Source of the DNA: an uncultured virus (IMG/VR IMGVR_UViG_3300042351_001072)
Lineage: Duplodnaviria; Heunggongvirae; Uroviricota; Caudoviricetes
Strand: one strand, 5' to 3'
Virus record (IMG/VR): IMGVR_UViG_3300042351_001072
Length of the DNA: 64,000 nucleotides
This document shows positions 1-64,000 of this stretch, in pieces; within the stretch, counting starts at the first letter, position 1, and the number at the start of each line of letters is the position of its first letter. Made by a program: the position numbers and the translations under genes. The notes under the pieces are model-generated. The model made no database searches. It was not told the DNA's origin and worked only from the letters and a program-made list of their open reading frames with translations.

Positions 1-297
1 TTCTTCAGGTTCGTTACTTGAAGATATAATACCAATAACTACATTATTACCATATTCAAAATTAATCTTACGGATAAGTTCAATACCATCAAAGGATGAA
101 CCGATAATGTTTAAATCCACAAATACACATTCAGGTTTCCCATTAGGACTTTTTTGCCAATCGGCAAATAATTTAGCAGCTTCATCTGAACTGTTCAAAC
201 TTCTTAACGACAATGTAATGTCAAGTAATGAACAAGAGTCTTCAAAAACTAAATGAAAAAGGTCTTCATCATCAACTAATAATATTGAATCAATCAT
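1..297 (-). CDS. Response regulator receiver domain protein (runs off window start; not in ORF track)
   Basis: Manual translation: MIDSILLVDDEDLFHLVFEDSCSLL...PECVFVDLNIIGSSFDGIELIRKI...VIGIISSSNEPEE; has DD acidic pocket, phospho-acceptor Asp (VFVDL) and conserved Ser; directly downstream of two kinases. Confidence 0.9.
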   Translation of the reverse strand, partial: MIDSILLVDDEDLFHLVFEDSCSLLDITLSLRSLNSSDEAAKLFADWQKSPNGKPECVFVDLNIIGSSFDGIELIRKINFEYGNNVVIGIISSSNEPEE

Positions 298-307
298 TTT
301 TTTATCT

Positions 308-1630
308 TTATTTTATTTTTATTTTCATTTTGGTTCCACCTTCAATTTTTTCACAACTCAATTTAAAACCATGTTCTTCTAATATTGCAACACAAATATT
401 TAATCCAAGACCTTTCTCGTCACCAGTAAAATCAGCCTTCTTTGAGTATTTTGTTAAACGTTTTTCAAATTGTTTTTGTGAAAACCCTTTACCATTGTCC
501 TCTACTATTAAATATCCCTCTTCGTTATATATTCTAACTTTTTTAACTTCACTATCATTATATGATAAACCATTCTTAATTAAGTTCTCAACCGCATTAC
601 AGAATAAAGTCTCGTTAACCTCCATCTCATCTAACTCAGAAATTTCAACTTGATCACTATATGAATTTGGTGAAATATATTTCCAAATCAAATCTTTAGT
701 GTTAACTACGGATTTATTTAATACAACATTTTGTTTAACAAGATTGGTAAATTCATACACGCTCTTGTATACTTTTTGTGTGTGACTTAATCCTTCCTTA
801 ACCATCTTTAGTGATCCTTCGATCTTTAATCGTTGTATATCTTCAGTGGTTAATCTTTTTTCTAATGAAGTGATACCTCTTGGTATGTATGTGTTAATAC
901 CTGAGTGCATATCGTGTCTGATGATTCTAGCAGCGTGTTCCAAGTAAGTATTCTTCTTAGCAATGTCCGTAAGTTGTTGTTCAATCTCAACATCCTGTAC
1001 TTGTATTCTCTTTCTTTGAAGAACGATTGCTAATATTAAACCGAATATTGCTAACACAACTAAAGCACTATAAAGATATTTCTTTAAGGTTTCTCTTTCT
1101 TTTTCTAAATCAGTTTTCTCATGTATTAAGTTTCCATTTGCATCTGTTAAGTCACCAGTCTCCAAAGTCAAACCAATGATATTTTTTTCTTTACCTAACG
1201 AGATAATTGTATTTTCTTTGGATTTAATAAGTTCTTCATTTTTAGCCGCTTGAGCTAATAATGAATCTCGTTCAGCAGTAAGTTTAGTAATCTTATTATC
1301 AATTTGAATCAATACGTTTTTTAAATCTTCCTTAGGTAAATCATTATATGACTTTGGTAAATCGTCCAAGAACTTAACGTCCTCAGCAATACTCTCTAAA
1401 TCCTCCTCAGAAAGTTTAGTTAAATCAACAGGTTCAGGTTCTGGTTCAGGTGCAATCCAAGTGGTAACAATTTCTTGTATATCCATAGCCTCAACTTGTA
1501 AAGTATCCAAATCATTATTCGTCCATGTGCTATTTATTCCATCAACTATAGTGTCAGAATAATTAACTTCTTGTGAATATGAACTTGATGTTACGAGGAT
1601 AACTGAAAGTAATAATATTATCTTTTTCAT
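308..1630 (-). CDS. Membrane-anchored sensor histidine kinase
   Basis: Signal peptide, coiled coil, one TM helix, H-box RHDMHSGIN, N-box ENLIKNG, G1 DNGKG, G2 GLGL. Confidence 0.9.
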   Translation of the reverse strand: MKKIILLLSVILVTSSSYSQEVNYSDTIVDGINSTWTNNDLDTLQVEAMDIQEIVTTWIAPEPEPEPVDLTKLSEEDLESIAEDVKFLDDLPKSYNDLPKEDLKNVLIQIDNKITKLTAERDSLLAQAAKNEELIKSKENTIISLGKEKNIIGLTLETGDLTDANGNLIHEKTDLEKERETLKKYLYSALVVLAIFGLILAIVLQRKRIQVQDVEIEQQLTDIAKKNTYLEHAARIIRHDMHSGINTYIPRGITSLEKRLTTEDIQRLKIEGSLKMVKEGLSHTQKVYKSVYEFTNLVKQNVVLNKSVVNTKDLIWKYISPNSYSDQVEISELDEMEVNETLFCNAVENLIKNGLSYNDSEVKKVRIYNEEGYLIVEDNGKGFSQKQFEKRLTKYSKKADFTGDEKGLGLNICVAILEEHGFKLSCEKIEGGTKMKIKIK

Positions 1631-2232
1631 TTCTCTAATATGTTTTTATTTTTCCAAATTCTTTGTTCATACAATCTAATCTCTTTTTCAAAATCCTTAA
1701 ATTGAATACCTTTAAAATAATCAACTGCAGGATAGTATTCTTGATTATATTGTTTTTTTAATTCATTCCAATATTTATATTCCTTTTGAGTCATTCTAAC
1801 CAATTGGATTGTTTCTCCATAATCAATACTAAACATATTATAATCGTCTAGATTTATGAAGTAGACAAAATTGTAAGGTGGGATTGTATATACCAAACTT
1901 GGTCCAGCCGCCATCTCAAATAAGACAAGATTAATTTCATCCGCCCATTTATAAGTTGTGTCAGCAATATATTGAATACTATCAACCGTACCATTAAGTT
2001 TAGTAACCACATTAATTAAACTGTCAATCTTTTTATTTTGTGACAATATTTTTTTATTCTGTTCTCTTATAATTTTTCTTTGAGTATCAATTACCTTATT
2101 AACATTTAAAGATTGTTTGATGGTTAAAATAACAACAGAGTCACCCTTATAGATTGTTTGGATTGGGTATTTTAATTGTCCCATACTAACAAGAGAAATC
2201 ATTAAAAAAATTAAAGTTATTAGTGTTTTCAT
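1627..2232 (-). CDS. Exported coiled-coil protein within the two-component operon
   Basis: Signal peptide; 4-bp overlaps with both kinase genes. Confidence 0.75.
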   Translation of the reverse strand: MKTLITLIFLMISLVSMGQLKYPIQTIYKGDSVVILTIKQSLNVNKVIDTQRKIIREQNKKILSQNKKIDSLINVVTKLNGTVDSIQYIADTTYKWADEINLVLFEMAAGPSLVYTIPPYNFVYFINLDDYNMFSIDYGETIQLVRMTQKEYKYWNELKKQYNQEYYPAVDYFKGIQFKDFEKEIRLYEQRIWKNKNILEK

Positions 2233-3830
2233 TTAAATTTAATTTTCATTTTAGTTCCAATTTTATTTTTCTCACAGGTAATTTTAAATCTGTGTTCTTC
2301 TAAAATAGCTACACATATGTTAAGACCCAAACCAGTCCCTGATTCTTTCTGACCCTCTTTTCTTGTGTAAGGTTTAGATAAATGATTAAAATCTTCTTGA
2401 GTAATACCTCTACCGTTATCTTGGATATAGATTGAATCTCCTTCAGAATATATCTTAACAAACTTTGTTTCAGAGTCGTTATACTTCAAACCATTTCTAA
2501 TTAAGTTATCCACCGCAGTACAGAACAAGGGTTCATTCAATTCAATCGTAGGTAGGTTATCATCCAATATTACCTGACTGATATAAGCGGTCGAGGACAA
2601 ATAGTCCTTGAGTATGTCCTTGATGTTACATTCGGCCTTATTCAACACTACATCTTTCTTAACAAGATTGGTAAACTCATACACACCTTTATAAACTTTT
2701 TGTGAATGTTTGAGTCCCTCCTTAATCATTTTAAGTGGAGCTTCAATTTTAAGATTAGTAATATCTTCTGGAGTTAATCTTCTTTCTAATGAGTTAATAC
2801 CTCTTGGCATGTAAGTGTTAATACCTGAATGCATATCGTGTCTCAATATCTTAGCTGCGTGTTCTAAATAGGTATTTTTCTTCTCAATCTCTTTCTTCTG
2901 TTCATAAGATTGTGTAATGTCTGTAGCAATTTTCATAACACGATAAATCTTACCGTCAGTACCAATAATAGGATTGTAAGTTGCTTGTAAATAAACTAAA
3001 GAACCATCTTTTTTAACTCTAGTGATTTCACCTGAAAATAACTCACCCGCCCTTAATTTTCCCCAAAAAAGACAATAATCCTCACTTTTTTCATATTCAT
3101 CCTCCACAAAAATTCTATGGTGTTTTCCAGTTACTTCATCCTGTTCAGAATATCCCATAGTTTCTAAAAACAAATTATTGGCGAAAATGATGTTACCATC
3201 TAAATCAAACTCAATAACTGCGTTAGATTTATTTATCGCATTCATCCTGTTACGAATTTCAACTTCCTTTCTTTTAAGTTCAGTAACATCTTGTCTAATA
3301 GATAAAAAACCGTCTAATCTCCCATCAGTTCCAAATCTTGCCCTGATGTATGTATCGACATAATATAAACTACCATCTTTAGCTTTATTAGTAACCACAT
3401 CATTCCATATCTCACCATTTAATACCGTCTCATACATCTTCCCCCAATACCCATCAGGTTGTGTCCCCGAATTAACTATTGAGTGGTCTTTACCAATAAC
3501 CTCTTCAAGTTTCCATCCTGAAACTTTTTCAAATTTTTTATTAACGTAGGTAATCTTACCGTATTTATCCGCAACAGAAATAATTGTTGCCCTATCAATA
3601 AATTCCTCACTGTCTTTAATTTGTTTTATTAAATTACCTTTCAACTCAACAGTCTGTGATTTCATTAAAAAATAAAATATTGGTGAAAATATTAAAAAAC
3701 AAGACATTTCAATAACCCTTGTAATTGTGCTAGGGTCTATAATCTCAGTTAATACAGAAATTTTAGTTAAAAGAAAAACTATCATTAAAAACAATGATGA
3801 ATATAATAATACTTTACGGTTAATTGTCAT
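2229..3830 (-). CDS. PAS-PAS sensor histidine kinase
   Basis: Two N-terminal TM helices, two PAS/PAC domains (ITYVNKKFEKVSGW..KDGSLYYV; IFANNLFLETMGY..KKDGSLVYL), H-box RHDMHSGIN, DNGRG, GTGLGL. Confidence 0.92.
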   Translation of the reverse strand: MTINRKVLLYSSLFLMIVFLLTKISVLTEIIDPSTITRVIEMSCFLIFSPIFYFLMKSQTVELKGNLIKQIKDSEEFIDRATIISVADKYGKITYVNKKFEKVSGWKLEEVIGKDHSIVNSGTQPDGYWGKMYETVLNGEIWNDVVTNKAKDGSLYYVDTYIRARFGTDGRLDGFLSIRQDVTELKRKEVEIRNRMNAINKSNAVIEFDLDGNIIFANNLFLETMGYSEQDEVTGKHHRIFVEDEYEKSEDYCLFWGKLRAGELFSGEITRVKKDGSLVYLQATYNPIIGTDGKIYRVMKIATDITQSYEQKKEIEKKNTYLEHAAKILRHDMHSGINTYMPRGINSLERRLTPEDITNLKIEAPLKMIKEGLKHSQKVYKGVYEFTNLVKKDVVLNKAECNIKDILKDYLSSTAYISQVILDDNLPTIELNEPLFCTAVDNLIRNGLKYNDSETKFVKIYSEGDSIYIQDNGRGITQEDFNHLSKPYTRKEGQKESGTGLGLNICVAILEEHRFKITCEKNKIGTKMKIKFK

Positions 3831-3885
3831 ACTAATAAATATATCTTAACTCTTTACTTTTCAATATTCTTAATATTTATAATAA
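3831..3885. promoter_or_regulatory. Divergent pair of TATTTAT (putative phage late) promoter motifs
   Basis: Minus strand atataTTTATtagtATG before the kinase; plus strand aaTATTTATaat before 3898; motif recurs upstream of dozens of genes. Confidence 0.6.
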
Positions 3886-3897
3886 AAATTATATATT

Positions 3898-4497
3898 ATG
3901 AACTACACAAGAGAACAAGTTGAGGTTGCAGTAAAATCCAAAGGATATGTTTGGTTTGAAGATTCTAACAATAAAGGCTTTGATGTGAATATCATTGGGA
4001 TAAGAAATACAAGTACAGGTCAAAAGGTTACCAATGTATTTGATGACTTGTTAACATTATCTTATAAAGATGAGACAGGTACATGGAAGTACCATCAATG
4101 GCCAGCAACTACCGACCCAGGTAAAAAAGGAGTTATGGAGTATCATAATAAAGATGGGGTCGCAAGATTGGTTGAAGGTCAGTACAGAGGATCTCACACA
4201 ATTAGATTACATCAAGGTAAATATGAAGCTTTAGGTCAATCAAAAAACGTTAAAGTTTATCGTGACGCAAATAAAGATCTTATTTACGATGAGAACAAAA
4301 TTACTGAAGGTGTTTATGGTATTAATATCCATAAAGCAGGTGCGGATTCTACCTACGTTGAGAACTGGTCTGAAGGTTGTCAAGTATTTAAAAAATCTGC
4401 AGATTTTGAGGAATTTATGAAGATTTGTAGAAAAGCTAAAGATATACATGGTAACTCATTTAGTTACACATTAATTAAATCAACAGATATTAAATAA
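3898..4497 (+). CDS. Putative peptidoglycan hydrolase / endolysin, YkuD (L,D-transpeptidase)-like catalytic motif
   Basis: GINIHKAG...WSEGCQV matches the H-x(n)-S-x-G-C motif. Confidence 0.6.
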   Translation: MNYTREQVEVAVKSKGYVWFEDSNNKGFDVNIIGIRNTSTGQKVTNVFDDLLTLSYKDETGTWKYHQWPATTDPGKKGVMEYHNKDGVARLVEGQYRGSHTIRLHQGKYEALGQSKNVKVYRDANKDLIYDENKITEGVYGINIHKAGADSTYVENWSEGCQVFKKSADFEEFMKICRKAKDIHGNSFSYTLIKSTDIK

Positions 4498-4612
4498 ATT
4501 ATTCCGTATCTACCTAATTGATACAATTACGTTCATTTATAAGTTGTGTTTAACAATATAAAATGAATATTTAATCTATTTCTTTTATTAACCAATAGGT
4601 TATTTTTAACCT

Positions 4613-4891
4613 ATGAAAAAGAATGAATTACTTGAAGACATTATCAACTCATCATTATGTGGTCAACTTGACCTTATGTTTGGTGACGGTAGTTATGTTA
4701 AGGTAGGTCATTTAGGGTATGTCCAAAGTAAAAAGAAATATATAGTCCACGTAAAACTACATATTACAGATATTGAAGATGGTATGACGTTTTATCCTGA
4801 CGGTCTTGAAACTGTCGTAAGATTGGCTTGGAAAGTTATTGGAAGAAAACAACCACTGATGATCTTACCATCAGTGGATATTAAAGATTAA
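4613..4891 (+). CDS. Hypothetical protein
   Basis: Clean ORF with phage-like composition. Confidence 0.65.
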   Translation: MKKNELLEDIINSSLCGQLDLMFGDGSYVKVGHLGYVQSKKKYIVHVKLHITDIEDGMTFYPDGLETVVRLAWKVIGRKQPLMILPSVDIKD

Positions 4892-5478
4892 TCCCACCAC
4901 CCTTTCATTCTTTCTTTCAATACCTTATGTAAAAGATCATTAGCCTTTTCTTCATTATGTCTTGAAACCCAAAAACATAAATCCTTTTTATTGAGATCAG
5001 GTTTTTCCTTTAATACTTTACGAACACTTGAGGGATATTTTTTTATGTATTCATCGTAATTTTCGGAGATTATATCCTGTTCCATTGAAAAGTATTCTTC
5101 ATCATCATCGTTATCTTTTTCAATTGGTTCAAATCTAAATTTTGATTCATAGTAATCAAGATATTCACCACCATAATATTCTTCCTTAACTCTTTCAATC
5201 AAATTAAGAGCAATTGTCATATCACGATTATCGCGTTCAACTTGTGTATGTCTATTGGCATAGATTATTTCTTTACGCTGGAATTCTATTTTCTTTTGTA
5301 GAATGTTATAGATATACCAATCATCCCAATCTCTGTCTTTAAAGATTGTTGGAGCCCATTTTATTATATTATGACAACCAGTTAGGAATGATCTTATTCT
5401 CCAATGGAGTCTTCCCCACAATGTATTTCTACTCCAAGCAGAGTCTTTAGGTATAGTTAATTTTTCAAATGTTTTCAT
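4888..5478 (-). CDS. Hypothetical phage protein (host-type promoter)
   Basis: ORF preceded by TATCTTTG 4 nt before ATG. Confidence 0.75.
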   Translation of the reverse strand: MKTFEKLTIPKDSAWSRNTLWGRLHWRIRSFLTGCHNIIKWAPTIFKDRDWDDWYIYNILQKKIEFQRKEIIYANRHTQVERDNRDMTIALNLIERVKEEYYGGEYLDYYESKFRFEPIEKDNDDDEEYFSMEQDIISENYDEYIKKYPSSVRKVLKEKPDLNKKDLCFWVSRHNEEKANDLLHKVLKERMKGWWD

Positions 5479-5482
5479 AGTA

Positions 5483-5543
5483 CAAAGATATATAAAAAAA
5501 TAACAATAAAATTATTATTTTCAAGATATTTTTCGTATATTTG
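5483..5543. promoter_or_regulatory. Divergent Bacteroidota -7 promoter elements (TAnnTTTG)
   Basis: TATCTTTG on minus (5483-5490) and TATATTTG on plus (5536-5543); established Bacteroidota primary-sigma consensus. Confidence 0.7.
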
Positions 5544-5562
5544 TTATATAAACATAATAACC

Positions 5563-5988
5563 ATGAAACGAGTAGGATATTTCAAAGTAGGTAAACCAAA
5601 ATACGATTCTGTTGGTCGTATGGTTTTTAGAAAGATCCAAGAAGTGATCAAAGGTGAACCATTAAATTCTTTTGTAATGGCAGAATTTGGTGATCTTGAT
5701 TTAATGTATACTTTTTTGAGTGATTATAAAACTGATCAACTTAAAACCATTTTATCTAAAAATAAAATCTTAATTGACTATTCTGATATAACATTTATGG
5801 TTTTATCTGGTAATAACGTTAATAATGAATTTACCAAATCATTTTCTGATGTTGAGAATAAAGAGGTTTTGGCAGCCTACATAAAAGAAAACTTGACCGT
5901 AGACATGGTTTTGGATAAAATATTGGATTCAGGTATTGATTCAATTAACGAGATTGATTTAATTGTGTTGGAAACAAAAAAACCGTAA
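5563..5988 (+). CDS. Hypothetical protein
   Basis: ORF with host-type promoter; C-terminal DMVLDKILDSGIDSINEID motif resembles DRILDKISDGSYESLSIDE in 6588..7091. Confidence 0.75.
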   Translation: MKRVGYFKVGKPKYDSVGRMVFRKIQEVIKGEPLNSFVMAEFGDLDLMYTFLSDYKTDQLKTILSKNKILIDYSDITFMVLSGNNVNNEFTKSFSDVENKEVLAAYIKENLTVDMVLDKILDSGIDSINEIDLIVLETKKP

Positions 5989-6007
5989 GGATCTCTTACG
6001 GTTTTTA
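5976..6007. terminator. Bidirectional intrinsic terminator
   Basis: aaaaaaccgtaag-gatct-cttacggtttttt between convergent genes. Confidence 0.75.
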
Positions 6008-6024
6008 ATATTTTAAATTTTTAA

Positions 6025-6528
6025 TTATCTTAATCTACGTCTGTTAAATCTACTTTCGTTTGATTGTGCCTTACTTTGGTAACTTCTTGTTGCTCCAGCA
6101 GCTCCCGATCCTAAATCTTGCATAAGTCTTTTTGCTCTACTTCTACCTTCATGATATTTAACAAATGCTTTACCTGTTCTTCTTGGGTACATTATTTCTA
6201 ATTCACCTAAAAAGTTATTATTTTCAGCTTGTCCAATAATTTTTTCTTTAGCTTCTTCCCATCCTTGTTCATCTCCATATCTAAAGTTTTCAAGATCTGA
6301 TAAAATTTCTTCTTCTACCTCATCCAATTTATCAAAGAACGCTTTTTCTCCCTCTTCTTTTTCTGATTCGTCACCATATCCGGTACCCCATCTTTTAACA
6401 TCTTTAAATTTGTCACTTAAAAATCCTTCTTCCATTTCAGGATTTTCCATACCATATTGAGCTTGTTCTACCATTCTTTTAATAAGGGTAGTTAATTCGC
6501 TTTCGGTTAATCTTATTTTTCTTTTCAT
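6025..6528 (-). CDS. Leader-bearing protein (LTESEL class)
   Basis: MKRKIRLTESELTTLIKRMVE leader; TATTTAT upstream. Confidence 0.8.
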   Translation of the reverse strand: MKRKIRLTESELTTLIKRMVEQAQYGMENPEMEEGFLSDKFKDVKRWGTGYGDESEKEEGEKAFFDKLDEVEEEILSDLENFRYGDEQGWEEAKEKIIGQAENNNFLGELEIMYPRRTGKAFVKYHEGRSRAKRLMQDLGSGAAGATRSYQSKAQSNESRFNRRRLR

Positions 6529-6587
6529 TTTATTTTATTTTCGGTTTTTTATTGTTATATATAAATATATTAGTTTTTAAAAAAGTT

Positions 6588-7091
6588 TTAATTTATTAAT
6601 GATGGGATAACCTCATCCTCAAAAAACATTTTAACCTCATGTTCCATACCTTCTATATCATCTTGGAATCTCCCAACCTCATCGTAAATACTTTCAGGTT
6701 CCTCATTAATATCATAGAAATCAAAGTTTACTAAGTGTCCCATTTTATTTAAAAATAGACCTCCAATGTATTCTTTATCTTTAAATAGTATTGTACCATA
6801 TAATGCGGTTTCACTTTCAGTTTGTTCTTCATAATCAAAAACAAATTCTATCTTTGGTATATGATTAAATGACGATGTAAATTTCTCACCTTCTCTATCA
6901 TCATAACTTTCAGAAGGATCAACAAATTCATCAGGTCTTCCTTCATGTTTTGAAAACGCATCCAAGTATCTTTTTTCATCAATACTTAAAGACTCATAAC
7001 TACCATCACTAATTTTATCTAATATACGATCAACTTCTTCTTGACTTTCAAGTAGAATACGATATTGATTTTCAGTGATAATAATATTCAT
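6588..7091 (-). CDS. Leader-bearing acidic protein (IIITExQ class)
   Basis: MNIIITENQYRILLE leader. Confidence 0.8.
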   Translation of the reverse strand: MNIIITENQYRILLESQEEVDRILDKISDGSYESLSIDEKRYLDAFSKHEGRPDEFVDPSESYDDREGEKFTSSFNHIPKIEFVFDYEEQTESETALYGTILFKDKEYIGGLFLNKMGHLVNFDFYDINEEPESIYDEVGRFQDDIEGMEHEVKMFFEDEVIPSLIN

Positions 7092-7092
7092 T

Positions 7093-8289
7093 TTACTTAC
7101 AAAGATTTCCGTCTTGTGCCGACTCTAATGCGTCCGCAATAGCATCTAATGTTTTAGGTCCAGCTTTACCGTCTTCTTTAATATTCATTGAATAACAACT
7201 ATTAATTTTCTTTTGAAGTTCTAATACTGAAGATGGTTTGAATTCGTCAGAATTATTATCAACAATATAATCAAGGATTGCTCCAGAAGTTTCAGATCCA
7301 ATTCTACCGTCAGTTGATATGTCATAACCTTCATCAGTTAAAAACTTTTGTATGTCCATTACTTCAGCATCTACAGGTCTTTTAGTTCCTCTATTAGGTG
7401 TCTCATCATCTTTGTCCGCAAAACTTATACCTCTAAATTCTTTATCGTCACATGAATAATCTAATTCAACACCTTTACGTATTTTTTTACCATTACCCAT
7501 ATAATAATCAGTTCCAATTCTAAAACGAGTTCTTTTACCGTCAGCGAATTTTTCACCTTTTGCATCAGGATGTTCAATAACACACATATACATATTCCAA
7601 TTGTCTGATTGTTCTTCACTACCACCACCACCTGCGGAACCTGAATCACATTTCCAATCAGAGTTTTTATAATCTTCTACAGATTTATGTCCACATTTTT
7701 TCGCTTTGACCAATAAGTCTTCGTCACCTTCTTCTTTTTTACCTTCAGAATCTGATTTTTTACCAACTAATTTAGTACTAAATCTAATAACATCGGCAAC
7801 AGGAGAAAGTAAGTATAATCTTTGATCTGTATCATCATTAAATTCACCATTCATTGATTCAAAAAAGTTTTCAAATCTACTACTATACATTTCAATCATA
7901 TAACAAAAATCAGGAAAACTTTTAGTATTACGGATACCACTCGCAATTTTCTTTTCGTTTGTAGACCCTCCAATACCAAGCCAATTATCATTATCTTCAG
8001 TTCCTTGATATATGCTTTCGGCAATACCATCTAAAGCTGACTCACTCTGAACTAATGGACCTAAACCATCTTTACCTGATGTACATACGTTACAGATAGA
8101 TTCAAATCTATCCTGAGGATCCCCCGTTTCATTTTCAGTATATTTTAATTGATCCGCAACGTCTTGTGTGATACCCCCTGGAACCAAACCATTAGTAGAC
8201 TCATCTTGTTCATTAAGTCTTCTCTCATTAAGAACCTTAGTTACGATTCTTTTAAGATCGTTTTCGTTTAATTTAATAATCTTTGCCAT
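7093..8289 (-). CDS. Leader-bearing multidomain protein with annexin-like repeat and C-terminal peptidoglycan-binding repeats
   Basis: MAKIIKLNENDLKRIVTKVLNE leader; GGSTNEKKI..MNGEF; two DGxxGxxT motifs (DGRIGSET, DGKAGPKT). Confidence 0.7.
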   Translation of the reverse strand: MAKIIKLNENDLKRIVTKVLNERRLNEQDESTNGLVPGGITQDVADQLKYTENETGDPQDRFESICNVCTSGKDGLGPLVQSESALDGIAESIYQGTEDNDNWLGIGGSTNEKKIASGIRNTKSFPDFCYMIEMYSSRFENFFESMNGEFNDDTDQRLYLLSPVADVIRFSTKLVGKKSDSEGKKEEGDEDLLVKAKKCGHKSVEDYKNSDWKCDSGSAGGGGSEEQSDNWNMYMCVIEHPDAKGEKFADGKRTRFRIGTDYYMGNGKKIRKGVELDYSCDDKEFRGISFADKDDETPNRGTKRPVDAEVMDIQKFLTDEGYDISTDGRIGSETSGAILDYIVDNNSDEFKPSSVLELQKKINSCYSMNIKEDGKAGPKTLDAIADALESAQDGNLCK

Positions 8290-8294
8290 GTTTT

Positions 8295-8702
8295 TTATTT
8301 TTTAGTTAGATATAATTGACCATATGTTTGTTTAGAGGTTGGCTCAACTGATTTCCATAGGTTCGCCAATGCTTTATTACAAAATACTGTTGGTGGGTTT
8401 TTCCATCTTTTATCGGATAATTTAATACCACTAACTGCATTATTGGCGTATGTCGCTTTTACCCAAGTTCTGAATTTACCTTCATCTTCAATTGTTTTAA
8501 GTTCAGGTGCTGCGGCACAAGTACTAACAGTAGTAGAGGAACCTGCAGCTTGTTGAGTTCCACCAGCTTGTTGGACTGTCTCTAATGGAATTGGTTCTAA
8601 ATCATCAAACCTACTAGCATCCTCTTTTAGTAATGAAATTCTTTCATTGATATGCATAGAACGTATTCTTAGTTTTTCTTGTTCACTTATTAAACTTTTC
8701 AT
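8295..8702 (-). CDS. Leader-bearing hypothetical protein
   Basis: MKSLISEQEKLRIRSMH..LLKE leader variant; TATTTAT upstream. Confidence 0.75.
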   Translation of the reverse strand: MKSLISEQEKLRIRSMHINERISLLKEDASRFDDLEPIPLETVQQAGGTQQAAGSSTTVSTCAAAPELKTIEDEGKFRTWVKATYANNAVSGIKLSDKRWKNPPTVFCNKALANLWKSVEPTSKQTYGQLYLTKK

Positions 8703-8786
8703 ATTTTTTACTTTTATAATAAATATATCGTTATTTTGATTTTACATTATAAAATATATGTTCTATACTTAAAAAAAGAATATTTT

Positions 8787-9212
8787 ATGAAAAAAGTTTT
8801 AAACGACAGTACTGTTACAGTACATTACACCGGAAAATTAGAAGATGGGACTATTTTTGATACATCTTTGGCCGAAGGTAGAGAACCATTAACAACAACT
8901 TTAGGTCAAGGACAACTTATTAAAGGGTTTGAGTCAGGTCTTGTTGATATGTTGGAAGGTGATAAAAAAACAATTGAAATTGAATCTGTTGATGCTTACG
9001 GTGATCATGTTGTAGATATGATCATTGAGGTGGCTAAGGATAAAGTTCCTGAAGAAGTTTTTGTTGGTCAAGTTTTACAAACCAACGGTCCTATGGGTCC
9101 TAGTTTTGTAAAGGTAATGGAGATTAAAGATGAGGTTGTGGTAATTGATGCAAATCACCCATTAGCCGGTAAAAAATTAATCTTTGATCTTGAGGTTGTT
9201 GGTATTTCTTAA
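8787..9212 (+). CDS. FKBP-type peptidyl-prolyl isomerase (SlyD/SlpA type, no His-rich tail)
   Basis: VTVHYTGKLEDGTIFDTS, LGQGQLIKGFE, DANHPLAGKKLIF; ATG at 8787 preferred over TTG 8736. Confidence 0.92.
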   Translation: MKKVLNDSTVTVHYTGKLEDGTIFDTSLAEGREPLTTTLGQGQLIKGFESGLVDMLEGDKKTIEIESVDAYGDHVVDMIIEVAKDKVPEEVFVGQVLQTNGPMGPSFVKVMEIKDEVVVIDANHPLAGKKLIFDLEVVGIS

Positions 9213-9280
9213 TATTAATAACTTTTTAATTTTATTAGTCCCTCATACTATATTTATCATATACTGAATATTTATAAAGT

Positions 9281-10162
9281 ATGAGGGATATAATTAAAAA
9301 AGTATTAAAGGAGGAATCCGAAGTTAAAGAGATGGGACTTAACCTTAATAAGGTAAGGTATTCCCAGCCTAGTAACTATCTCATTAAATCACTTATTAAG
9401 AAAGAGAAAGGTGACGAGTTAAAAAATGAGTTAAAAAAAATGACTCAAAAATGCAATGATCTTTATTCTAAGATTAATACAGATCTTAAAAATATAAAAT
9501 GGGAAGATATTGAATTTAGTGAAAAAGGTAAATTCCTTTATGTTATGCTACCAAAAAGAATAACTAATAAAATGAAGGATTTAACTGAACTATATGAAGA
9601 ATTAAATAATAATTATTACACAGTTGGATTGAACCCCGTTAATAAAATTTCCCAAATGGCGGCAGATTACAAAGAATTTATAGTAACAATATGGATTTAT
9701 ATGTATACTGATCAACCAAGAAATAGAACTCACTTTCCAAAAGGATTACCAAAATCATTATTGGGTTATAATATTGGTGTTAAAATTTATAGATCACTTC
9801 TTAACAAACTTGGGTTCATACAATCTGAGAAGGATGCAACTAGTGATGTTCAAGAGGTTTATAGAAAATTATTACAGATGCCAGATGTTAATGCAGTTAT
9901 TTACAACGACTCTGTTTTATTAATTGAGGATGGTTTACCTAAAGAAAAAGTAATTGATATTGTAACTGATAGTATATATGAAAGATATCTTACAGGATCT
10001 AATAAAAGAAAACTTGTTTTAAATAGAAATATTATTGTTAATACTAAGTTATTAAGAATTATTGGTGAAACAAAATTACTTAATTTAATGTATGAGTTGT
10101 TTTATACCGCAAAAAAAGAATACAGAGAACCATTTGAAACTATTGGGTATAGATCAAAATAA
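9281..10162 (+). CDS. Leader-bearing protein, possible GNAT-like fold
   Basis: MRDIIKKVLKEE leader, TATTTAT 5 nt before ATG; LGYNIGVKIYRSL...VQEVYRKL resembles GNAT motif A/B. Confidence 0.6.
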   Translation: MRDIIKKVLKEESEVKEMGLNLNKVRYSQPSNYLIKSLIKKEKGDELKNELKKMTQKCNDLYSKINTDLKNIKWEDIEFSEKGKFLYVMLPKRITNKMKDLTELYEELNNNYYTVGLNPVNKISQMAADYKEFIVTIWIYMYTDQPRNRTHFPKGLPKSLLGYNIGVKIYRSLLNKLGFIQSEKDATSDVQEVYRKLLQMPDVNAVIYNDSVLLIEDGLPKEKVIDIVTDSIYERYLTGSNKRKLVLNRNIIVNTKLLRIIGETKLLNLMYELFYTAKKEYREPFETIGYRSK

Positions 10163-10165
10163 TTC

Positions 10166-10759
10166 TTAGACTTCCCCCCAATTAAGATTTTTTCTACACC
10201 CTGTACTTTGTTTACCATTTTTAGCCAATGCGGTTCCAATAATAATCATTAGTAAAATTGCCCCAATTGCAATTAATGATGACCAACCTACCATAACGGT
10301 ACCAATCATAATACCACCTGTTACAATTTGCTCATCAAGTTCTTCAGGTTCAGATGTATCTCCTGATTTATTTTTTACAATCGCCATTTTAATACCTTTC
10401 TTAACATTCTTAAGAACTTCCCATAATGAGTTCGCTCCTTTTTCTTTCTTCATTCTAATTAACTCAGATTTAACCTTTGAGATAATATTATCGTGTTCTT
10501 CATTCCCTGTAACAATATCACATACCTCATCATTAGAAACAACATCATCAACACTTGGCGCGTTACTTGCAACCTCACCTAATGAAGAGTCATTAACAAC
10601 TTCTTTTTCAAACATTGATTGGATCTTTCCTTTTATTGTAGAACCCTCTCCCGTCTCTTCTGAGGGATTATTTATTTGTTCTGATATAACGACACCTCTT
10701 TCATAAGAAACGAGGTATTTCATCATATTTAATTCTTCACTTAATATTCTTCTTTCCAT
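10166..10759 (-). CDS. Leader-bearing protein with C-terminal hydrophobic helices
   Basis: ILSEELNMMKYLVSYERGVVISEQ leader shared with 15068..15577; TM segment follows LDE. Confidence 0.75.
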   Translation of the reverse strand: MERRILSEELNMMKYLVSYERGVVISEQINNPSEETGEGSTIKGKIQSMFEKEVVNDSSLGEVASNAPSVDDVVSNDEVCDIVTGNEEHDNIISKVKSELIRMKKEKGANSLWEVLKNVKKGIKMAIVKNKSGDTSEPEELDEQIVTGGIMIGTVMVGWSSLIAIGAILLMIIIGTALAKNGKQSTGCRKNLNWGEV

Positions 10760-11025
10760 GATTTCATATTTTTTGAGTAAGCCTTTTCTGCGTAATCAAT
10801 AAAGTTCTCACCATATATTTTTGCCATTCTATCCATCATTAACTGAGGATTTTTTCTCATATATCGTAAAATGTCATTTGGAATCTGATCCTCGTATTTA
10901 CCAAACATATTTTGTATTTGTTTTTCCCTTGGGATCATCTTTACATTTGGTTCAACTGAAAACGAATCATCTCTTGGTTCATCCATTTCCAATAATACTT
11001 TTCTAACTACTTTTGATATTTTCAT
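10741..11025 (-). CDS. Leader-bearing hypothetical protein
   Basis: MKISKVVRKVLLE leader. Confidence 0.75.
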   Translation of the reverse strand: MKISKVVRKVLLEMDEPRDDSFSVEPNVKMIPREKQIQNMFGKYEDQIPNDILRYMRKNPQLMMDRMAKIYGENFIDYAEKAYSKNMKSWKEEY

Positions 11026-11036
11026 ATTAATTATTT

Positions 11037-12761
11037 TTACACTTTAGCAATAGATTTATTAGCTGCATTTGCCACATTATTCATAACATTACCAACATTA
11101 CCAACAACGGATTGATCACTCGCAACTTGATTACCATAATCTATCGTCTTACCGGTATTTTTAGCTAATTTTTCAGTATTTGTTACTATGTCTTTATAAT
11201 TTGTTGCCGCTCTGTCAGCTGATACAGATTTATAGAAATTTTTTGTGTTCTTTGTAACTTTTTGCCCTGAGTTTTTAACGTCATTAGCAGATTTTGCAAA
11301 TCTTAATAAATCCCCATATAGTTTACCATATTTTTTATCAATATATGCAAACGCTTGTTCTTCAGTATAATCTTTTAGATTAGAATTAATTTCTTTTTTA
11401 ACTATATCAACAGTTTTAACACTTAATTTATTTGTTAATTGTTTACCTGATGTAGTCGCAAGATAAGCTTCCAATTTAGGGGATAACGTTGCTGCTTTAT
11501 TTACCACTTTATTTACATTTTTAGCAAGTACTTTTTTACCTAGTGTAGAATATTGTTTGGCAACGACAGATTTTTTAGTTTCTTGTTTAGCAACATCACC
11601 AAAGAATCTTTTTATACTTGTTGCCATTTCCCCAATGTATTTACCAATCGCATTTGCTCCTTTCTGAAACCATGTAACAATACCCTCACCAAACACTTTA
11701 CCAAAAACAGATTTAATCCATGTCATTGCCTTAGCGATTAATCCAGGTACTTTGGATAATCCCGTTGAGATTGTGGTTGCGAATGATTTAAACATTTGCC
11801 CAAATTTTGATTTTGCTAACCATTGTATCGCCCCTGTGAGTGAACTTGCCGCTTTACCCGCAGATTTTGCTAATGGCATTGCCGCACCAATTGCTTTTGA
11901 TGCAATTCCCGTGGTCGCAACACCAATAAGACTAAATATTACATTAAACCAATCAGGGGTTCCTGCGATTACATTAGCAATATCATAGTTGGCTAATATT
12001 GCCCAAGCAATAACAGGTATCAGAGCTCCGAATCCTTCTGTGGAAACCTCAATTAATATTTGTAAAGCAGCTCCGTAATTACTTACTAAAAAACCTCTGA
12101 ATTTTTCCATGAACGCACCAACACCCAAACTCTTTAGTTTATTCCACGCTCCCTGTAATGCATCATAACCTTGTTTTGCAACGTCAACAACTTTACCTCC
12201 AGCCCACTTTGCGGTATCCCAAATTGCAGTACCCGCATCTTTCGCACCTTGCCAAACTGTATTACCAACATCTTTTGCTCCTTGTACAACCGTATTAACC
12301 GCATTAGCACCATAATTCCATGCGGAATCAAAAAAACTTTCTTCTTCATTTAAAAGGATAAATTTACCATATTGAGACTCGTTAATAAATCCTATCTGAT
12401 ATAATAATGATGTTTTAACAAAATTAAAATATCCATTTAATTCCTGTCGGAAATTAAATGTTGATTCCACAATAATTCCCTTATTTGAAAACTCGTCAAA
12501 TCTTTCAAGGATCATTTTGTTATTAGAAAATAGGTTCTCAACTAAATTAGTTTTAACATTTTCTAATATATTAAATCTTTCTGAGAAATCCTCAGTGTGT
12601 TTTAAAAAAGCCAAATTGGATTTATAATGAAATTTTAACATAGAATCAACTTCTTCCATTAAATTATTAATGGTTTTTGGTTGACCTGTTTTTTTTTCTT
12701 TTAAAACGCCTCTAACAACTTTTTCTATATCAGATTCAGTTAATCGTACTATCTTAGACAT
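11037..12761 (-). CDS. Large leader-bearing protein with amphipathic repeats and hydrophobic helical bundle; paralog of 62186..63952
   Basis: MSKIVRLTESDIEKVVRGVLKE; IIVESTFN..FNFVKTS shared with paralog; 11-aa repeats (NTVVQGAKDVG, NTVWQGAKDAG); Gly/Ala-rich hydrophobic region. Confidence 0.8.
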   Translation of the reverse strand: MSKIVRLTESDIEKVVRGVLKEKKTGQPKTINNLMEEVDSMLKFHYKSNLAFLKHTEDFSERFNILENVKTNLVENLFSNNKMILERFDEFSNKGIIVESTFNFRQELNGYFNFVKTSLLYQIGFINESQYGKFILLNEEESFFDSAWNYGANAVNTVVQGAKDVGNTVWQGAKDAGTAIWDTAKWAGGKVVDVAKQGYDALQGAWNKLKSLGVGAFMEKFRGFLVSNYGAALQILIEVSTEGFGALIPVIAWAILANYDIANVIAGTPDWFNVIFSLIGVATTGIASKAIGAAMPLAKSAGKAASSLTGAIQWLAKSKFGQMFKSFATTISTGLSKVPGLIAKAMTWIKSVFGKVFGEGIVTWFQKGANAIGKYIGEMATSIKRFFGDVAKQETKKSVVAKQYSTLGKKVLAKNVNKVVNKAATLSPKLEAYLATTSGKQLTNKLSVKTVDIVKKEINSNLKDYTEEQAFAYIDKKYGKLYGDLLRFAKSANDVKNSGQKVTKNTKNFYKSVSADRAATNYKDIVTNTEKLAKNTGKTIDYGNQVASDQSVVGNVGNVMNNVANAANKSIAKV

Positions 12762-12804
12762 CTATATTGTTTAATATATAAATATAACTGAGTTTGGAAA
12801 ATAA

Positions 12805-12984
12805 TTACAATCTACCCGCAGATTCCATAATGAATCTCATTTTCTTTTCCAATTCATGGATACGTTGTCTTTGACTATCGTTAAGTTCAAAACTTTCACC
12901 TTTAATTGAGGATACTTGATTACTTAGTTGGTCATACTGGTACATAAATCTGTCGTACTGTTGAGCTTTTTGATTTTCGTTCAT
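12805..12984 (-). CDS. Small coiled-coil protein (59 aa, not in ORF track)
   Basis: MNENQKAQQYDRFMYQYDQLSNQVSSIKGESFELNDSQRQRIHELEKKMRFIMESAGRL; fills the gap co-directionally. Confidence 0.7.
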   Translation of the reverse strand: MNENQKAQQYDRFMYQYDQLSNQVSSIKGESFELNDSQRQRIHELEKKMRFIMESAGRL

Positions 12985-12995
12985 AATTATTTTTA

Positions 12996-13565
12996 TTAAT
13001 TTAATTTGTTATATATACTTATTGTTTGATTCCAAATCGCACATTTCTTATTGTAATAATTATAAACAGAATCCCAAAAAAGAAAATCCTTTTGGTTTAC
13101 CCCTTTAATATTAGTTTTTGGCCAAACACAGTTTTCTAAACATTTATGGTGAGATATAACATTACCTGTATCAATATGACAAAATATTGGTTTACTAGCG
13201 ATAATTCGTAGCTTACCATCTTTATCAATCTGTTCCCCAACTAACATACCTCTAAAATTATGTTCTACACATTCCAAATATTTCATATACATATTTTCAT
13301 GAAACAATGTGTCATCATCCAAGAAACAAAAATATCCGTCTTTAATCTTACTTAATATCACATTTCTTTTTGAGGTTGTGTCACTATCCTCACAATCCAC
13401 AGGGTAAATTTTAATTTGACTATTATTTTTTAAAAATGGTAAATCAGGTAATTGTCTTTTACTTGAATAAGATATATGCCATATTATATCATCATTACGA
13501 AAAATTGAACTATAAACTTTTTCAATTAAATCAAATCTATATAATGGGGTAATGATATGTAACAT
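12996..13565 (-). CDS. Glycosyltransferase, GT-A fold (GT2-like)
   Basis: IITPLYR start, YFCFLDDDT (DxD), HIDTG. Confidence 0.8.
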   Translation of the reverse strand: MLHIITPLYRFDLIEKVYSSIFRNDDIIWHISYSSKRQLPDLPFLKNNSQIKIYPVDCEDSDTTSKRNVILSKIKDGYFCFLDDDTLFHENMYMKYLECVEHNFRGMLVGEQIDKDGKLRIIASKPIFCHIDTGNVISHHKCLENCVWPKTNIKGVNQKDFLFWDSVYNYYNKKCAIWNQTISIYNKLN

Positions 13566-13569
13566 ACAA

Positions 13570-14202
13570 TTAATCTTTATTTTCCCTAACTATTTTACAT
13601 GGATTACCATACGCCACAACATTATCGGGTATACTTTTAGTGACAACAGATCCCGCTCCAATTATTACATTATCACCTATTGTAACATTATCAATTATTG
13701 TTGATCCAACACCTATTTGACAATCTTTACCGATACTAACGTTACCTGAAATATTAACACCTGGATTTATGGATGTGTTCTCCCCAATAAAAGTATGGTG
13801 ACCAATAGATACGGATCTATTAATATAAACATTATCCGATATAATTGTTTTACCGGCAATAGAACACATTGGATTTATTACACAACCGTTACCAACATTA
13901 ACCGTTTTAGATACAAAAGATTTTTTACTTATGATCGTAGCGAGTTTACTTTTATCCACATTGAATGTGTTAATTAGTTTTTTTCTTGTTGATGTTTTTG
14001 CGGACCCATAAAGAAAATAATCACATTCTCCAACTTCAGAAATAATTTCGTAATTCACATTTTCGTTATGAATTCTTTCTTTATCAAATAGATTAAAATT
14101 ATCCAATATTTTGAATTTCACTTTTTTATTCTTAAACATATCAAATATCATGGTAATATATGCATCACTATACCCTAATATTACTATTTCTTTTGTTAAC
14201 AT
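13570..14202 (-). CDS. Hexapeptide-repeat sugar acyltransferase (NeuD/PglD-like)
   Basis: Left-handed beta-helix repeats, IGAGSVVTKSIP..AYGNPCK. Confidence 0.88.
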   Translation of the reverse strand: MLTKEIVILGYSDAYITMIFDMFKNKKVKFKILDNFNLFDKERIHNENVNYEIISEVGECDYFLYGSAKTSTRKKLINTFNVDKSKLATIISKKSFVSKTVNVGNGCVINPMCSIAGKTIISDNVYINRSVSIGHHTFIGENTSINPGVNISGNVSIGKDCQIGVGSTIIDNVTIGDNVIIGAGSVVTKSIPDNVVAYGNPCKIVRENKD

Positions 14203-15001
14203 ATCCTAATTCTTTAAATTCATGTGGTGTTAAAACACTTAATTCCATTTCATTCATAATTCTATGAACTCTACCTAACAACTCTAAGTTTGTTGTTAAT
14301 TCTTTATTCCTGATATATAAATTATCCTCCAAACCAACTCTAACTCCATCACCATAAATTAATCCTAAAACATTAGAATTTAATTGATCTTTACCAATAC
14401 CACCAAAACAAACTTTAGTGTTTAATGGTAAACTATTGGTTATTGATGCCAAAGTTGCCGAATCAATTTGAGCGTTATAAATGTTACCAAAAATCACATT
14501 CATATAATGGGGTCCTTTTAGTGCTCCTTTTTTAATTAAATAATTAGTGTAATTAATCATGCCAGAATCAAAACATTCAATCTCAGGTATTACCCCATAT
14601 TGATCCATCTTTTCTATCAACTTTAATATCATATCAGGTTCATTAACAGAAGCTGACTTAGGGAAATTAATTGATGACATAGTTAAGGATCCCATATCAG
14701 GATATAACTCTAAAACTTCAGATCTTTTTTCAAATTCAGGATGTAATCTACCTGTTAACGATACACATATTGTTAAATCTGTACAATGTTTTCTTATACC
14801 TTCAATTATTGGTTGATACACATCTTTTTTATATGTGTTTGATAAATCTTTAGGATCTCTAGCGTGTACATGAACCATAGTAATTCCTAACTCATATGCC
14901 TCATGAACTTCATCAATAATTTCATTAGGTAATAATGGGGCGTTTGAATTTTCTCTATTTGTTTGAGTACCTGTTGGGGTAAAATTTATAATTTTTTTCA
15001 T
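14168..15001 (-). CDS. kce: Beta-keto acid cleavage enzyme family (3-keto-5-aminohexanoate cleavage-like, DUF849)
   Basis: TPTG, MVHVHAR metal motif, PDMGSL, PEIECFD, VRVGLEDN. Confidence 0.88.
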   Translation of the reverse strand: MKKIINFTPTGTQTNRENSNAPLLPNEIIDEVHEAYELGITMVHVHARDPKDLSNTYKKDVYQPIIEGIRKHCTDLTICVSLTGRLHPEFEKRSEVLELYPDMGSLTMSSINFPKSASVNEPDMILKLIEKMDQYGVIPEIECFDSGMINYTNYLIKKGALKGPHYMNVIFGNIYNAQIDSATLASITNSLPLNTKVCFGGIGKDQLNSNVLGLIYGDGVRVGLEDNLYIRNKELTTNLELLGRVHRIMNEMELSVLTPHEFKELGYVNKRNSNIRV

Positions 15002-15067
15002 TTCCCTATAATAATAAATAATAGAAAATATAAGGAAATAAAAAATCCCTCTTGTGGAGGGATTATA

Positions 15068-15577
15068 TTATTTTTGAATGTCTTTGATGGTGTCCCAAAT
15101 TGCGTTAATCGTATTTGGTCCGATTTTCCCATCTACCCCTGTTGAACCTAACATTGACTCTCTACCTAATTCAACAAGTTTATTTTGAATATTAGTAGCG
15201 GTACTTGCTGTGTTTACTTGTGGTTGCTGAGCAACTTGTGGTTGCTGAGCAACTTGTGGTTGCTGAGCAACTTGTGGTTCCAGTACAACTTGATCTAATT
15301 GTGGTTCCTGTACTACCTGTGGTGTCTGTGGTGTCTGTGAAAATTTAGGTATATCTAAACCTACACTAAAAAGATCAATACCCCCCGAAGATTTAAATTC
15401 ATCTAGGGTTATTTCCTTTGAACCAAAAGGTCTAAATTTTTTAATTATACCATCTACTACCCCAACTCTACCATTACTTTCTCTATAGTAAGTTTTTTGT
15501 TCAGAAATAACTCTACCTCTTTTATATCCAAAAAGATACTTTATTGAGTCTAATTCTTCGTTTAATTGTGTCTTCAT
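15068..15577 (-). CDS. Leader-bearing protein with Gln/Pro linker and peptidoglycan-binding motif
   Basis: LNEELDSIKYLFGYKRGRVISEQ leader; VDGKIGPNT. Confidence 0.75.
   Translation of the reverse strand: MKTQLNEELDSIKYLFGYKRGRVISEQKTYYRESNGRVGVVDGIIKKFRPFGSKEITLDEFKSSGGIDLFSVGLDIPKFSQTPQTPQVVQEPQLDQVVLEPQVAQQPQVAQQPQVAQQPQVNTASTATNIQNKLVELGRESMLGSTGVDGKIGPNTINAIWDTIKDIQK
15216..15279. repeat. 18-nt coding tandem repeat x3.5 (AQQPQV)
   Basis: acttgtggttgctgagca repeated. Confidence 0.9.
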
Positions 15578-15605
15578 TATTTTTTAGTTTTTTATTATAA
15601 ATATC

Positions 15606-16514
15606 TTAATGTATCCAATTACCATCCTCATCTATGCAAAAATGTTTACTATCCTCATAGAATTCATGGATTCTATCTACAAAGTGTTCAGAAATAAAAT
15701 TATATATATCTTGATAAGATTCATTATCATTGTCGTCCCATTCTAAATTAAATAAGGATTCATATAAATTATCAGCGGTGTAATCCATCACACGATCCAC
15801 AAAATCAATTACATCAGGATAGATACAAACATCATAACGTGAAAGAGCTCTATCAATAAACTCACTAATTTGTTGGTATCGTCTTTGAAACATTATTTTA
15901 TCGTAGGCTTCATTGATGTTTTCACCATCTCTTTTAGTATTTCTATCCCAAAACTCTTTTAATTCCGTATAGAAATTATTTTTAATGAATCGTATTAATT
16001 GATTTCTATACATAACATAATCATCTTCAGGTATGTTCATTTTACTAACAACCTGACTTGCGACATCCCAAGATATTTGAATTAAAAAACTATCAAAGGT
16101 ATCCATAACATTTAATTTATGAGTTAAAATAAAATCCGAAATGCCATCTTCAATTTCTTCATACCTTCGTTTGAATTTTAATTCGTGTGATGATTCATTA
16201 ATTTTTTTATCCATACGAGAATAAAAATATTCTCTAATCATATCCATATATTCTGTTTCTATAAACCGTTGTATTTGTTTTTTTAATGCCTCTTTTTTAT
16301 CGGAATCAAAAATTGATTCCTTATTAAGAATTTGATTTGGAATCTTAGTGGTTATAACTTGAATAAATGTATCATATTCACTCATTTTTAAAGGAGTTGG
16401 ATCACCAAATTGTAAATACTCATAAACATTATCCATTACAGGTCCAATTAAATTCTCTACTTGAGAAGCCCTACGCATTAAACTGTACTGATTTTCTGTT
16501 ATTATTATTTTCAT
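15606..16514 (-). CDS. Three-domain polyprotein of the RR acidic family
   Basis: MKIIITENQ leader; units start at MRRA, KRRY, QRRY and are separated by KINE and NINE. Confidence 0.8.
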   Translation of the reverse strand: MKIIITENQYSLMRRASQVENLIGPVMDNVYEYLQFGDPTPLKMSEYDTFIQVITTKIPNQILNKESIFDSDKKEALKKQIQRFIETEYMDMIREYFYSRMDKKINESSHELKFKRRYEEIEDGISDFILTHKLNVMDTFDSFLIQISWDVASQVVSKMNIPEDDYVMYRNQLIRFIKNNFYTELKEFWDRNTKRDGENINEAYDKIMFQRRYQQISEFIDRALSRYDVCIYPDVIDFVDRVMDYTADNLYESLFNLEWDDNDNESYQDIYNFISEHFVDRIHEFYEDSKHFCIDEDGNWIH

Positions 16515-16515
16515 A

Positions 16516-16926
16516 TTAACAATGTTTTTTTGCCCAAGATGTATAAGTATTTTTTATCTGTTCACCAATCATATTTTTTAACTCATCATTTAAATCTGAC
16601 CACTCCCAACTTTTTAAGTTGTGATTAAACATCAATGAGTCAGTCACTTCTTCAAGTATATAATCCATATATTCATCCAGTTCATCATAGTCTTCACAAT
16701 CAAGATTACTTTCAATAAAATGGTGCATCTCATTCATAATAACATCATATCTCCTGATAAGCGCATTCTTCAAACTTGAATAGTATTCTTTGTGGTTATC
16801 CGATTCCTGTAAGTTATAATCCTCATCATCAAAACCTTCATTACAATTTTTATTATCAACAAGTTCTCTGATTTTTTCATACCTACGTATAAACTCTATT
16901 TGGCTTTCAGTTAATATTATATTCAT
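16516..16926 (-). CDS. RR..C..C family protein (truncated first unit + full second unit)
   Basis: Start reassigned to MNIILTESQ at 16926. Confidence 0.8.
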   Translation of the reverse strand: MNIILTESQIEFIRRYEKIRELVDNKNCNEGFDDEDYNLQESDNHKEYYSSLKNALIRRYDVIMNEMHHFIESNLDCEDYDELDEYMDYILEEVTDSLMFNHNLKSWEWSDLNDELKNMIGEQIKNTYTSWAKKHC

Positions 16927-16927
16927 C

Positions 16928-17251
16928 TTAACATTCTCCACTATATTCATCCCACAATGAAACCAATTCATCGTAGTACTCATCGTTCATTAATTGTTCA
17001 ATCTCTTCTCTTCCGTTATCTTCATACTCATCCTCATCGTCAAAAGTATCATCCTCTCTCTCATAGTTTTCATCACCATAAAAGAAACTTATCCCTTCGT
17101 TAATACAAAAATCAGCATACTCCTCACCATCATCAAAATTGCAAGGATCTTGGATTTCCATTTGGTATTCAATGGTATCTCTAACTTCTTGAATCCTTCT
17201 TAATCTTTTAAGAAGTGATTGACTCTGCATCTCTGTTATTATTATTTTCAT
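16928..17251 (-). CDS. RR..C..C acidic family protein
   Basis: MKIIITEMQ; LRR, DPC, terminal C. Confidence 0.82.
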   Translation of the reverse strand: MKIIITEMQSQSLLKRLRRIQEVRDTIEYQMEIQDPCNFDDGEEYADFCINEGISFFYGDENYEREDDTFDDEDEYEDNGREEIEQLMNDEYYDELVSLWDEYSGEC

Positions 17252-17252
17252 A

Positions 17253-17504
17253 TTAACTAATTAAATCTTCAAAATTATCTTCAATGAATTGTTGTAACTG
17301 ATCAAAATTTTCTCTATTGTTCTTAATGTTATTATCTGGATCATCCAAATATGTCCATGGGGAGTGGTCTATTGTAATCTCTCTTGCCTTATTTGGTGAT
17401 TCACCTTGATCCAATAAATAATTATAATCAGACCTAACCCAATCTTTTATTTCTTGGTATCTTCTTATTAATTGTAATTGAGATTCTGTTATAATGATCT
17501 TCAT
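17253..17504 (-). CDS. RR family protein (no Cys pair)
   Basis: Start at MKIIITESQ; TATTTAT 5 nt upstream. Confidence 0.8.
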   Translation of the reverse strand: MKIIITESQLQLIRRYQEIKDWVRSDYNYLLDQGESPNKAREITIDHSPWTYLDDPDNNIKNNRENFDQLQQFIEDNFEDLIS

Positions 17505-17576
17505 ATTAGATAAATATATCATAAGGGTAAAAATAACCCCCGTCTTTTGAACGAGGGTGATTATTACTCCTGTATT

Positions 17577-17888
17577 TTACTTGTTTTCTTCATAATACCT
17601 TTTAGTCTCATCAAAAAATATTAAATCAAACTCTTTTGCTAATTTTTTACCAACTCCAACCTCATTTTCATCACCAAGATCATAAAAATTTGGCATATCG
17701 TACATAATAAATTCTATAACCGAATCTTTTACGGTGTCGTAATAACGTTCAAATCCTTCGTTTTTTCCAAATTTATTGTTATACCACGTTGGAACCTGAT
17801 CTTCAAGTTCTCGTTCAAAGATTGGAAGTATATGTAGATACCTCCTTTTTATGTAATTATATTGTGATTCTGTTAGAATTATTACCAT
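17577..17888 (-). CDS. RR family protein (no Cys pair)
   Basis: MVIILTESQYNYIKRRY. Confidence 0.8.
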   Translation of the reverse strand: MVIILTESQYNYIKRRYLHILPIFERELEDQVPTWYNNKFGKNEGFERYYDTVKDSVIEFIMYDMPNFYDLGDENEVGVGKKLAKEFDLIFFDETKRYYEENK

Positions 17889-18181
17889 CTTGGACACTTT
17901 TCACTTATAAAATCATAATAAAACTTCTTTATTATGTCAGTTAGGTCATACATTAACTCATTTCTGAAGTTCGCCCAATCTCTTGAGTCAATATCCAAAC
18001 CATCTTTATCTATCACCTCATCAATTGCGTAGTTTATTAGATCTCTTTTGTATCTGTCAAAATCATGATACGCACTATAATAACAAGGATCAGAACGATC
18101 CATACGGTTATAAACCTCATTTTTAATTGAGGAATAACGTCTTAGTAGTGCGTTTTGGTTTTCTGATATTATTATTTTCAT
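17882..18181 (-). CDS. RR..C..C family protein
   Basis: MKIIISENQ; LRRY, DPCYY, EKC. Confidence 0.82.
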   Translation of the reverse strand: MKIIISENQNALLRRYSSIKNEVYNRMDRSDPCYYSAYHDFDRYKRDLINYAIDEVIDKDGLDIDSRDWANFRNELMYDLTDIIKKFYYDFISEKCPRW

Positions 18182-18253
18182 ATTATATAAATACCATATA
18201 AAACAAAAAACCCCACTCATAAGAATGGGGTTTTAATAATTTATAAATATATA

Positions 18254-18937
18254 TTAATATCGTCCAGCAGCTCTAGCTTTTGAATACATTGTTTTTAAAT
18301 CCAATTTTAAATTTTCGAAATCATTGTCATCCAAGATAGAATATTGTCCTTTTCCTTCAAACCCAAAAGAAGTACGAACAAGTATTTGAGGACAACTTTT
18401 AATACATTCATTCATTTGTGATATATTTACTTTAAATCTTGAGTCGTCCGGATTTAAAAACTCCCATGCAACTTTAGTTCCTGGGTCATACGGACTGTTT
18501 GTTGGTGCAGGTGCTGGTGGATAATAAGTCGTAGCCCCATAATTAACTTGTTTAAAACCATATTTAATAGTACTATTAATCATAACTATAAATTGATATA
18601 ATTCACTTAATCTATCAAGAGAATTAGCCTTGAATGTTTTCCCTACACATCCCTTCAATGACGTACAACCTTGAACCTCACCTTGACCCATATTTTCATC
18701 TTCTTTAATATTACGTTTTGATTTATGTTTTACATCCCTATCTTCCATGTCTCTAACAATAGATAATATATCCTCAAGTTTAGATAATGATTTTTTCTTA
18801 TCTTCATCGTTAATTGAATTTCTCAATGAATGTAATAATGTATATAAATCTTTTTCTTTTGAAGAAGATTCTTCATTAATAACCCTCTTAATAATATTGG
18901 TTAAATCTCTTTCTGTAAGTTTTACAATTTTTTTCAT
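18254..18937 (-). CDS. Leader-bearing protein (LTExDL class), two segments joined at IKE
   Basis: MKKIVKLTERDLTNIIKRVINE. Confidence 0.8.
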   Translation of the reverse strand: MKKIVKLTERDLTNIIKRVINEESSSKEKDLYTLLHSLRNSINDEDKKKSLSKLEDILSIVRDMEDRDVKHKSKRNIKEDENMGQGEVQGCTSLKGCVGKTFKANSLDRLSELYQFIVMINSTIKYGFKQVNYGATTYYPPAPAPTNSPYDPGTKVAWEFLNPDDSRFKVNISQMNECIKSCPQILVRTSFGFEGKGQYSILDDNDFENLKLDLKTMYSKARAAGRY

Positions 18938-18992
18938 AAATTTCTTGTTTTATTATAAATATTAGGTAATTAAAAAAAGATTTTTTTATTTA

Positions 18993-19319
18993 CTAATTAG
19001 ATCTACCACATTTACGGATAAACATATTTCTAATATGGTTACCATAATTGTCCTCAACAATTTTATATAACATACTGGTGTCCACATCTGAACCTCCTTG
19101 TTCGGAATTATCGTGAAAAAAATTCCAATTTTGACTGACGAACTCCTCAATGGATCTGTCCCTAAGATTTTCTAAAAATGTATTTGGGTTATTATTATCA
19201 CACCACCATGAACCATCTTCATTTAGTTCATACCCTTCAATCTGATCTTCAACAATCTCAATAAATTGTTGTAATCTTCTAAGGACATAGTTTTGGTTTT
19301 CAGTTATTATAATTTTCAT
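18993..19319 (-). CDS. RR..C..C family protein
   Basis: MKIIITENQ; LRRL, WWC, RKC. Confidence 0.82.
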   Translation of the reverse strand: MKIIITENQNYVLRRLQQFIEIVEDQIEGYELNEDGSWWCDNNNPNTFLENLRDRSIEEFVSQNWNFFHDNSEQGGSDVDTSMLYKIVEDNYGNHIRNMFIRKCGRSN

Positions 19320-19681
19320 AATTCAAATATATTAAATAAATCCGATTCATCATCATCGTCTTCATCACATTCACGATCCCTCCATTCCCGTTGGATTCTG
19401 TTTCGATGTTTACTAACAATTACGTCAGCAACAAAAGCCTCAAGTGGGTTGGTATCAGAAGGATCTCCACCGTAAAGTTCAATATATGAATTAATAAATG
19501 TTGCCACAGACTCATTAACCACGTTAGTTTCATAACTATTATATGTGTTATAATAACAAGCGTTGGTATAATCAAATCCTTCAATAACAATATCCTTTAA
19601 GTGATCCATTAATTCACGGTCATTCAATCTCCTACGTAACCATAGGATTTTATTTTGGGATTCGGTTATAATTATTTTCAT
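19316..19681 (-). CDS. RR..C..C family protein
   Basis: MKIIITESQ; LRRRL, NACYY, REC. Confidence 0.82.
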   Translation of the reverse strand: MKIIITESQNKILWLRRRLNDRELMDHLKDIVIEGFDYTNACYYNTYNSYETNVVNESVATFINSYIELYGGDPSDTNPLEAFVADVIVSKHRNRIQREWRDRECDEDDDDESDLFNIFEL

Positions 19682-20070
19682 GATATAGTGTCAATATAAA
19701 TCCCGTATTCAATAGTTATTAATTCTTGTGCATAATTAACTGAACTAACGAGTACACCCCTAAGTGATTGATCAAGTTTAACTACATTTAATTTTTGATC
19801 AAAACTTAATCTGCTAATTGAATTATGAATACTATTTTTATATCTTTCTATTTCATTTAATATATTTATGGATTCAAAATCACAATTGTAACATTCTATA
19901 TCAATAACTTTAACGTATAACGCAATTTCATGAATATTTCCAATATTATCAGGAACAATATCTATTTCCCATTTGATATCATCTCTAATGTTTCTCAATA
20001 TTGATCTTGATATTATAATTTCTTTTATAAGATCAATTTTTTCCATTATTTCTTTTGAATATCTACTCAT
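19678..20070 (-). CDS. Hypothetical protein
   Basis: Overlaps both neighbouring genes by a few bases. Confidence 0.7.
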   Translation of the reverse strand: MSRYSKEIMEKIDLIKEIIISRSILRNIRDDIKWEIDIVPDNIGNIHEIALYVKVIDIECYNCDFESINILNEIERYKNSIHNSISRLSFDQKLNVVKLDQSLRGVLVSSVNYAQELITIEYGIYIDTIS

Positions 20071-20524
20071 CTAATTTTCTTTTTTTTCTTCCCTGACAAT
20101 ATGCTTTTTGAGAAAAACCTTTAGGGTTATTACATTTTATTGATTTTTTAAATTTTTGTGACCACTTTTCATCAATCTCATCTTTATACCCATCCCAATC
20201 ATCATCGTCATCATCATCTGATTCAAAACGTGACATAATATAGTCACCGTATTCGTCCTTTATGTATTCAATAATTTCATTCACATCAATATCATCAGGT
20301 AGTTTCATATCCTGTACAACCCAAATAATAATGTTATCCGCAAATTCAAACTCATCATCAAATAAAGTCTCATCTTCCTCAACCTCGTCAATGTTCTTAT
20401 CTATAAGTTCATCAATAAGTGAGGACCTTCTTTTCATAAATAAATCTAATTCATCATCTCCAGATTGTTCACCAACAATACCCCTTAATAGTTTGGACTG
20501 TTCTTCCGTAATTATTATTTTCAT
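20063..20524 (-). CDS. RR family protein with appended basic Cys-pair peptide
   Basis: MKIIITEEQ; C-terminal IDE-KWSQKFKKSIKCNNPKGFSQKAYCQGRKKR. Confidence 0.8.
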   Translation of the reverse strand: MKIIITEEQSKLLRGIVGEQSGDDELDLFMKRRSSLIDELIDKNIDEVEEDETLFDDEFEFADNIIIWVVQDMKLPDDIDVNEIIEYIKDEYGDYIMSRFESDDDDDDDWDGYKDEIDEKWSQKFKKSIKCNNPKGFSQKAYCQGRKKRKLDE

Positions 20525-20560
20525 AATAATAAATATATCGTAAAACAAAAAATCCCCTTA

Positions 20561-21025
20561 TTAAAAGGGGATCATTTTATCAAGTCCTTCAATGACTATT
20601 CCACACTGTTCGTATAATTCGTAGTTCAAGTCGGTTGTGTTCTTTGCCCTCATTGTTACCACCTGATGTTCCTCCTTTGTGATTGCAACGGTGGATCCGT
20701 ACTCAACCAAGAAAACAACAAACTCATCCAACGTCATGTTTTTATTTTCGGACAACTTCTCAAACAATATTTTCATTGCGTGTTTTCGTTGGATGAAATG
20801 GTCGTGTACGGGTTTACCCCCATTAATCACACCATTTGATTCCAATCCCGTTCTGAAATAAGAAATGTTTGTTAAATCAAATAATGGATTTCTGTTCAAT
20901 GAGAAAAAATTATCCAAATCAGTAGGGTCATTCTTAATAGATTCGTAGAGATCAATCTGACATTTGAAAATATTCAATGTCATATCAATCTTTTTAATCT
21001 GAGCATCCTTAAGTCTAACTTTCAT
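20561..21025 (-). CDS. Hypothetical protein
   Basis: Clean ORF; HDHF..EEH possible metal site. Confidence 0.7.
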   Translation of the reverse strand: MKVRLKDAQIKKIDMTLNIFKCQIDLYESIKNDPTDLDNFFSLNRNPLFDLTNISYFRTGLESNGVINGGKPVHDHFIQRKHAMKILFEKLSENKNMTLDEFVVFLVEYGSTVAITKEEHQVVTMRAKNTTDLNYELYEQCGIVIEGLDKMIPF

Positions 21026-21042
21026 CTTCTTACTTTTTAAAT

Positions 21043-21219
21043 TTATGATTTACCTTTCCATTCTTTCCAAGTGTCAAAATCTTTGAGATTTTCCATTTGT
21101 TTTTCCATCCATTTAGCACCTGCAATAAAATCTAATTTAGTTGAATCCTCAGGAATAGTTCCATTCCAATCTTCAACATACTTTTCAGCAGCCTCTTCAA
21201 GTGTTTCTTTATTCACCAT
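21043..21219 (-). CDS. Small phage protein (ETLEEAAE..FIAGAKW motif)
   Basis: Motif typical of small Bacteroidota-phage proteins; start likely MVNKET. Confidence 0.7.
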   Translation of the reverse strand: MVNKETLEEAAEKYVEDWNGTIPEDSTKLDFIAGAKWMEKQMENLKDFDTWKEWKGKS

Positions 21220-21730
21220 CTTCTTCAGTATTAATTGTGTAATTTTTTGGTTCAACAAAATTCATATCAAAGTTTTCCAACTCCAATATCATTTCATCAA
21301 CATTCTCACGAGAATAGATCGGAGAAAATCTTGGTCTATATTTGAAATCTACATTATCACGTTCTTCCCAGTCAATAAGTTCTTTCTCAAGTTGGGGAAT
21401 AGAATTCTTAAGGTAAGTATATTTCTTCCATTTGTTAAGGTCATCCTCGGATGGAATAAACATAAGAACCCCATAGTTATGGATGTTAGACAAATCAGGG
21501 TTGTTGGAATAGACATTAACGATTCCTTCGTCACCATCATATCGGTTACACAACTCCTGAAGGGTGTGAGTATTGTAGATGTCCCTCTCCTTCCAACTAC
21601 GACCATAAGATCGTACCTCACAGATATAGAAATATCCGTCTTCAAAATCGTGAATTATATTTGCAGCTTTAGACTGAACTTCAATAAGTTCTTCAATACT
21701 AAGGTTCTTTAAAAAATTATCTATTCTCAT
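21209..21730 (-). CDS. Hypothetical protein (host-type promoter)
   Basis: TATATTTG at 21735-21742, 4 nt before ATG. Confidence 0.75.
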   Translation of the reverse strand: MRIDNFLKNLSIEELIEVQSKAANIIHDFEDGYFYICEVRSYGRSWKERDIYNTHTLQELCNRYDGDEGIVNVYSNNPDLSNIHNYGVLMFIPSEDDLNKWKKYTYLKNSIPQLEKELIDWEERDNVDFKYRPRFSPIYSRENVDEMILELENFDMNFVEPKNYTINTEEDGE

Positions 21731-21745
21731 ACCGCAAATATATAA

Positions 21746-22021
21746 CTAAAAATTGGATTTATCCAAATTATCTTTCTTTAAGTGAACGTCGGAAAATGAT
21801 TCAACATTAATGAACTCAGATTCCAGATAACTAATAACACCTCTAAGGGCTTCTGCTTGCAATTTAGGGGTCTCTTTTCCACGAATAGATAGCGCGACAC
21901 CTCCACATAGGACGGACAGTATTTCATCCATATTCATACCCTTCTGAGCTGATATGTCATAAAAAAATTTGTTGTCTTTTAATGTTACTTCCACGGCAAC
22001 GATTAATTTATTTTCTTCCAT
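21746..22021 (-). CDS. Hypothetical protein
   Basis: Clean ORF. Confidence 0.7.
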   Translation of the reverse strand: MEENKLIVAVEVTLKDNKFFYDISAQKGMNMDEILSVLCGGVALSIRGKETPKLQAEALRGVISYLESEFINVESFSDVHLKKDNLDKSNF

Positions 22022-22081
22022 GAATTAATAATAAGAAAAAAATATGAAATAAAAAACCCCACTGATGAGGTGGGGTTGAAA

Positions 22082-22369
22082 TTAATCTTTATGTTTATTC
22101 CAAAATCTTATCATACTCTGTAAATAATTTTGAGTAACAAAATCCTCAAACTTATAGACTTCCCTAAGTTCAACGTCCCCATATAAATCCATATTATGAA
22201 CATCCCAAAAATAATTAGATAATGTCTCATTAATTACGTTTACTTCAAAGTCTCTGAACATTGAATTCTTTTCCTTGACCCATATCGCCATACTATTAAG
22301 AAGTTCTTTCTCAAATAATTCTTTATTGAATCGTCTTTTAAAAAATGTTGGTAGTTCGTTAAAATTCAT
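22082..22369 (-). CDS. RR family protein (LPTFFKRR subtype)
   Basis: FFKRR similar to N-terminus of 55007..55810; TATTTAT upstream. Confidence 0.75.
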   Translation of the reverse strand: MNFNELPTFFKRRFNKELFEKELLNSMAIWVKEKNSMFRDFEVNVINETLSNYFWDVHNMDLYGDVELREVYKFEDFVTQNYLQSMIRFWNKHKD

Positions 22370-22589
22370 ATAACAATAAATATGTATAAAATAAAAAACA
22401 TCACCTGATGAGGTTGGGGATGATTAACGTTTTCCGTAATAATCAAAATAATCTTTTCTATCCTTAAGTACCGTCTTAATTAAGAACGTTATACTTATCA
22501 AGCTTAATAATATCATATACAATATATATGATAAAAATATATGATGTGTAAGATTGTCTGGTTATGAAATTATTAAATAAAATTTATCC

Positions 22590-22925
22590 CTACATACATT
22601 TGTATGTCTCTTGATCATAAAATACTCTTGCTTTATCATAGTATATGTCATACATTATTTCCTTCATATTCATTATGAAAGCTTCAAATTTTCTTGTATC
22701 ATCTTGATTTCTTAAACTTAATAAACCAGGATCATCTGAGATAATTTGATACACAACTCTATCACGAACATCGTCATAATAATCTCTAAAACCATAATAC
22801 TCATTAGACATATAATCACAAGGGTCATATTGATACATTACTTTTTCAATAAGATCATTAACACGACCAAACCTTCTTTTAATTAATAGATCAACAAATT
22901 GTGATTCAGTTATAATAATTTTCAT
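22590..22925 (-). CDS. RR..C..C family protein; tandem paralog of 22956..23294
   Basis: MKIIITESQFVDLLIKRRFGR, YDPCDY. Confidence 0.85.
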   Translation of the reverse strand: MKIIITESQFVDLLIKRRFGRVNDLIEKVMYQYDPCDYMSNEYYGFRDYYDDVRDRVVYQIISDDPGLLSLRNQDDTRKFEAFIMNMKEIMYDIYYDKARVFYDQETYKCM

Positions 22926-22955
22926 ACAACAATAAATATACGGAGAACACCACTT

Positions 22956-23294
22956 TTATTCCTCATCACAACCTTCTTCCAAAGTATTGTCAAAATATTC
23001 TCTAACCTTATCATGAAATATTTCATACATCCATTTATCCGTAGTTTCCGAGAAGTCCTCAATCTTAGACATATGTCTTTCTTCCCAATCTAACTGTAGA
23101 TCTTCGGTAATAATATCGTGAATAACTGCGTTACGAACGTCACCAAAGTAATCATAAAAACCGTAGTATGAGTCATACGTATAATCACAAGGGGGGTAGT
23201 AGTCCATCTTTTCAATAACAAGTTGATCAATACGACCAAATCTTCTTTTAAAGAAAAGATCAACAAATTGTGACTCAGTAATAATGATTTTCAT
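22956..23294 (-). CDS. RR..C..C family protein
   Basis: MKIIITESQFVDLFFKRRFGR, YPPCDY. Confidence 0.85.
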   Translation of the reverse strand: MKIIITESQFVDLFFKRRFGRIDQLVIEKMDYYPPCDYTYDSYYGFYDYFGDVRNAVIHDIITEDLQLDWEERHMSKIEDFSETTDKWMYEIFHDKVREYFDNTLEEGCDEE

Positions 23295-23295
23295 A

Positions 23296-24117
23296 TCAAT
23301 AAATATAATCCAAATCAGTACTCCAATCTATTGATATTTTTTTTAGATTAATATTTTTAACATAACCCTTAAAAACTTTTTTGAACTCCATTATATCCTG
23401 TTCGGTATTATCCAAATTTTTCATCTTCGCACTTAATCCTGTTGCCATATAAGCTTGTGTCTCATCCTCAAATACGTTATCACCATATCCATATCCTTTG
23501 AGGATATCTATTATTTGTTCTTTAAGTGAAGGATCCATCTTTTCCAACCTTTCTTTCATCCTTGATTTATATTCAGGATCAGAAAACCATAAACCGTGAG
23601 CAATCTCGTGATAAATTAATGATGGGTCCTCATTATTAGACTGATCAATTCCAATCAAATAATACTTGTTAGAACCAACTATTTCTTTGATGGTGTCAAC
23701 AACACTAAACATAATCATATCATATATGTTTAAATCAGGTATCTTCGTTTTACAAGCTTCAATAGTATCACAGGGTACGTTGTACCCAGCAAAATCCTCA
23801 TGATATGAGAAATAATCTTTTTTTGTTTTTTCTTTATAGAAATTAATATAATCTTCCCATTTAAATCCTTTTCCCCTGAAAGTGTCAGAGTCAGATTCAT
23901 AGAACTCCTGATACCTTAAAAAAACTCTTGCCCTTAATTTATCATCCTTAATAACCATGGCAAATATGTTCGGGTAAACTTCATATAATTCTATTTGATT
24001 AAGAATCTCTTTGATGTTATGTGGTGGTTTAGATGGTGGTAATTCATCATTTTCACTAAGCACCCTTTTTACAATTTTAGCCAAATCCGATTCCGTTAAC
24101 CTAATTACCTTTTTCAT
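23296..24117 (-). CDS. Leader-bearing zincin-like (HExxH) protein
   Basis: MKKVIRLTESDL leader; HEIAHG and downstream EDETQAY. Confidence 0.7.
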   Translation of the reverse strand: MKKVIRLTESDLAKIVKRVLSENDELPPSKPPHNIKEILNQIELYEVYPNIFAMVIKDDKLRARVFLRYQEFYESDSDTFRGKGFKWEDYINFYKEKTKKDYFSYHEDFAGYNVPCDTIEACKTKIPDLNIYDMIMFSVVDTIKEIVGSNKYYLIGIDQSNNEDPSLIYHEIAHGLWFSDPEYKSRMKERLEKMDPSLKEQIIDILKGYGYGDNVFEDETQAYMATGLSAKMKNLDNTEQDIMEFKKVFKGYVKNINLKKISIDWSTDLDYIY

Positions 24118-24139
24118 AATAGTATAAATATATCAAGAA

Positions 24140-24264
24140 ATAAAAAACCGACCACCTTTTCTGAGAGATCAACTAAAGTAAATCACTTAAACAAATTAAA
24201 AAAACCCGAAGGGTTCGGTCGGTCAGAAAAAACCGACGAAGTCGGGACGGGGTACCGGCCCCCA
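24140..24264. other. GC-rich intergenic hairpin cluster with two c-GAA-g triloop stems
   Basis: AACCC-GAA-GGGTT, CCGAC-GAA-GTCGG, GGGG-TACCGG-CCCC. Confidence 0.6.
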
Positions 24265-24280
24265 TTAAAAAGGAAGAAAA

Positions 24281-24571
24281 TTAACATATTTCTTCAAAAG
24301 AATCGTAGTGTTCCCTGATCCTACCATCAAACATAGGTATTAAAACATTATCTCTAAAGTCATCAACCTCGTCAATTGTTTTAAACACATTATTCAGTTG
24401 TTCACGTGTAAGAATCATACCAAGGGTTTCATTAATAACGACTCTTCTATATTGTTTATAATGAACATATTCACAAGGGTCATTAAATGGTAATAGTTCC
24501 TCAAGATAAGTCCCAAAAAGATCCATCCTTCTCAATAGACTATTTTGTGACTCAGTGATTATAATTTTCAT
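24281..24571 (-). CDS. RR..C..C family protein
   Basis: MKIIITESQ; LRRM, DPCEY, terminal C. Confidence 0.82.
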   Translation of the reverse strand: MKIIITESQNSLLRRMDLFGTYLEELLPFNDPCEYVHYKQYRRVVINETLGMILTREQLNNVFKTIDEVDDFRDNVLIPMFDGRIREHYDSFEEIC

Positions 24572-24638
24572 ATCAATAAATATTATGTAAAACAAAAAAC
24601 CCCACCGAGAGGTAGGGTTTAAAATTTTTGTTTTAAGA

Positions 24639-24992
24639 TTACTTGGCGTATGTTCTCAAACAATGTGCTGACCAAGCGGCAACCCCCAAGAAGATAGGTA
24701 CAAATATCCCAGCTCCTCCGAACATCGCGATATGAACGGCAACTGCCCCTGACATAACAGAAGACAATACCAACGCCCCATAAACTGATGTTCTTGGTAT
24801 GCAAAGTGCAATAACTCCCGCCACTTCCATCACACCAACAAGTGCCATATACGGTACCATGTTCATTGCGGTGAAGTTTGTTGTCATTGACTCCGAACCA
24901 GCGATTTTTGACAATCCCCCCATTCCAAGCATAAAGGTAACGATTGCGGTTAACAACCATCCCAAATTTTTAAGTGTTATATATTTTCTCAT
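24639..24992 (-). CDS. DoxX-family membrane protein
   Basis: Four TM helices, GLSK, GVMEVAG, GAVAVH. Confidence 0.82.
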   Translation of the reverse strand: MRKYITLKNLGWLLTAIVTFMLGMGGLSKIAGSESMTTNFTAMNMVPYMALVGVMEVAGVIALCIPRTSVYGALVLSSVMSGAVAVHIAMFGGAGIFVPIFLGVAAWSAHCLRTYAK

Positions 24993-25061
24993 ATTTCAAG
25001 TATAAAATATTAATTTTATATAGTCAACAAAAAACCCCACTATATCGTGGGGTTTAATAAA

Positions 25062-25388
25062 TTATTTTGTTGATTTAATACCACTACCAAGATCCCTTAA
25101 AGACACTAACTCTTCACCAGATGTTATTTTTTTTATTTCAGCCTTAATGTACTTATCAACAACCTTAGCTCCGGCACTTAAACGAGCTTTAGGTTTTTTA
25201 CCATCACGTAAAAATTCATAGTATACCCTAAGTTCTCTAACCGCCTCAATATCTCCACCACTCTTATTAACCCCACTATTAGATAGGTTTACCAAGTACC
25301 CAATATATACACTATACACATCCTTATCTGAAAGTTGTTCATTAAGAATTAATTTTCTATACTGTTTTTCTGTAATTATTATTTTCAT
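25062..25388 (-). CDS. Leader-bearing protein; recent paralog of 27826..28149
   Basis: MKIIITEKQYRKLILNEQ..YYEFLRDGKKPK. Confidence 0.82.
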   Translation of the reverse strand: MKIIITEKQYRKLILNEQLSDKDVYSVYIGYLVNLSNSGVNKSGGDIEAVRELRVYYEFLRDGKKPKARLSAGAKVVDKYIKAEIKKITSGEELVSLRDLGSGIKSTK

Positions 25389-25401
25389 ACCAATAAATAT
25401 T

Positions 25402-25773
25402 TTATATTTCTTTTACAAACCTTAACATGAACTTACCTTTCTCCTTATCAAATGGTTCACCACTAAGTCTAAAATTCTTATACTTAATAAAAGCGGGGAA
25501 TATGGGGAACTTCCATCCCTCAGACTCAATGTGAAACGCATTTATGCCAACTTTTATATTATCCATAAAATCGTCGTAAGACATAACACTACCAGGAACC
25601 AACCCCAAGTTCTTTCTAAAGTCATAGGGGATGTTCTTAGGTATCTGAATACTTTTAGGATTACTATCACCTAAATTTCTCAAAATAGGAAGAGTAGTTG
25701 TGGTCGTTGTATTATTTAACTGTTCGTTAAGAACCAATTCAGAGAACTGATCTTTAGTGATGATAATCTTCAT
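25402..25773 (-). CDS. Leader-bearing hypothetical protein
   Basis: MKIIITKDQFSELVLNEQ. Confidence 0.78.
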   Translation of the reverse strand: MKIIITKDQFSELVLNEQLNNTTTTTTLPILRNLGDSNPKSIQIPKNIPYDFRKNLGLVPGSVMSYDDFMDNIKVGINAFHIESEGWKFPIFPAFIKYKNFRLSGEPFDKEKGKFMLRFVKEI

Positions 25774-25848
25774 AACAATAAATATATCTGAAAACAAAAA
25801 ACCCCACTATGTCGTGGGGTTTTAATATGTTTTATTGTGATAAAATTA

Positions 25849-26160
25849 TCAGATGGCAACCATTCTACCGTCAAGTCTAATTTTATATTGCTCTCCGTTT
25901 TGGTCTGTTATCATAATACTATCCATATACTTTTTTACTGTACCACAAGCTATAGATCTAATCGGAGGTGATTTTAAAGTAATTTCTTCACCAACAGGGT
26001 TTTCGTTATCGTCCATAAACTCAATTCTATTTCCATAATAACACGCCCATGTTGCACCTTGTGGAACTACAATTTGTTCATTTAATAATCTGCTCTCACT
26101 TATAACTCTCTTAACTAATCTTGTTAAGTCTCTTTCTGTTAATCTTACTACTTTTCTCAT
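25849..26160 (-). CDS. Leader-bearing hypothetical protein
   Basis: MRKVVRLTERDLTRLVKRVISE..LLNEQ. Confidence 0.8.
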   Translation of the reverse strand: MRKVVRLTERDLTRLVKRVISESRLLNEQIVVPQGATWACYYGNRIEFMDDNENPVGEEITLKSPPIRSIACGTVKKYMDSIMITDQNGEQYKIRLDGRMVAI

Positions 26161-26240
26161 AATTTTTTTATTTATTAATAAATATCACACATAATAAAAA
26201 AAACCCACTAAATGGTGGGGTTTTAATTTTTAATTCTTAG

Positions 26241-26918
26241 TTAGTGTTTCTTCTTATATAATTCATGTGTTGGAATCGGAGTTCCAACAGGATAAGGGAA
26301 CCCCAACTTAGCTGCAGTAACCGAGGTCTGTCCATTCTTTACTGGAACGGCTTTACGTAATGGAATTGCTGCTTCATTAAGTGGACCATATACTTTGGCC
26401 AACACAATACCCGAAGATGTTGTATCAAAGATGGTACCTGGCATCGCAAACATATTACTCTCACTTGTACTTGGTGAATCCAAGTTAATAACAAATGATC
26501 TATTAATAGGTGTCATATATTCCCACTCCTCAGTTGTAGGGTTAAACTGTGGAACAACGGTTGTAGAATCGTAATACCAAAATAAAGACCATACAGAATT
26601 ATTGGTTCCATCAGGAGTTTGGAAATTGTTCTCCACATTAAATGTTCCCCACGTACCGCTAACACCTCTCATTGCCAAATTGGAAATTGATGGTCCCTCT
26701 AATACAGGACAAATGGCACAACCTTCATCATACTCAACACCTTGGACGATAATTTTTCTTCCTGTAGGTACCGCGGACGATGCTCCACAAAATGCAAATG
26801 ATCCCTGATGAATCTGTAACACCTTCTCATCACTAACCTCTTCCGAGGTGTCAGGTTTTGTAACGCAACCAACCAACATGGAGGTGGCGACAATAAATAA
26901 TAATAATAATTTTTTCAT
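26241..26918 (-). CDS. Lipoprotein
   Basis: Signal peptide with LVGC lipobox. Confidence 0.75.
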   Translation of the reverse strand: MKKLLLLFIVATSMLVGCVTKPDTSEEVSDEKVLQIHQGSFAFCGASSAVPTGRKIIVQGVEYDEGCAICPVLEGPSISNLAMRGVSGTWGTFNVENNFQTPDGTNNSVWSLFWYYDSTTVVPQFNPTTEEWEYMTPINRSFVINLDSPSTSESNMFAMPGTIFDTTSSGIVLAKVYGPLNEAAIPLRKAVPVKNGQTSVTAAKLGFPYPVGTPIPTHELYKKKH

Positions 26919-26990
26919 AAGTTTTTTATTTTAAATATAGTAATATAATTGAAAAAGAAAACCCCACAATTTCGTGGGGTTTAATATATT

Positions 26991-27479
26991 TTAAAAACTT
27001 GGTAACCTTTGTGCCGTTTTATTTGGTTGAACCACATTTTGTAATGGTTTATTACCCTGTGGTTGAACCACGTTTTGTACGGGTTGGTTATTCTGTGGTT
27101 GTCCCGGAGTTGTTTTACAATAAGTTGATTCAATCCAATTAGTTGTCTCAGTATCTAATGTATATTTTTCACCTGATTTACAATATATGTTTTCACACAT
27201 AATTCCCCCTCCTCCACAAATGTAGGTCTTACTATGAAAATACTTATCACCATCTATTTGATAACTAATATTAAAAGAAGGTGCATTGTTTTCCCTTTCA
27301 AGTTCAATGTTTTTAAACTTTAGTAGATTTATATATTTAGTTACCTTACTACGATCGTTATTGTAAATAGGTACCTTTTTAATGACGGTTTCTTCGGTGA
27401 TCAAAGATGCATCTCTTCTATTCTCAAGAAGAATATTAGATTCTCTAATATGTCTGATTTTACTGTAACTTCTATTCAT
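26991..27479 (-). CDS. Leader-bearing protein (SYSKIRHIRESN class)
   Basis: Start reassigned to MNRSYSKIRHIRESNILLE; leader nearly identical in DNA to that of 27481..27819. Confidence 0.8.
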   Translation of the reverse strand: MNRSYSKIRHIRESNILLENRRDASLITEETVIKKVPIYNNDRSKVTKYINLLKFKNIELERENNAPSFNISYQIDGDKYFHSKTYICGGGGIMCENIYCKSGEKYTLDTETTNWIESTYCKTTPGQPQNNQPVQNVVQPQGNKPLQNVVQPNKTAQRLPSF

Positions 27480-27480
27480 A

Positions 27481-27819
27481 TTAATAATTCTTATATAAGT
27501 ATTTCTTGCCGTTATATACGGTGATCTCCAAATCATCTTTCTTATTAATCTCAGGTCCAAGACAATCCATGATCTTATATTCACCCGCAGTGTCCTGTGG
27601 TTCAGATGAGAAATAATACAACTGTTTATCTCCAACCTTGGTTCCCATCATTAACTTACCCTTAGACTCAGGGGTTAACTCGGTCTCATCACCACCACAA
27701 CTTACCCACAAAAGTTGTGGTTCGTTAATCGCCTCGGTCATCAATGATCTGTTTCTTCTACTCTCAAGAAGAATATTAGATTCTCTAATGTGTCTAATCT
27801 TACTGTAACTTGTATTCAT
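27481..27819 (-). CDS. Leader-bearing protein (SYSKIRHIRESN class)
   Basis: MNTSYSKIRHIRESNILLESRR..LMTE. Confidence 0.8.
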   Translation of the reverse strand: MNTSYSKIRHIRESNILLESRRNRSLMTEAINEPQLLWVSCGGDETELTPESKGKLMMGTKVGDKQLYYFSSEPQDTAGEYKIMDCLGPEINKKDDLEITVYNGKKYLYKNY

Positions 27820-27825
27820 AATATT

Positions 27826-28149
27826 TTATTTTATTGATTTATAATTTTTACCCTTATATTGTAAAGACATTAATTCCTCACCAGATATTTTCTTTATTTC
27901 ACGTTTAACATAATCATCAACAAACTTAGCAGATTTACTCAAACTATGTTTAGGTTTTTTACCATCACGTAAAAATTCGTAATACACCTTAAGCTCCCTA
28001 ACCGCCTCCATATCTTTCGGACCCTTATAAACACCACTATTAGATAGGTTAATCAAGTACCCAAGTAATATACTATAAGTGTCCTTATCTGAAACTTGTT
28101 CATTAAGAATTAATTTTCTATACTGTGATTCAGTTATAATAATTTTCAT
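27826..28149 (-). CDS. Leader-bearing protein; paralog of 25062..25388
   Basis: Extensive identity with 25062..25388. Confidence 0.82.
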   Translation of the reverse strand: MKIIITESQYRKLILNEQVSDKDTYSILLGYLINLSNSGVYKGPKDMEAVRELKVYYEFLRDGKKPKHSLSKSAKFVDDYVKREIKKISGEELMSLQYKGKNYKSIK

Positions 28150-28214
28150 ATTAATAAATACCCCAATATATACAAAATTTTTCCAGAAATTTTTTTTTAG
28201 ATAAGAGGATAAAA

Positions 28215-28514
28215 TTAGTCATCACACTCATTAATCCAAAAATCATAATGAGACATTATCATTCTACCAAACTTCCTCTCAATAAAATTATATATGTATT
28301 CAACACCCTCATCACTTAGATTAAACAAAGGTTCATACGAATTGATAAACGTATGTGTTGCCCCATAAACTATGGCGTAAAGAAATTCACTCCCACGACC
28401 AATATAACTACAGGGGTCGTCGTAATCAAAACCCTCATCAACAATCTCACCAAGGTGTTTCATTGTATAAGGATCATTAACCCTCCTGACAAACCATACC
28501 AATTTATTATCCAT
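28215..28514 (-). CDS. RR..C..C family protein without leader
   Basis: MDNKLVWFVRRVND..EGFDYDDPCSY; closest to 19316..19681. Confidence 0.8.
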   Translation of the reverse strand: MDNKLVWFVRRVNDPYTMKHLGEIVDEGFDYDDPCSYIGRGSEFLYAIVYGATHTFINSYEPLFNLSDEGVEYIYNFIERKFGRMIMSHYDFWINECDD

Positions 28515-28620
28515 ATAACAATAAATATACAACAAAATAAAAAACCCCATTTAGAAATGGGGTTTAACAAACTCGGGCCCAACAAGCCAATATTTCAGGA
28601 AGGGCCCTTTTTAAAGTTAG

Positions 28621-29118
28621 TTATTTAGATAAAAAATCAATTAACATATTCTTCTGTTTATCAGATATGGTAAGTCCTCCCATAGTCTTAGTCGGAGTGT
28701 AACTTAAAGTTAATTTACCCCCTTTACGGTGGAACCTTACATTATCGGTTAAATACATTTCATTTTCATTACCATCACCAAATCTTTTTTGTTTTGGTGA
28801 ATCACCCATATCATCCTCATCATAATCTTCTTCTTCACCAGAAATAGCATAATTCAATTCATCCAAAACAACGTCTACAGGAATCTCTTCATCATCCTGA
28901 TTATAGAATACACCATCGGAATAACTAACAAGAGGTGTCCCCTCCTCAACCTCATCATTATAGGCATTCATAATATCTTCAGGGGATGCAGAACTACCAA
29001 GTACGTATTTAGCCCCACTATATTCCCCTGAAATACGAATCATATCTTTTTTCTCATTTATTAATCGTTTAACAATACGAGTCAAATCAGACTCAGTCAA
29101 TCTTATAACTTTTTTCAT
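28621..29118 (-). CDS. Leader-bearing acidic protein
   Basis: MKKVIRLTESDLTRIVKRLINE. Confidence 0.8.
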   Translation of the reverse strand: MKKVIRLTESDLTRIVKRLINEKKDMIRISGEYSGAKYVLGSSASPEDIMNAYNDEVEEGTPLVSYSDGVFYNQDDEEIPVDVVLDELNYAISGEEEDYDEDDMGDSPKQKRFGDGNENEMYLTDNVRFHRKGGKLTLSYTPTKTMGGLTISDKQKNMLIDFLSK

Positions 29119-29191
29119 AATTTTAATTTAATAATAAATATATCAATAAATAAAAAACCCCCATAATAATACGGGGGTAGTTTAAAAAAAT

Positions 29192-29539
29192 TTATAGGTA
29201 TTTGTGATATCTATGATCCAATCTCCTAAGGATAAACCCTTTTAAACTTTTTGGTATATCCCCAAAAGGTATAGAATAATATTCTTTTACATCGTTAGGT
29301 ATTTCCTCGGACTCACCATATGAAATCAATCCGTGTTGAAACTCATCTGTATATAGTTGAATCAATATTTCCTTAGTATCAAAATGTATCTCAACAACAT
29401 AAGCCTCATCACTACCGTTATATAATTCAATCCCCAATTCATTAACCACTCCATCAGGTACTTTAAGCCAAAGAGGTTCCGTCTCAGTTAAAGATTCCAT
29501 CAATACACCCCTAACTATTTTTCTTAACTTATTACCCAT
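29192..29539 (-). CDS. Leader-bearing hypothetical protein
   Basis: MGNKLRKIVRGVLMESLTE. Confidence 0.75.
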   Translation of the reverse strand: MGNKLRKIVRGVLMESLTETEPLWLKVPDGVVNELGIELYNGSDEAYVVEIHFDTKEILIQLYTDEFQHGLISYGESEEIPNDVKEYYSIPFGDIPKSLKGFILRRLDHRYHKYL

Positions 29540-29871
29540 TATATACAACCTCTTGTTCTCTCTTTATAGAAGTTCCTAATCTTATCACCATGTTCATCCA
29601 TTAACATATTAATAAATCTCTCATAACCAATGTCGTCATGTATAAAATCAATCGTATCATAAATATGATAGTTGGGATGTTCATATTGTTCACCAATCTC
29701 ATAAACAATACCCTCAACAAATCTTCTTAACGTGGGATAATTAACACAGAAGTCAACACCCTCATAAAAACCAACATCGTCAATCATATACTCCGCCTCA
29801 TACATAATATCTCTTATCCTTCTAAGATAAGATAATTTCTTATTTTGATTCTCAGTAATAATAATCTTCAT
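29539..29871 (-). CDS. RR..C..C family protein
   Basis: MKIIITENQ; LRRI, DFC, RGC. Confidence 0.82.
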   Translation of the reverse strand: MKIIITENQNKKLSYLRRIRDIMYEAEYMIDDVGFYEGVDFCVNYPTLRRFVEGIVYEIGEQYEHPNYHIYDTIDFIHDDIGYERFINMLMDEHGDKIRNFYKERTRGCI

Positions 29872-29884
29872 AACAATAAATATA

Positions 29885-30163
29885 TTAACATTTACGTTCG
29901 TAGTATAATTCGGTTAACTCAACATAAAACATTTTCTTTAGTTCAGACATAATCCCATCATAATCAAAAGTGTTAATCAAATAATATACAGGATGAAGTT
30001 CACCCATCATTATTAATACAAATTTTCTTTCATAATCAACAAAAGAAGTAAACTTACAAGGATTAACATAACTAACCGCCTCATCAAAACTATCCTTGAC
30101 CAAATCGTATCTTCGTAGTAACCATATTTTATTATATTGTGACTCAGTAATAATAATCTTCAT
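29885..30163 (-). CDS. RR..C..C family protein
   Basis: MKIIITESQ; LRRY, NPC, terminal C. Confidence 0.82.
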   Translation of the reverse strand: MKIIITESQYNKIWLLRRYDLVKDSFDEAVSYVNPCKFTSFVDYERKFVLIMMGELHPVYYLINTFDYDGIMSELKKMFYVELTELYYERKC

Positions 30164-30259
30164 AGTAATAAATATACAAGAAATAAAAAACCCCACTAAA
30201 TGGTGGGGTTGAATTATTCATTTAAATGGTGGGGATTGACAACCCGAAGGGAAAAATTT

Positions 30260-30640
30260 TTATAAATTATCCAAAATTGATCCTGATATTTCAGAACTTA
30301 TAAAATCAAAATCAATATTCTTTCTACCCATATTCATTAAGTCAGTGATATTTTCATTGTAAACATCCTCATGAATATCAGCCAATTCTCCATACTTTTC
30401 TCTAAATTCATTTTGGTATTTTTTTAAAATACTATCAAAATCAATATTGTTTAAAATATTATTAAACATTTCTTGAAGCTCCGCATCCATTTCAAAATAT
30501 AGGTCAGAAGCATATTGATCTGCTTGTTTAAAATTTTCATAATAAAATTCATCTTCATCTGACTCTTCATCTGACTCTTTAACTAATCGTTTAATAATTT
30601 TAGTTAAATCAGATTCTGTTAATTTAATAATCTTTTTCAT
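30260..30640 (-). CDS. Leader-bearing acidic protein
   Basis: MKKIIKLTESDLTKIIKRLVKE. Confidence 0.8.
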   Translation of the reverse strand: MKKIIKLTESDLTKIIKRLVKESDEESDEDEFYYENFKQADQYASDLYFEMDAELQEMFNNILNNIDFDSILKKYQNEFREKYGELADIHEDVYNENITDLMNMGRKNIDFDFISSEISGSILDNL

Positions 30641-30684
30641 AACAATAAATATAACCACCCGTTAATTAGTTCGGGGTAGTTCCA

Positions 30685-30915
30685 ATTTTTTCCCAAAAAT
30701 TTTTCCAGAATTTTTTTTACGAATATTTCATTTACGCCATTGAACCCCCTTTCTACCTGTCAAAAAGTCATATATGGGGGGGATACGGAGGGGGGGAGGG
30801 GTACCTATGTCAGATCCCCCATGAGGGAGGGGGTGTGCCAAACTATAAGGGGATCCCTACAAGTTATTAACAATATGGTTGTTGATAAGTTTACTTATGA
30901 GAAGTTATTAACATG
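30685..30915. other. T/A-tracts, G-run cluster and TTATTAACA boxes; candidate origin or packaging/terminus signal
   Basis: gggggggatacggagggggggaggggtacc..gagggagggggtg in an otherwise AT-rich window; boxes at 30864, 30880 (reverse), 30905. Confidence 0.45.
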
Positions 30916-30923
30916 ACAACCCG

Positions 30924-31427
30924 TCAGTCATCAAATTGTGGTATGTTACTATCTTTGGCTATGTTGATACTGTCTATGTTAATGGTTCTTGGTTTGTGTA
31001 ATGAATCCAATGCCCAACTGGGGATCTGATTTTCGGGGGTATTACTATATCGGTTCACCCTCATGTTAACAGGTAGTTGACTATATGCCATAGTGATGAA
31101 CTTCTCCATCTGTTTATTAAACCTCCATCCTGTGATGTCTTCGTACTTTTCATCAAAGAAGTGTACAACGAATGACATATCATCACTATCATCCATATAG
31201 AACTTCCATAGTCTTGGGTTATTAATAAACTTTTCTCCTATAGGTATGTTAAAGTACTTACTGAGTGTCAATGGATCTATTGTTAACTTGATCCCCAACA
31301 TACTCTCGTAACTATTGAAGGGGTGTTTCTTTGATAGTGTGAGTGATACCACGAATGGATATTCTGATTGGACTATACTCTCCAAGATCTTTAATCCCTG
31401 TTCTTGTTTTCTTGTTAACATATTCAT
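30924..31427 (-). CDS. Hypothetical protein
   Basis: ORF with TATTTAT abutting the start. Confidence 0.7.
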   Translation of the reverse strand: MNMLTRKQEQGLKILESIVQSEYPFVVSLTLSKKHPFNSYESMLGIKLTIDPLTLSKYFNIPIGEKFINNPRLWKFYMDDSDDMSFVVHFFDEKYEDITGWRFNKQMEKFITMAYSQLPVNMRVNRYSNTPENQIPSWALDSLHKPRTINIDSINIAKDSNIPQFDD

Positions 31428-31470
31428 ATAAATATTAGGTTATGTCAAAAATTATCCGTACCTTTGTTAT

Positions 31471-31540
31471 GTTGGTGGTTAAGTCCGAAACGGGCTGGGG
31501 GAAAGATAATCCCCTTGGAGTGTAGACTCCAACCTGCCTT
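31471..31540 (+). ncRNA. Candidate small structured RNA (multi-hairpin junction)
   Basis: Follows TACCTTTG (31459-31466); hairpins AGTCCG/CGGGCT, GGGG/CCCC, TTGGAGT/ACTCCAA, closing GGTGG/CCTGCC. Confidence 0.45.
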
Positions 31541-31904
31541 ATAAAAAAAAATAAGGAATATGGTTTTTTTACATAATGCTCTTGTCCCCCATGTGGAATT
31601 TACTTATACTTACATTATGAGAAATAGTATAGAAGTATTTGTTGTGTTGGGGTCACTCCTGTTCGGGATGGCGTTAATTAATTGGGTACATAATTTTACC
31701 CCCTCGTTTATTTATAGAGATGAAACTGAAATAGTGATTGAAGATGATATTGCTTAAGATCTTCCTATGGATGATTGTCGTAACCTTGACACTCATAACC
31801 TCACTATCAGTATGTGTCTTCATCATGACCAAGTTCCCCAAGTCTAAAGTGGGGAATTGGATCCGTAATCATATCATTACAGATGAAGACCTTGAACCCC
31901 CAAT

Positions 31905-32204
31905 CTAACGTTGATCATTAAGGTAGTTCTCTACCTCACTTAATGAATGATCACGGATTAGTTTATTTATAGATGAAAGATCCTCACTACTCAGTGGGGA
32001 TTTTTTGTGTATGTACTCTATCACATCCCCCATGTCAGTTGAAGTCAATACCAAAAAGTTTTGAACAATTGGTTTCTTTAGTCCCTTTGTAGTCACCTGT
32101 TCATAAACACACGTGCCAGAAAAGTTATGGTGACAATATGTCAGGGTTATGGTACCACCACTTTTGTTAATAACTTTGTTGAAAACTTCTAATATCTCTG
32201 TCAT
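31905..32204 (-). CDS. Hypothetical protein
   Basis: ORF with TATTTAT upstream. Confidence 0.55.
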   Translation of the reverse strand: MTEILEVFNKVINKSGGTITLTYCHHNFSGTCVYEQVTTKGLKKPIVQNFLVLTSTDMGDVIEYIHKKSPLSSEDLSSINKLIRDHSLSEVENYLNDQR

Positions 32205-32820
32205 AGGGGGGAATTGTTAATAAATAAATATGTTAATTTTCTTGTTTTTGTCAAAATGTCAGTCGTGCTTTGAATACCACACAATGCTTTTCCCACTTTT
32301 CCCCACTTGTAGTATAGTAAATGGTTCCCACCTTTTACCACCACTATTGGTCCTGTTGCTATGGTGAGAGTGAAAAAATCCCCTCTGTAGATACCTACAG
32401 GACCACTTTTTTAGGTATATGAAAAGTCCAGCGAAAACTACATAGTTATAGTTCATTGAGCGTGTGTAGACATTTATGTCGTTAGTAGATCACTTATAGA
32501 TAACTAATAGATCATTAAAAGATAACTTCAACGACCACTTTAGTGGACCTTTCAACCTTTGACCCCTTAAAAATAGACAACTAATATAGGAAGTAAATGA
32601 GTGGTAATTAGTGGGTGATCTTTTATATCATTCTCATCAGGTTTAACCTGACCTTAGTGATATGATTCATACCCTTTCATCTACCAACTAATAACACACC
32701 ATAACAATTACCTTCATCAAGACCATTGGTCTTCCATACAATTACACATAATGTGTTACGCAAAATGTGTAATGGATTTGTCTACTTATAAATGGGGTCA
32801 TTAGTTTATGTGGGGGAAAT

Positions 32821-32892
32821 TTATACCCGATAGGGACAGAATTATACCCGATAAGGTATAATCATAAAAACATTATACCCGATAGGGTGTAA
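32821..32892. repeat. Three imperfect palindromic repeats TTATACCC-GATA-(A/G)GG(TATAA)
   Basis: Copies start at 32821, 32842, 32873 inside a ~1 kb largely ORF-free region. Confidence 0.85.
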
Positions 32893-33224
32893 ATAGAAAA
32901 TATAAGGTTGTGAACTTATATACGTATTTATCCGTATATATACGAATCCATATACGAATGGTTTACACTAACCTGTTTACTGTAAACAACATCATAGATA
33001 AACGGATATATTCCGATTAACCTATTATATAATGTAAACTTTCTATACCTGAGAACCTCATCATGTAAACGAAATGTACATTACAGTAATCCCCATTACG
33101 ATAAAGGATATGTGGTAAAATATAGGACAGATCCTTAATAGAAATGTAAACGGTAAATAACTTACATTTTACCGTATGGTCTGAATATGACGGTAAAAGA
33201 GTATAGGATAAAATTAGGAATGAA

Positions 33225-33271
33225 ATCCGTAGTGAGTTTACGAACGGTAGGATGGAATGAGTAAATTGATC
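33225..33271 (+). repeat. 47-nt direct repeat, copy 1 (structured element)
   Basis: atccgtagtgagtttacgaacggtaggatggaatgagtaaattgatc; one mismatch versus 36191-36237. Confidence 0.9.
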
Positions 33272-33280
33272 ATATACTCT

Positions 33281-33970
33281 TTATACTTTCCTTAGTTTTA
33301 ATAATTTACTTATATCCATAGTAACATTCTTTGGTACGTGTGTTGGTGATAATGTTTCTTTCACATCTACTTTTGTTTTCTTCGCCAAATCATATATTGT
33401 TTTCTCTTCCGTTCCCACATTATATATTCCTTTCACATCAGAATTAATTAATCCCACAACCAATGATGATATTACGTCAGTGTAGTCGGCATTTGTTTTT
33501 ACATCTGTCCACGCATGGTCATAAGTAAATGGATTATCTTTGTGTGATAATCTACAGATAAGATAATTGTTTGACATTAACTCTATATGTGAATCACCTA
33601 ATAGTTTAGTATATGAATACCAATTATTATCGTGTACAGGAACGTCGGTTTCTTTTGCTAATTCTACTGAGTTTGCGTATACATAGTCCGTTGATATATG
33701 TACTAACTTTGATCCCGTCTCATTACAATACGTTACAAGTTGTGATACAAATTTATAGTTAACATTCCATTGTTCTTCTTTTACGTTGGAGTAGGTGTTT
33801 GTGTTTGCAATACAGTTTACAATTACGTCATATCCGTTCATCTTATGAACCCATTCATCAAAATTATTTACATCTATGTTATCCTTACCTCTTGATAAAC
33901 TATCCCACCTTGTTTGGTAGGTTATCTCCCTTCCTAATTTTCCTTGTCCTAAAACTAATACTTTTAACAT
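33281..33970 (-). CDS. rmlD: dTDP-4-dehydrorhamnose reductase-like SDR
   Basis: VLGQGKLG, VNCIA, HISTDYVY, YSYTK (YxxxK). Confidence 0.85.
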   Translation of the reverse strand: MLKVLVLGQGKLGREITYQTRWDSLSRGKDNIDVNNFDEWVHKMNGYDVIVNCIANTNTYSNVKEEQWNVNYKFVSQLVTYCNETGSKLVHISTDYVYANSVELAKETDVPVHDNNWYSYTKLLGDSHIELMSNNYLICRLSHKDNPFTYDHAWTDVKTNADYTDVISSLVVGLINSDVKGIYNVGTEEKTIYDLAKKTKVDVKETLSPTHVPKNVTMDISKLLKLRKV

Positions 33971-34040
33971 ATTCTAAATATAATAAAAAATCCCCCATTT
34001 TTAAATGGAGGATTAGTTATTTTTTTATTTGTGTAATATA

Positions 34041-34568
34041 TTATTCTTTAATATATTTTCTACCGTTCTTGATATAAAAAGAATTACTTGGGTGAGTCGT
34101 TATATCTTTAATTTCTCTTCCAAGTAAATCATAGTAATTGTTATCCATTAATGACGAATTTTGAGTTTGTTCAGTAAGTGATAACGAATTACAATCGTTA
34201 AGATTAGTTCCTAAACGAACGTAAGACGAATTATTTTGATCAGTGAATGTAACAATGTTTCCATCGCAACTAAATACCATAAGACTAACCAAGATATTTC
34301 CAAAATTGTAATCTATAGTAATCGTATTATTAGTCACGGAATAATTTTCTGTCCCTGGAATGTGATTACCATCTCCAGCCTCAAAGGTGTTGTATAAGGA
34401 ATCACAATTTCCTGCTATACAATAATAAGTAAATCGTTCACCATTTTCAAAAATATACATCGTATTGTCAAAGTTTGGCATTTTCCATTTACCTTCAATT
34501 GTGTTGTTTTGTGAGAATGTGTTGGTTGTGATCAATAGTAGTAGAGCTCCTAATAGTAATTTTTTCAT
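34041..34568 (-). CDS. Secreted protein with short T9SS-type C-terminal sorting tail
   Basis: Signal peptide MKKLLLGALLLL; tail YYDLLGREI..FYIKNGRKYIKE. Confidence 0.7.
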   Translation of the reverse strand: MKKLLLGALLLLITTNTFSQNNTIEGKWKMPNFDNTMYIFENGERFTYYCIAGNCDSLYNTFEAGDGNHIPGTENYSVTNNTITIDYNFGNILVSLMVFSCDGNIVTFTDQNNSSYVRLGTNLNDCNSLSLTEQTQNSSLMDNNYYDLLGREIKDITTHPSNSFYIKNGRKYIKE

Positions 34569-34669
34569 AGTTTTTGTTTTTTTATAAGTATACACATTAT
34601 AATAATGTTTGTAAATAAAAAATCCCCCACTTTACAATGGAGGATCTTAATTATTTTATGTGGAATGTA

Positions 34670-35695
34670 TTATTTTATAATTCTTGTTGTATAGAATTTA
34701 CCACCATCATCTGTAAGAGTAATAACATATGTACCACTACTTAATGTATCAGAGTTAAACTGAATGTTCTTAGTGAAATACTTTTGTTGATATACACATT
34801 TACCGTCAATTGACATGATCCTTAGTTGACCACTGTTTGAAGGAGTATTGATGTTTACAACACCCGATACAGGGTTTGGCCATACTTTAATGTTGTTGGT
34901 TAATTCTGTTACACCCACAGTATATTCAGGAACAATATGTAATGTGTAGTCCGTTACTAAACTACCAGGTGACCAAAAACCTAATGTGTCAATTGTAAAT
35001 GTTAGACATGAATCAACAACACAACCGTCTAAAGAACTTGCCGCTAAACATACGTTATATGTTCCTGTCGAGATATAGTTCACTGTTGGATAAGGTAAAT
35101 CAGATGATTGTCCGTTTCCGAAGTTCCATGTCCATGAAGTTGCGTTAACTGTTTGACATACAATAAAAATTCCATTTGGTTCTGTAACTAAAGAGTCAGC
35201 AACAAAGTACATACCAATTGATGGAGTTGCCTCAATTAATCCATCACAGTTGTTATCAATACCATCATAACATAGTTCGGTTGCTCCTGGATAGACAGTT
35301 GGATCAAATGGATTACAATCAATATTATCCATGAACCCATCAAAATCTGAGTCTTGGTTTTGAAGTACTATTGTAAATGTCTGAACCCCTTGTCCAGGAC
35401 CAAGATATATTGTTTCATTTATACAAGACTCACCTAAACATGGTGAAGTATAAATCGCACAGATACTAACATTTAGACTATCAATTGCAGGTACAACCGC
35501 CACATAACTTCCTGTAGGTTGTTGTGCGAAAGTAATGGATCCTTGAACCCCACCTCCATAATAGTTTCCGAACAATGTATATGGACATCCGCCAAGGTTA
35601 ATTACATCAACGTTAAACGACGTTAATACTTGTGATGATACACTCAGTCCAATGAATGTGAAAAGAGTTAAAAAGAGTAATTTAATTTGTTTCAT
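34670..35695 (-). CDS. T9SS type A cargo protein with MopE-like Cys motif and PKD domain
   Basis: Signal peptide; DCNPFDPTVYPGATELCYDGIDNNCDG; WTWNFGNG..GTYNVCL; CTD VWPNP..GTYVITL..RIIK. Confidence 0.85.
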   Translation of the reverse strand: MKQIKLLFLTLFTFIGLSVSSQVLTSFNVDVINLGGCPYTLFGNYYGGGVQGSITFAQQPTGSYVAVVPAIDSLNVSICAIYTSPCLGESCINETIYLGPGQGVQTFTIVLQNQDSDFDGFMDNIDCNPFDPTVYPGATELCYDGIDNNCDGLIEATPSIGMYFVADSLVTEPNGIFIVCQTVNATSWTWNFGNGQSSDLPYPTVNYISTGTYNVCLAASSLDGCVVDSCLTFTIDTLGFWSPGSLVTDYTLHIVPEYTVGVTELTNNIKVWPNPVSGVVNINTPSNSGQLRIMSIDGKCVYQQKYFTKNIQFNSDTLSSGTYVITLTDDGGKFYTTRIIK

Positions 35696-35716
35696 TTTTG
35701 TTTTTTTTTATTTGTT

Positions 35717-36112
35717 TTATTTTAAAGGTATTAAATTGTAAATCCAAGCAAAGTCATTGTATTCAATAGCAAGAAAATCTTCCCCCGATTCATTTTCTAT
35801 TAAATAAAGTCTACAACGTTGTCCTGCCGTGTCATATGCGTACCAATATACTGCCGATCCTTCTACTTCCACATCTTCAGAATCCGAATAGATTGTATAG
35901 TGTTGACGTTGTGTCGAGTTAATAGTTATCACTGTTGGTTCAATCATAACCAATATGGACTCAATTACCTTAGGTCCTGACCAATCAAAATCTCCTGTTA
36001 ATGTGTTTTTAACCCCCACATTTAATGTGGTTGCTCTTGCGTATGCGGCATCTTGAGTATACCCCACTAATAATAATAGAGATAGTAAAAGTGTCGTTAT
36101 TATTTTTTTCAT
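35717..36112 (-). CDS. Secreted hypothetical protein
   Basis: Signal peptide. Confidence 0.72.
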   Translation of the reverse strand: MKKIITTLLLSLLLLVGYTQDAAYARATTLNVGVKNTLTGDFDWSGPKVIESILVMIEPTVITINSTQRQHYTIYSDSEDVEVEGSAVYWYAYDTAGQRCRLYLIENESGEDFLAIEYNDFAWIYNLIPLK

Positions 36113-36190
36113 AGTTTTGTTTTTTGTGTAAAGGTAAGCAATTTTACCTTACTTGTCAATAAAGACTATGGGATTAAATTATGAATGGAT

Positions 36191-36237
36191 ATCCGTAGTG
36201 AGTTTACGAACGGTAGGATGGAATGAGTAAGTTGATC
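36191..36237 (+). repeat. 47-nt direct repeat, copy 2
   Basis: atccgtagtgagtttacgaacggtaggatggaatgagtaagttgatc. Confidence 0.9.
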
Positions 36238-36296
36238 CTATAATCTTTAATAACTTTGTTTTGATATACAAATAATATTAACTATATTTGTTTATT

Positions 36297-37097
36297 ATGG
36301 AAGATAAAGTTTGTCGTAAATGTGAATTATTACAACCACGAGAAAATTACTATAAGAACATCAGATCAAAAGACGGATTAACCATTGATTGTAAATCATG
36401 TGTGAAAAGTTATGTGAAAGAAAACAAGACCGATGAGTCCATTAAAATGAGTCAACTTAAAAAGAGGGCTAAGAAAAGAAATATGGACTTAGAAGATATC
36501 ATTAAAGAAGATAACATTATTGAAGAATCTAAAAGATTAGGTATGAAATATTGTTATAGTTGTTTAAGAATTTTAGATAAGTCTTGTTTCGGTAAACATA
36601 AAATATCTTCTGATGGTTTAAATACTGCCTGTAAAGAATGTAGGGTTAAGGTAACTCGCGATTATTATATAAATAATGTGGAGACTATCACCAAACAAAA
36701 ATCTATATACACCAAAAACAATTTGGGACGCATTGTTAAACGTCAATCTAAATACACTAAAAAAAGGATGGCTGAGGATCCCATGTTTCGTTTGACCGTT
36801 AACCTAAGAAAGAGAATTAAAAACTATATGAAAAGTATCGGGATTAGTCCTAAACTATCTAAAGAAACTCAGGAAATGGTTGGTTGTTCACCACAATCAC
36901 TAAGAGAATATATTGAAAGTAAATTTGTTGGTGGAATGTCGTGGGACAACTATGGTGTTAACGGATGGCACTTGGATCACATAATCCCATTGGCTTCCGC
37001 AAAAACCAAAGAAGAAATAATTAAACTTAATCACCACACTAACTTACAACCCTTATGGTCCATTGAAAATCTTAAAAAAGGTTCTAAGATTATTTGA
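36297..37097 (+). CDS. HNH-family (homing-type) endonuclease with two CxxC zinc-finger repeats
   Basis: CRKC..CKSC, CYSC..CKEC; WHLDHIIP..HHTNLQPLWSIENLKKG; TATATTTG at 36283-36290. Confidence 0.85.
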   Translation: MEDKVCRKCELLQPRENYYKNIRSKDGLTIDCKSCVKSYVKENKTDESIKMSQLKKRAKKRNMDLEDIIKEDNIIEESKRLGMKYCYSCLRILDKSCFGKHKISSDGLNTACKECRVKVTRDYYINNVETITKQKSIYTKNNLGRIVKRQSKYTKKRMAEDPMFRLTVNLRKRIKNYMKSIGISPKLSKETQEMVGCSPQSLREYIESKFVGGMSWDNYGVNGWHLDHIIPLASAKTKEEIIKLNHHTNLQPLWSIENLKKGSKII

Positions 37098-37177
37098 TCA
37101 GGGAAACCAATCTTAATAACTTTCTTCTTAAATGCTCACCCCTGACTTTAAACCTTTTATCTAAATCAGTTAAGAAC

Positions 37178-37522
37178 TTATCTAATGATTTGTTTGGTCT
37201 CTTCCCTTCTTATTCTTGTTATGGATTCTTGTAAATTCAACCTGCCCCTTACATATTTAACAAGTGGCCTTTCATATTTCAAATAAGATTCCCAATAATC
37301 CGCATCAGGACCAAACTCATATATGTCTGGGAACTTTCTTGATTTAATAAATTCTCTTGTACCATCGTAGATTGCAGTATCCAAACTCTCACCATAATCA
37401 ATCAATTCTTTAACATCATTGACCAACCACTCAAGGTCCTCTTGAGTAAGCCTTCTTCGGATATATATTGGTAAATCAGTTTCTTCCTTTAATACTTTCC
37501 TTATGTGTTCCTGTAATCTCAT
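37178..37522 (-). CDS. RR family protein (MNLQE class leader) with leader remnant at C-terminus
   Basis: MRLQEHIRKVLKEET..IRRRL; ends LNLQESITRIRREETK. Confidence 0.8.
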   Translation of the reverse strand: MRLQEHIRKVLKEETDLPIYIRRRLTQEDLEWLVNDVKELIDYGESLDTAIYDGTREFIKSRKFPDIYEFGPDADYWESYLKYERPLVKYVRGRLNLQESITRIRREETKQIIR

Positions 37523-37869
37523 CTAATTAATACATTATACATTGATGTAATCCTTTCTTGATAGTGTTTGGTTAACTGTTTGGCTAAACCATCAATTATC
37601 TCTTCAGACATTTCTCCACCATAAAAATACTGTCTTACACTTAATGAAGTTAAAAGATCCATTATAACCATTCTTGAGAACTCTTCTTCTGTTAATAAAC
37701 CTGGATCTGACTTAAAACTTTTTATAAATATTTTTGACACATAATGTAATGATGACCCAAATTCCTCATCCATCTTTTCTAAAATCCTTGAAGGTATTCT
37801 ACGTAACATCATTCTTATGTAGTTAGTCTCCTCCTTTAATACTTTCCTTATTTGTTCCTGTAGATTCAT
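37519..37869 (-). CDS. RR family protein (MNLQE class)
   Basis: MNLQEQIRKVLKEET..LRRI. Confidence 0.8.
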   Translation of the reverse strand: MNLQEQIRKVLKEETNYIRMMLRRIPSRILEKMDEEFGSSLHYVSKIFIKSFKSDPGLLTEEEFSRMVIMDLLTSLSVRQYFYGGEMSEEIIDGLAKQLTKHYQERITSMYNVLIR

Positions 37870-38186
37870 TTTTTTAAACCTTTATATAGATCCCTTATTA
37901 TATCATCAAAATAATCGGAAACCTCCGTAACAAATTCTATTTCTTCTTGTTCAGGTAAATCTTCCCATCCCAATTCATATGTATTATACATAATTGCTTC
38001 CACCGCCCGTAAAGTTAACTCATATTTAAATTGTTTGTAACTTTTTGTTTCAAAAAACACTTGTCGTGAGTTAGTTGGAAGTAACAATTTAACCACATCT
38101 AAATTAATTCTTCTATGAAAGAACTTTGATTCATTAATGGTACCCATCATTGATTGTATTCTTGATATTTGCTCGTGTAGGTTCAT
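37866..38186 (-). CDS. RR family protein (ISRIQSMMG class)
   Basis: MNLHEQISRIQSMMGTINE-SKFFHRRI; body similar to N-terminus of 55007..55810. Confidence 0.8.
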   Translation of the reverse strand: MNLHEQISRIQSMMGTINESKFFHRRINLDVVKLLLPTNSRQVFFETKSYKQFKYELTLRAVEAIMYNTYELGWEDLPEQEEIEFVTEVSDYFDDIIRDLYKGLKK

Positions 38187-38602
38187 TGTAATATTATTTG
38201 ATATTTCATATCGGAAACATATGGAATCATAGATTTGTCCCCTTGTTTTATAAACTTTAATCTATGTTTATGTTCATTAAAAGGTTCTAACTTCGGGGCT
38301 TCATCTATTTCACCCATAACATATTTATGTGCTTGTGGATAGTTAATGGCATATATTTCTTTACCCTTTGAATACACAATTCTAATGTCTTTTTCATTTC
38401 CTCCCCATAGTTCTAACTCTTGGGTGTATTTTGGTATATCATTTTTTTTAATAAACCAGCAATGTATTCCTTCATATGGTAATTTATTTACTGTACCTTT
38501 ATTATCAAACTTTTCAGTTCTAATAAAAACATAGTCATCATTGTTTTCACTAATAACCCCCATCATTGATTGTATTCTTGATATTTGTTCTTGTAGATTC
38601 AT
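38183..38602 (-). CDS. Leader-bearing hypothetical protein
   Basis: MNLQEQISRIQSMMGVISE. Confidence 0.8.
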   Translation of the reverse strand: MNLQEQISRIQSMMGVISENNDDYVFIRTEKFDNKGTVNKLPYEGIHCWFIKKNDIPKYTQELELWGGNEKDIRIVYSKGKEIYAINYPQAHKYVMGEIDEAPKLEPFNEHKHRLKFIKQGDKSMIPYVSDMKYQIILQ

Positions 38603-39087
38603 TTGTCCCTTAATATTCTTTTAACTATTGGGTTATTTAAAAACTCTTCCATATCTTTCTTAACTCTTCCTGTATTACAAAAAGTGTTATTGAAAAAGTA
38701 TTCTGGTATTTCATTTGTTTCTTCATCAAATATTTCTGTCCTATACATTTCAGGGACAAGGTACCTTTGTCTTTCTTCCCACTCTTCCAATCTTTTCCAC
38801 GCTTCATCCATTGTTGTTAACCCATTTGAATCCAATAACATATTATCAATTTTAATATAAGCATGAACCAAATAATCCTGAACTATCGTTTCATCCAACT
38901 CATCTATCTCTTGAGCCAGTAACAAATAATAATTAACCTTCTTCTTTGGGAACATCTTTCTAATCTTCCCAATAACATTATAAACAAAGTAATGACAATA
39001 TCCATATTGATAATCATAGTTCCCCTTATTCCATTTGGACTCAAGGGTCTCTCTCAATACTTTTCTTATTTGTTCTTGTAGGTTCAT
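38599..39087 (-). CDS. Leader-bearing protein with papain/transglutaminase-like Cys-His-Asp motif
   Basis: YGYCHYF..VHAYI..LLDSNG. Confidence 0.6.
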   Translation of the reverse strand: MNLQEQIRKVLRETLESKWNKGNYDYQYGYCHYFVYNVIGKIRKMFPKKKVNYYLLLAQEIDELDETIVQDYLVHAYIKIDNMLLDSNGLTTMDEAWKRLEEWEERQRYLVPEMYRTEIFDEETNEIPEYFFNNTFCNTGRVKKDMEEFLNNPIVKRILRDK

Positions 39088-39088
39088 A

Positions 39089-39436
39089 TTATGACATACT
39101 TCTAACTATTTGATTATATTTGTGAACGGCTAATGCTGTTTTTTGTATATTATCCCAATTCCCTTTCCATCCCATTAATTTTTCTTCAGGTAATTCTTCC
39201 CATTCATACCACGCATTTGTATTTTCAGGTGTGACGATTGATATTAAATCAGGGTTCCATTCACCTCCTGTTTGAGCACCTTCAGGTGTATGAACTAGTT
39301 TAAATGAATTACCATAGTTCTCGTCCCAATCAATGTAGTATTTTTCACCAAATTTATTTAATATAGGTTGTTCAGCTTCTTCTTTGATAACCCCCATCAT
39401 TGATTGTATTCTTGATATTTGTTCTTGTAGGTTCAT
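39089..39436 (-). CDS. Leader-bearing hypothetical protein
   Basis: MNLQEQISRIQSMMGVIKEE. Confidence 0.8.
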   Translation of the reverse strand: MNLQEQISRIQSMMGVIKEEAEQPILNKFGEKYYIDWDENYGNSFKLVHTPEGAQTGGEWNPDLISIVTPENTNAWYEWEELPEEKLMGWKGNWDNIQKTALAVHKYNQIVRSMS

Positions 39437-39437
39437 A

Positions 39438-39770
39438 TTAGTCTCCACAATTAATGTGAAAGTATTCTTTTATTTTTTCTCCGTATTTGTCTTTAATATA
39501 ATTTTCAATATCATTATATATTTCATTCCATAATTTTCCATTATCATCCAAATTTGAAAAATGATTAAAATACATAAAGTCAATCACCGATTGTATTATA
39601 CGATCCAATAAGTCTTCACCAGTTATATGTCTACATATATTATCAGGCATATAAACCTCTTTCATTAATCTATAAAATTCATTATCAATTACCCCCAATC
39701 TTCTTCTGAGATAAATGTTTATCTTTGTTTCCTCTTTGAGTATCCTTCTTATTGTCTCTTGTAGGTTCAT
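39438..39770 (-). CDS. RR..C..C family protein
   Basis: MNLQETIRRILKEET; LRRRL, PDNIC, INC; paralog of next gene but with a different leader. Confidence 0.82.
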   Translation of the reverse strand: MNLQETIRRILKEETKINIYLRRRLGVIDNEFYRLMKEVYMPDNICRHITGEDLLDRIIQSVIDFMYFNHFSNLDDNGKLWNEIYNDIENYIKDKYGEKIKEYFHINCGD

Positions 39771-40126
39771 TACTTTCTTTTTTTTAAACAATTATCCACA
39801 TAGTAATTTCTTATCTCATCACCATATTTAGAGTTTACATATTTAACCATATCATCGTATATATTAGGCCAATCTTCTCCCATATTACTAAAATAATTAA
39901 AATACATAGAGTCAATAGATCCCCCGATTATATTTTCAAGTAAGTCTTCTTCATCATTATATTGATGACATATTGTATCAGGAGCATAAAAACCTTTACC
40001 CAATCTAGATTCAACTTCATAATCCAACATTTCTATTCTTCTCCTAAGAGAGTTGGATAGTTTTCTTTCTTCTTTTAATAGTCTCTTTAATGAATTATTT
40101 TGACTCTCTGTGATAATAATTTTCAT
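39770..40126 (-). CDS. RR..C..C family protein
   Basis: MKIIITESQ..LLKEE; LRRRI, PDTIC, DNC. Confidence 0.82.
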   Translation of the reverse strand: MKIIITESQNNSLKRLLKEERKLSNSLRRRIEMLDYEVESRLGKGFYAPDTICHQYNDEEDLLENIIGGSIDSMYFNYFSNMGEDWPNIYDDMVKYVNSKYGDEIRNYYVDNCLKKRK

Positions 40127-40183
40127 ATTATATAAATATATGTATAAATAAAAAATCCTCCATGTTAGTGGAGGATCTTTATA

Positions 40184-40276
40184 TTGTCAGGACAGGATTC
40201 GAACCTGTAACGTCTCAAACAAATTATGAGCTCTTGAGGTCAACGTCCCTAGCATCTACCGTTCCGCCACCTGACT
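40184..40276 (-). ncRNA. tRNA-like RNA with non-canonical elongated anticodon region
   Basis: AGTCAGG acceptor, TGGCGGAACGGTAGATGC D-arm, ACAGG-TTCGAAT-CCTGT T-arm; no 5-bp/7-nt anticodon arm. Confidence 0.7.
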
Positions 40277-40293
40277 ATTTTGATTTAAATTTT

Positions 40294-40668
40294 CTACATT
40301 ATATATGGTTGCCACATATTTAGCACCTTTCTTACTCCAACGTTTTCAACTTTTAATATTGTAATATCTCCACTTTCAATTAACATTTCATCTTCATTAC
40401 CACCTTTCCACTTTTTGAATACAGGATTATCTACTCGTATGTGATATAAATATCCTTCTTCACCACCTTTCAGTGCCCTATATTCATTTTTACCAGTCTT
40501 TTCGTTCCAATTCATATGAACAGCAAACGAAGCAGCTCTATGGTTAGATGTTGATAAAAAAAGAGGAAATCTGAAATCTTGTATTAATGTTTTGCTTCCG
40601 TGATAACCTTTAATAAACGTATCTTTTTCTTCGTTTATGAACTCTTCAAATATTTCATTTAATTTCAT
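40294..40668 (-). CDS. Leader-bearing ADP-ribosyltransferase-like protein
   Basis: MKLNEIFEEFINEE (T4 CTS-like); YHGS..FLSTS..AASFA..GYLY..EDE. Confidence 0.55.
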   Translation of the reverse strand: MKLNEIFEEFINEEKDTFIKGYHGSKTLIQDFRFPLFLSTSNHRAASFAVHMNWNEKTGKNEYRALKGGEEGYLYHIRVDNPVFKKWKGGNEDEMLIESGDITILKVENVGVRKVLNMWQPYIM

Positions 40669-40704
40669 AATATTATTTATTATAAATATACTATTTTTAT
40701 TTTG

Positions 40705-40771
40705 TAGTCAGGACAGGATTCGAACCTGCAATCTTCCTTGTTAGGAGCTCTGCCAATTGAGTTACCTGACT
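40705..40771 (-). ncRNA. tRNA-like RNA with truncated anticodon arm (67 nt)
   Basis: Perfect AGTCAGG/CCTGACT acceptor, D-arm, GCAGG-TTCGAAT-CCTGT T-arm; anticodon arm only TCCT-AACA-AGGA. Confidence 0.75.
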
Positions 40772-40777
40772 ATTTTA

Positions 40778-40952
40778 CTATCAGCTCTTCGGCATTCTAC
40801 TCCCCGCAACACGGAATTGTATCTTACTTAGCCCATCGTCAGCGGTATGGGTACCGAAGTTCACTAATAGTTTGAGGTTGAGAACCTCTGTGTTGTAAAG
40901 TAGATTAAATTCTTTCTCTCAACTCCTATTCCTTTCTCAAGGGAACAACACA
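40778..40952 (-). ncRNA. Two adjacent candidate structured RNAs upstream of the tRNA-like gene
   Basis: TGTGTTGT/ACAACACA, TTCC..GAGA..GGAA, GAGGTT/AACCTC; CTATTAG/CTGATAG, CTTCGGTA/TGCCGAAG, CCCAT/ATGGG. Confidence 0.55.
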
Positions 40953-40963
40953 ATATTTTATTC

Positions 40964-41197
40964 TCAAACATTTGGTGTGAAACGTTCTGCCGCCTCCTTG
41001 TAGATAGACATCTGAGTCATCATCAAGTGGGTATAAACATTATCACCAACTATCTCGTGAACCATTTTACATTTCTCTCTAACAACTCCTTCTGTACGGA
41101 CAAAACCTTGTGGTCCATCTTCTTTCATTTCTCTAACCGCTTGAGCCAATTCCAAGTCAGTCATATCAGAGAATACTTTTGTTACTTCGTTTTCCAT
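40964..41197 (-). CDS. Hypothetical protein (host-type promoter)
   Basis: TAGATTTG at 41218-41225. Confidence 0.72.
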   Translation of the reverse strand: MENEVTKVFSDMTDLELAQAVREMKEDGPQGFVRTEGVVREKCKMVHEIVGDNVYTHLMMTQMSIYKEAAERFTPNV

Positions 41198-41265
41198 AGT
41201 TTGTTATTTTGATTTGACAAATCTACAACAAAAATACTCTCAAACAAAATTTATTTTATGTTCAT

Positions 41266-41457
41266 TTATTCACCCTCATGTAATTTCTTATTTTTTTGTT
41301 CAGCCCAAAGGTCAACTAAAAGGAACAATCCCCACCACTTAACATCAACATATTCTTCAATTTTAGTTCCTGTAAATGCTGAAATCAACAATAGTACAAA
41401 AAGGTAAAGAGCAACGATTAAGGGAAGTATTCCTATTATTTTTTTGAAAGTTTTCAT
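41266..41457 (-). CDS. Small membrane protein
   Basis: Two hydrophobic segments. Confidence 0.65.
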   Translation of the reverse strand: MKTFKKIIGILPLIVALYLFVLLLISAFTGTKIEEYVDVKWWGLFLLVDLWAEQKNKKLHEGE

Positions 41458-41551
41458 AATATATATTTTTTAGTTATTTAGTTTAATTCATCAAATATTT
41501 TATAGGTAAAATCTGAATATCTTTTACCGAATGTTGCATATACTAATTATT

Positions 41552-41758
41552 TTAATCTTCTAAATCTAATAACCAAGTCATTTTATCCAACCAAAAACTA
41601 ATAGTTGGAAATGCAATAGTAATTATTGCTAACATCCATCCCCATAGTTGCCATCCTATTTCTGTATCACTTTCATTAGTATATACACCCCAAATACCAA
41701 TACCCATGATTGTATTTGTTACAATGAATGCTAAAATTCTTTTTAATATCTTTTTCAT
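41552..41758 (-). CDS. Small membrane protein
   Basis: Two TM helices. Confidence 0.65.
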   Translation of the reverse strand: MKKILKRILAFIVTNTIMGIGIWGVYTNESDTEIGWQLWGWMLAIITIAFPTISFWLDKMTWLLDLED

Positions 41759-41772
41759 ATTTTTCTATTGTT

Positions 41773-41943
41773 TTAATTTTCAATATGATTGTAAATCAAT
41801 TTCATTACCCAAGCATTTTCAAGTTCATTTATACCACATACATGACACGCTTCTTCTTCAAGATTGTAATACATAACATTACCGTCTTTATCTTTCATGA
41901 AATCCATATTTCTAAGATCTATGATTACGTATTGTCCTTTCAT
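41773..41943 (-). CDS. Small hypothetical protein (56 aa, not in ORF track)
   Basis: MKGQYVIIDLRNMDFMKDKDGNVMYYNLEEEACHVCGMYELENAWVMKLIYNHIEN. Confidence 0.6.
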   Translation of the reverse strand: MKGQYVIIDLRNMDFMKDKDGNVMYYNLEEEACHVCGINELENAWVMKLIYNHIEN

Positions 41944-42220
41944 TCTATTTCTTTTTAAATCGTTTCTCTTGTATCTTCTCTTTTACTAACCCCACGATCA
42001 GTAGTACCAATAAGGTTACGCTTACTATAAGGGTCATCCAATGTATCTCTATTCTATCCATTACCTTTTTTTATTTTTTCTGAATATATTACGTTCGTAT
42101 TCTAAATCCCAAATCCATCTTGTTCTACAAGTCCATACCCACAATCTAACTCTCCACCGATGTCTTAGTTTAACCTTCCATGGAAGTTTCTCCATTTCTT
42201 TGAGTAATCTGTCAACAGTT

Positions 42221-42568
42221 TTAGTTCTCATGTTTCTCTGTGATTTTAATTAACTTAGTTAGACAAGATAATTCAGCCTCTTCGTAGGTGGGGTGAGAAC
42301 TCATCATTAAACCATTCTTCAACAGGTTATAACCCAACTCAAGTTTCTTGTCATCAATGGGTTTAATCACTATGCACAACCCACTCTCTCTAAACCATCT
42401 AAATGCTTGTTGGTATAGTGGTGTATTACATTCACCATCAAAATCCATAGAATCATATAATAACACTTTTTCACCTTTCATATCTTTGTAATAAGCAAAG
42501 CAAGGTTCATCAAATCCAAGTGTTTTGAGTTTCATTGCCAACTCATAGGGTACAAATTCTTTATTCAT
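42221..42568 (-). CDS. Hypothetical phage protein (EFVPYELA..LGFDEPC..PLYQQAFRWFRE family)
   Basis: TATATTTG at 42573-42580 supports start MNKEF. Confidence 0.75.
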   Translation of the reverse strand: MNKEFVPYELAMKLKTLGFDEPCFAYYKDMKGEKVLLYDSMDFDGECNTPLYQQAFRWFRESGLCIVIKPIDDKKLELGYNLLKNGLMMSSHPTYEEAELSCLTKLIKITEKHEN

Positions 42569-42836
42569 ATGACAAATATATTGCAATGTTCTTGTCAATC
42601 CAAATTTTATTTAGTGATTGATGTCTTATCTCGTTTATGGTATCTGGTCTATATGTTGTATCAGGATTCATTATTATGGTCCCAAAGTTGTACACCGTCG
42701 TATCTTTCTTCTGTGTCACCATAATTGGTACCAGTTCCCCGTATTGATCCACCCAATATAAATCTTGTGATACCTTTGGTGAACATCCAATTAGTAGTAA
42801 TACTATTATTATGTAATTACATATAATCTTCATCAT
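42561..42836 (-). CDS. Putative lipoprotein
   Basis: LIGC lipobox. Confidence 0.55.
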   Translation of the reverse strand: MMKIICNYIIIVLLLIGCSPKVSQDLYWVDQYGELVPIMVTQKKDTTVYNFGTIIMNPDTTYRPDTINEIRHQSLNKIWIDKNIAIYLSYE

Positions 42837-42993
42837 CGTTATTATCTATTCTAATATAATTTTCATAATCCTTACAATAACATTCAAAACATCTGTATAT
42901 ATCTTTTTCCGTATCAGAGTTGTTATATGTCAAGATAACAAAAACTTCTTCAGATCCGCAATTCATACATTTGTTTTTTGGTTCTACCATATG

Positions 42994-43359
42994 TTACAAT
43001 GTTTTATTCCAACTTATCAATTCCATTATCTGTCTTGTTAGATGTCCTGCCGTTTTTGTTCCGTCAATACTCCATCCGATAATTAAATGTTCAATCTCAG
43101 AATATAAAATATTTTCTCTTACCAATGTGGGTAAACTATCTTTAGTTTTTTCTAATACTTCATTAGCCTTTTTTAGTGATTCAGGGAATAAAACGTCCTG
43201 ACGGTACTTTGGTATTGACACCACCTCATCGTACCACTGAAACCCATCTAAATCAGTTTCTTTCATTGAAAATAGAAGACTTTGGTACTCCATACCTGTT
43301 TCATAATAATTACTTATAAACCATTGGATCCTTTCATCATATGTTAATTCTTTTTCCAT
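42994..43359 (-). CDS. Hypothetical protein (host-type promoter)
   Basis: TATTTTTG at 43362-43369; start MEKEL. Confidence 0.7.
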   Translation of the reverse strand: MEKELTYDERIQWFISNYYETGMEYQSLLFSMKETDLDGFQWYDEVVSIPKYRQDVLFPESLKKANEVLEKTKDSLPTLVRENILYSEIEHLIIGWSIDGTKTAGHLTRQIMELISWNKTL

Positions 43360-43416
43360 AACAAAAATATACAAAAAATCCCCCATATAATCAATGGGGG
43401 ATGAACCTACTTTACC

Positions 43417-44199
43417 TTATGAATTTTTTTCACATTCCTCTTTCACCTGAATAAAGATATCAGTTAATTCACGTTTCTTATAGTCAAGAATATAATCAGG
43501 AACATTCTTTTTTACCATCATATAAACATCATCATCAAACTTCGTTCTTGCCACCCATATAACATCATCTATTATAGCTTCAATAAACTCACCTGACGTT
43601 CTATAATCACATGGGTACACCTCCTCCAATACCGCTCTAATTAAAAGATCCAATTCATTTATTCTTCTCTTAAACTCATTTGAAAACTTTCTTTCTTCTG
43701 TGACATTTTCTGTGACATTATCTATGACATCTTCTGTGTCATCTTCCATATCTTCATTCTCAATAACATGACAATCTAAAGATATTTTTGGTTTTGTACT
43801 AAAAAATACTGGGTGACCCACATCCCTAACATCAAAGGGAAAAAGCCTTTTAAACTTATCTAACATAATTTGTTTATACCAACTATCTATATGTGAAACA
43901 TTATCATCAAAATAATGTTTTAAATGCACATCAATAATTTTACCACCTGATCTTCCAGTTCTTTCTTCTATAAACAACACTTCTACACCTTCCACATTTT
44001 CAGAATAAATAAAATCCTTAACTAACTTAGCCTGATCGTTAATGTCATCAATATCAATTTCCAATATTTTCGCTAACCTTTTAAATCCACCAACAGTTTT
44101 TGACGCTCGTTGAATACCGTCAGTCTTAATTAGATCAGTTAAACTATCTTTTAATGTTTCTTCATTTAATATTTTTCTTATACGTTCTTTTAGTTTCAT
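43417..44199 (-). CDS. Leader-bearing two-domain polyprotein ending in an RR..C..C unit
   Basis: MKLKERIRKILNEE; N-domain start shared with 44797..45282; VTEE-RKFSNEFKRR..YPCDY..EEC. Confidence 0.8.
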   Translation of the reverse strand: MKLKERIRKILNEETLKDSLTDLIKTDGIQRASKTVGGFKRLAKILEIDIDDINDQAKLVKDFIYSENVEGVEVLFIEERTGRSGGKIIDVHLKHYFDDNVSHIDSWYKQIMLDKFKRLFPFDVRDVGHPVFFSTKPKISLDCHVIENEDMEDDTEDVIDNVTENVTEERKFSNEFKRRINELDLLIRAVLEEVYPCDYRTSGEFIEAIIDDVIWVARTKFDDDVYMMVKKNVPDYILDYKKRELTDIFIQVKEECEKNS

Positions 44200-44807
44200 A
44201 TCGTATTAACCTTAATCATATTATAAAATATATCAGCAATTTCATCAAAACTACTAACATTTTTTGATCTAATTGTGTCCTTTGTTTGTGAGATTAATCT
44301 TTCAAAATGGTTCAATGGAATATCTTTATACATTGATAAAGTTTTTCTATTTGGAACATTTATAAAACCTAACTTAACAAATTCTCTTACTTTTCTATTG
44401 GCGAATTCATCCGCAATAATTTCAATTTTTTTCATTGCAATTGCAGCTTCTTTAACATCTGTTTCATCCAAATAAAATTCATACATCTTTTCATCACCAT
44501 ATTTTTTATATTGGTACTGATGAGCAATCTCATGGAATATTATAAATAAAAAATCAGGTAATTGTTGTTTAAAAATTACCTCATTAAATAAAACACCATT
44601 ATGTACGGCTAACCCTAAAGCCGGATATTTAAACGTCGCAACTTCAATTTTTTTACAGTTTGAATTCTTTATAAATGATTCAATATTATCAATAAAACCT
44701 TCAGTTTCAGGATATGTTTCCATTACTTGTATTAAGAATTGTTCAATACCTTGAGTTTCTTCCTTTAATATTTTTTTTATGGTTTCTTGCAGTATATTAG
44801 TTACCAT
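44196..44807 (-). CDS. Leader-bearing zincin-like (HExxH) protein
   Basis: ILQETIKKILKEET; FHEIAHQ..EIIADEFA. Confidence 0.72.
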   Translation of the reverse strand: MVTNILQETIKKILKEETQGIEQFLIQVMETYPETEGFIDNIESFIKNSNCKKIEVATFKYPALGLAVHNGVLFNEVIFKQQLPDFLFIIFHEIAHQYQYKKYGDEKMYEFYLDETDVKEAAIAMKKIEIIADEFANRKVREFVKLGFINVPNRKTLSMYKDIPLNHFERLISQTKDTIRSKNVSSFDEIADIFYNMIKVNTI

Positions 44808-45282
44808 TATAATACCTCCCTTCTAAATCTATTTCCCTCACCTCAAGACCTGAGTTATCCTCAAACCATCTTTTAAATATAGGAACCCATTTATCATTAA
44901 ATAAATTATTTAAGTCATTTATAACCCAATTACATATAAATAATACATATAAATTATCATAACCATCCCATTCACCAAGATAAGCATATCCTTCTAAATC
45001 ATCTATTTCAAAGTGATATGATCCATATACTCTAACCTCCTCATCATAAAAATCAAATAACTCAGGACCCCAATTATAATCAGGGTAATAGTTTTCAGTA
45101 AGGTATTGATATATAAATCCATTAAGATCTTCTTCATTAAGATTTAGTATCTTTATTAACCTATTCATTCCACCAACGGCCTTTGACGTTTTTTTAATAC
45201 CATCAGTATTGATCATATCAAACAAACTATCTTGTATTGATTCTTCGTTTAATACTTTTCTTATAGATTCTTTTAAATTCAT
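44797..45282 (-). CDS. Leader-bearing hypothetical protein
   Basis: MNLKESIRKVLNEE..TDGIKKTSKAVGG. Confidence 0.8.
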   Translation of the reverse strand: MNLKESIRKVLNEESIQDSLFDMINTDGIKKTSKAVGGMNRLIKILNLNEEDLNGFIYQYLTENYYPDYNWGPELFDFYDEEVRVYGSYHFEIDDLEGYAYLGEWDGYDNLYVLFICNWVINDLNNLFNDKWVPIFKRWFEDNSGLEVREIDLEGRYYNGN

Positions 45283-45284
45283 AT

Positions 45285-45776
45285 TTAGTATTTAAAAATA
45301 TTCACAATTTTAACTTTTTTATCATCAATTATAGTGATTTCATCTTCGTTTGGGTGTAGGGAAAATGTTAATATGGTTTCATGGTAATCAATATTATTAG
45401 TTGGGGTTTTTATTTCTATAACCCATAAATCATCTTTTTGTAATTTTTTGTTTTCTTTTTTTGCATTGTAATATAAATAATCTATCATTTGTTCGTGAAA
45501 ATAATCCAACTCCCCAACAAAATGATGACCAATTTTTTTAGTATTTATATCTGTTTTTGATTTACTATAAACAAGTCTATATAATTTGATTTCAGATTTT
45601 TTACTTATCCTTTTTAATGTTTTTATTTTATCATTTAATAAATCTTCTGGTTCCACCCACGATATCCCTGTGTCTTTTGAAGAAATATTATCTAATAAAT
45701 CTTCATAATTATGATCAAAAACCTTTTTGTTGGTTTCTTCCCTTAATATTCTTTTTATGGATTCTTGTAAGTTCAT
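45285..45776 (-). CDS. Leader-bearing ADP-ribosyltransferase-like protein
   Basis: MNLQESIKRILREET; KLYRLV..IGHHF..PNEDEI. Confidence 0.5.
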   Translation of the reverse strand: MNLQESIKRILREETNKKVFDHNYEDLLDNISSKDTGISWVEPEDLLNDKIKTLKRISKKSEIKLYRLVYSKSKTDINTKKIGHHFVGELDYFHEQMIDYLYYNAKKENKKLQKDDLWVIEIKTPTNNIDYHETILTFSLHPNEDEITIIDDKKVKIVNIFKY

Positions 45777-45779
45777 ATA

Positions 45780-46118
45780 TTAATCTTCCAAATCTTTCAT
45801 TTCAGGATTATTTATATTAACTAACGCATCTTTATGTTGTAAAATATCTTTTTTGGTTAATTTCCTTCCCATTCTTTTTTCAAAACAACTTTTACATAAA
45901 GTTAATTTATCATTACCATGTTTATCCCATATATCATCATTAACCATATACATAGTGTAATCTTTTTCACCACAATCGGCACAAGTAAATCTTTCTTCTT
46001 CAGATTTTAAAAAATCTTCATCATCATCATTATTTTTAGGTGATTTAAACCAATCTAAAAAAGATTCGTCAACCCCCATCATTTCTCTAATTCTTTGTAT
46101 GTTTTCTTGTAAGTTCAT
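45780..46118 (-). CDS. Leader-bearing zinc-finger protein
   Basis: MNLQENIQRIREMMG; CADC..CKSC. Confidence 0.75.
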   Translation of the reverse strand: MNLQENIQRIREMMGVDESFLDWFKSPKNNDDDEDFLKSEEERFTCADCGEKDYTMYMVNDDIWDKHGNDKLTLCKSCFEKRMGRKLTKKDILQHKDALVNINNPEMKDLED

Positions 46119-46143
46119 TTTGATTTAATTACTTTTGTATCTT

Positions 46144-47001
46144 TTATTTAACCCATTTTGAATTTTTTAATTCTGAGATAGGGTAAAATCCGTCGGCATA
46201 TTTGTCGTAACCACTTCCAAAAAATTTACCTCTATCAATTTTGTCTTGCCAATTATTAAATTGTGTGGTATACTTCCATAATTCATCTTTATCTGTCATA
46301 TAACCATTATTTTTAAGATAAGCACCAACCATTCCTCCAGTTCTATCCGCACCGTGAGCACAGTGAATTAATGTATCACCTTGGTTTAAAATGTCACTAG
46401 TTTGTTGTATTGATGAAGTATAACCTTTACCTAATTTAAATCCACTATGAGCATTAATAAAATGGTAAGTACAATCATTTTCCTCACATATTTTTTTTTC
46501 AGTTTCTCCAAGTGTTTTAGAATGGGAACTTATATGTCTAGAATCAGAATCTGTATCTCCGTTCATTCTCACTATATTTTTTATACCATATTTTTTAATT
46601 ACTGAAGGTAATACATCTGCAGTTATTTGAGCTGATCTCCAATTATTTGTCCCTCCAGGTATTTTATGAAATTTAAATTCTTTTAAATCACTAACATCCA
46701 CATCATCCACATACTCTTGTGCCATTTCAGTTTTTTTTGATTCAAACTCTTCTGGTGGTATTTCTTCTTTGTAAGATTCATGTGCTGCCTTTGTAATTGG
46801 ACCATATATTCCGTCAATACCATCTTTACTGTCACCAAATTTCCCAATATAATATCCTTTATTGATTAATTCTTTTTGGATTTCAATTACTTTTGGATCA
46901 TATTTGTAAGAAATATCCATATCAATATCTTTTATCTCAGTTTCTTCTGTGATAAGTCCCATCATTTCTCTAATTCTTTGTATGTTCTCTTGTAAGTTCA
47001 T
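46144..47001 (-). CDS. Leader + peptidoglycan-binding domain + Cys-based (tyrosine/dual-specificity) phosphatase
   Basis: IDGIYGPIT; WRSAQ; IHCAHGADRTG (CX5R). Confidence 0.85.
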   Translation of the reverse strand: MNLQENIQRIREMMGLITEETEIKDIDMDISYKYDPKVIEIQKELINKGYYIGKFGDSKDGIDGIYGPITKAAHESYKEEIPPEEFESKKTEMAQEYVDDVDVSDLKEFKFHKIPGGTNNWRSAQITADVLPSVIKKYGIKNIVRMNGDTDSDSRHISSHSKTLGETEKKICEENDCTYHFINAHSGFKLGKGYTSSIQQTSDILNQGDTLIHCAHGADRTGGMVGAYLKNNGYMTDKDELWKYTTQFNNWQDKIDRGKFFGSGYDKYADGFYPISELKNSKWVK

Positions 47002-47033
47002 AGTAATAAATATATCACTAATTGAAAATCAAC

Positions 47034-47516
47034 CTATACTAATTCCATTTTAAACCATTCAGGGATCTCTCTATTTTTCCACACGGCAATCTTTGATTTT
47101 TCCCCTATGTAATAATTTCTATATGATTCTACCACACTTGGAACTTTGTATTCATCTGGCATTGCTCTTGCAGGTTCGGTGAACCCTTTATCCACAATGT
47201 TTGGTTTGTTTACAATACACCACTCTATTACATCCTGAGACTTATGTCTCTTACCGTAACGATATGTATATTCTTTACATAACTCTAATCCCAAGTCACA
47301 TAGGTATAAATAATTGGATAGAGATTCTCTTGACCATATTGCACATGGATGATTTTTGTGGGATAACTTGTACGGTACTTGGTCGGTTACTTGGTCGGTC
47401 ATATGATGAACACCACACAATAGTTGTGCAGTCTCAAGGATCATCTTAACTACGTGCTTATCACAATGATATTGAGCACACTTTCTTGTGTCTGTATCTA
47501 ATAGAAAAATATTCAT
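47034..47516 (-). CDS. Pyrimidine-dimer DNA glycosylase / DenV-related protein
   Basis: MNIFLLD..DKHVVKMILETAQLL..HKNHPCAIW..EYTYRYGKRH; TATATTTG at 47521-47528. Confidence 0.75.
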   Translation of the reverse strand: MNIFLLDTDTRKCAQYHCDKHVVKMILETAQLLCGVHHMTDQVTDQVPYKLSHKNHPCAIWSRESLSNYLYLCDLGLELCKEYTYRYGKRHKSQDVIEWCIVNKPNIVDKGFTEPARAMPDEYKVPSVVESYRNYYIGEKSKIAVWKNREIPEWFKMELV

Positions 47517-47579
47517 ATAACAAATATACGAATTTAATTTTTACTCACAAAAGTTTTTTAAACTATAATAAGATTACAT

Positions 47580-48281
47580 TCAATTACTTGAAGAATGGTC
47601 CCAATGCCATGGTTCACTTGATAAGGGTTTGAAGTTGAATCTTGACGCATTATCAACTAACCATGTATGAACTTTACTACCTCTCCTACAATGTTTAACG
47701 TCTATTGCACTACCTTTACCATGATTTGATGTGCCAGGTTTTGCGGCTCTATTACCTTTCCCTGATTTATATTTTATCCATGCACACCACTGAGTAAAAC
47801 CTTTACCACAACCTTCTTCTCTACTACCTAAAGGTCTATAACCTTGAGAAACTTTAATTTCAATCTTACCATCAGTTTCATCGTATGCCGTTTTAACCAT
47901 ATCATTATAGTCTTTAGCAGCTAAAGGATTTAATTTGTTTTTTGTTTGATTACCATCAGGATCCAACAAATTAACTAATTGTCCATCAGGTATATTACCG
48001 TTACTACTTTTTTCACTATCTAATTCAATATCATAATATTCATCATCAACACTATCAATACCATTTTCTTTCTCCAATTTATCTTTTTCCTCATCACTCA
48101 AATTCTTAATTTCATCAACATCAGTGGTTCCAAATTTATCCTGAATGAATGATTTAATATCTTGACTAACATTTGAACTTTGTAACATATCAATAGTATC
48201 ATCAATAAAACCTTCATTTAAATTATATAATCCCCTAATTTGTTTTCTTTCGTTTTCAGAAATAAGAAATCTTTTTGACAT
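47580..48281 (-). CDS. Leader-bearing M15-family zinc peptidoglycan peptidase (VanY-like)
   Basis: SQGYR, AAKPGTSNHGKGSAID, EPWHW. Confidence 0.85.
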   Translation of the reverse strand: MSKRFLISENERKQIRGLYNLNEGFIDDTIDMLQSSNVSQDIKSFIQDKFGTTDVDEIKNLSDEEKDKLEKENGIDSVDDEYYDIELDSEKSSNGNIPDGQLVNLLDPDGNQTKNKLNPLAAKDYNDMVKTAYDETDGKIEIKVSQGYRPLGSREEGCGKGFTQWCAWIKYKSGKGNRAAKPGTSNHGKGSAIDVKHCRRGSKVHTWLVDNASRFNFKPLSSEPWHWDHSSSN

Positions 48282-48403
48282 AATAGTGTTTTATTATAAA
48301 TATATCATTAATTTTAATTTATGGAAACGTTTTTAATACTTAGTTGGACTGTTATTGTTGTTATGACAACATTTTACCTAATCAAAAAAATTGATGGTAA
48401 TAA

Positions 48404-49120
48404 TTAAAGGACGTTTATTATTTTCCAATTACCATCAAAATCTTCCACAAGACAGGTTGAGTTTTCACAGAAATCACCTGAATTCATATAGTCATTCTCT
48501 ATCTTAGGTTGGTGAATATGCCCACACACCGCAACATCATATCCCTTCTGTTTTGTTAGACCTTTTGCGTTTTCCTCAAAATCAGATACAAAGTTAATTG
48601 CACCTTTTACTGATTGTTTTATTGTATTTGCTAATGAATGATATGGTAATTTAAACCACTTTCTTATTTTGTTGTATATTGTATTAAACTTAATCACAAT
48701 ATCATATGACCATCCACCAATTACCGCCAACCATCTTGCCTCCATTATAACGAAATCTAATACATCCCCGTGAAAACAAAAATACTTTCTATCATCTATC
48801 CCTGTATGTATATACTTCCTTACAATCCTAATGTTGTTTAATTTAAATGGAATGAAATCTTTTAAAAAGTCATCATGGTTTCCCCTTATATAAATTACCT
48901 TTGTATTCTTCTCAGACATCTTCATGAACTTTCTGAATATCTTGGTACAATCCTTTGTCCATTTACCATTACCTTTGAGAGCCCAACCATCTATTATATC
49001 ACCGTTCAATATTAGTTTTTCGGTTGTGTTATTATCCAAGAAACTTATTATCTTATCTGTCTGTGATTGTCTTGATCCTAAGTGTAAATCACTCATGATT
49101 ATCGTTTTCCAATTATTCAT
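48404..49120 (-). CDS. lpxH: LpxH-like metallophosphoesterase (UDP-2,3-diacylglucosamine hydrolase family)
   Basis: SDLHLG, GDIID, GNHD, HGD, GHIH, NSGD. Confidence 0.8.
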   Translation of the reverse strand: MNNWKTIIMSDLHLGSRQSQTDKIISFLDNNTTEKLILNGDIIDGWALKGNGKWTKDCTKIFRKFMKMSEKNTKVIYIRGNHDDFLKDFIPFKLNNIRIVRKYIHTGIDDRKYFCFHGDVLDFVIMEARWLAVIGGWSYDIVIKFNTIYNKIRKWFKLPYHSLANTIKQSVKGAINFVSDFEENAKGLTKQKGYDVAVCGHIHQPKIENDYMNSGDFCENSTCLVEDFDGNWKIINVL

Positions 49121-49824
49121 TCCCAATATCCTTTATCATCCTCAAAATGATTTTTATTATTCCTGTTGAAGAATGAACTAACCATAAGTTTTAACATATA
49201 CCACACACCTTTCTGTTTGAACCTTCTTGGACTTGTGAATACCGTTGTATTCATGATATAAAACTTGCTTGGTTTAACTTGTTTGGAGAATAGATAATCC
49301 TCAGCAACTCTTGCGTTTTCATCAAACCCACCGATTGTATTATATACTTCTTTCTTAACCATCATAAACCCACCAAGACAAAATGGTGTTATTGGTTTGA
49401 ATACCTTTTGTATGGTATCAAACAATCTGAATATACTATTATACTCACCCGTTGTTGATCTTACTTTACACGTAATCAAATCTGTGTTATGTAATAAGAA
49501 CTCTAACATACAATTGTTTAATATGTCAAAATCCAATAAGAATATGTCGGCATCCAAAAATAGGACATAAGGTGTTTCCACATTCTTTGCTCCCTTATTT
49601 CTTGCAACAGACGGAAGTCCTCCTGAAATAATCTGTAGATTAAAATAATCTGATCTTCTATTTTCCAAAGAATAGGATGTATAATCATCATCCGATGAAT
49701 CACAAACAATAACTCTAACATCTTGTATTCCCTTTTGAAAGTTTAATAAGGACAACGTTTGTTCTATTATCTTACCCTCGTTCTTACAAGGGATTACAAT
49801 GGTCAATAAATTTGATAAATCCAT
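49117..49824 (-). CDS. Glycosyltransferase family 2
   Basis: IVIPCKNE, ARNKGA, FLDAD, GGFDE..AED, TSPRRF. Confidence 0.88.
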   Translation of the reverse strand: MDLSNLLTIVIPCKNEGKIIEQTLSLLNFQKGIQDVRVIVCDSSDDDYTSYSLENRRSDYFNLQIISGGLPSVARNKGAKNVETPYVLFLDADIFLLDFDILNNCMLEFLLHNTDLITCKVRSTTGEYNSIFRLFDTIQKVFKPITPFCLGGFMMVKKEVYNTIGGFDENARVAEDYLFSKQVKPSKFYIMNTTVFTSPRRFKQKGVWYMLKLMVSSFFNRNNKNHFEDDKGYWE

Positions 49825-49886
49825 AATAATAAGTATAATTCATATTACACTTATTATATAACTTAACAATTTAATAATAAATATTT

Positions 49887-50708
49887 TTATGTAATAAAAT
49901 TGGTTACGTAACCTAACGCACCCCAGTGATTAACACCATCTGGAGTATCTGTTGATCCTGGAACAACACCTTTACCTCTAAAGTCTGTTGATCCTGTAAT
50001 AACATTTTCATTTGGGACTCCCATAGAAACCGCATCATTTACTGAATCAAATACACTTGATGCCTTAGCGTAAGATTCTACAATAAATAACCTATCTTTG
50101 TATTTGATCTCTTCTGCAATCTGTGAAGAGTATTTACACGCAGCACTAAATAAAACAACATAAGACTCAGGGTTTTTTCTAATAGCATCTAATACTCCCT
50201 GTAAATTGTTATACCTAAAACCTATAATATTTTTATTTGGTAATTTATTTTTTAATACTTCAACTTGTTGGTCTATATTAAGATCACCAGGTCTTGTATC
50301 TAAACCACCCATTAATATAACATCACCACTTGAGACATTGGTTTGTGAATCATCTTCTTTCTCAGGTTCGTCAACTTTTTTAATTATATCAATTGATTTA
50401 GAGTCAGTTTTACAAAAATCAGGTGTAACCCACTCAACTTTTCTATCCTCCAAATCTTTTAATTTACCTTTTGTTATATCCCCAACAATCCCGTCACTAT
50501 CAATTTCCATTGCTTTTTGGAACTCTTGGACACAGGATTTTGTTTGTCTACCAAATTCACCATCTTTATGAATACCTAATAATTCTTGTAGTAATTCAAC
50601 CTCATCACCGCTTGACCCTATTTTTAAGATAGATGTTATATCTGATACGGATTCAGTTATGATCCCCATCATTTCTTTAATTCTTTGTATGTTTTCTTTT
50701 AGGTTCAT
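49887..50708 (-). CDS. Leader + peptidoglycan-binding domain + alpha/beta-hydrolase-like domain
   Basis: MNLKENIQRIKEMMGIITE; GSSGDEVELLQ..DGIVGDIT; VLFSAA..HW. Confidence 0.7.
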   Translation of the reverse strand: MNLKENIQRIKEMMGIITESVSDITSILKIGSSGDEVELLQELLGIHKDGEFGRQTKSCVQEFQKAMEIDSDGIVGDITKGKLKDLEDRKVEWVTPDFCKTDSKSIDIIKKVDEPEKEDDSQTNVSSGDVILMGGLDTRPGDLNIDQQVEVLKNKLPNKNIIGFRYNNLQGVLDAIRKNPESYVVLFSAACKYSSQIAEEIKYKDRLFIVESYAKASSVFDSVNDAVSMGVPNENVITGSTDFRGKGVVPGSTDTPDGVNHWGALGYVTNFIT

Positions 50709-50899
50709 ATATTATAAATATATTAAAAACAAAAAAGGAAATCTAAAATAGACTTCCTTTTTTGTAATAAGTGTGTATAACAAATGATAAACAACATTAA
50801 AACGATTGTTTATCATCGGACGTTATGTGTAAGTGTTCTGTTCATCGTTCTAATCAACATTTCAGTTGAAAATTTTAAAAGAAAAATCCCACCCACATT

Positions 50900-51490
50900 T
50901 TATAACAATCCGTCTTTTATTATGTTTTCTTTTGGTATGTGTGGTATTTTATTTGATAAAACTAAAACTTCTTCTTCATCCCTAAATCTATTTTCGTCTA
51001 ATCCAATATAATCTATGACATTATTTATATCAAATAAAACATCATCATTATTTACATTAAATTTAAACACAATATAATATTTATATCTTCTTTTTGATGT
51101 TTTCAATAAAACTGATTTTATTCCCTTTAATGATTTTGAACAAGCATAATATTTTTGATTTTCCAAAACATCAAACCCATTTTTTAAAACCTTTTCATAC
51201 AAAGTTTTGCTTTTAGTTTGAAATACTCTATATAAAACACCTTCATATTTTAATTCTTGTGGTATATTTCCTTTAAAATAATTTATAAAAATATCAATGT
51301 TTTCAACACTGTCCAATATAGTTCCACCATCTAAATGATAAAGTAATTTATCCTTAAAAATATTTTTGTTTTCGTTTAAGAACTCCTTAAAATTCTTAAC
51401 TTTATCAATCATTTGTCTTATTTCTTTGCTCATAATTTTATCTTTAGTTTCTTCCCTTAATATTCTTTGTATGTTTTCAAATAAATTCAT
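50900..51490 (-). CDS. Double-leader ADP-ribosyltransferase-like protein
   Basis: MNLFENIQRILREET then MSKEIRQMIDKVKNFKEFLNE; LYRV..ACSKS..DEEEVLV (R-S-ExE pattern). Confidence 0.6.
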   Translation of the reverse strand: MNLFENIQRILREETKDKIMSKEIRQMIDKVKNFKEFLNENKNIFKDKLLYHLDGGTILDSVENIDIFINYFKGNIPQELKYEGVLYRVFQTKSKTLYEKVLKNGFDVLENQKYYACSKSLKGIKSVLLKTSKRRYKYYIVFKFNVNNDDVLFDINNVIDYIGLDENRFRDEEEVLVLSNKIPHIPKENIIKDGLL

Positions 51491-51494
51491 ATTT

Positions 51495-52139
51495 TTAAAA
51501 TTCAATAGTAATTGTGTTAGGAAGTTTACTTAAACGATTAAAATGCTCCTCACAACTTTTACGATTATTGTCATTGTCGTCGTATCTGTCATCAATGGTC
51601 ATAACAATAATATCCACACCTTTGAAGGTATTTCGTAATTTCTTTTGAATAAATGATTCGTACTTATCCATAGTATATTTTATTTTAGTTACAATTGCAA
51701 CCAAATAAAGTTTATTTCTACCTACGGTAACTGAAACAAAACAAGGTTTATAATTTGACCTACTTAAATATTCACCACTCACTCCATCAATATATTCAGC
51801 AATAAATTCAATTTTTTTTAGGTCTGATGGTTTAACATCTTTATCTTCAGATTCATTTATATATTCATCACAACTTAATTGTGCGTTTTCAAAGTAATCC
51901 AAAAACTCCTCAAAATATCTTTCTCTTATTAAATGATGCAGATCAATTGCAATATTATCATCCTCTAAATTGTTATTATTTACAAAGTTTTCTACCACCC
52001 AATTAGTTATCTCCCTGAAGTATATATAAAACTTATCTTCATCGTAATCACAAGGTGTTACTTCATGGTAAACCTCATCAATAAGATCATCAATTTGTTT
52101 CAGTCTTCTAAGTAAAAATGGATTAAAACGGTCTTTCAT
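51495..52139 (-). CDS. RR..C..C unit fused via YINE to a second domain
   Basis: PFLLRRL, TPCDY, LSC; second domain also has a Cys pair. Confidence 0.8.
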   Translation of the reverse strand: MKDRFNPFLLRRLKQIDDLIDEVYHEVTPCDYDEDKFYIYFREITNWVVENFVNNNNLEDDNIAIDLHHLIRERYFEEFLDYFENAQLSCDEYINESEDKDVKPSDLKKIEFIAEYIDGVSGEYLSRSNYKPCFVSVTVGRNKLYLVAIVTKIKYTMDKYESFIQKKLRNTFKGVDIIVMTIDDRYDDNDNNRKSCEEHFNRLSKLPNTITIEF

Positions 52140-52217
52140 ATAGTATAAATATATTTAAAAATTGTTTTAACGAAATAGTAATTGATTATCTCATATGTGA
52201 TTGGTATTATTGTATTT

Positions 52218-52592
52218 ATGAACCTTGAAAAACAATTTCATTTATTCCAAGATTTCTTAATTGAAATGAGTAATGGTGCAATATCTCACGTTAGGTCAAT
52301 TAATCTTAAAAAACTTGATAAACCAATATTAAGATATGAACTTGACCGTACCACTGTTAGTAGACCTGTTAGTAGAGAGTCATTTAATTATGAAGATTTG
52401 GATATGAGGGCTCACGTTACGGAATACATATTAACAATTGATATTATTGCTAAATGTAATATAGATAAAATATGGTGCGATGATTTGGTTAATATGTTTC
52501 GTGGAACATTTAGTTCTTTAATACCAGCAAAATGTAAGATTGATATAATACCGTTAACTAATGAACCTACCCCAAGAAATTGGTTAGCTTAA
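52218..52592 (+). CDS. Hypothetical protein
   Basis: ORF; start MNLEKQ likely. Confidence 0.6.
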   Translation: MNLEKQFHLFQDFLIEMSNGAISHVRSINLKKLDKPILRYELDRTTVSRPVSRESFNYEDLDMRAHVTEYILTIDIIAKCNIDKIWCDDLVNMFRGTFSSLIPAKCKIDIIPLTNEPTPRNWLA

Positions 52593-53143
52593 CCCCATTG
52601 AATATGTATGTCATCAAATTCTATTCCAAATGAATGTGCGGTACTTTGAACAAAATCATTAATCATGTCTTTTATCTCAACATCTAATTCCCACCAAAGT
52701 TCTTCAGTTATTGATTCATGATCAGTTAAATCATATTCCATACCATTTGTTATTAATGTAACACTACCGTGAGTAATATCAAAATCAACAAATATTTCAA
52801 CTTGATTATTTTCTTCTCTTACAAAAACACTTGGAAATTTAAATGAAAAATCATATCCACCTGTATAAACACCAGCATCTTCCATGTCATCAGTACTGAA
52901 CTCCTCTCTATTGGTCAGATATCTTTCAAACTCTTTTCTCAGGTCATATACATTACCCATATATTCTCTATAATAACCTAATATATCCTTTGCTTTACTA
53001 CGAAAACCAAGTTTTTTTACCATTACTGGGTTGAATCTTGGTACCTCACCTAAAGATTTTTGTTCATCCCAAAGATCAAAGAAATATTTCTTCACAGGAT
53101 TAACCTTTTCTTCCATCAATATTTTCCTGATAAGATCTCTCAT
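52589..53143 (-). CDS. Leader-bearing acidic protein; paralog of 53368..53958
   Basis: MRDLIRKILMEEKVNPVKKYFFDLWDE. Confidence 0.8.
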   Translation of the reverse strand: MRDLIRKILMEEKVNPVKKYFFDLWDEQKSLGEVPRFNPVMVKKLGFRSKAKDILGYYREYMGNVYDLRKEFERYLTNREEFSTDDMEDAGVYTGGYDFSFKFPSVFVREENNQVEIFVDFDITHGSVTLITNGMEYDLTDHESITEELWWELDVEIKDMINDFVQSTAHSFGIEFDDIHIQWG

Positions 53144-53203
53144 ATAAAATATAAATATCACATAAAAACAAAACCTGAGACGTAGTTCCTCAGGTCAATG
53201 GTA

Positions 53204-53344
53204 TTAATCCACATTCTTATGTTTTTTCTTACGAGTGTAACATTTCTTACTCTTTTGAACAATAGGTCTTGTCGCAGCCCATATCTCTTGAATTGTAATC
53301 TCAATAGTTTTCATCTTTCCGTATGTTTGAATATTGTTTGACAT
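53204..53344 (-). CDS. 46-aa basic micro-protein, ArfA-like C-terminal motif (not in ORF track)
   Basis: MSNNIQTYGKMKTIEITIQEIWAATRPIVQKSKKCYTRKKKHKNVD; TATATTTG at 53356-53363; hairpin terminator follows. Confidence 0.6.
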   Translation of the reverse strand: MSNNIQTYGKMKTIEITIQEIWAATRPIVQKSKKCYTRKKKHKNVD

Positions 53345-53367
53345 AATTAATTATACAAATATACAAA

Positions 53368-53958
53368 TTATTTTAATATATCCACATCAGCATCAGTAAT
53401 TTCTGTACCATATTTTATTGCGAAGTCAATAATAAATGATTGAACTATTGTTTTAATCTCATCCTGTACATCAAAATAAGTAGACATATCATCTATTTCA
53501 TTATTACCCCTTGAAATGTTGTACCTTACCTGAGTATATTCATCTTGATCTTCATCATATTCGTCTAAATTTATATAACCTTCAAGTATATCAACATCAG
53601 CCTCAATGTTTTTATCTCCAAATATATATTTATCAACACGAACATTACTTAACTTAAACGTGAATATTAAATCTTCATCACCCCATTGTCTTCTAAAACT
53701 AAGGTCATCAGAATGAAATACCTGAGACGATAAAAAATCCAATAAATTCTCTTCACCAACACTTTCCCCACCAATGTATTCAGTATAGTAATCACTTATC
53801 TCTATTGATCGTTTTCTAAAACCAAGTTTACCAATCAAACTATAATCAATAGTCGGATATTCACCATTAGATCTCATTTCATCCCAATGATCAAAGAAGA
53901 ACTTTTTGATTGGGTTCATCTTTTCTTCTTTTAATATTTTTCTAATTAACTCTTTCAT
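53368..53958 (-). CDS. Leader-bearing acidic protein
   Basis: MKELIRKILKEEKMNPIKKFFFDHWDE. Confidence 0.8.
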   Translation of the reverse strand: MKELIRKILKEEKMNPIKKFFFDHWDEMRSNGEYPTIDYSLIGKLGFRKRSIEISDYYTEYIGGESVGEENLLDFLSSQVFHSDDLSFRRQWGDEDLIFTFKLSNVRVDKYIFGDKNIEADVDILEGYINLDEYDEDQDEYTQVRYNISRGNNEIDDMSTYFDVQDEIKTIVQSFIIDFAIKYGTEITDADVDILK

Positions 53959-54107
53959 TATTCCATAAATATAGTTAAAAATACTCTACTATCGTATATT
54001 CTATAATATTTCCATAGGTGTTAATCCAATCAATACATTCCTGTTGTGTTGCGTTTTCCAACATGATATCCCTTGTTGATATTTCTATTACGTTATAAGT
54101 TTCCATA

Positions 54108-55007
54108 TTAACTAAATGTTAAAGTTATTGTTTGTGATGGAGCACCAACCGTAGATTGATTTGTTCCACCCCAGTTTGCATTATTAATCATAGGTCTAAG
54201 TGCGTATGTACTACTCGCAGTACAACTACCAACATTTGAGAACTCAACCGCAACACCACCAATTTTAGGGGTACCACAACCTGTCCCAACAAACCAAACA
54301 TTGGCTCCGATTGTAACATTTCCAACAGTTGCAGTTCTTAAGTTATTTGCAAGAGTTTGTACTTTTGTTGGGTCGGAAACCGTTATTGAACTTCCATTGG
54401 TACTTGACCAAACAAATTGTGTATATGTGGTACCAGTTAATTGACTTCTAAATGTATTCCAAGCAGTTTCCATAGCTGACGTTGGCGCAACTCCTTGAGT
54501 AAATGCCTGAAAGAATGTAACACCACTAGCTGGCACTGACGAAGTTGTAGGTGTTGGTGTCGGTGTACTTGTTAAGGTTTGTGTTGGTGTTTGCGTAGGT
54601 GTTTGAGTTGGTGTTTGAGTTTGTGTAGGCGTAGGTGTTGGGGTTAGAACAACAACCCATGAACTCCAAAAACCTAACGATTCCAAATAATACTTACAAT
54701 CATTCCCATTTGTAAAACTTTGTCCATAAACACCATTAACTAAATCAACAAATGATTGTTCTGTCTTAAGTTTAGATCTATAAAATCTAACATAAGCAGG
54801 TACGTTATCAGGATTAGGTTGATTACCACTAAGGTTAGGTCTACATATAACATAACCCAAATCTTCATCAGGACCTTCCCACCATCTAACACCACCAATT
54901 CCACCTGTATAATCTAACGGATCAACACCAATAGCTAAGTCACCAACTTGGTCGGTGCCAGGTATTAATGACCCTGTATTATATGCAAATGGTCTTGATG
55001 TTGGCAT
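54108..55007 (-). CDS. Putative virion surface protein with Pro-Thr linker
   Basis: N-domain MPTSRPFAYN.., (TP/TQ)n linker at ~54545-54645, beta-rich C-domain. Confidence 0.65.
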   Translation of the reverse strand: MPTSRPFAYNTGSLIPGTDQVGDLAIGVDPLDYTGGIGGVRWWEGPDEDLGYVICRPNLSGNQPNPDNVPAYVRFYRSKLKTEQSFVDLVNGVYGQSFTNGNDCKYYLESLGFWSSWVVVLTPTPTPTQTQTPTQTPTQTPTQTLTSTPTPTPTTSSVPASGVTFFQAFTQGVAPTSAMETAWNTFRSQLTGTTYTQFVWSSTNGSSITVSDPTKVQTLANNLRTATVGNVTIGANVWFVGTGCGTPKIGGVAVEFSNVGSCTASSTYALRPMINNANWGGTNQSTVGAPSQTITLTFS

Positions 55008-55810
55008 TATCTATTGTATGGTCTAAACCTCATTGGGTTTGCCTTAATTGCGGATTTAGGAAATCTTAATTTAGATCCCTGTTGTCTTGCATTTTTTAGT
55101 GTCCTTGCGTATTCCCACATTTCTCGTTTATTACTATTCTCCTGTTCTTTAATATTAAAGATAAAATGTATTCTCCACTTATTAATTATTCTATCCGCAA
55201 TAAGATAAATAAAATCATCATAATCAATCCATTCTGATATACTATTAAAAGTTAAATTTAAATCAACTTCAAACATTGGAATGGTACTTATACCTTTTCT
55301 TCTTTCTATATTTACAATACTTATTTTATCTATAGTATCAACAACATCGCAAGCTGAAGGTCTATAACCTTCCTCATCAGATAGCCATTCAGGAAAATCG
55401 TTGGTATCCAGTTCTTCACAATTATGTTTAATTTCCTCTAACGTTTCGTCAACAATGTCTTGGAATGTTTCCGTCATTGTTTCTTTACTTAACTTGTTAT
55501 TTATAGATTCGTTTATACCACCTCTACTTTTTCTTTCGTCATAATAATAACCCTTAAGTAATGAATCGTAAGTTTTAATCATATAGTCAATAAAATTATC
55601 CACATCATCCTGAGGTTGATCTTCAATTTCAATATTATATTTGTAATGTATATAATTTTCTAGTGTCGCCTTAACTAATTTATATTTAAATTCTTCAAGA
55701 CTTTTTGATTCAAAATAAATATAACCGATACCTTTCCTCATCATTTTTTCAAACTTATGATGGTCAATTCTTCTTTTAAAGAATGGTGATAAATTGTAAT
55801 CTTCTGACAT
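55007..55810 (-). CDS. Polyprotein: RR unit + acidic domain + basic C-terminal peptide
   Basis: SPFFKRRI; GINE junction; tail EYARTLKNARQQGSKLRFPKSAIKANPMRFRPYNR. Confidence 0.78.
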   Translation of the reverse strand: MSEDYNLSPFFKRRIDHHKFEKMMRKGIGYIYFESKSLEEFKYKLVKATLENYIHYKYNIEIEDQPQDDVDNFIDYMIKTYDSLLKGYYYDERKSRGGINESINNKLSKETMTETFQDIVDETLEEIKHNCEELDTNDFPEWLSDEEGYRPSACDVVDTIDKISIVNIERRKGISTIPMFEVDLNLTFNSISEWIDYDDFIYLIADRIINKWRIHFIFNIKEQENSNKREMWEYARTLKNARQQGSKLRFPKSAIKANPMRFRPYNR

Positions 55811-55902
55811 ATAATGATAAATACCAGTTAAATCAAAAAACATTTTGCCCATTGATAGTTCTTTTATTTTGTAAAGTCAAATGTTTTCACTATCTTTGAA
55901 GT

Positions 55903-56247
55903 ATGAAAGATATGAAAATTAAAGATATTGTGATGAAAGTTATTGACGTGTTGTACAACATCGTCGTTGGTGTATTAACTATGTTAGGTAAGGTGATTGT
56001 ATTCTTGATCACACTTGCTCAGTCAAGTAGTATTGAAAAGTCAAAGTCCGCAGTTGACTTTATCTTCTCAGATGTTAAACCTAAAGTTAAATCAACTGTA
56101 AATAACAGTTCAACAATTAATGTTGAGCCTAAAAACAAACGTCAAGAACTTGAGGATAGCCTTCGTTATTTAAAGTCCAAAGTTAAAAAAACCGTTCAAG
56201 ATAAAAATAACATTGGAGTTATTGAATCCGTTCTTAAAAATATGTAA
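55903..56247 (+). CDS. Membrane-anchored hypothetical protein (host-type promoter)
   Basis: TATCTTTG at 55891-55898 with upstream TTTG. Confidence 0.72.
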   Translation: MKDMKIKDIVMKVIDVLYNIVVGVLTMLGKVIVFLITLAQSSSIEKSKSAVDFIFSDVKPKVKSTVNNSSTINVEPKNKRQELEDSLRYLKSKVKKTVQDKNNIGVIESVLKNM

Positions 56248-56261
56248 CGGTAATACTTTTA

Positions 56262-56501
56262 TCAAATGTGTTTAATGTTTTTTGTTATATTAGTAAACCA
56301 ATTTGGACCATACTTATCTTTGTAATAATTATTGTTTTGTCCTCGTTTACTTTCTTTATCATAAAACCCACTTAAATATGCTCTATTAACAATATTTTCT
56401 TCAACAGATTTTAGATTATTTAATTTTTCTACAATCTGATCGTTAGTTGGGTTCTCCTCTTGAATAAATTTGATAAGTGCATCTACTGGTGTTTTTTCCA
56501 T
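56262..56501 (-). CDS. Hypothetical protein
   Basis: Start likely MEKTPVD. Confidence 0.65.
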   Translation of the reverse strand: MEKTPVDALIKFIQEENPTNDQIVEKLNNLKSVEENIVNRAYLSGFYDKESKRGQNNNYYKDKYGPNWFTNITKNIKHI

Positions 56502-56505
56502 AATA

Positions 56506-56754
56506 TTATAAATAAGTATCTTCAACAAAAATTGGTGTTTTCTCACCCACATAAGCCCCAACAATATTATAGTAATAATGTTCAAGAGCGTCTTCCTCAG
56601 TCATATCCTCACTCATTAGTATTTCAATTACTTTTGATTTGGAATACACTAACCTCATACTATTCTCTTCTATCCCTATGATACCATCATCAAGACCATC
56701 AGCCTTTAATATTTCCTCATCAGGATAATTCTCAACTATCTGATCAAGTATCAT
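56506..56754 (-). CDS. Conserved small phage protein (ADGLDDGIIG..YNIVGAYVGEKTP)
   Basis: Motif recognisable from many phage hypothetical proteins. Confidence 0.75.
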   Translation of the reverse strand: MILDQIVENYPDEEILKADGLDDGIIGIEENSMRLVYSKSKVIEILMSEDMTEEDALEHYYYNIVGAYVGEKTPIFVEDTYL

Positions 56755-56957
56755 TTTCTTCTCCCTCTTATTTTTTGAAAGAAACTAACATATATAGTTG
56801 CAATCAAAATATATAATGTCGCACTAATCCACAATGGAGCAGTTACCCACCACCAAGACCAATCAATATAATTTGTAAGTTTTAGGACTAAGAATATTAA
56901 AAATAGAATGGTTCCTAAACCCATTCCTCCACCTGTGTTACTACTTTTATTTCCCAT
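56751..56957 (-). CDS. Small membrane protein (LKLT..IDWSWWWVTAPLW family)
   Basis: Recognisable phage TM motif. Confidence 0.75.
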   Translation of the reverse strand: MGNKSSNTGGGMGLGTILFLIFLVLKLTNYIDWSWWWVTAPLWISATLYILIATIYVSFFQKIRGRRK

Positions 56958-56984
56958 ATTTTAATTATATGGGTTTTGATTTAA

Positions 56985-57563
56985 TTAGTCAATATAGTCA
57001 GGATCATTTTCTGATAACCATTCAAACATTTCCAATCTACATTCTTCTAACCAATCAGTACAGGTATCAATAATACTATCGTAGTAGTTTGAATTAAACC
57101 AATCTAATAACTCGGATATTTTATAAAACTCAAAATTAATCTCAACAGGATAATATAATTGTGGATCATTTTCATAATTACGATTCCAATTATTATAAAA
57201 AATCAAATTTATTGGTAAAATATCACTACCATCCCAAAACATAGTTGCGTAACCGCCCATACTTTCTTTACTTTTTTTAAATGTAATTTCAAAAGTCCAA
57301 GATCCCACCATGCTATCAATATCAAGTTTAACATCAACACCCTTATTACTAAAAGTTCTTGGTAAAACTTTCTTTTTAAAAATATAATAACTTAATATAT
57401 CATTACACTCTTCGTTAGTAAATGGTGTTGTTTTTTGAAACATTATATCAGCCAACTTAATAGGAAACTTATATCTTTTTAATGTTTCTATTAGACCAAA
57501 CTCCTCAACAGATTGATCAACCTCATGTTTAATATTATCAATATTTGATTCACTAATAATCAT
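56985..57563 (-). CDS. Hypothetical protein with short leader variant
   Basis: MIISESN; coupled to upstream gene. Confidence 0.72.
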   Translation of the reverse strand: MIISESNIDNIKHEVDQSVEEFGLIETLKRYKFPIKLADIMFQKTTPFTNEECNDILSYYIFKKKVLPRTFSNKGVDVKLDIDSMVGSWTFEITFKKSKESMGGYATMFWDGSDILPINLIFYNNWNRNYENDPQLYYPVEINFEFYKISELLDWFNSNYYDSIIDTCTDWLEECRLEMFEWLSENDPDYID

Positions 57564-59050
57564 TATGGTTGAAGTATTGAAGAAGCGTATTTATAAGATT
57601 CTTCAGGTATTTTACCTCTAAGTTCAGTAAATGGCGTTTTATTTTTAAACGCTTCTGAATATGCTTTTAAGTTAGGACCACTATTATATCCCGCAATTGA
57701 AAGATCAAGTCTTCCTGGAAATTTACTCAATAATACTTTCATCATTTTAGGATACGCTTTCAACGCATCACTAACATTACAAGGATCACCACCACCCCCA
57801 TAAGTTGGCCAAGTTCCCGGCATAAACTGAGCAATACCTTTAGCACCCGCACTTGAATTTCTCTTACATAACATAACATCAGGACTAAATGCAGACTCAC
57901 TAAATAATTGTCTGATTGCAATTTTTGGGTCTAACCCAATCTCTTCAACATCAGACATAAACGTTTCATAACTATCTCCAGCAGCATTTTTGAATCTAGA
58001 TTCAATATCTGACGGGTATTCTCTAACTTTTATACCTGGATTTTCAATTACCATTGGATTAAAGTTTTTATTACTCTTATCACTTTTACCAAAAGTATAT
58101 CTCTTACCTGTTATTTTAAATAATAAATCGCTTATAATACCACCTGTCGTATCAGGTGTTAATTTACCTGTCTGTTCTAAATTATTGGTTTCTTGATAGT
58201 CCTCAATAGCCTGTGTTGTTTCACCATCTACTTGACCTGTCATTGGTAAATCGCTTTTATTTATAACATTCAAGGAAAATTGCATGGTTTTAATATCTTC
58301 AGGTGTCGCTCCACTTTCCATATTATCTTTTTTAGATAATATGGTTTGAATTGATTTAAAAAGTCTTTGGGACGCAGTTTGGGTTTCAGTATTAGTACTA
58401 CTATCAGTATTAGCACCAACCGTTATATTTTTTAAATCACCCATATTAGCATAAACCTGATCTCTCATTAACTTGTGTTGCGCAGATCCTACGTGAACAC
58501 CATCATTACTCCAACTCATATCACCAACTAATTTTGGTATTACTACCGCTCCAGTAATACTAGTCGCCAAATCAGTTTGGTATTTCACTCTTTTAGGTTT
58601 ATAAGCTATCATACATTCTCTATCACAATATTTAGTTGGTTTAACTTTTTCCGGATTAAATATTGTTTCACTGTCAAATCCTACCAATACAATTGCCTTT
58701 CCACCTTGACCATTAACTAAGTCAACCATTTTTTGTATATTACCAATTGGTTTTGTTATTGGTTGTGGAGACATTACGTCATTTGCACCACCATAAATGA
58801 AAACTAAATCATATTTTTTTTCACTTAATTTTGTTGTAAGGTTTTCCAACATCCAATCAGTTCTCATCCCACCTTTAGCAACCTGAGTTACATCCCATTC
58901 AGGATGGTCTTTAGCAATTAAGTAGTTCCATGTCCATCCATCACCAGCACTATGACTATCACCAACAAACATAACATTAATTTTCCCGTTATCTTCTTTG
59001 ATGAGGTGTACTAAAGTTTTTAATTGTTCTTCACTTATTATAATCTTCAT
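57563..59050 (-). CDS. Leader + SGNH/GDSL esterase + peptidoglycan-binding + lytic transglycosylase (SLT)
   Basis: VGDSHS, GGAND, DGVH; AIEDYQ..TGKL; FSESAF, SAGAKGIAQFMPGT, AGYNSG. Confidence 0.88.
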   Translation of the reverse strand: MKIIISEEQLKTLVHLIKEDNGKINVMFVGDSHSAGDGWTWNYLIAKDHPEWDVTQVAKGGMRTDWMLENLTTKLSEKKYDLVFIYGGANDVMSPQPITKPIGNIQKMVDLVNGQGGKAIVLVGFDSETIFNPEKVKPTKYCDRECMIAYKPKRVKYQTDLATSITGAVVIPKLVGDMSWSNDGVHVGSAQHKLMRDQVYANMGDLKNITVGANTDSSTNTETQTASQRLFKSIQTILSKKDNMESGATPEDIKTMQFSLNVINKSDLPMTGQVDGETTQAIEDYQETNNLEQTGKLTPDTTGGIISDLLFKITGKRYTFGKSDKSNKNFNPMVIENPGIKVREYPSDIESRFKNAAGDSYETFMSDVEEIGLDPKIAIRQLFSESAFSPDVMLCKRNSSAGAKGIAQFMPGTWPTYGGGGDPCNVSDALKAYPKMMKVLLSKFPGRLDLSIAGYNSGPNLKAYSEAFKNKTPFTELRGKIPEESYKYASSILQP

Positions 59051-59052
59051 AA

Positions 59053-60198
59053 TTAAACATTAAATAATGGTTCATTTTTAAATAACACTAACCCACCTTT
59101 ACTTACAACTTCATAATCTTTGTTTTCAAATACCACATAGTTAGATCCATTGTCACTTATAAACATCAATAAATCAACATAATTTGGATTATACATTTTC
59201 ATGGAGTTTGTTGGTACCGCATATTTAAAACCATCAATTGTACTTGGTTTAAGTTTACCATTTAATGGTTTTATTTGGTAATATAAATTTTCACTATTCA
59301 CTTTTAAATCTCTCCCATATCTTGTGTCTTGAATTGATCCAGGACAATATTCAGTTAAACCACCTTCTTCAATATTATATATTTGTTTTAAAACATTAAT
59401 CGCATTTTGCTCATTGGTAATACCTCTTTTTAATGTACTCCAATTTAATTCTTCTAAATCATCCAAATATATAGATTCAGGACCTAAAATTTCTTCACTG
59501 TTATTTACTAACCAACTTAAAAATTTAGTTTTAAAATCTTCAAAAATGTCTTTTTTACCTTCTAAACTTGTTTTTGTTTTGTTTGCATATATTTCAAGTA
59601 ACTTTGATATAACTTCCGAGTTTGTATCAAAATAATTTAATATTGACCAATCAGATATTAAAGAAAAATTTTCACCATATTTTACACCTCTATAATGTAT
59701 AACACCTCTATTGGTTTTGCAATTTTCATCCTTAACTGACTCACCATACATTGTATCTCCATTCTCATCTGTCTTGGTTGAATAAATTTTTTGCAGTAAC
59801 TGTCTAAGAGTTTTTTGATAAGTGTCACCATCTTTATCATATTTTAATAGATATGACAAAGTTCTGTCATTACCAATAAGAACATTATATTTACCATCAT
59901 TATTTAAAATGTATGGGTCCCAAGTAGGATTTTTAAATACAAACGTATTTTTACCAATTTTTACTTCTTTACCGTCTTTAACAAGGATAATATCTTTATC
60001 ACGATTATTTTGTATTAATATTTTATCATCATTACTTATTCCTTTCACAACAATAAGTGATGTACTACCGTAAGATTTTTTTTCTGTCGCAGTATATTTA
60101 ATTTTTAGAGGTCCACCATCAAGTTCTTCGCCTTCTTTAATGATACCCATTAAAGTTTTTATCCTATCCAACTCCTCAATAATTATATTTTTACCCAT
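59053..60198 (-). CDS. Leader-bearing protein with possible C-terminal PD-(D/E)xK nuclease-like domain
   Basis: IIEELDRIKTLMGIIKE leader; E..QDTRYGRDL..YQIKP. Confidence 0.5.
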   Translation of the reverse strand: MGKNIIIEELDRIKTLMGIIKEGEELDGGPLKIKYTATEKKSYGSTSLIVVKGISNDDKILIQNNRDKDIILVKDGKEVKIGKNTFVFKNPTWDPYILNNDGKYNVLIGNDRTLSYLLKYDKDGDTYQKTLRQLLQKIYSTKTDENGDTMYGESVKDENCKTNRGVIHYRGVKYGENFSLISDWSILNYFDTNSEVISKLLEIYANKTKTSLEGKKDIFEDFKTKFLSWLVNNSEEILGPESIYLDDLEELNWSTLKRGITNEQNAINVLKQIYNIEEGGLTEYCPGSIQDTRYGRDLKVNSENLYYQIKPLNGKLKPSTIDGFKYAVPTNSMKMYNPNYVDLLMFISDNGSNYVVFENKDYEVVSKGGLVLFKNEPLFNV

Positions 60199-60210
60199 AA
60201 CTTATAAATA

Positions 60211-60879
60211 TCACAATTTAATTTCTTTATGGAATCCGCTATATTTTAACACTTCATCTCTTATATTTAACTCAAGATCAATTTTATTCCTGTCAACATT
60301 AAAATTACCTTCAGAACCAGCTTCTGTATTCCACCCATTTTTATTACTATTTAAAAATTTAACAAAAAAGTTCTCAAATTGCATTATAAAACCTGGATCA
60401 GCATCACCATCCGCCCTTAGATAGTTAAACCCATAATCATTATGACCAGCCCAAAAATCAACACTAAACCAACTAACTCCGTCATCATCCATCATTTCCA
60501 CAATATGTACAGGAGTTTTTTCCTGATATTCATGTGGCGCGTATTCCATAAAATAACAATAACTTTTAATGTCTATTTTTTTCTCTTCAGGATATATTCT
60601 AAAAATTAATTCGTGATTATCATTAAGATCAAAGTCAACAAGATCAGTTAATAAATGCATATGATCTTTAGTATATTCCATAAAGAAATTACGAAAAGTA
60701 CCAATCATAGGTACTTTTTTATTACTATTATGTGTTTGACCATCAAACAAAACTGTAGGTTGGAATGATCCTACATTTTCAATCTCATCACCGTAACAAT
60801 GAACCAAAACCTCACAGGGACCAATGTCTTCAAGATAAAGAAATATTGCTTGAGCTATTTTATTTATCTTATTACTCAT
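60211..60879 (-). CDS. Acidic protein; divergent paralog of 60876..61541
   Basis: IFLYLE start, GWNTEAGSEG versus GWENNEGATG. Confidence 0.75.
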   Translation of the reverse strand: MSNKINKIAQAIFLYLEDIGPCEVLVHCYGDEIENVGSFQPTVLFDGQTHNSNKKVPMIGTFRNFFMEYTKDHMHLLTDLVDFDLNDNHELIFRIYPEEKKIDIKSYCYFMEYAPHEYQEKTPVHIVEMMDDDGVSWFSVDFWAGHNDYGFNYLRADGDADPGFIMQFENFFVKFLNSNKNGWNTEAGSEGNFNVDRNKIDLELNIRDEVLKYSGFHKEIKL

Positions 60880-61541
60880 TCTATATCTTCAAGTTTTATT
60901 TCAAGATGTAAATCACTGTCAACCTGTTCTCTAGTATTCCAAATATGTTCAATTTCAATTTCTTGTTTAGTTACAGTTATTACTCCAGTAGCACCTTCAT
61001 TGTTTTCCCAACCACCAAATGATCGTTCCAAATAAGTATAAACAACGTCTTCCATTCCCGCACTCAAATCATATTCAACTCCATTATTTCCTTCACCTTT
61101 ATCTTCAATGTGTCCATCATCTCCACCGCCTTCATATTTAACCGTAATTGATTCAAGGTTGTGTTCATCTAAAAATGAATTTACTTCCTCGTTACCATTT
61201 AATTCATAACTATCACCAGCAGATTCTTCACCATTTTCTGTTATTTCACTAGTAATAATCATAATTTTTGATTCCACTTTAAATTTTATAAATAAACGGT
61301 AATACTCCTCCTCACTTTCACTTTGAGACCCATACCATATTTTATGACCATATTTTTCTATAATCATATCAAAAAGTGGTAAAAAATTAGACGGAATTTT
61401 AACGTCTTTACGTAATCCATTAATCCATACTTTTTCATCCCACCATTCTATACTAGTTATTTCCATGCTAAAATCAACGGATGCCTCGTCGGTATTAAAT
61501 TGTTCTAAATAAAGGAAAAATGATGTTAATAATCTTTTCAT
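60876..61541 (-). CDS. Acidic protein, DUF6878-like C-domain
   Basis: YEGGGDDGHIE..GWENNEGATG motif; family name from recall, unverified. Confidence 0.6.
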   Translation of the reverse strand: MKRLLTSFFLYLEQFNTDEASVDFSMEITSIEWWDEKVWINGLRKDVKIPSNFLPLFDMIIEKYGHKIWYGSQSESEEEYYRLFIKFKVESKIMIITSEITENGEESAGDSYELNGNEEVNSFLDEHNLESITVKYEGGGDDGHIEDKGEGNNGVEYDLSAGMEDVVYTYLERSFGGWENNEGATGVITVTKQEIEIEHIWNTREQVDSDLHLEIKLEDIE

Positions 61542-61566
61542 AATACTATTTTATAATAAATATAAG

Positions 61567-61920
61567 TTAATCGTCAAATTTCATCTTCATTGTACGTATC
61601 ATCCACATTGGTCTTTCGTTTGACTCAATAGCCTTTATCCAATCGTGAGCACTTGGAATATAATTATTACAATCTTCTTTGATGTGATCTTCCCCCACAT
61701 ATCGTGTATAAACGACTTTACCATCACTATTGATGAATGAGGACCCAAATATCTTTTCCATCTCAAAAATACCCTCTGAATGATGTCTAAACATCCTGTG
61801 TAAAGAATTTCCAACCCATGCTTTGGTCTCATCCAACCAATTATGTAAATGGATATAATCTTCTTCTTTACCTCCGTATTTCTTAACTGAACTTTTTGCG
61901 TGTATTAATGGGTGTGCCAT
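61567..61920 (-). CDS. His-rich protein, DUF6915-like
   Basis: MAHPLIHAKSSVKKYGG..HNWLDETK..HRMFRHHSEG..GEDHIKED; family name from recall, unverified. Confidence 0.65.
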   Translation of the reverse strand: MAHPLIHAKSSVKKYGGKEEDYIHLHNWLDETKAWVGNSLHRMFRHHSEGIFEMEKIFGSSFINSDGKVVYTRYVGEDHIKEDCNNYIPSAHDWIKAIESNERPMWMIRTMKMKFDD

Positions 61921-61983
61921 GATAAATGATTTTTTTATATAATAGTGAATTTTATAATGGAATTGTAGTGATATTTATTATAT

Positions 61984-62184
61984 ATGAAAATTATAATCAC
62001 AGAGAAACAAGCCGATATACTATTTGGAAATAAGATCCATTGTTCAAAATGTGATCACTCATGGAAAAAAGAAAAGGATGATAAACATCCTTATTTATGC
62101 CATTCATGTGGTTGGGATAACAAATCCAAAAAATATAATAAAGTAGAACTAAAAAAGTTTTGGGATAACCATACCAAAAAATAG
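61984..62184 (+). CDS. Leader-bearing zinc-ribbon micro-protein
   Basis: MKIIITEKQ; CSKC..CHSC; TATTTAT 4 nt before ATG. Confidence 0.78.
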   Translation: MKIIITEKQADILFGNKIHCSKCDHSWKKEKDDKHPYLCHSCGWDNKSKKYNKVELKKFWDNHTKK

Positions 62185-62185
62185 G

Positions 62186-63952
62186 TTATGCACGTTTTTG
62201 AACATAATTATTAGTAATCGCTTTAGAGGTAACTCCTTTAACCATATCATTAGCTTTTTTGACCACATTATCATCATTACTAGCAAGTTGGGTTCCTTTG
62301 TCTATAAGTTTACCAAATTGATCATATGCTTTATATCCTTTATCCGCAGTTTTTGCATAATCACCTGATTTAACCGCCCCTTTAAAATCTTTTGTAAGTA
62401 TTTTTTTATAATCCCCAATACCATAACCTAATTCAAGTGCGGTCTTTGCTTTATCACCAGCAACATAACCCGTAGCGTCCGCAGTGTATCCTTTTACTTT
62501 ATCTTTAGCCGGATCGTATATAACTTTCTGTGTTATTTTTTTAGCATCTGCTTTAATTTGATCTTGAGTCAATTTTTTAATTCCAAGATCGGTCGCAAGT
62601 TTGGTTTCCGACGCAGCTCCCGTACCAGACCATTTCACTATACCTTGGAAAAGTTGTTCCATCCACGCAGCAGCTTTAGTAACCATGCCACCAATAGTTG
62701 TCGCACCAAGTTTTTCAACTACCCATGTACCCGCTTGTTTTATTAGACCCGCCGCCCAACTCAACGCACCACCAATCTTACTAACCCAAGGTTTAACGTA
62801 TTTAATAAACCAAGATTGTTTGGCAATCTTTTGAAAAAATGAACCAATTGTGCCTCCCGCCCCAAAAAATGGTTTTAGGAACTTACCAATGATTTTTGCT
62901 AATGCCCCCGCAGTACATAGACCAATTACGCTAAAAAATAATTTACCCCAAGAACCAATACCTGAAGCAATTTGTGATACATCAAATAATGTTAATGCCG
63001 CCCATGCCGCGGTAACCCCAAGTGCCCCAACACCTGTATAATCTAATAATGTTTGTAGTATTGCCCCACCTGTACTCATAAGAATATCTCTCATTTGTTC
63101 AAAGAACCAAGGTATTCCTTTTTCTTTTAACCATGTAAAACCTTTTTTAACCAAATCAACACCAGCACCCGCAGCCGCTAAAAAAGTATTATAATTGGCT
63201 CCACTATAACCCAAACCTTCTAATCTTTTCCAAATTGCTCGGTATTGAGTCGGATCAAAGTCTGACATCTCAGCATTAAGCCAAGCTCTAAGATTTCCAT
63301 ATGGTTTAATTTGATATGCAATTATTTCATTAACTTTATCTAAAATATTTTTATTTACAATAAGATCTATTGCTTTAACCGCATCATCTTCATTTGTTCC
63401 GTCGTAGTCATCAAATACGTTATCACCATCAAGATCAAACGCCCTTTTTAACGCATTAACAACAGAATATGCCGCACTATCATTTTTAGCTTTAATATCA
63501 GCCTCACTCTTTAAAAACGCCGCCTTTTGTTCAGGTGTCATTTTTGCAAGAGCGTCATTTCTTTTTTGATTTTCAGCATCAATTTTTTTATCAATATCTT
63601 TAATCCATCCCCATCCCGACCAATCGTCGTCTTCTTCTTCAGATAATATATTTGACTTTGTAACTTCATTTACAAAACTTTCTTTTAGAAACGAAAAGAA
63701 TTTATCAACCTCATTTTTAGGATTGAATGTTGATTCAACAATTACGTCACCATTAAACTCCCTTTCGTAACTCTCTCTAATAGTTTTATTATTACCAAAT
63801 AAATTAGTAATGTACTCATTCTGACTTTCCTTTAGGAATACCGCTTTATTTGTGAAGTTAGGATTTGTCTCCATCTCAAATAAATGTAATCCCCTATGAA
63901 AATCTAATTGTCTTTCAACTTTAGATAAGTAATAATTTAACCTATTGTCCAT
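62186..63952 (-). CDS. Large protein with annexin-like repeat and hydrophobic helical bundle; paralog of 11037..12761
   Basis: VIVESTFN..FSFLKES; GTNEDDAV..LNAEM; Gly/Ala-rich hydrophobic helices; TATTTAT-like motif upstream. Confidence 0.8.
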   Translation of the reverse strand: MDNRLNYYLSKVERQLDFHRGLHLFEMETNPNFTNKAVFLKESQNEYITNLFGNNKTIRESYEREFNGDVIVESTFNPKNEVDKFFSFLKESFVNEVTKSNILSEEEDDDWSGWGWIKDIDKKIDAENQKRNDALAKMTPEQKAAFLKSEADIKAKNDSAAYSVVNALKRAFDLDGDNVFDDYDGTNEDDAVKAIDLIVNKNILDKVNEIIAYQIKPYGNLRAWLNAEMSDFDPTQYRAIWKRLEGLGYSGANYNTFLAAAGAGVDLVKKGFTWLKEKGIPWFFEQMRDILMSTGGAILQTLLDYTGVGALGVTAAWAALTLFDVSQIASGIGSWGKLFFSVIGLCTAGALAKIIGKFLKPFFGAGGTIGSFFQKIAKQSWFIKYVKPWVSKIGGALSWAAGLIKQAGTWVVEKLGATTIGGMVTKAAAWMEQLFQGIVKWSGTGAASETKLATDLGIKKLTQDQIKADAKKITQKVIYDPAKDKVKGYTADATGYVAGDKAKTALELGYGIGDYKKILTKDFKGAVKSGDYAKTADKGYKAYDQFGKLIDKGTQLASNDDNVVKKANDMVKGVTSKAITNNYVQKRA

Positions 63953-64000
63953 AATATTTTTAATTCTTATATAATAAATATTACCATATACTAAAAACTA

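Follow-up and report, generated by a model that had tools for sequence, protein, structure and literature searches.

In bacteriophage T4, IPI, IPII, and IPIII (all internal proteins) and the short propeptide of Alt share a capsid-targeting sequence (CTS), a short N-terminal tag ending in L/I-x-E that is cut by the prohead protease gp21 and is carried by diverse, poorly conserved small proteins. The CTS has been proposed as a way for T4-like phages to acquire varied proteins (PMC9026906; PMC3012670). In the giant phages SPN3US and phiKZ, many head proteins, including paralogue families of ejection (E) proteins, are processed by a Glu-specific protease that cuts at A/S-x-E and removes mostly long propeptides (111–254 aa) with multiple sites; nine substrates have been shown for SPN3US, while 42 of its head proteins escape cleavage altogether (PMC10052503), so packaging can be uncoupled from cutting. 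Short terminal elements can also act in docking, as in the P22 scaffolding protein, where a helical element at the C-terminus binds coat protein and docks the scaffold on the procapsid (bioRxiv 2022.12.13.520362). Such tags bear on the recognition of the T4 tag by the prohead core and on the way in which giant phages select the dozens of proteins that they carry.

The DNA analysed here (the window, 64,000 nucleotides) is part of an uncultured phage of about 290 kb whose host probably belongs to Bacteroidota. Of its 112 genes, 58 start with a leader, all between positions 6025 and 62184, as established by a six-frame search and a hand-curated gene list. The observation made in the first-pass annotation, that swappable N-terminal leaders are shared in this region, is thus confirmed, and its counts of 22, 8, and 20 genes for the main classes are correct. 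About eight classes can be told apart: class A (M-K-I-I-I-T-E-x-Q; 21 genes plus a truncated one), class B (MKK-[IV][IV][RK]-L-T-E-x-D-L; 8 genes), the C-type leaders (MNLQE.., ..IRKILxEE, and ..RIxxMMG; 20 genes, two doubtful ones among them), and the minor classes D, E, F, and G with 2, 3, 2, and 1 genes. Pattern rules derived from the very genes on which they were scored match 56 of the 112 gene starts. When residues were shuffled 1000 times the mean was 0.09 matches and the maximum 3, and of 10,926 internal positions the rules match 8. The leaders are built from modules, namely a strand of 7–9 residues ending in T/S/N-E and amphipathic helices ending in I/L/V-x-E, used alone or combined (class B is a strand plus a helix; C, C3, and E are helices), and none of the leader proteins has an N-terminal hydrophobic segment. 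Like the T4 propeptides (7–19 aa), they are short N-terminal elements common to unrelated proteins. We put at roughly two in three the probability that the leaders are docking tags for the prohead that are cut by the head protease.

The leader genes are arranged in clusters. A mixed-class cluster at 6025..12761 (minus strand) comprises genes 6025 (B), 6588 (A), 7093 (B, on a peptidoglycan-binding protein), 8295 (F), 10166 (E), 10741 (C2, doubtful), and 11037 (B), and within it a class C2 gene lies on the plus strand at 9281-10162. Gene 11037 encodes 574 aa with several I/L-x-E sites in the first 140; its leaderless paralogue at 62186..63952 (minus strand), which has a hydrophobic segment and bears five I/L-x-E-[S/E] sites within the first 105 residues, is a candidate long-propeptide head protein for which no GenBank phage match was found. 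The cluster at 15068..20524 (minus strand) contains, besides 15068 (E) and 18254 (B), nine genes of class A (15606, 16516, 16928, 17253, 17577, 17882, 18993, 19316, and 20063), and consists mostly of one RR..PCxY helical paralogue family, whose domain is repeated three times in tandem in gene 15606. The next minus-strand cluster, 22082..30640, holds class A genes 22590, 22956, 24281, 25062, 25402, 27826, 29539, and 29885, class B genes 23296, 25849, 28621, and 30260, class D genes 26991 and 27481, a doubtful C2 gene (29192), and the leaderless paralogues 22082 and 28215; many of its genes are preceded by a terminator and a TATTTAT motif.

Further along the minus strand, eight leader genes abut one another at 37178..40126, beginning with 39770 (a class A leader plus a C helix) and including C genes 37178, 37519, 38599, and 39438 and C3 genes 37866, 38183, and 39089; in a close relative (82–86% at the nucleotide level) the same slot is filled by three different C3-tagged genes. 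A class G gene with a T4-CTS-like start follows at 40294..40668 (minus strand), as does a run of six C/C3 genes at 43417..47001 (43417, 44196, 44797, 45285, 45780, and 46144; minus strand), the last of which encodes a peptidoglycan-binding protein with a weak phosphatase match. Also on this strand, a class F leader is found on a VanY/M15-type peptidase (47580..48281), a C3 leader on a peptidoglycan-binding protein (49887..50708), and two stacked leaders on an ADP-ribosyltransferase (ART)-fold protein (50900..51490). The segment 51495..55852 (minus strand) includes the C2 leader paralogues 52589 and 53368 and the leaderless RR-domain genes 51495 and 55007, in which an internal I-N-E directly follows the domain. 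In the minus-strand run 56985..60198, gene 59053 (E) comes first, then 57563 (A), which combines SGNH, peptidoglycan-binding, and lytic transglycosylase domains, and the truncated class A gene 56985. Finally, a class A leader stands on a cysteine-rich protein of 66 aa at 61984..62184 (plus strand).

The claim that leaders end in [ILV]-x-E holds for all 58 genes within the first 30 residues, compared with 25 of the 54 other genes; since the motif is also present in 189 of 435 internal 30-mers (background overall 43–46%), the tripeptide alone is common. The first I/L/V-x-E site lies at residues 5–17 and the last leader site at up to about residue 28; in class B, E9 is invariant (31/31) and E22 is kept in at least 90%. 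The sequence L/I-T-E-x-[QDE] is also a helix-capping box, so its Glu need not be a cut site.

Upstream, TATTTAT precedes 26 of the 27 leader genes that open a transcription unit versus 11 of 33 others (p=4e-7), and in a complete relative it stands ahead of 10 of 13 structural or lysis genes versus 1 of the 12 others checked; it is a late-type motif, and the leader genes are late-type. One could regard the leaders as expression cassettes, in which recombination spreads a promoter together with initial codons suited to late mRNAs that are nearly leaderless, and the peptide is incidental. The motif ends only 4–7 nt upstream of the ATG in 25 of the 41 genes having it, a terminator hairpin lies just upstream of it in 10 genes, and synonymous sites in classes C and C3 are less saturated (0.37 and 0.29 versus about 0.5), all of which suits such cassettes, as does the precedent of the PeSLs, which shuffle genes in T4-like phages and are non-coding elements that join a terminator stem-loop to an early promoter (PMC4122927). 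The terminator–promoter units before these 10 genes, exchangeable and in a hypervariable region, do resemble PeSLs, but the motif here is late-type, marks structural genes, and leads into a peptide that is conserved. Synonymous sites of classes A and B are randomised (0.55 versus 0.50 expected and 0.50 versus 0.51, respectively), so selection acts on the peptide, and the upstream 20 nt are only 35–42% alike. Moreover, the gap to the upstream gene is at most 25 nt for 31 leader genes, most of which lack the motif, and leader modules also occur at other positions in proteins (see below). The cassette explanation is therefore highly improbable and has been largely refuted for classes A and B.

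The first-pass annotation held that the cargo behind the leaders is unrelated, which is right only in part. Once the leaders are trimmed, 18 genes cluster, 17 of them by one shared domain, and there are smaller clusters besides; 38 of the 58 leader genes lack this domain. A profile built from homologues outside the window detects the shared domain in 24 genes of the window, of which 20 have a leader and four have none, although some of these scores may include leader residues; a single paralogue family thus makes up over a third of the supposedly unrelated cargo. The domain (about 100 aa, helical) is well folded in the predicted model (pLDDT 89). Its fold gave no distinctive match among 48,161 chains (best Z 7.0) and no viral match at E 0.001; its Atlas neighbours are unnamed. 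A domain common to 17–24 genes raises the question of whether the shared starts are relics of paralogy, left by one expanded family that diverged everywhere except at its start. The domain, however, occurs with A, C, C3, or no leader, the same leaders are found on unrelated enzymes, and 38 leader genes are without it, which refutes this idea for most genes and makes it the least credible of those considered. In tandem-domain cargo outside the window, [ILV]-x-E is present in 68 of 73 linkers versus 314 of 832 in-domain windows, and a stricter form of the site in 42 of 73 versus 61 of 832; the linker sites may be relics of fused leaders.

Most of the cargo has no family or fold match. Where function can be predicted, peptidoglycan-binding or wall-enzyme domains occur in five of the window's cargo proteins, which also include the one ART fold. 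Among 105 leader proteins of relatives there are nine Pfam matches, none to a replication or tail family, and in one complete relative no leader was found on annotated replication, tail, or baseplate proteins; a tagged pterin dehydratase, a housekeeping-type enzyme, speaks against a head tag. For gene 50900, the Foldseek matches listed are all ART-fold (E 7e-4, probability 1.0, 14–17% identity), and R88, S118, and E172-x-E174 are kept in 13–14 of 14 homologues, which places the modelled protein in the R-S-E class of ADP-ribosyltransferase folds with a predicted activity only. An ART fold suspected by eye for 45285 and 40294 was not supported by profile comparison. The stacked leaders of 50900 consist of a class C leader ahead of a CTS-like tag at residues 32–40, near which most homologues start; in 40294 the T4-like tag lies near the gene start. 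These two tags, emphasised earlier as close to the T4 consensus, do exist, but a comparison of 18,256 windows with the real IPIII tag of T4 puts them third and fourth, after two chance matches at internal positions. No other tags resemble the T4 consensus, and the likeness of these two does not exceed chance; the leader profiles gave no match to T4 IP starts.

Complete relatives carry 24–49 such leaders each, and all five long relatives examined encode a T4-type head module with an S77/gp21-family protease and a gp23 capsid protein. The module and the capsid gene were found on none of the five records closest to the window, which are fragments (18–36% complete), so for the window phage we infer the module from its relatives. 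The capsid protein has an L-I-N-E at residues 57–60 that is invariant in 20 of 20 aligned sequences and matches the L/I-X-E specificity of gp21 (PMC9026906). On homologous cargo, leaders are swapped or stacked, with more than one class in 7 of 39 families.

A new feature is that a conserved late protein, acidic and core-like, has leader modules both internally and at its C-terminus: leader profiles match its C-terminus in four of four complete genomes (15–23 bits) and its interior in three of the four (11–13 bits), with nothing at ≥10 bits in reversed proteomes. The protein is of low complexity, and no GenBank phage match to it was found. The modules are therefore not only N-terminal propeptides, as had been claimed, even though they do stand at the N-termini of 58 of 112 genes. 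When the last 13 residues of the scaffolds of Flavobacterium phage vB_FspM_immuto_2-6A (Immutovirus) and Mel-JY01 are compared with 17,808 windows, C3/E leaders take the top four and top three places, respectively, and 9 of 1546 control C-termini retrieve them equally well; by sequence, one leader class thus appears to resemble the last scaffold helix of two cultured phages. Mel-JY01 is a Microcystis phage. An origin of the leaders as copies of the clade's own scaffold C-terminus was not supported (2 and 4 of the top 20), and one from the scaffold N-terminal helix (10 of the top 20) was rejected, since 93 of 348 proteins not flagged as leader-bearing do equally well. Cleavage-like motifs, by a pattern chosen by eye, are only 2.2-fold enriched in core proteins (73 versus 34 expected); one core protein has fewer than expected, and values as high are seen in ClpB, UvsW, and the small reductase subunit.

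Short amphipathic terminal helices that work at either protein end would equally suit a signal for binding or turnover in the late phase that has nothing to do with the head. It could be a degron or adaptor site for the phage's own Clp-type ATPase/protease, or could direct proteins to an assembly compartment, and a Clp-type ATPase is encoded beside the head module in a complete relative. Such a signal leaves unexplained the invariant I/L-x-E common to the leaders and the capsid propeptide, its retention in inter-domain linkers, and the match to scaffold ends, and we consider it quite unlikely.

According to the docking-tag reading, the leaders would serve as protein address tags for head assembly. 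Their helices would dock on the prohead core during its assembly, or on the capsid precursor at its inner face, where the native core modules would act, and the gp21-family protease would cut after the Glu of I/L-x-E, removing the tag and splitting fused cargo into single domains. Many of the freed proteins might be retained in the head and pass into the cell together with the DNA; this is the weakest step, with the chances about even. Injected cargo would then be directed at the cell wall (the peptidoglycan enzymes), host proteins (the ART fold, like T4 Alt), and defences, the last being the presumed target of the expanded, fast-diverging family of about 100-aa helical proteins. New cargo would be gained through recombination or duplication of the promoter–leader unit.

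The same data can be read, though we think it unlikely, as tagged proteins reaching the prohead as accessory core or filler components and neutral hitch-hikers, which are then degraded or fail to be ejected; the paralogue family would be an expanding passenger rather than an arsenal. The core-like protein in which the modules are native is acidic and of low complexity, and the cargo itself is net acidic in 44 of 58 leader genes, much as T4 gp22/gp67, which are cut to fragments (PMC9026906). The scarcity of family or fold matches fits filler too, as does fast turnover, with 6 of 58 leader genes versus 17 of 54 others present in four complete relatives (faster loss in close relatives was not significant: 6 of 24 kept versus 16 of 32, p=0.10, and 4 of 9 versus 7 of 16). 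Several cargoes, however, look like intact enzymes with plausible roles in the wall or cytoplasm of the host, and the paralogue domain is well folded in its model and has few internal strict sites. A more far-reaching version of the docking-tag reading is tentative and rather doubtful: docking helices of the clade's own scaffold and core proteins may have been turned into a combinatorial address code, with stackable either-end tags sending 50–100 proteins to distinct prohead sites (perhaps setting copy number or ejection order), and the protease both removing tags and processing polyprotein cargo, to yield a rapidly exchangeable injected proteome led by one hypervariable anti-host family.

The proposed T4-like capsid targeting thus has partial, indirect support from the gp21-family protease of the relatives and the late-type, peptide-conserved, swapping leaders, while the main classes lack the CTS consensus, with its aromatic residues at positions 4 and 7, and the cargo is mostly acidic, whereas the three T4 IPs are net basic. 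At least 58 genes are involved here versus three or four in T4, in about eight classes combined as modules, which are also internal and C-terminal, with sites between fused domains. Known from genes alone, the system is probably a larger, more varied version of the T4 head-loading trick, in which the ART-fold cargo parallels Alt. From SPN3US and phiKZ, whose multi-site propeptides are resembled by 62186 and 11037 only, it differs in its short leaders with I/L/V-x-E and the gp23/gp21 type of head module; it too has an expanded paralogue family, whose head location is putative, and the available text of PMC10052503 describes no shared short tag. The likeness of C3 and E to the last helix of two related scaffolds recalls the P22 docking element, without a claim of homology, and here the putative docking element recurs where other proteins begin, at their N-termini.

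Since the tags are readable in the sequence, the internal proteome of a common group of uncultured phages could be predicted from them, and hundreds of proteins without annotation (616 clusters in a single family) would stand out as candidate effectors of the first minutes of infection; the resemblance of the tags to helices of core and scaffold would offer a concrete origin and a candidate binding site, and several independent tags would serve for loading proteins into capsids. Short leader searches against GenBank phages, insensitive at query lengths of 22–24 aa, gave no match, and neither a description of this tag system in such phages nor a virion proteome was found in a literature search that may have missed the isolation papers and proteomes of immuto_2-6A or Mel-JY01; its results concerned T4, SPN3US, P1, and P22 or were unrelated. 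The idea is testable in immuto_2-6A, which by its capsid protein (41% over 55% of the length) is one of the nearest relatives in culture and shares the upstream motif and recurrent leaders on about ten genes, although its genome is 160 kb, its tags are far fewer, partly of other classes, and unannotated in the record. Two of its genes start with a near-copy of the end of its own scaffold.

The recurrent N-terminal peptide tags (leaders) are present as the first-pass annotation had claimed: they open 58 of the 112 curated genes and fall into about eight classes (A in 22 genes, B in 8, C-type, i.e., C, C2, and C3, in 20, D in 2, E in 3, F in 2, and G in 1). Pattern rules fit 56 gene starts, against an average of 0.09 over 1000 shuffles, and the same rules fit 8 of 10,926 internal positions. 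Class A is a short strand with a T/S/N-E end; C, C3, E, F, and D are helices ending with I/L/V-x-E, while class B joins a strand module to a helix module. Leader genes occupy 30 of the 64 kb, and their combined length of about 10,000 residues is small next to T4's internal proteins, which number about 1000 molecules (PMC3012670). The tag system is real and clade-wide, operates at the protein level, and belongs to the late-type genes in a T4-type jumbo phage. The tags are predicted to dock proteins in the prohead and to be removed by the head protease, a reading to which we assign a probability of roughly two in three; injection of the tagged proteins into the host is less certain.

Records G001 and G007 represent the same phage (99.99–100% identity), with an implied genome size of about 290 kb from their completeness estimates. 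The window is a tag-rich region, since in the remaining 40 kb of G001 just 4 of 64 ORFs fit the leader rules. Complete relatives (295–326 kb), found via one common gene and sharing additional genes, encode a gp23-type capsid protein, an S77/gp21 protease, portal, terminase, and a contractile tail, and bear the same leader classes on 24–49 of their 359–398 ORFs. The host is probably a member of Bacteroidota, as suggested by a protein with a type IX secretion (T9SS) tail, by the motif TAnnTTTG, which we take to be the Bacteroidota promoter (upstream of 6 of 33 non-leader genes versus 0 of 27 leader genes), and by the nearest cultured capsid proteins, which include that of Flavobacterium phage vB_FspM_immuto_2-6A (immuto), a Microcystis phage having an equal score. 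The T9SS-tail protein (34670–35695, minus strand) combines a signal-like start, a PKD domain, a MopE-type metal motif, and the type IX secretion C-terminal domain; it is a phage gene exploiting the host secretion system.

The motif TATTTAT precedes 26 of the 27 leader genes heading transcription units versus 11 of 33 other genes. In the complete relative G003, where scaffold and core labels were assigned from position and composition, it lies upstream of 10 of 13 genes with structural or lysis roles versus 1 of 12 others checked. In 25 window genes, TATTTAT ends just 4–7 nt before the ATG; if it is a promoter, their mRNAs would be almost leaderless. Synonymous sites are fully randomised in classes A and B and less so in C and C3, as expected from recent tandem duplication of the latter. 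These are late-type tags, acting at the peptide level. In ten genes a terminator hairpin immediately precedes TATTTAT, an arrangement reminiscent of the T4-like promoter-terminator cassettes (PeSL) described in PMC4122927, and it may be the route by which the units move.

The T4 capsid targeting sequence (CTS) of internal proteins serves as the comparison, and the starts of IPII and IPIII had been quoted correctly in the first-pass annotation. Two tags resembling the CTS do exist, as was stated there, but chance matches rank above both. Because the main window classes have only the final I/L-x-E in common with the CTS, the look-alikes fall below chance matches, and the cargo (the protein part after the leader) is acidic in 44 of 58 cases whereas T4 internal proteins are basic, the system is not a sequence member of the CTS; it would nevertheless work like it, and the principle is already known from T4. 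The other known form is that of SPN3US, where the sites read A-x-E, propeptides are mostly long, and many head proteins stay uncut (PMC10052503). New here are the multi-class modular grammar, the native copies of modules within a core-like protein, their use at C-termini, inter-domain sites, and a cultured test phage. A literature search on this tag system in such phages, which left most subscription journals and supplements outside its reach, found no paper.

In favour of cutting, T4 gp21 cleaves following L/I-X-E (PMC9026906). In the capsid protein of the clade, L-I-N-E at residues 57–60 is invariant. Where cargo domains are fused in tandem, [ILV]-x-E is kept in 68 of 73 linkers versus 38% of in-domain windows, and it is frequently the sole leftover of the leader there. 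Against cutting, these linker motifs may be relics, the core-like proteins are only 2.2-fold enriched in the cleavage-like motif, with exceptions both ways, and the T-E-x-[QDE] pattern is compatible with a helix cap too.

Docking is suggested by a conserved acidic late protein, the 431-aa core-like protein of the clade (L250:1801–3096; G003 123016–124311), which belongs to no PHROG family, is encoded at a distance from the head module, and bears leader-like modules at both ends and in the middle. Profiles built from N-terminal leaders match it C-terminally in 4 of 4 genomes (class E) and internally in 3 of 4 (class B), while reversed proteomes gave no match to leader profiles at 10 bits. Across 12 orthologues, among them that of a close window relative, the matched stretches rank among the most conserved of the protein, and modules occur at the extreme C-terminus of other proteins as well. 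In P22, the C-terminal helices of the scaffold bind coat protein (bioRxiv 2022.12.13.520362). In immuto, two genes open with a sequence closely copying the final helix of its scaffold, and other recurrent starts are found on about eight more (150 of 160 kb scanned); locus tags 41, 188, 194, and 195 are among the genes with recurrent leaders. With the scaffold ends of immuto and Microcystis phage Mel-JY01, compared once the likeness had been seen, window C3/E leaders are the top matches among 17,808 windows, a retrieval equalled by 9 of 1546 control C-termini; the scaffold end of the window's own clade did not retrieve the leaders. A likeness of leaders to the scaffold N-terminal helix failed its control and was rejected.

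The tags proved swappable, as proposed; the accompanying claim of unrelated cargo holds only in part, since one helical domain of ~100 aa recurs in 17–24 window genes behind A, C, C3, or no leader. In 150 outside homologues, the start scored as A (87), C (26), C3 (3), or B (2), or gave no profile match (32, several of which are weak versions of A or have a start called too late). The family comprises 616 clusters at 50% identity, and structure comparisons gave no distinctive fold match. Across the genomes compared, more than one leader class is found in 7 of 39 cargo families, a few perhaps spurious; a gene adjoining the capsid gene switches between a class B leader and the bare helix, and in gene 50900 a C leader is stacked onto a CTS-like one. 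Five cargo proteins of the window could be named from peptidoglycan-binding or wall-enzyme domains, and one (gene 50900) from its ADP-ribosyltransferase (ART) fold. In relatives, 9 of 105 leader proteins have a Pfam match, including LysM, peptidoglycan-binding, pterin dehydratase, and annexin (L127:1516–2211 and L144:11280–11909, in two complete relatives). Two paralogous proteins of ~580 aa (62186–63952 and 11037–12761, minus strand) contain 4–5 I/L-x-E sites within their first 105–140 residues and a long hydrophobic region rich in Gly/Ala, which makes them candidate membrane-inserting ejection proteins; neither matched Pfam or PHROG, nor did the former match GenBank phages.

Gene 40294 is flanked by two tRNA-like genes on the minus strand, a 95-nt tRNA-Asn (40183–40277) called by ARAGORN alone and a separate 67-nt tRNA (40705–40771) called by Rfam alone. 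About 1 kb at 32205–33280 holds no convincing gene and nothing at the Rfam gathering score; as far as 32615 it is part of a block with 83% conservation in the relative G009. Two minus-strand HATPase sensor kinases (308–3830), one with PAS domains, have paralogous C-terminal halves and adjoin an incomplete ORF that resembles a response regulator and lies at the edge of the window. Leaderless metabolic genes, also on the minus strand (12996–15001 and 33281–33970), encode a beta-keto acid cleavage enzyme, a hexapeptide-repeat transferase, and an RmlD-type reductase. Finally, an Endonuclease VII-like gene (36297–37097, plus strand) is inserted next to the C-leader cluster in the direction opposite to its neighbours and is probably a homing gene.

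Follow-up and report, generated by a model that had tools for sequence, protein, structure and literature searches.

Most of what is known about injected counter-defence proteins comes from the phages T4 and P1, whose few examples are mutually unrelated. In T4, the head protease gp21 cuts after L/I-X-E, the leaders of the internal proteins (IPs) direct packaging, and core proteins are cut into many pieces, as described in the available part of PMC9026906. The IPs share only their leader, and each blocks one GmrSD variant, according to the available part of PMC12373910. Other phages offer partial parallels: paralog family B of SPN3US and phiKZ comprises 20 members located in the head by mass spectrometry (PMC5694885, available part); polyvalent proteins carry several cargo domains per chain and were proposed to be packaged and processed (Iyer et al. 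2017, PMC5512222); and PeSL promoter-terminator cassettes occur in T4-like phages (PMC4122927, available part).

Here we report a previously undescribed helical protein, small and acidic, of which an uncultured giant phage from a lake carries about 25 divergent copies. The copies lie in a window of 64,000 nucleotides, the whole stretch of DNA analysed (Table 1). The source is a T4-like phage of about 290 kb, and its host probably belongs to the phylum Bacteroidota.

Table 1. Family ORFs, their units and adjoining hairpins in the window.
Feature	Position	Strand	Remarks
Three-unit polyprotein-like ORF, 302 aa	15606..16514	-	leader first
15606 ORF, Cys-less unit 1	16194-16484	-	INE linker next
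15606 ORF, Cys-less unit 2	15909-16181	-	INE linker next
15606 ORF, Cys-pair unit 3	15609-15896	-	
Leader, 31-aa unit remnant, LQE linker, Cys-pair unit	16516..16926	-	Cys-pair unit 16519-16764
Leader + Cys-pair unit	16928..17251	-	most acidic copy (net -27)
Leader + short Cys-less unit	17253..17504	-	TATTTAT 12 nt upstream
Leader + Cys-less unit	17577..17888	-	
Leader + Cys-pair unit	17882..18181	-	TATTTAT 12 nt upstream
Terminator-like hairpin	18207-18234		ahead of 17882 ORF
Leader + Cys-pair unit	18993..19319	-	
Leader + Cys-pair unit	19316..19681	-	acidic tail
Leader + Cys-less unit + unrelated basic tail	20063..20524	-	TATTTAT 11 nt upstream
Hairpin	20551-20573		20063 ORF
Distant Cys-less unit, minimal leader	22082..22369	-	TATTTAT 13 nt upstream; weak member
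Leader + Cys-pair unit	22590..22925	-	
Leader + Cys-pair unit	22956..23294	-	
Leader + Cys-pair unit	24281..24571	-	TATTTAT 11 nt upstream
Hairpin	24597-24620		24281 ORF
Leaderless Cys-pair unit	28215..28514	-	TATTTAT 13 nt upstream
Hairpin	28542-28565		28215 ORF
Leader + Cys-pair unit	29539..29871	-	
Leader + Cys-pair unit	29885..30163	-	TATTTAT 11 nt upstream
Hairpin	30189-30210		29885 ORF
Leader + RR helix	37178..37522	-	membership unsupported
Longer leader (MNLQE..LKE) + Cys-less unit	37519..37869	-	
Longer leader (..INE) + Cys-less unit	37866..38186	-	
Longer leader + Cys-pair unit	39438..39770	-	unit 39441-39716
Double leader + Cys-pair unit	39770..40126	-	TATTTAT upstream
Leader, unrelated N-terminal domain, VTE motifs, C-terminal Cys-pair unit	43417..44199	-	unit 43420-43680
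Leaderless Cys-pair unit + INE linker + unrelated domain	51495..52139	-	unit 51852-52121; TATTTAT 12 nt upstream
Cys-less unit + INE linker + unrelated domain	55007..55810	-	unit 55508-55786

The initial annotation had proposed a family of 16 copies with a conserved Cys pair. A hydrophobic-[KR]R motif followed by one Cys at 19–26 residues from the RR and by another 56–74 residues beyond it was present in all 16 named ORFs, that is, in 16 of the 24 family ORFs and in none of the 76 other minus-strand ORFs of the window. These 16 units recognise each other in leave-one-out HMM tests: their scores are 24–56 bits, whereas no shuffle exceeded 16 bits, and for each unit the real score was reached by none of 200 shuffles. 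At E < 0.01, a wider profile built from 201 domains matched 25 window units, of which 16 have the Cys pair and nine do not. Eleven Cys-less or partial candidates beyond the 16 Cys-pair units were tested by shuffles and by the wide profile; of these, 37178 is not supported as a member (27 of 200 shuffles scored as high, and the wide profile gave no match). The 22082 unit failed the leave-one-out test (13 of 200 shuffles) yet was matched by the wide profile, and we regard it as a weak member. Several of the ORFs listed earlier start at a later Met (for example, at 16926, 18181, 24571, 28514, 30163 and 39770). The 55007 ORF lies just beyond the range of 15606–52139 covered by that annotation.

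The arrangement of units differs between genes and between phages. The orthologue of the 16516 ORF in a syntenic relative, G002, carries two full units, and the 17253 unit, a free gene in the window, forms the last segment of polyproteins elsewhere, behind a motif of the [IL]xE kind. The 22590 ORF is a more recent duplicate of 22956 (41% identity), and the 39770 ORF heads the gene run 37178–40126. There were 397 family matches among 50%-identity cluster representatives, and database relatives include units fused to HD and pterin-dehydratase domains.

As had been claimed, both cysteines tend to be kept or lost together: among 188 anchored domains from database matches, 158 had both, 22 neither, eight only the first and none only the second, although the profile, itself derived from Cys-pair units, biases these counts, which are not corrected for relatedness. 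The AlphaFold model of the 39441–39716 unit (pLDDT 93.9) contains helices at residues 4–20, 24–27, 33–52 and 61–90, with the cysteines at positions 28 and 90. In the model of the tandem 15606 protein, the three-helix pattern is repeated three times, two of the repeats being Cys-less, and pLDDT falls below 50 in the leader (1–13), the linkers (104–116 and 195–208) and one loop. The confident three-helix model and its threefold recurrence support the common helical fold suggested previously, and the Cys covariation together with the predicted helix topology makes a disulfide staple plausible. A metal site is not favoured, because there is no conserved His or third Cys column. The acidic, Tyr-rich composition was likewise evident, with a median net charge per 100 aa of -9.2 in the units versus -1.7 in other window proteins, and 8.6% versus 4.9% Tyr. 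Tat substrates carry RR followed by a hydrophobic h-region. A Tat signal was rejected here, as the 27 units inspected have 3–9 charged residues in the 18 after the RR, and their best 13-residue hydropathy is at most 1.09.

In agreement with the earlier statement that the family bears no established name, none was found in Pfam, PHROGs, NCBIfam, PADLOC, PDB or BFVD. No family ORF had a match above the cut-off in Pfam (three rows below it) or PHROGs (one weak tail-terminator row, for the doubtful 37178); nothing exceeded the cut-off in NCBIfam, searched with six members, or in PADLOC, where five single-member rows of 81 had E values of 0.0025–0.0064. The PDB sequence search gave a best E value of 0.49. 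In the fold search, the best Z was 7.7 and none reached 8, under the bar for helical bundles, which does not make the fold new; neither does a Foldseek search of BFVD and PDB, with no match at E ≤ 0.001, prove novelty. The ESM Atlas returned no usable match for one unit and unnamed viral clusters only for 15606, and tblastn of 22956 against GenBank phages gave no match. The C-terminal domain of T4 RNA ligase 2 (Rnl2) was suggested by leads at Z 5.7 and E 0.059, and was discarded at a profile comparison probability of 0.1%. The Ocr and Arn folds were absent among the matches listed in the fold searches, and no RNA holder was listed. Word searches of the main text of open-access papers found no published description of the family.

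The head-protease motif [IL]xE was a clue absent from the initial annotation. In the form [ILVM][NTSKRQ]E, it occurs at most 18 residues before the RR in 147 of 188 domains, including 54 of 70 internal ones, compared with 15% of windows inside domains and 22.5% of shuffled controls. Inside units, its frequency is roughly one-sixth of that ahead of them (0.011 versus 0.060 per site). By a hand-made pattern, 20 of the 24 window family ORFs begin with a leader ending in L/I-x-E. Leaderless starts (4 of 24 window ORFs and 22 of 188 database domains) indicate that the leader is not required for a gene to be kept. In both linkers of the 15606 ORF, IxE was retained in 120 of 120 orthologues among those listed, with flanks that vary and carry indels; conservation of this kind at internal cut motifs suggests that the head protease processes polyproteins. 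Head genes were seen in G002 and none in the window; G002, which gives the best matches to 10 units of the 15606–22956 array (53–88%), encodes gp23 and Peptidase_S77, and a gp21-type protease was found in 10 of 13 records searched. The capsid propeptide region of G002 ends SFLINE/A, to be compared with SFLTE/A at E65 of T4 gp23. Most units appear tagged with this T4-like signal for head loading and cutting, and so probably enter the host as cargo during infection.

TATTTAT stands directly ahead of 13 of the 24 family ORFs, and the remaining 11 follow such a motif within closely packed gene runs. The same motif precedes the protease, terminase and scaffold-position genes of G002, and the terminase, portal and also phoH genes of Phage immuto, suggesting a late-type promoter; a host-type motif was found at the usual place for one family ORF (18993). 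The comparison with T4 IPI made earlier fits well, because of the head-protease leader and the late-type promoter, reasons not given at the time. Contig joints, which cluster near gene starts, were set aside; most have sides that are short, at 85% likeness, and related phages are their probable origin.

The family had been called hypervariable, which holds between paralogs (median identity 19%) but not for orthologues. The orthologue dN/dS, at the whole-gene level over 15 pairs, had a median of 0.27 (range 0.17–0.63), was not significantly above that of neighbour genes (p = 0.12) and gave no sign of positive selection; orthologues are under purifying selection. The array is also nearly unchanged across lake samples, and both observations speak against a fast arms race. 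Copy number ranges from 0 to 11 in seven records at least 90% complete, which argues for accessory status, and Phage immuto had no family match. The 25 window units form a star-like tree with good support at 2 of 22 branches, which gives no order for gain or loss of the Cys pair, and several paralogs are kept as separate lineages across phages. Five relatives lacked a QueC-type DNA-modification gene, and no clear second thymidylate synthase was found in relatives; thus, a Type IV restriction target is unsupported. An Erv1/Alr-type phage disulfide oxidase was above the cut-off in none of the five, and thioredoxin, in all five, is uninformative.

The explanation we favour, at slightly under even chances, is a head-packaged cargo family on one three-helix scaffold, cut and injected, and binding varied host targets. 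Its parts differ in strength. Packaging and cutting are likely; that the units are in addition injected as target-specific binders is nearly a balanced question, and that the target is a defence protein is more tentative. The genes would be transcribed late from TATTTAT promoters, and the leader, acting like the T4 capsid targeting sequence, may bring each protein into the core of the prohead. Cleavage by the gp21-type protease behind [IL]xE would then take off the leader and divide the products of tandem or fused ORFs into ~10–13-kDa units, mostly starting 6–10 residues before the RR. In the oxidising setting of the virion, the Cys pair could form a disulfide stapling the bundle, of about 11 kDa; this bond would be reduced in the host cytoplasm, which counts against the proposal. 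The weakest step is the last, in which units would be ejected with the DNA to act as binders. The near-invariant RR may serve all copies as a common anchor or as a structural cap, and each paralog could owe a separate host target to its variable acidic surface and helix 2–3 loop. The likeliest targets would be variants of a defence system, by the example of T4 Ip1-3, each of which blocks a different GmrSD. It is attractive, if rather doubtful, to speculate on a phage-encoded binder library, i.e., one stapled scaffold diversified to dozens of specificities, whose members would enter the head as single units or polyproteins, be released as finished units by the head protease and be injected as a cocktail against defence or envelope-sensor variants. 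With a cleavable tag at the start of every cargo gene, neighbours could fuse or split freely and leave the mature products unchanged. If true, the family would be a large pool of candidate inhibitors acting before any phage gene expression. Polyprotein processing by the head protease, if borne out, would in turn yield a sequence rule by which virion cargo could be predicted in this widespread group of uncultured phages.

The same leader, promoter and motif evidence could instead describe accessory core or filler proteins, cut by the protease, which aid prohead assembly or charge balance and stay in the capsid. Acidic core proteins exist in T4 (gp67, net -25; gp22, net -28), and the purifying selection on orthologues would also fit. 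We nevertheless judge this unlikely: the motif is rare inside the units, which appear to fold stably, unlike core proteins cut into many pieces; the family genes lie far from the head module in G002; and 25 deeply split paralogs, with zero copies in some relatives, are left unexplained. Models for such a role are the T4 gp67/gp68 fragments and the assembly role of IPIII.

Less likely still, packaged and ejected units might act in the periplasm or envelope, where a disulfide is stable. The Cys covariation would suit this, as would leader-bearing neighbours with peptidoglycan-binding, SLT and VanY-type functions (7093, 46144, 47580, 49887 and 57563), which must act in the envelope; but nine of the 25 window units have no Cys pair, and no signal or membrane segment follows the RR in the family. 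Conceivable activities are the blocking of envelope sensors, periplasmic nucleases or inhibitors of phage lytic enzymes, and the exclusion of superinfection.

The units may also be acidic mimics of DNA, occupying the DNA-binding sites of restriction or other defence enzymes as T7 Ocr or T4 Arn do, which we consider quite improbable. The 16 Cys-pair units have pI values of 4.05–5.09 and window Cys units net charges of -3 to -27; 97% of the 188 database domains are net negative, and acidic residues sit on exposed helix positions. Nevertheless, the median net charge of those domains is only -8, no position is conserved as acidic (no column above 67% D+E in 201 domains), and among polar residues two Arg are the best conserved. 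Ocr and Arn are made early, at odds with a late-type promoter here. This comparison, made earlier, therefore fits poorly. Equally improbable are late non-virion proteins whose leader hitchhikes with a recombining terminator-promoter-start cassette and whose internal motifs are fusion scars: hairpin, TATTTAT and leader DNA are repeated at many gene starts in a PeSL-like manner, many linkers are plainly whole fused leaders and leaderless members exist, but the IxE conserved in both 15606 linkers can have no promoter or start role, and codons vary at silent sites across 18 window leaders.

If we return to the favoured cargo reading, the family can be set against the known systems. Like Ocr and Arn, its members are small, acidic anti-defence candidates, but they differ in their late-type promoter, protease leader, moderate charge, and conserved Arg and Cys pairs. 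As in PeSL, gene borders of a variable region carry a terminator hairpin and a promoter side by side; here, however, the promoter is of late type, the repeat runs into the coding leader, and any recombination at these sites is hypothetical. Polyvalent proteins are proposed to be cut mainly by metallopeptidase domains of their own, whereas here the head protease would act in trans; unlike their domains, the repeated domain of our family is not in Pfam. Family B of SPN3US/phiKZ is, like ours, a large paralog family of a jumbo phage, but the phage group and protease motif are different, the available part of its description does not list family B as processed, and Pfam and PHROGs scans of our family gave no sign of a relation of this type. 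The T4 IPs come closest: IPI, IPII and IPIII have a short N-terminal leader ending hydrophobic-x-Glu, are small and accessory, and vary in number among relatives, and a gp23-type capsid and gp21-type protease occur in both phage groups. In a seven-sequence search, the family profile showed no likeness to IPI, IPII or IPIII (E 0.74–2.4). The IPs are basic (net +2, +4 and +9), Cys-free and not homologous to one another, whereas the family comprises ~25 acidic copies with a Cys pair on one fold, many of them in tandem or fused units with internal motifs.

Leave-one-out scoring bore out the 16-copy family with a conserved Cys pair that the initial annotation had proposed: among 27 candidate units cut from the window, each of the 16 Cys-pair units reached 24-56 bits against a profile built from the remaining 15 (shuffles as high, 0/200), and the RR..C..C pattern occurred in 16 of the 24 family ORFs but in 0 of 76 others. 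A wider profile recognised 25 units, nine without Cys (about ten Cys-less relatives in the initial annotation); the doubtful ORF 37178 gained no support. The 16-unit profile matched 397 cluster representatives among 1.84 billion proteins (E<=0.001); the 150 matches listed, minus two repetitive spurious ones, gave 148 proteins with 200 domains, of which 188 were anchored on RR, some being near-copies of window genes. In these 188 domains from the matches listed, both Cys were present in 158, neither in 22, the first only in eight and the second only in none, in agreement with the suggestion that they are kept or lost together. The two Arg were conserved in 99% and 94%, and the Cys in 90% and 92%, of 201 aligned domains, figures that lean high because the profile itself was built on these motifs; other positions follow a hydrophobic helical pattern with acids at exposed sites. 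In two database relatives (P0048 and P0145), a pterin-4a dehydratase or HD domain is fused to a unit, with an entire leader lying internally between the two.

The AlphaFold2 model of a single unit (81 sequences; pLDDT 93.9, pTM 0.85) has predicted helices at 4-20, 24-27, 33-52 and 61-90, with Cys28 just N-terminal to helix 33-52 and Cys90 at the end of the last. This suggests an up-down-up bundle, in which Cys28 and Cys90 would meet at one end and the RR and variable acidic loop 53-60 would lie at the other. The model of the three-unit ORF 15606 was of lower confidence (pLDDT 67.9, pTM 0.38; below 50 at 1-13, 104-116, 195-208 and 256-262) and repeated the three-helix pattern three times, both Cys-less units included. 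Searches of Pfam, PHROGs, NCBIfam (six members), PADLOC, PDB and BFVD yielded neither a family nor a fold match. A weak lead to RNA ligase 2 failed on profile comparison.

While the initial annotation was right about the family itself, it overlooked the main clue, a leader motif of head-protease type. An MKIIITE-type or MNLQE..ILKE-type leader, ending in hydrophobic-x-Glu, starts 20 of the 24 family ORFs, and family-type leaders also stand on neighbours of other kinds, five of which bind or cut peptidoglycan. As described in PMC9026906, the T4 head protease cleaves after L/I-X-E, and propeptides of 10-19 residues target the internal proteins into the head. Among the matches listed, [ILVM][NTSKRQ]E lies at most 18 residues ahead of RR in 147/188 domains and in 54/70 internal ones, against 15% and 22.5% in controls, and is about six times rarer inside units than ahead of them. 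Both linkers between the units of 15606 carry the motif, amid variable adjoining residues, in 120/120 of the best-listed of 226 orthologues (74-100% identical), which are related to each other and not 120 independent events. The units that 16928, 17253, 39438 and 39770 encode as free genes in the window recur in other phages as inner parts of longer proteins, each preceded by such a motif. Since the motif lies 6-10 residues from RR in 127/147 domains and leaderless members start 8-13 residues ahead of RR in 18/22, a cut product would about equal the direct product of a leaderless gene. The capsid protein of the syntenic relative G002 has SFLINE/A between propeptide-like and mature-like parts, compared with SFLTE/A at the E65 site of T4 gp23.

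TATTTAT, which we infer to be a late promoter, lies at most 42 nt ahead of the start in 13/24 family ORFs (11-13 nt in each family case), and the remaining 11 follow a TATTTAT gene in runs whose gaps do not exceed 25 nt. It precedes the protease, terminase and scaffold-position genes in G002, and the terminase and portal genes, but also phoH, in Flavobacterium phage immuto. By a hand-made leader pattern, leaders occur in 26/40 window genes with TATTTAT versus 2/11 with the host-type motif TAnnTTTG (107 genes; p=0.014). Of 77 distinct family ORFs at other loci, 35 have TATTTAT directly, two the host-type motif and 40 neither. Word search of the open-access literature found no description of TATTTAT. 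It is one base apart from the host-type TATATTTG upstream of 18993. Terminator-like hairpins in 15000-31500 number 33, where 6.6 would be expected; many are immediately followed by TATTTAT and a leader, and many genes lie within this repeated hairpin-promoter-leader gene-border cassette, which resembles the PeSLs described in PMC4122927.

The window is AT-rich phage DNA (26-34% GC) with densely packed genes, nearly all on the minus strand; family units within the span of fragment record G001 are identical to the window's. Of the sampled words of 15500-25000, 97-99% occur in each of twenty metagenome runs from lake water, all of them flagged as possible sources, and in four of them 30/30 bins of 12001-32000 were covered, the longest pieces differing by 0-7 letters; the family array is thus not an assembly artefact. 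Among the genes of G002 are those for a T4-type major capsid protein, a head maturation protease, a portal and a terminase. Complete relatives measure about 257-309 kb, and among cultured phages the nearest capsid matches come from Microcystis phage Mel-JY01 (42%) and immuto (41%). The T9SS sorting-domain gene and the TAnnTTTG motifs, which are of the Bacteroidota promoter type, point to a probable Bacteroidota host.

Features of the window and their readings
Coordinates	Feature	Reading
308-1630; 2229-3830	Sensor histidine kinase gene in each; PAS domains in one of them	
6025-62186 (minus)	About half of genes (51/107, hand-made pattern) start with hydrophobic-x-Glu leaders of few types, on unrelated cargo	Looks like a virion-cargo island
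7093-8289; 46144-47001; 47580-48281; 49887-50708; 57563-59050	Leader-bearing proteins; domains: peptidoglycan-binding, VanY peptidase, SLT, GDSL, weak phosphatase	Candidate ejected wall-degrading enzymes
11037-12761; 62186-63952	Two large Gly/Ala/Lys-rich paralog-like proteins, hydrophobic segments, N-terminal hydrophobic-x-Glu motifs	Candidate membrane-channel ejection proteins
12996-15001; 33281-33970; 48404-49824	Sugar-modifying genes (NeuD-like acetyltransferase, keto-acid cleavage enzyme, RmlD-like reductase, LpxH-like phosphoesterase, GT2 glycosyltransferase)	Cluster appears larger in G002, by eye
19320-19331	Host-type motif 12 nt upstream of 18993	TATTTAT in G002 orthologue
23296-24117; 44196-44807	HExxH motifs by eye; no library match	Candidate
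32456-33281	About 800 nt poor in ORFs; no Rfam match	
34670-35695	Secreted-type protein with PKD, MopE-like and T9SS C-terminal sorting domains	Phage gene with Bacteroidota type IX secretion signal
40183-40277; 40705-40771	tRNA, one called by ARAGORN and one by Rfam, at differing places	
40294-40668; 45285-45776; 50900-51490	ADP-ribosyltransferase-like motif spacing by eye; no library match	Candidate

The description 'hypervariable' fits the paralogs, at about 19% identity and with a star-like tree (2 of 22 branches well supported), but not the orthologues, for which 15 pairs from nine genes gave a median dN/dS of 0.27 (0.17-0.63). The value for 21 pairs from 12 other ORFs, among them a shadow ORF at 21352-21606 whose values are high, was 0.23 (gene-level p=0.12; pairs counted at 60-99.5% identity and dS 0.1-1.5). 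Family orthologues are under purifying selection. Matches occurred in 11/20 records, picked by leader pattern; the seven at least 90% complete, two of which appear near-identical, had 0, 2, 3, 4, 5, 11 and 11, and no member was found in immuto. Given purifying selection and differing repertoires, the family is an old, retained and variably stocked set, not a fast-changing locus.

According to PMC12373910, T4 Ip1-3 differ in the GmrSD that they block. By this analogy we favour the reading that the units are head cargo: the proteins would be packaged in the head and cut by its protease, and the cut units, stapled by a disulfide, would be ejected as binders, each specific for its target. Several points count against it. 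The family is acidic, whereas T4 internal proteins are basic; some members are leaderless; and orthologue dN/dS gave no sign of positive selection. There was also no sign of QueC-type modified DNA (0/5 relatives); immuto, whose DNA has modified G according to bioRxiv 2023.04.13.536721, lacks the family. Of the rival readings, there is some slight chance that the units are head-internal filler; that they act in the periplasm is somewhat less likely. We consider it improbable that the units are DNA mimics, and just as improbable that they are non-virion late proteins on which the leader has hitchhiked. As head cargo, the family would work like a T4 internal protein while standing outside the T4 internal protein families; large head paralog families are known from SPN3US, as described in PMC5694885, and processed multidomain cargo from the polyvalent proteins of PMC5512222.
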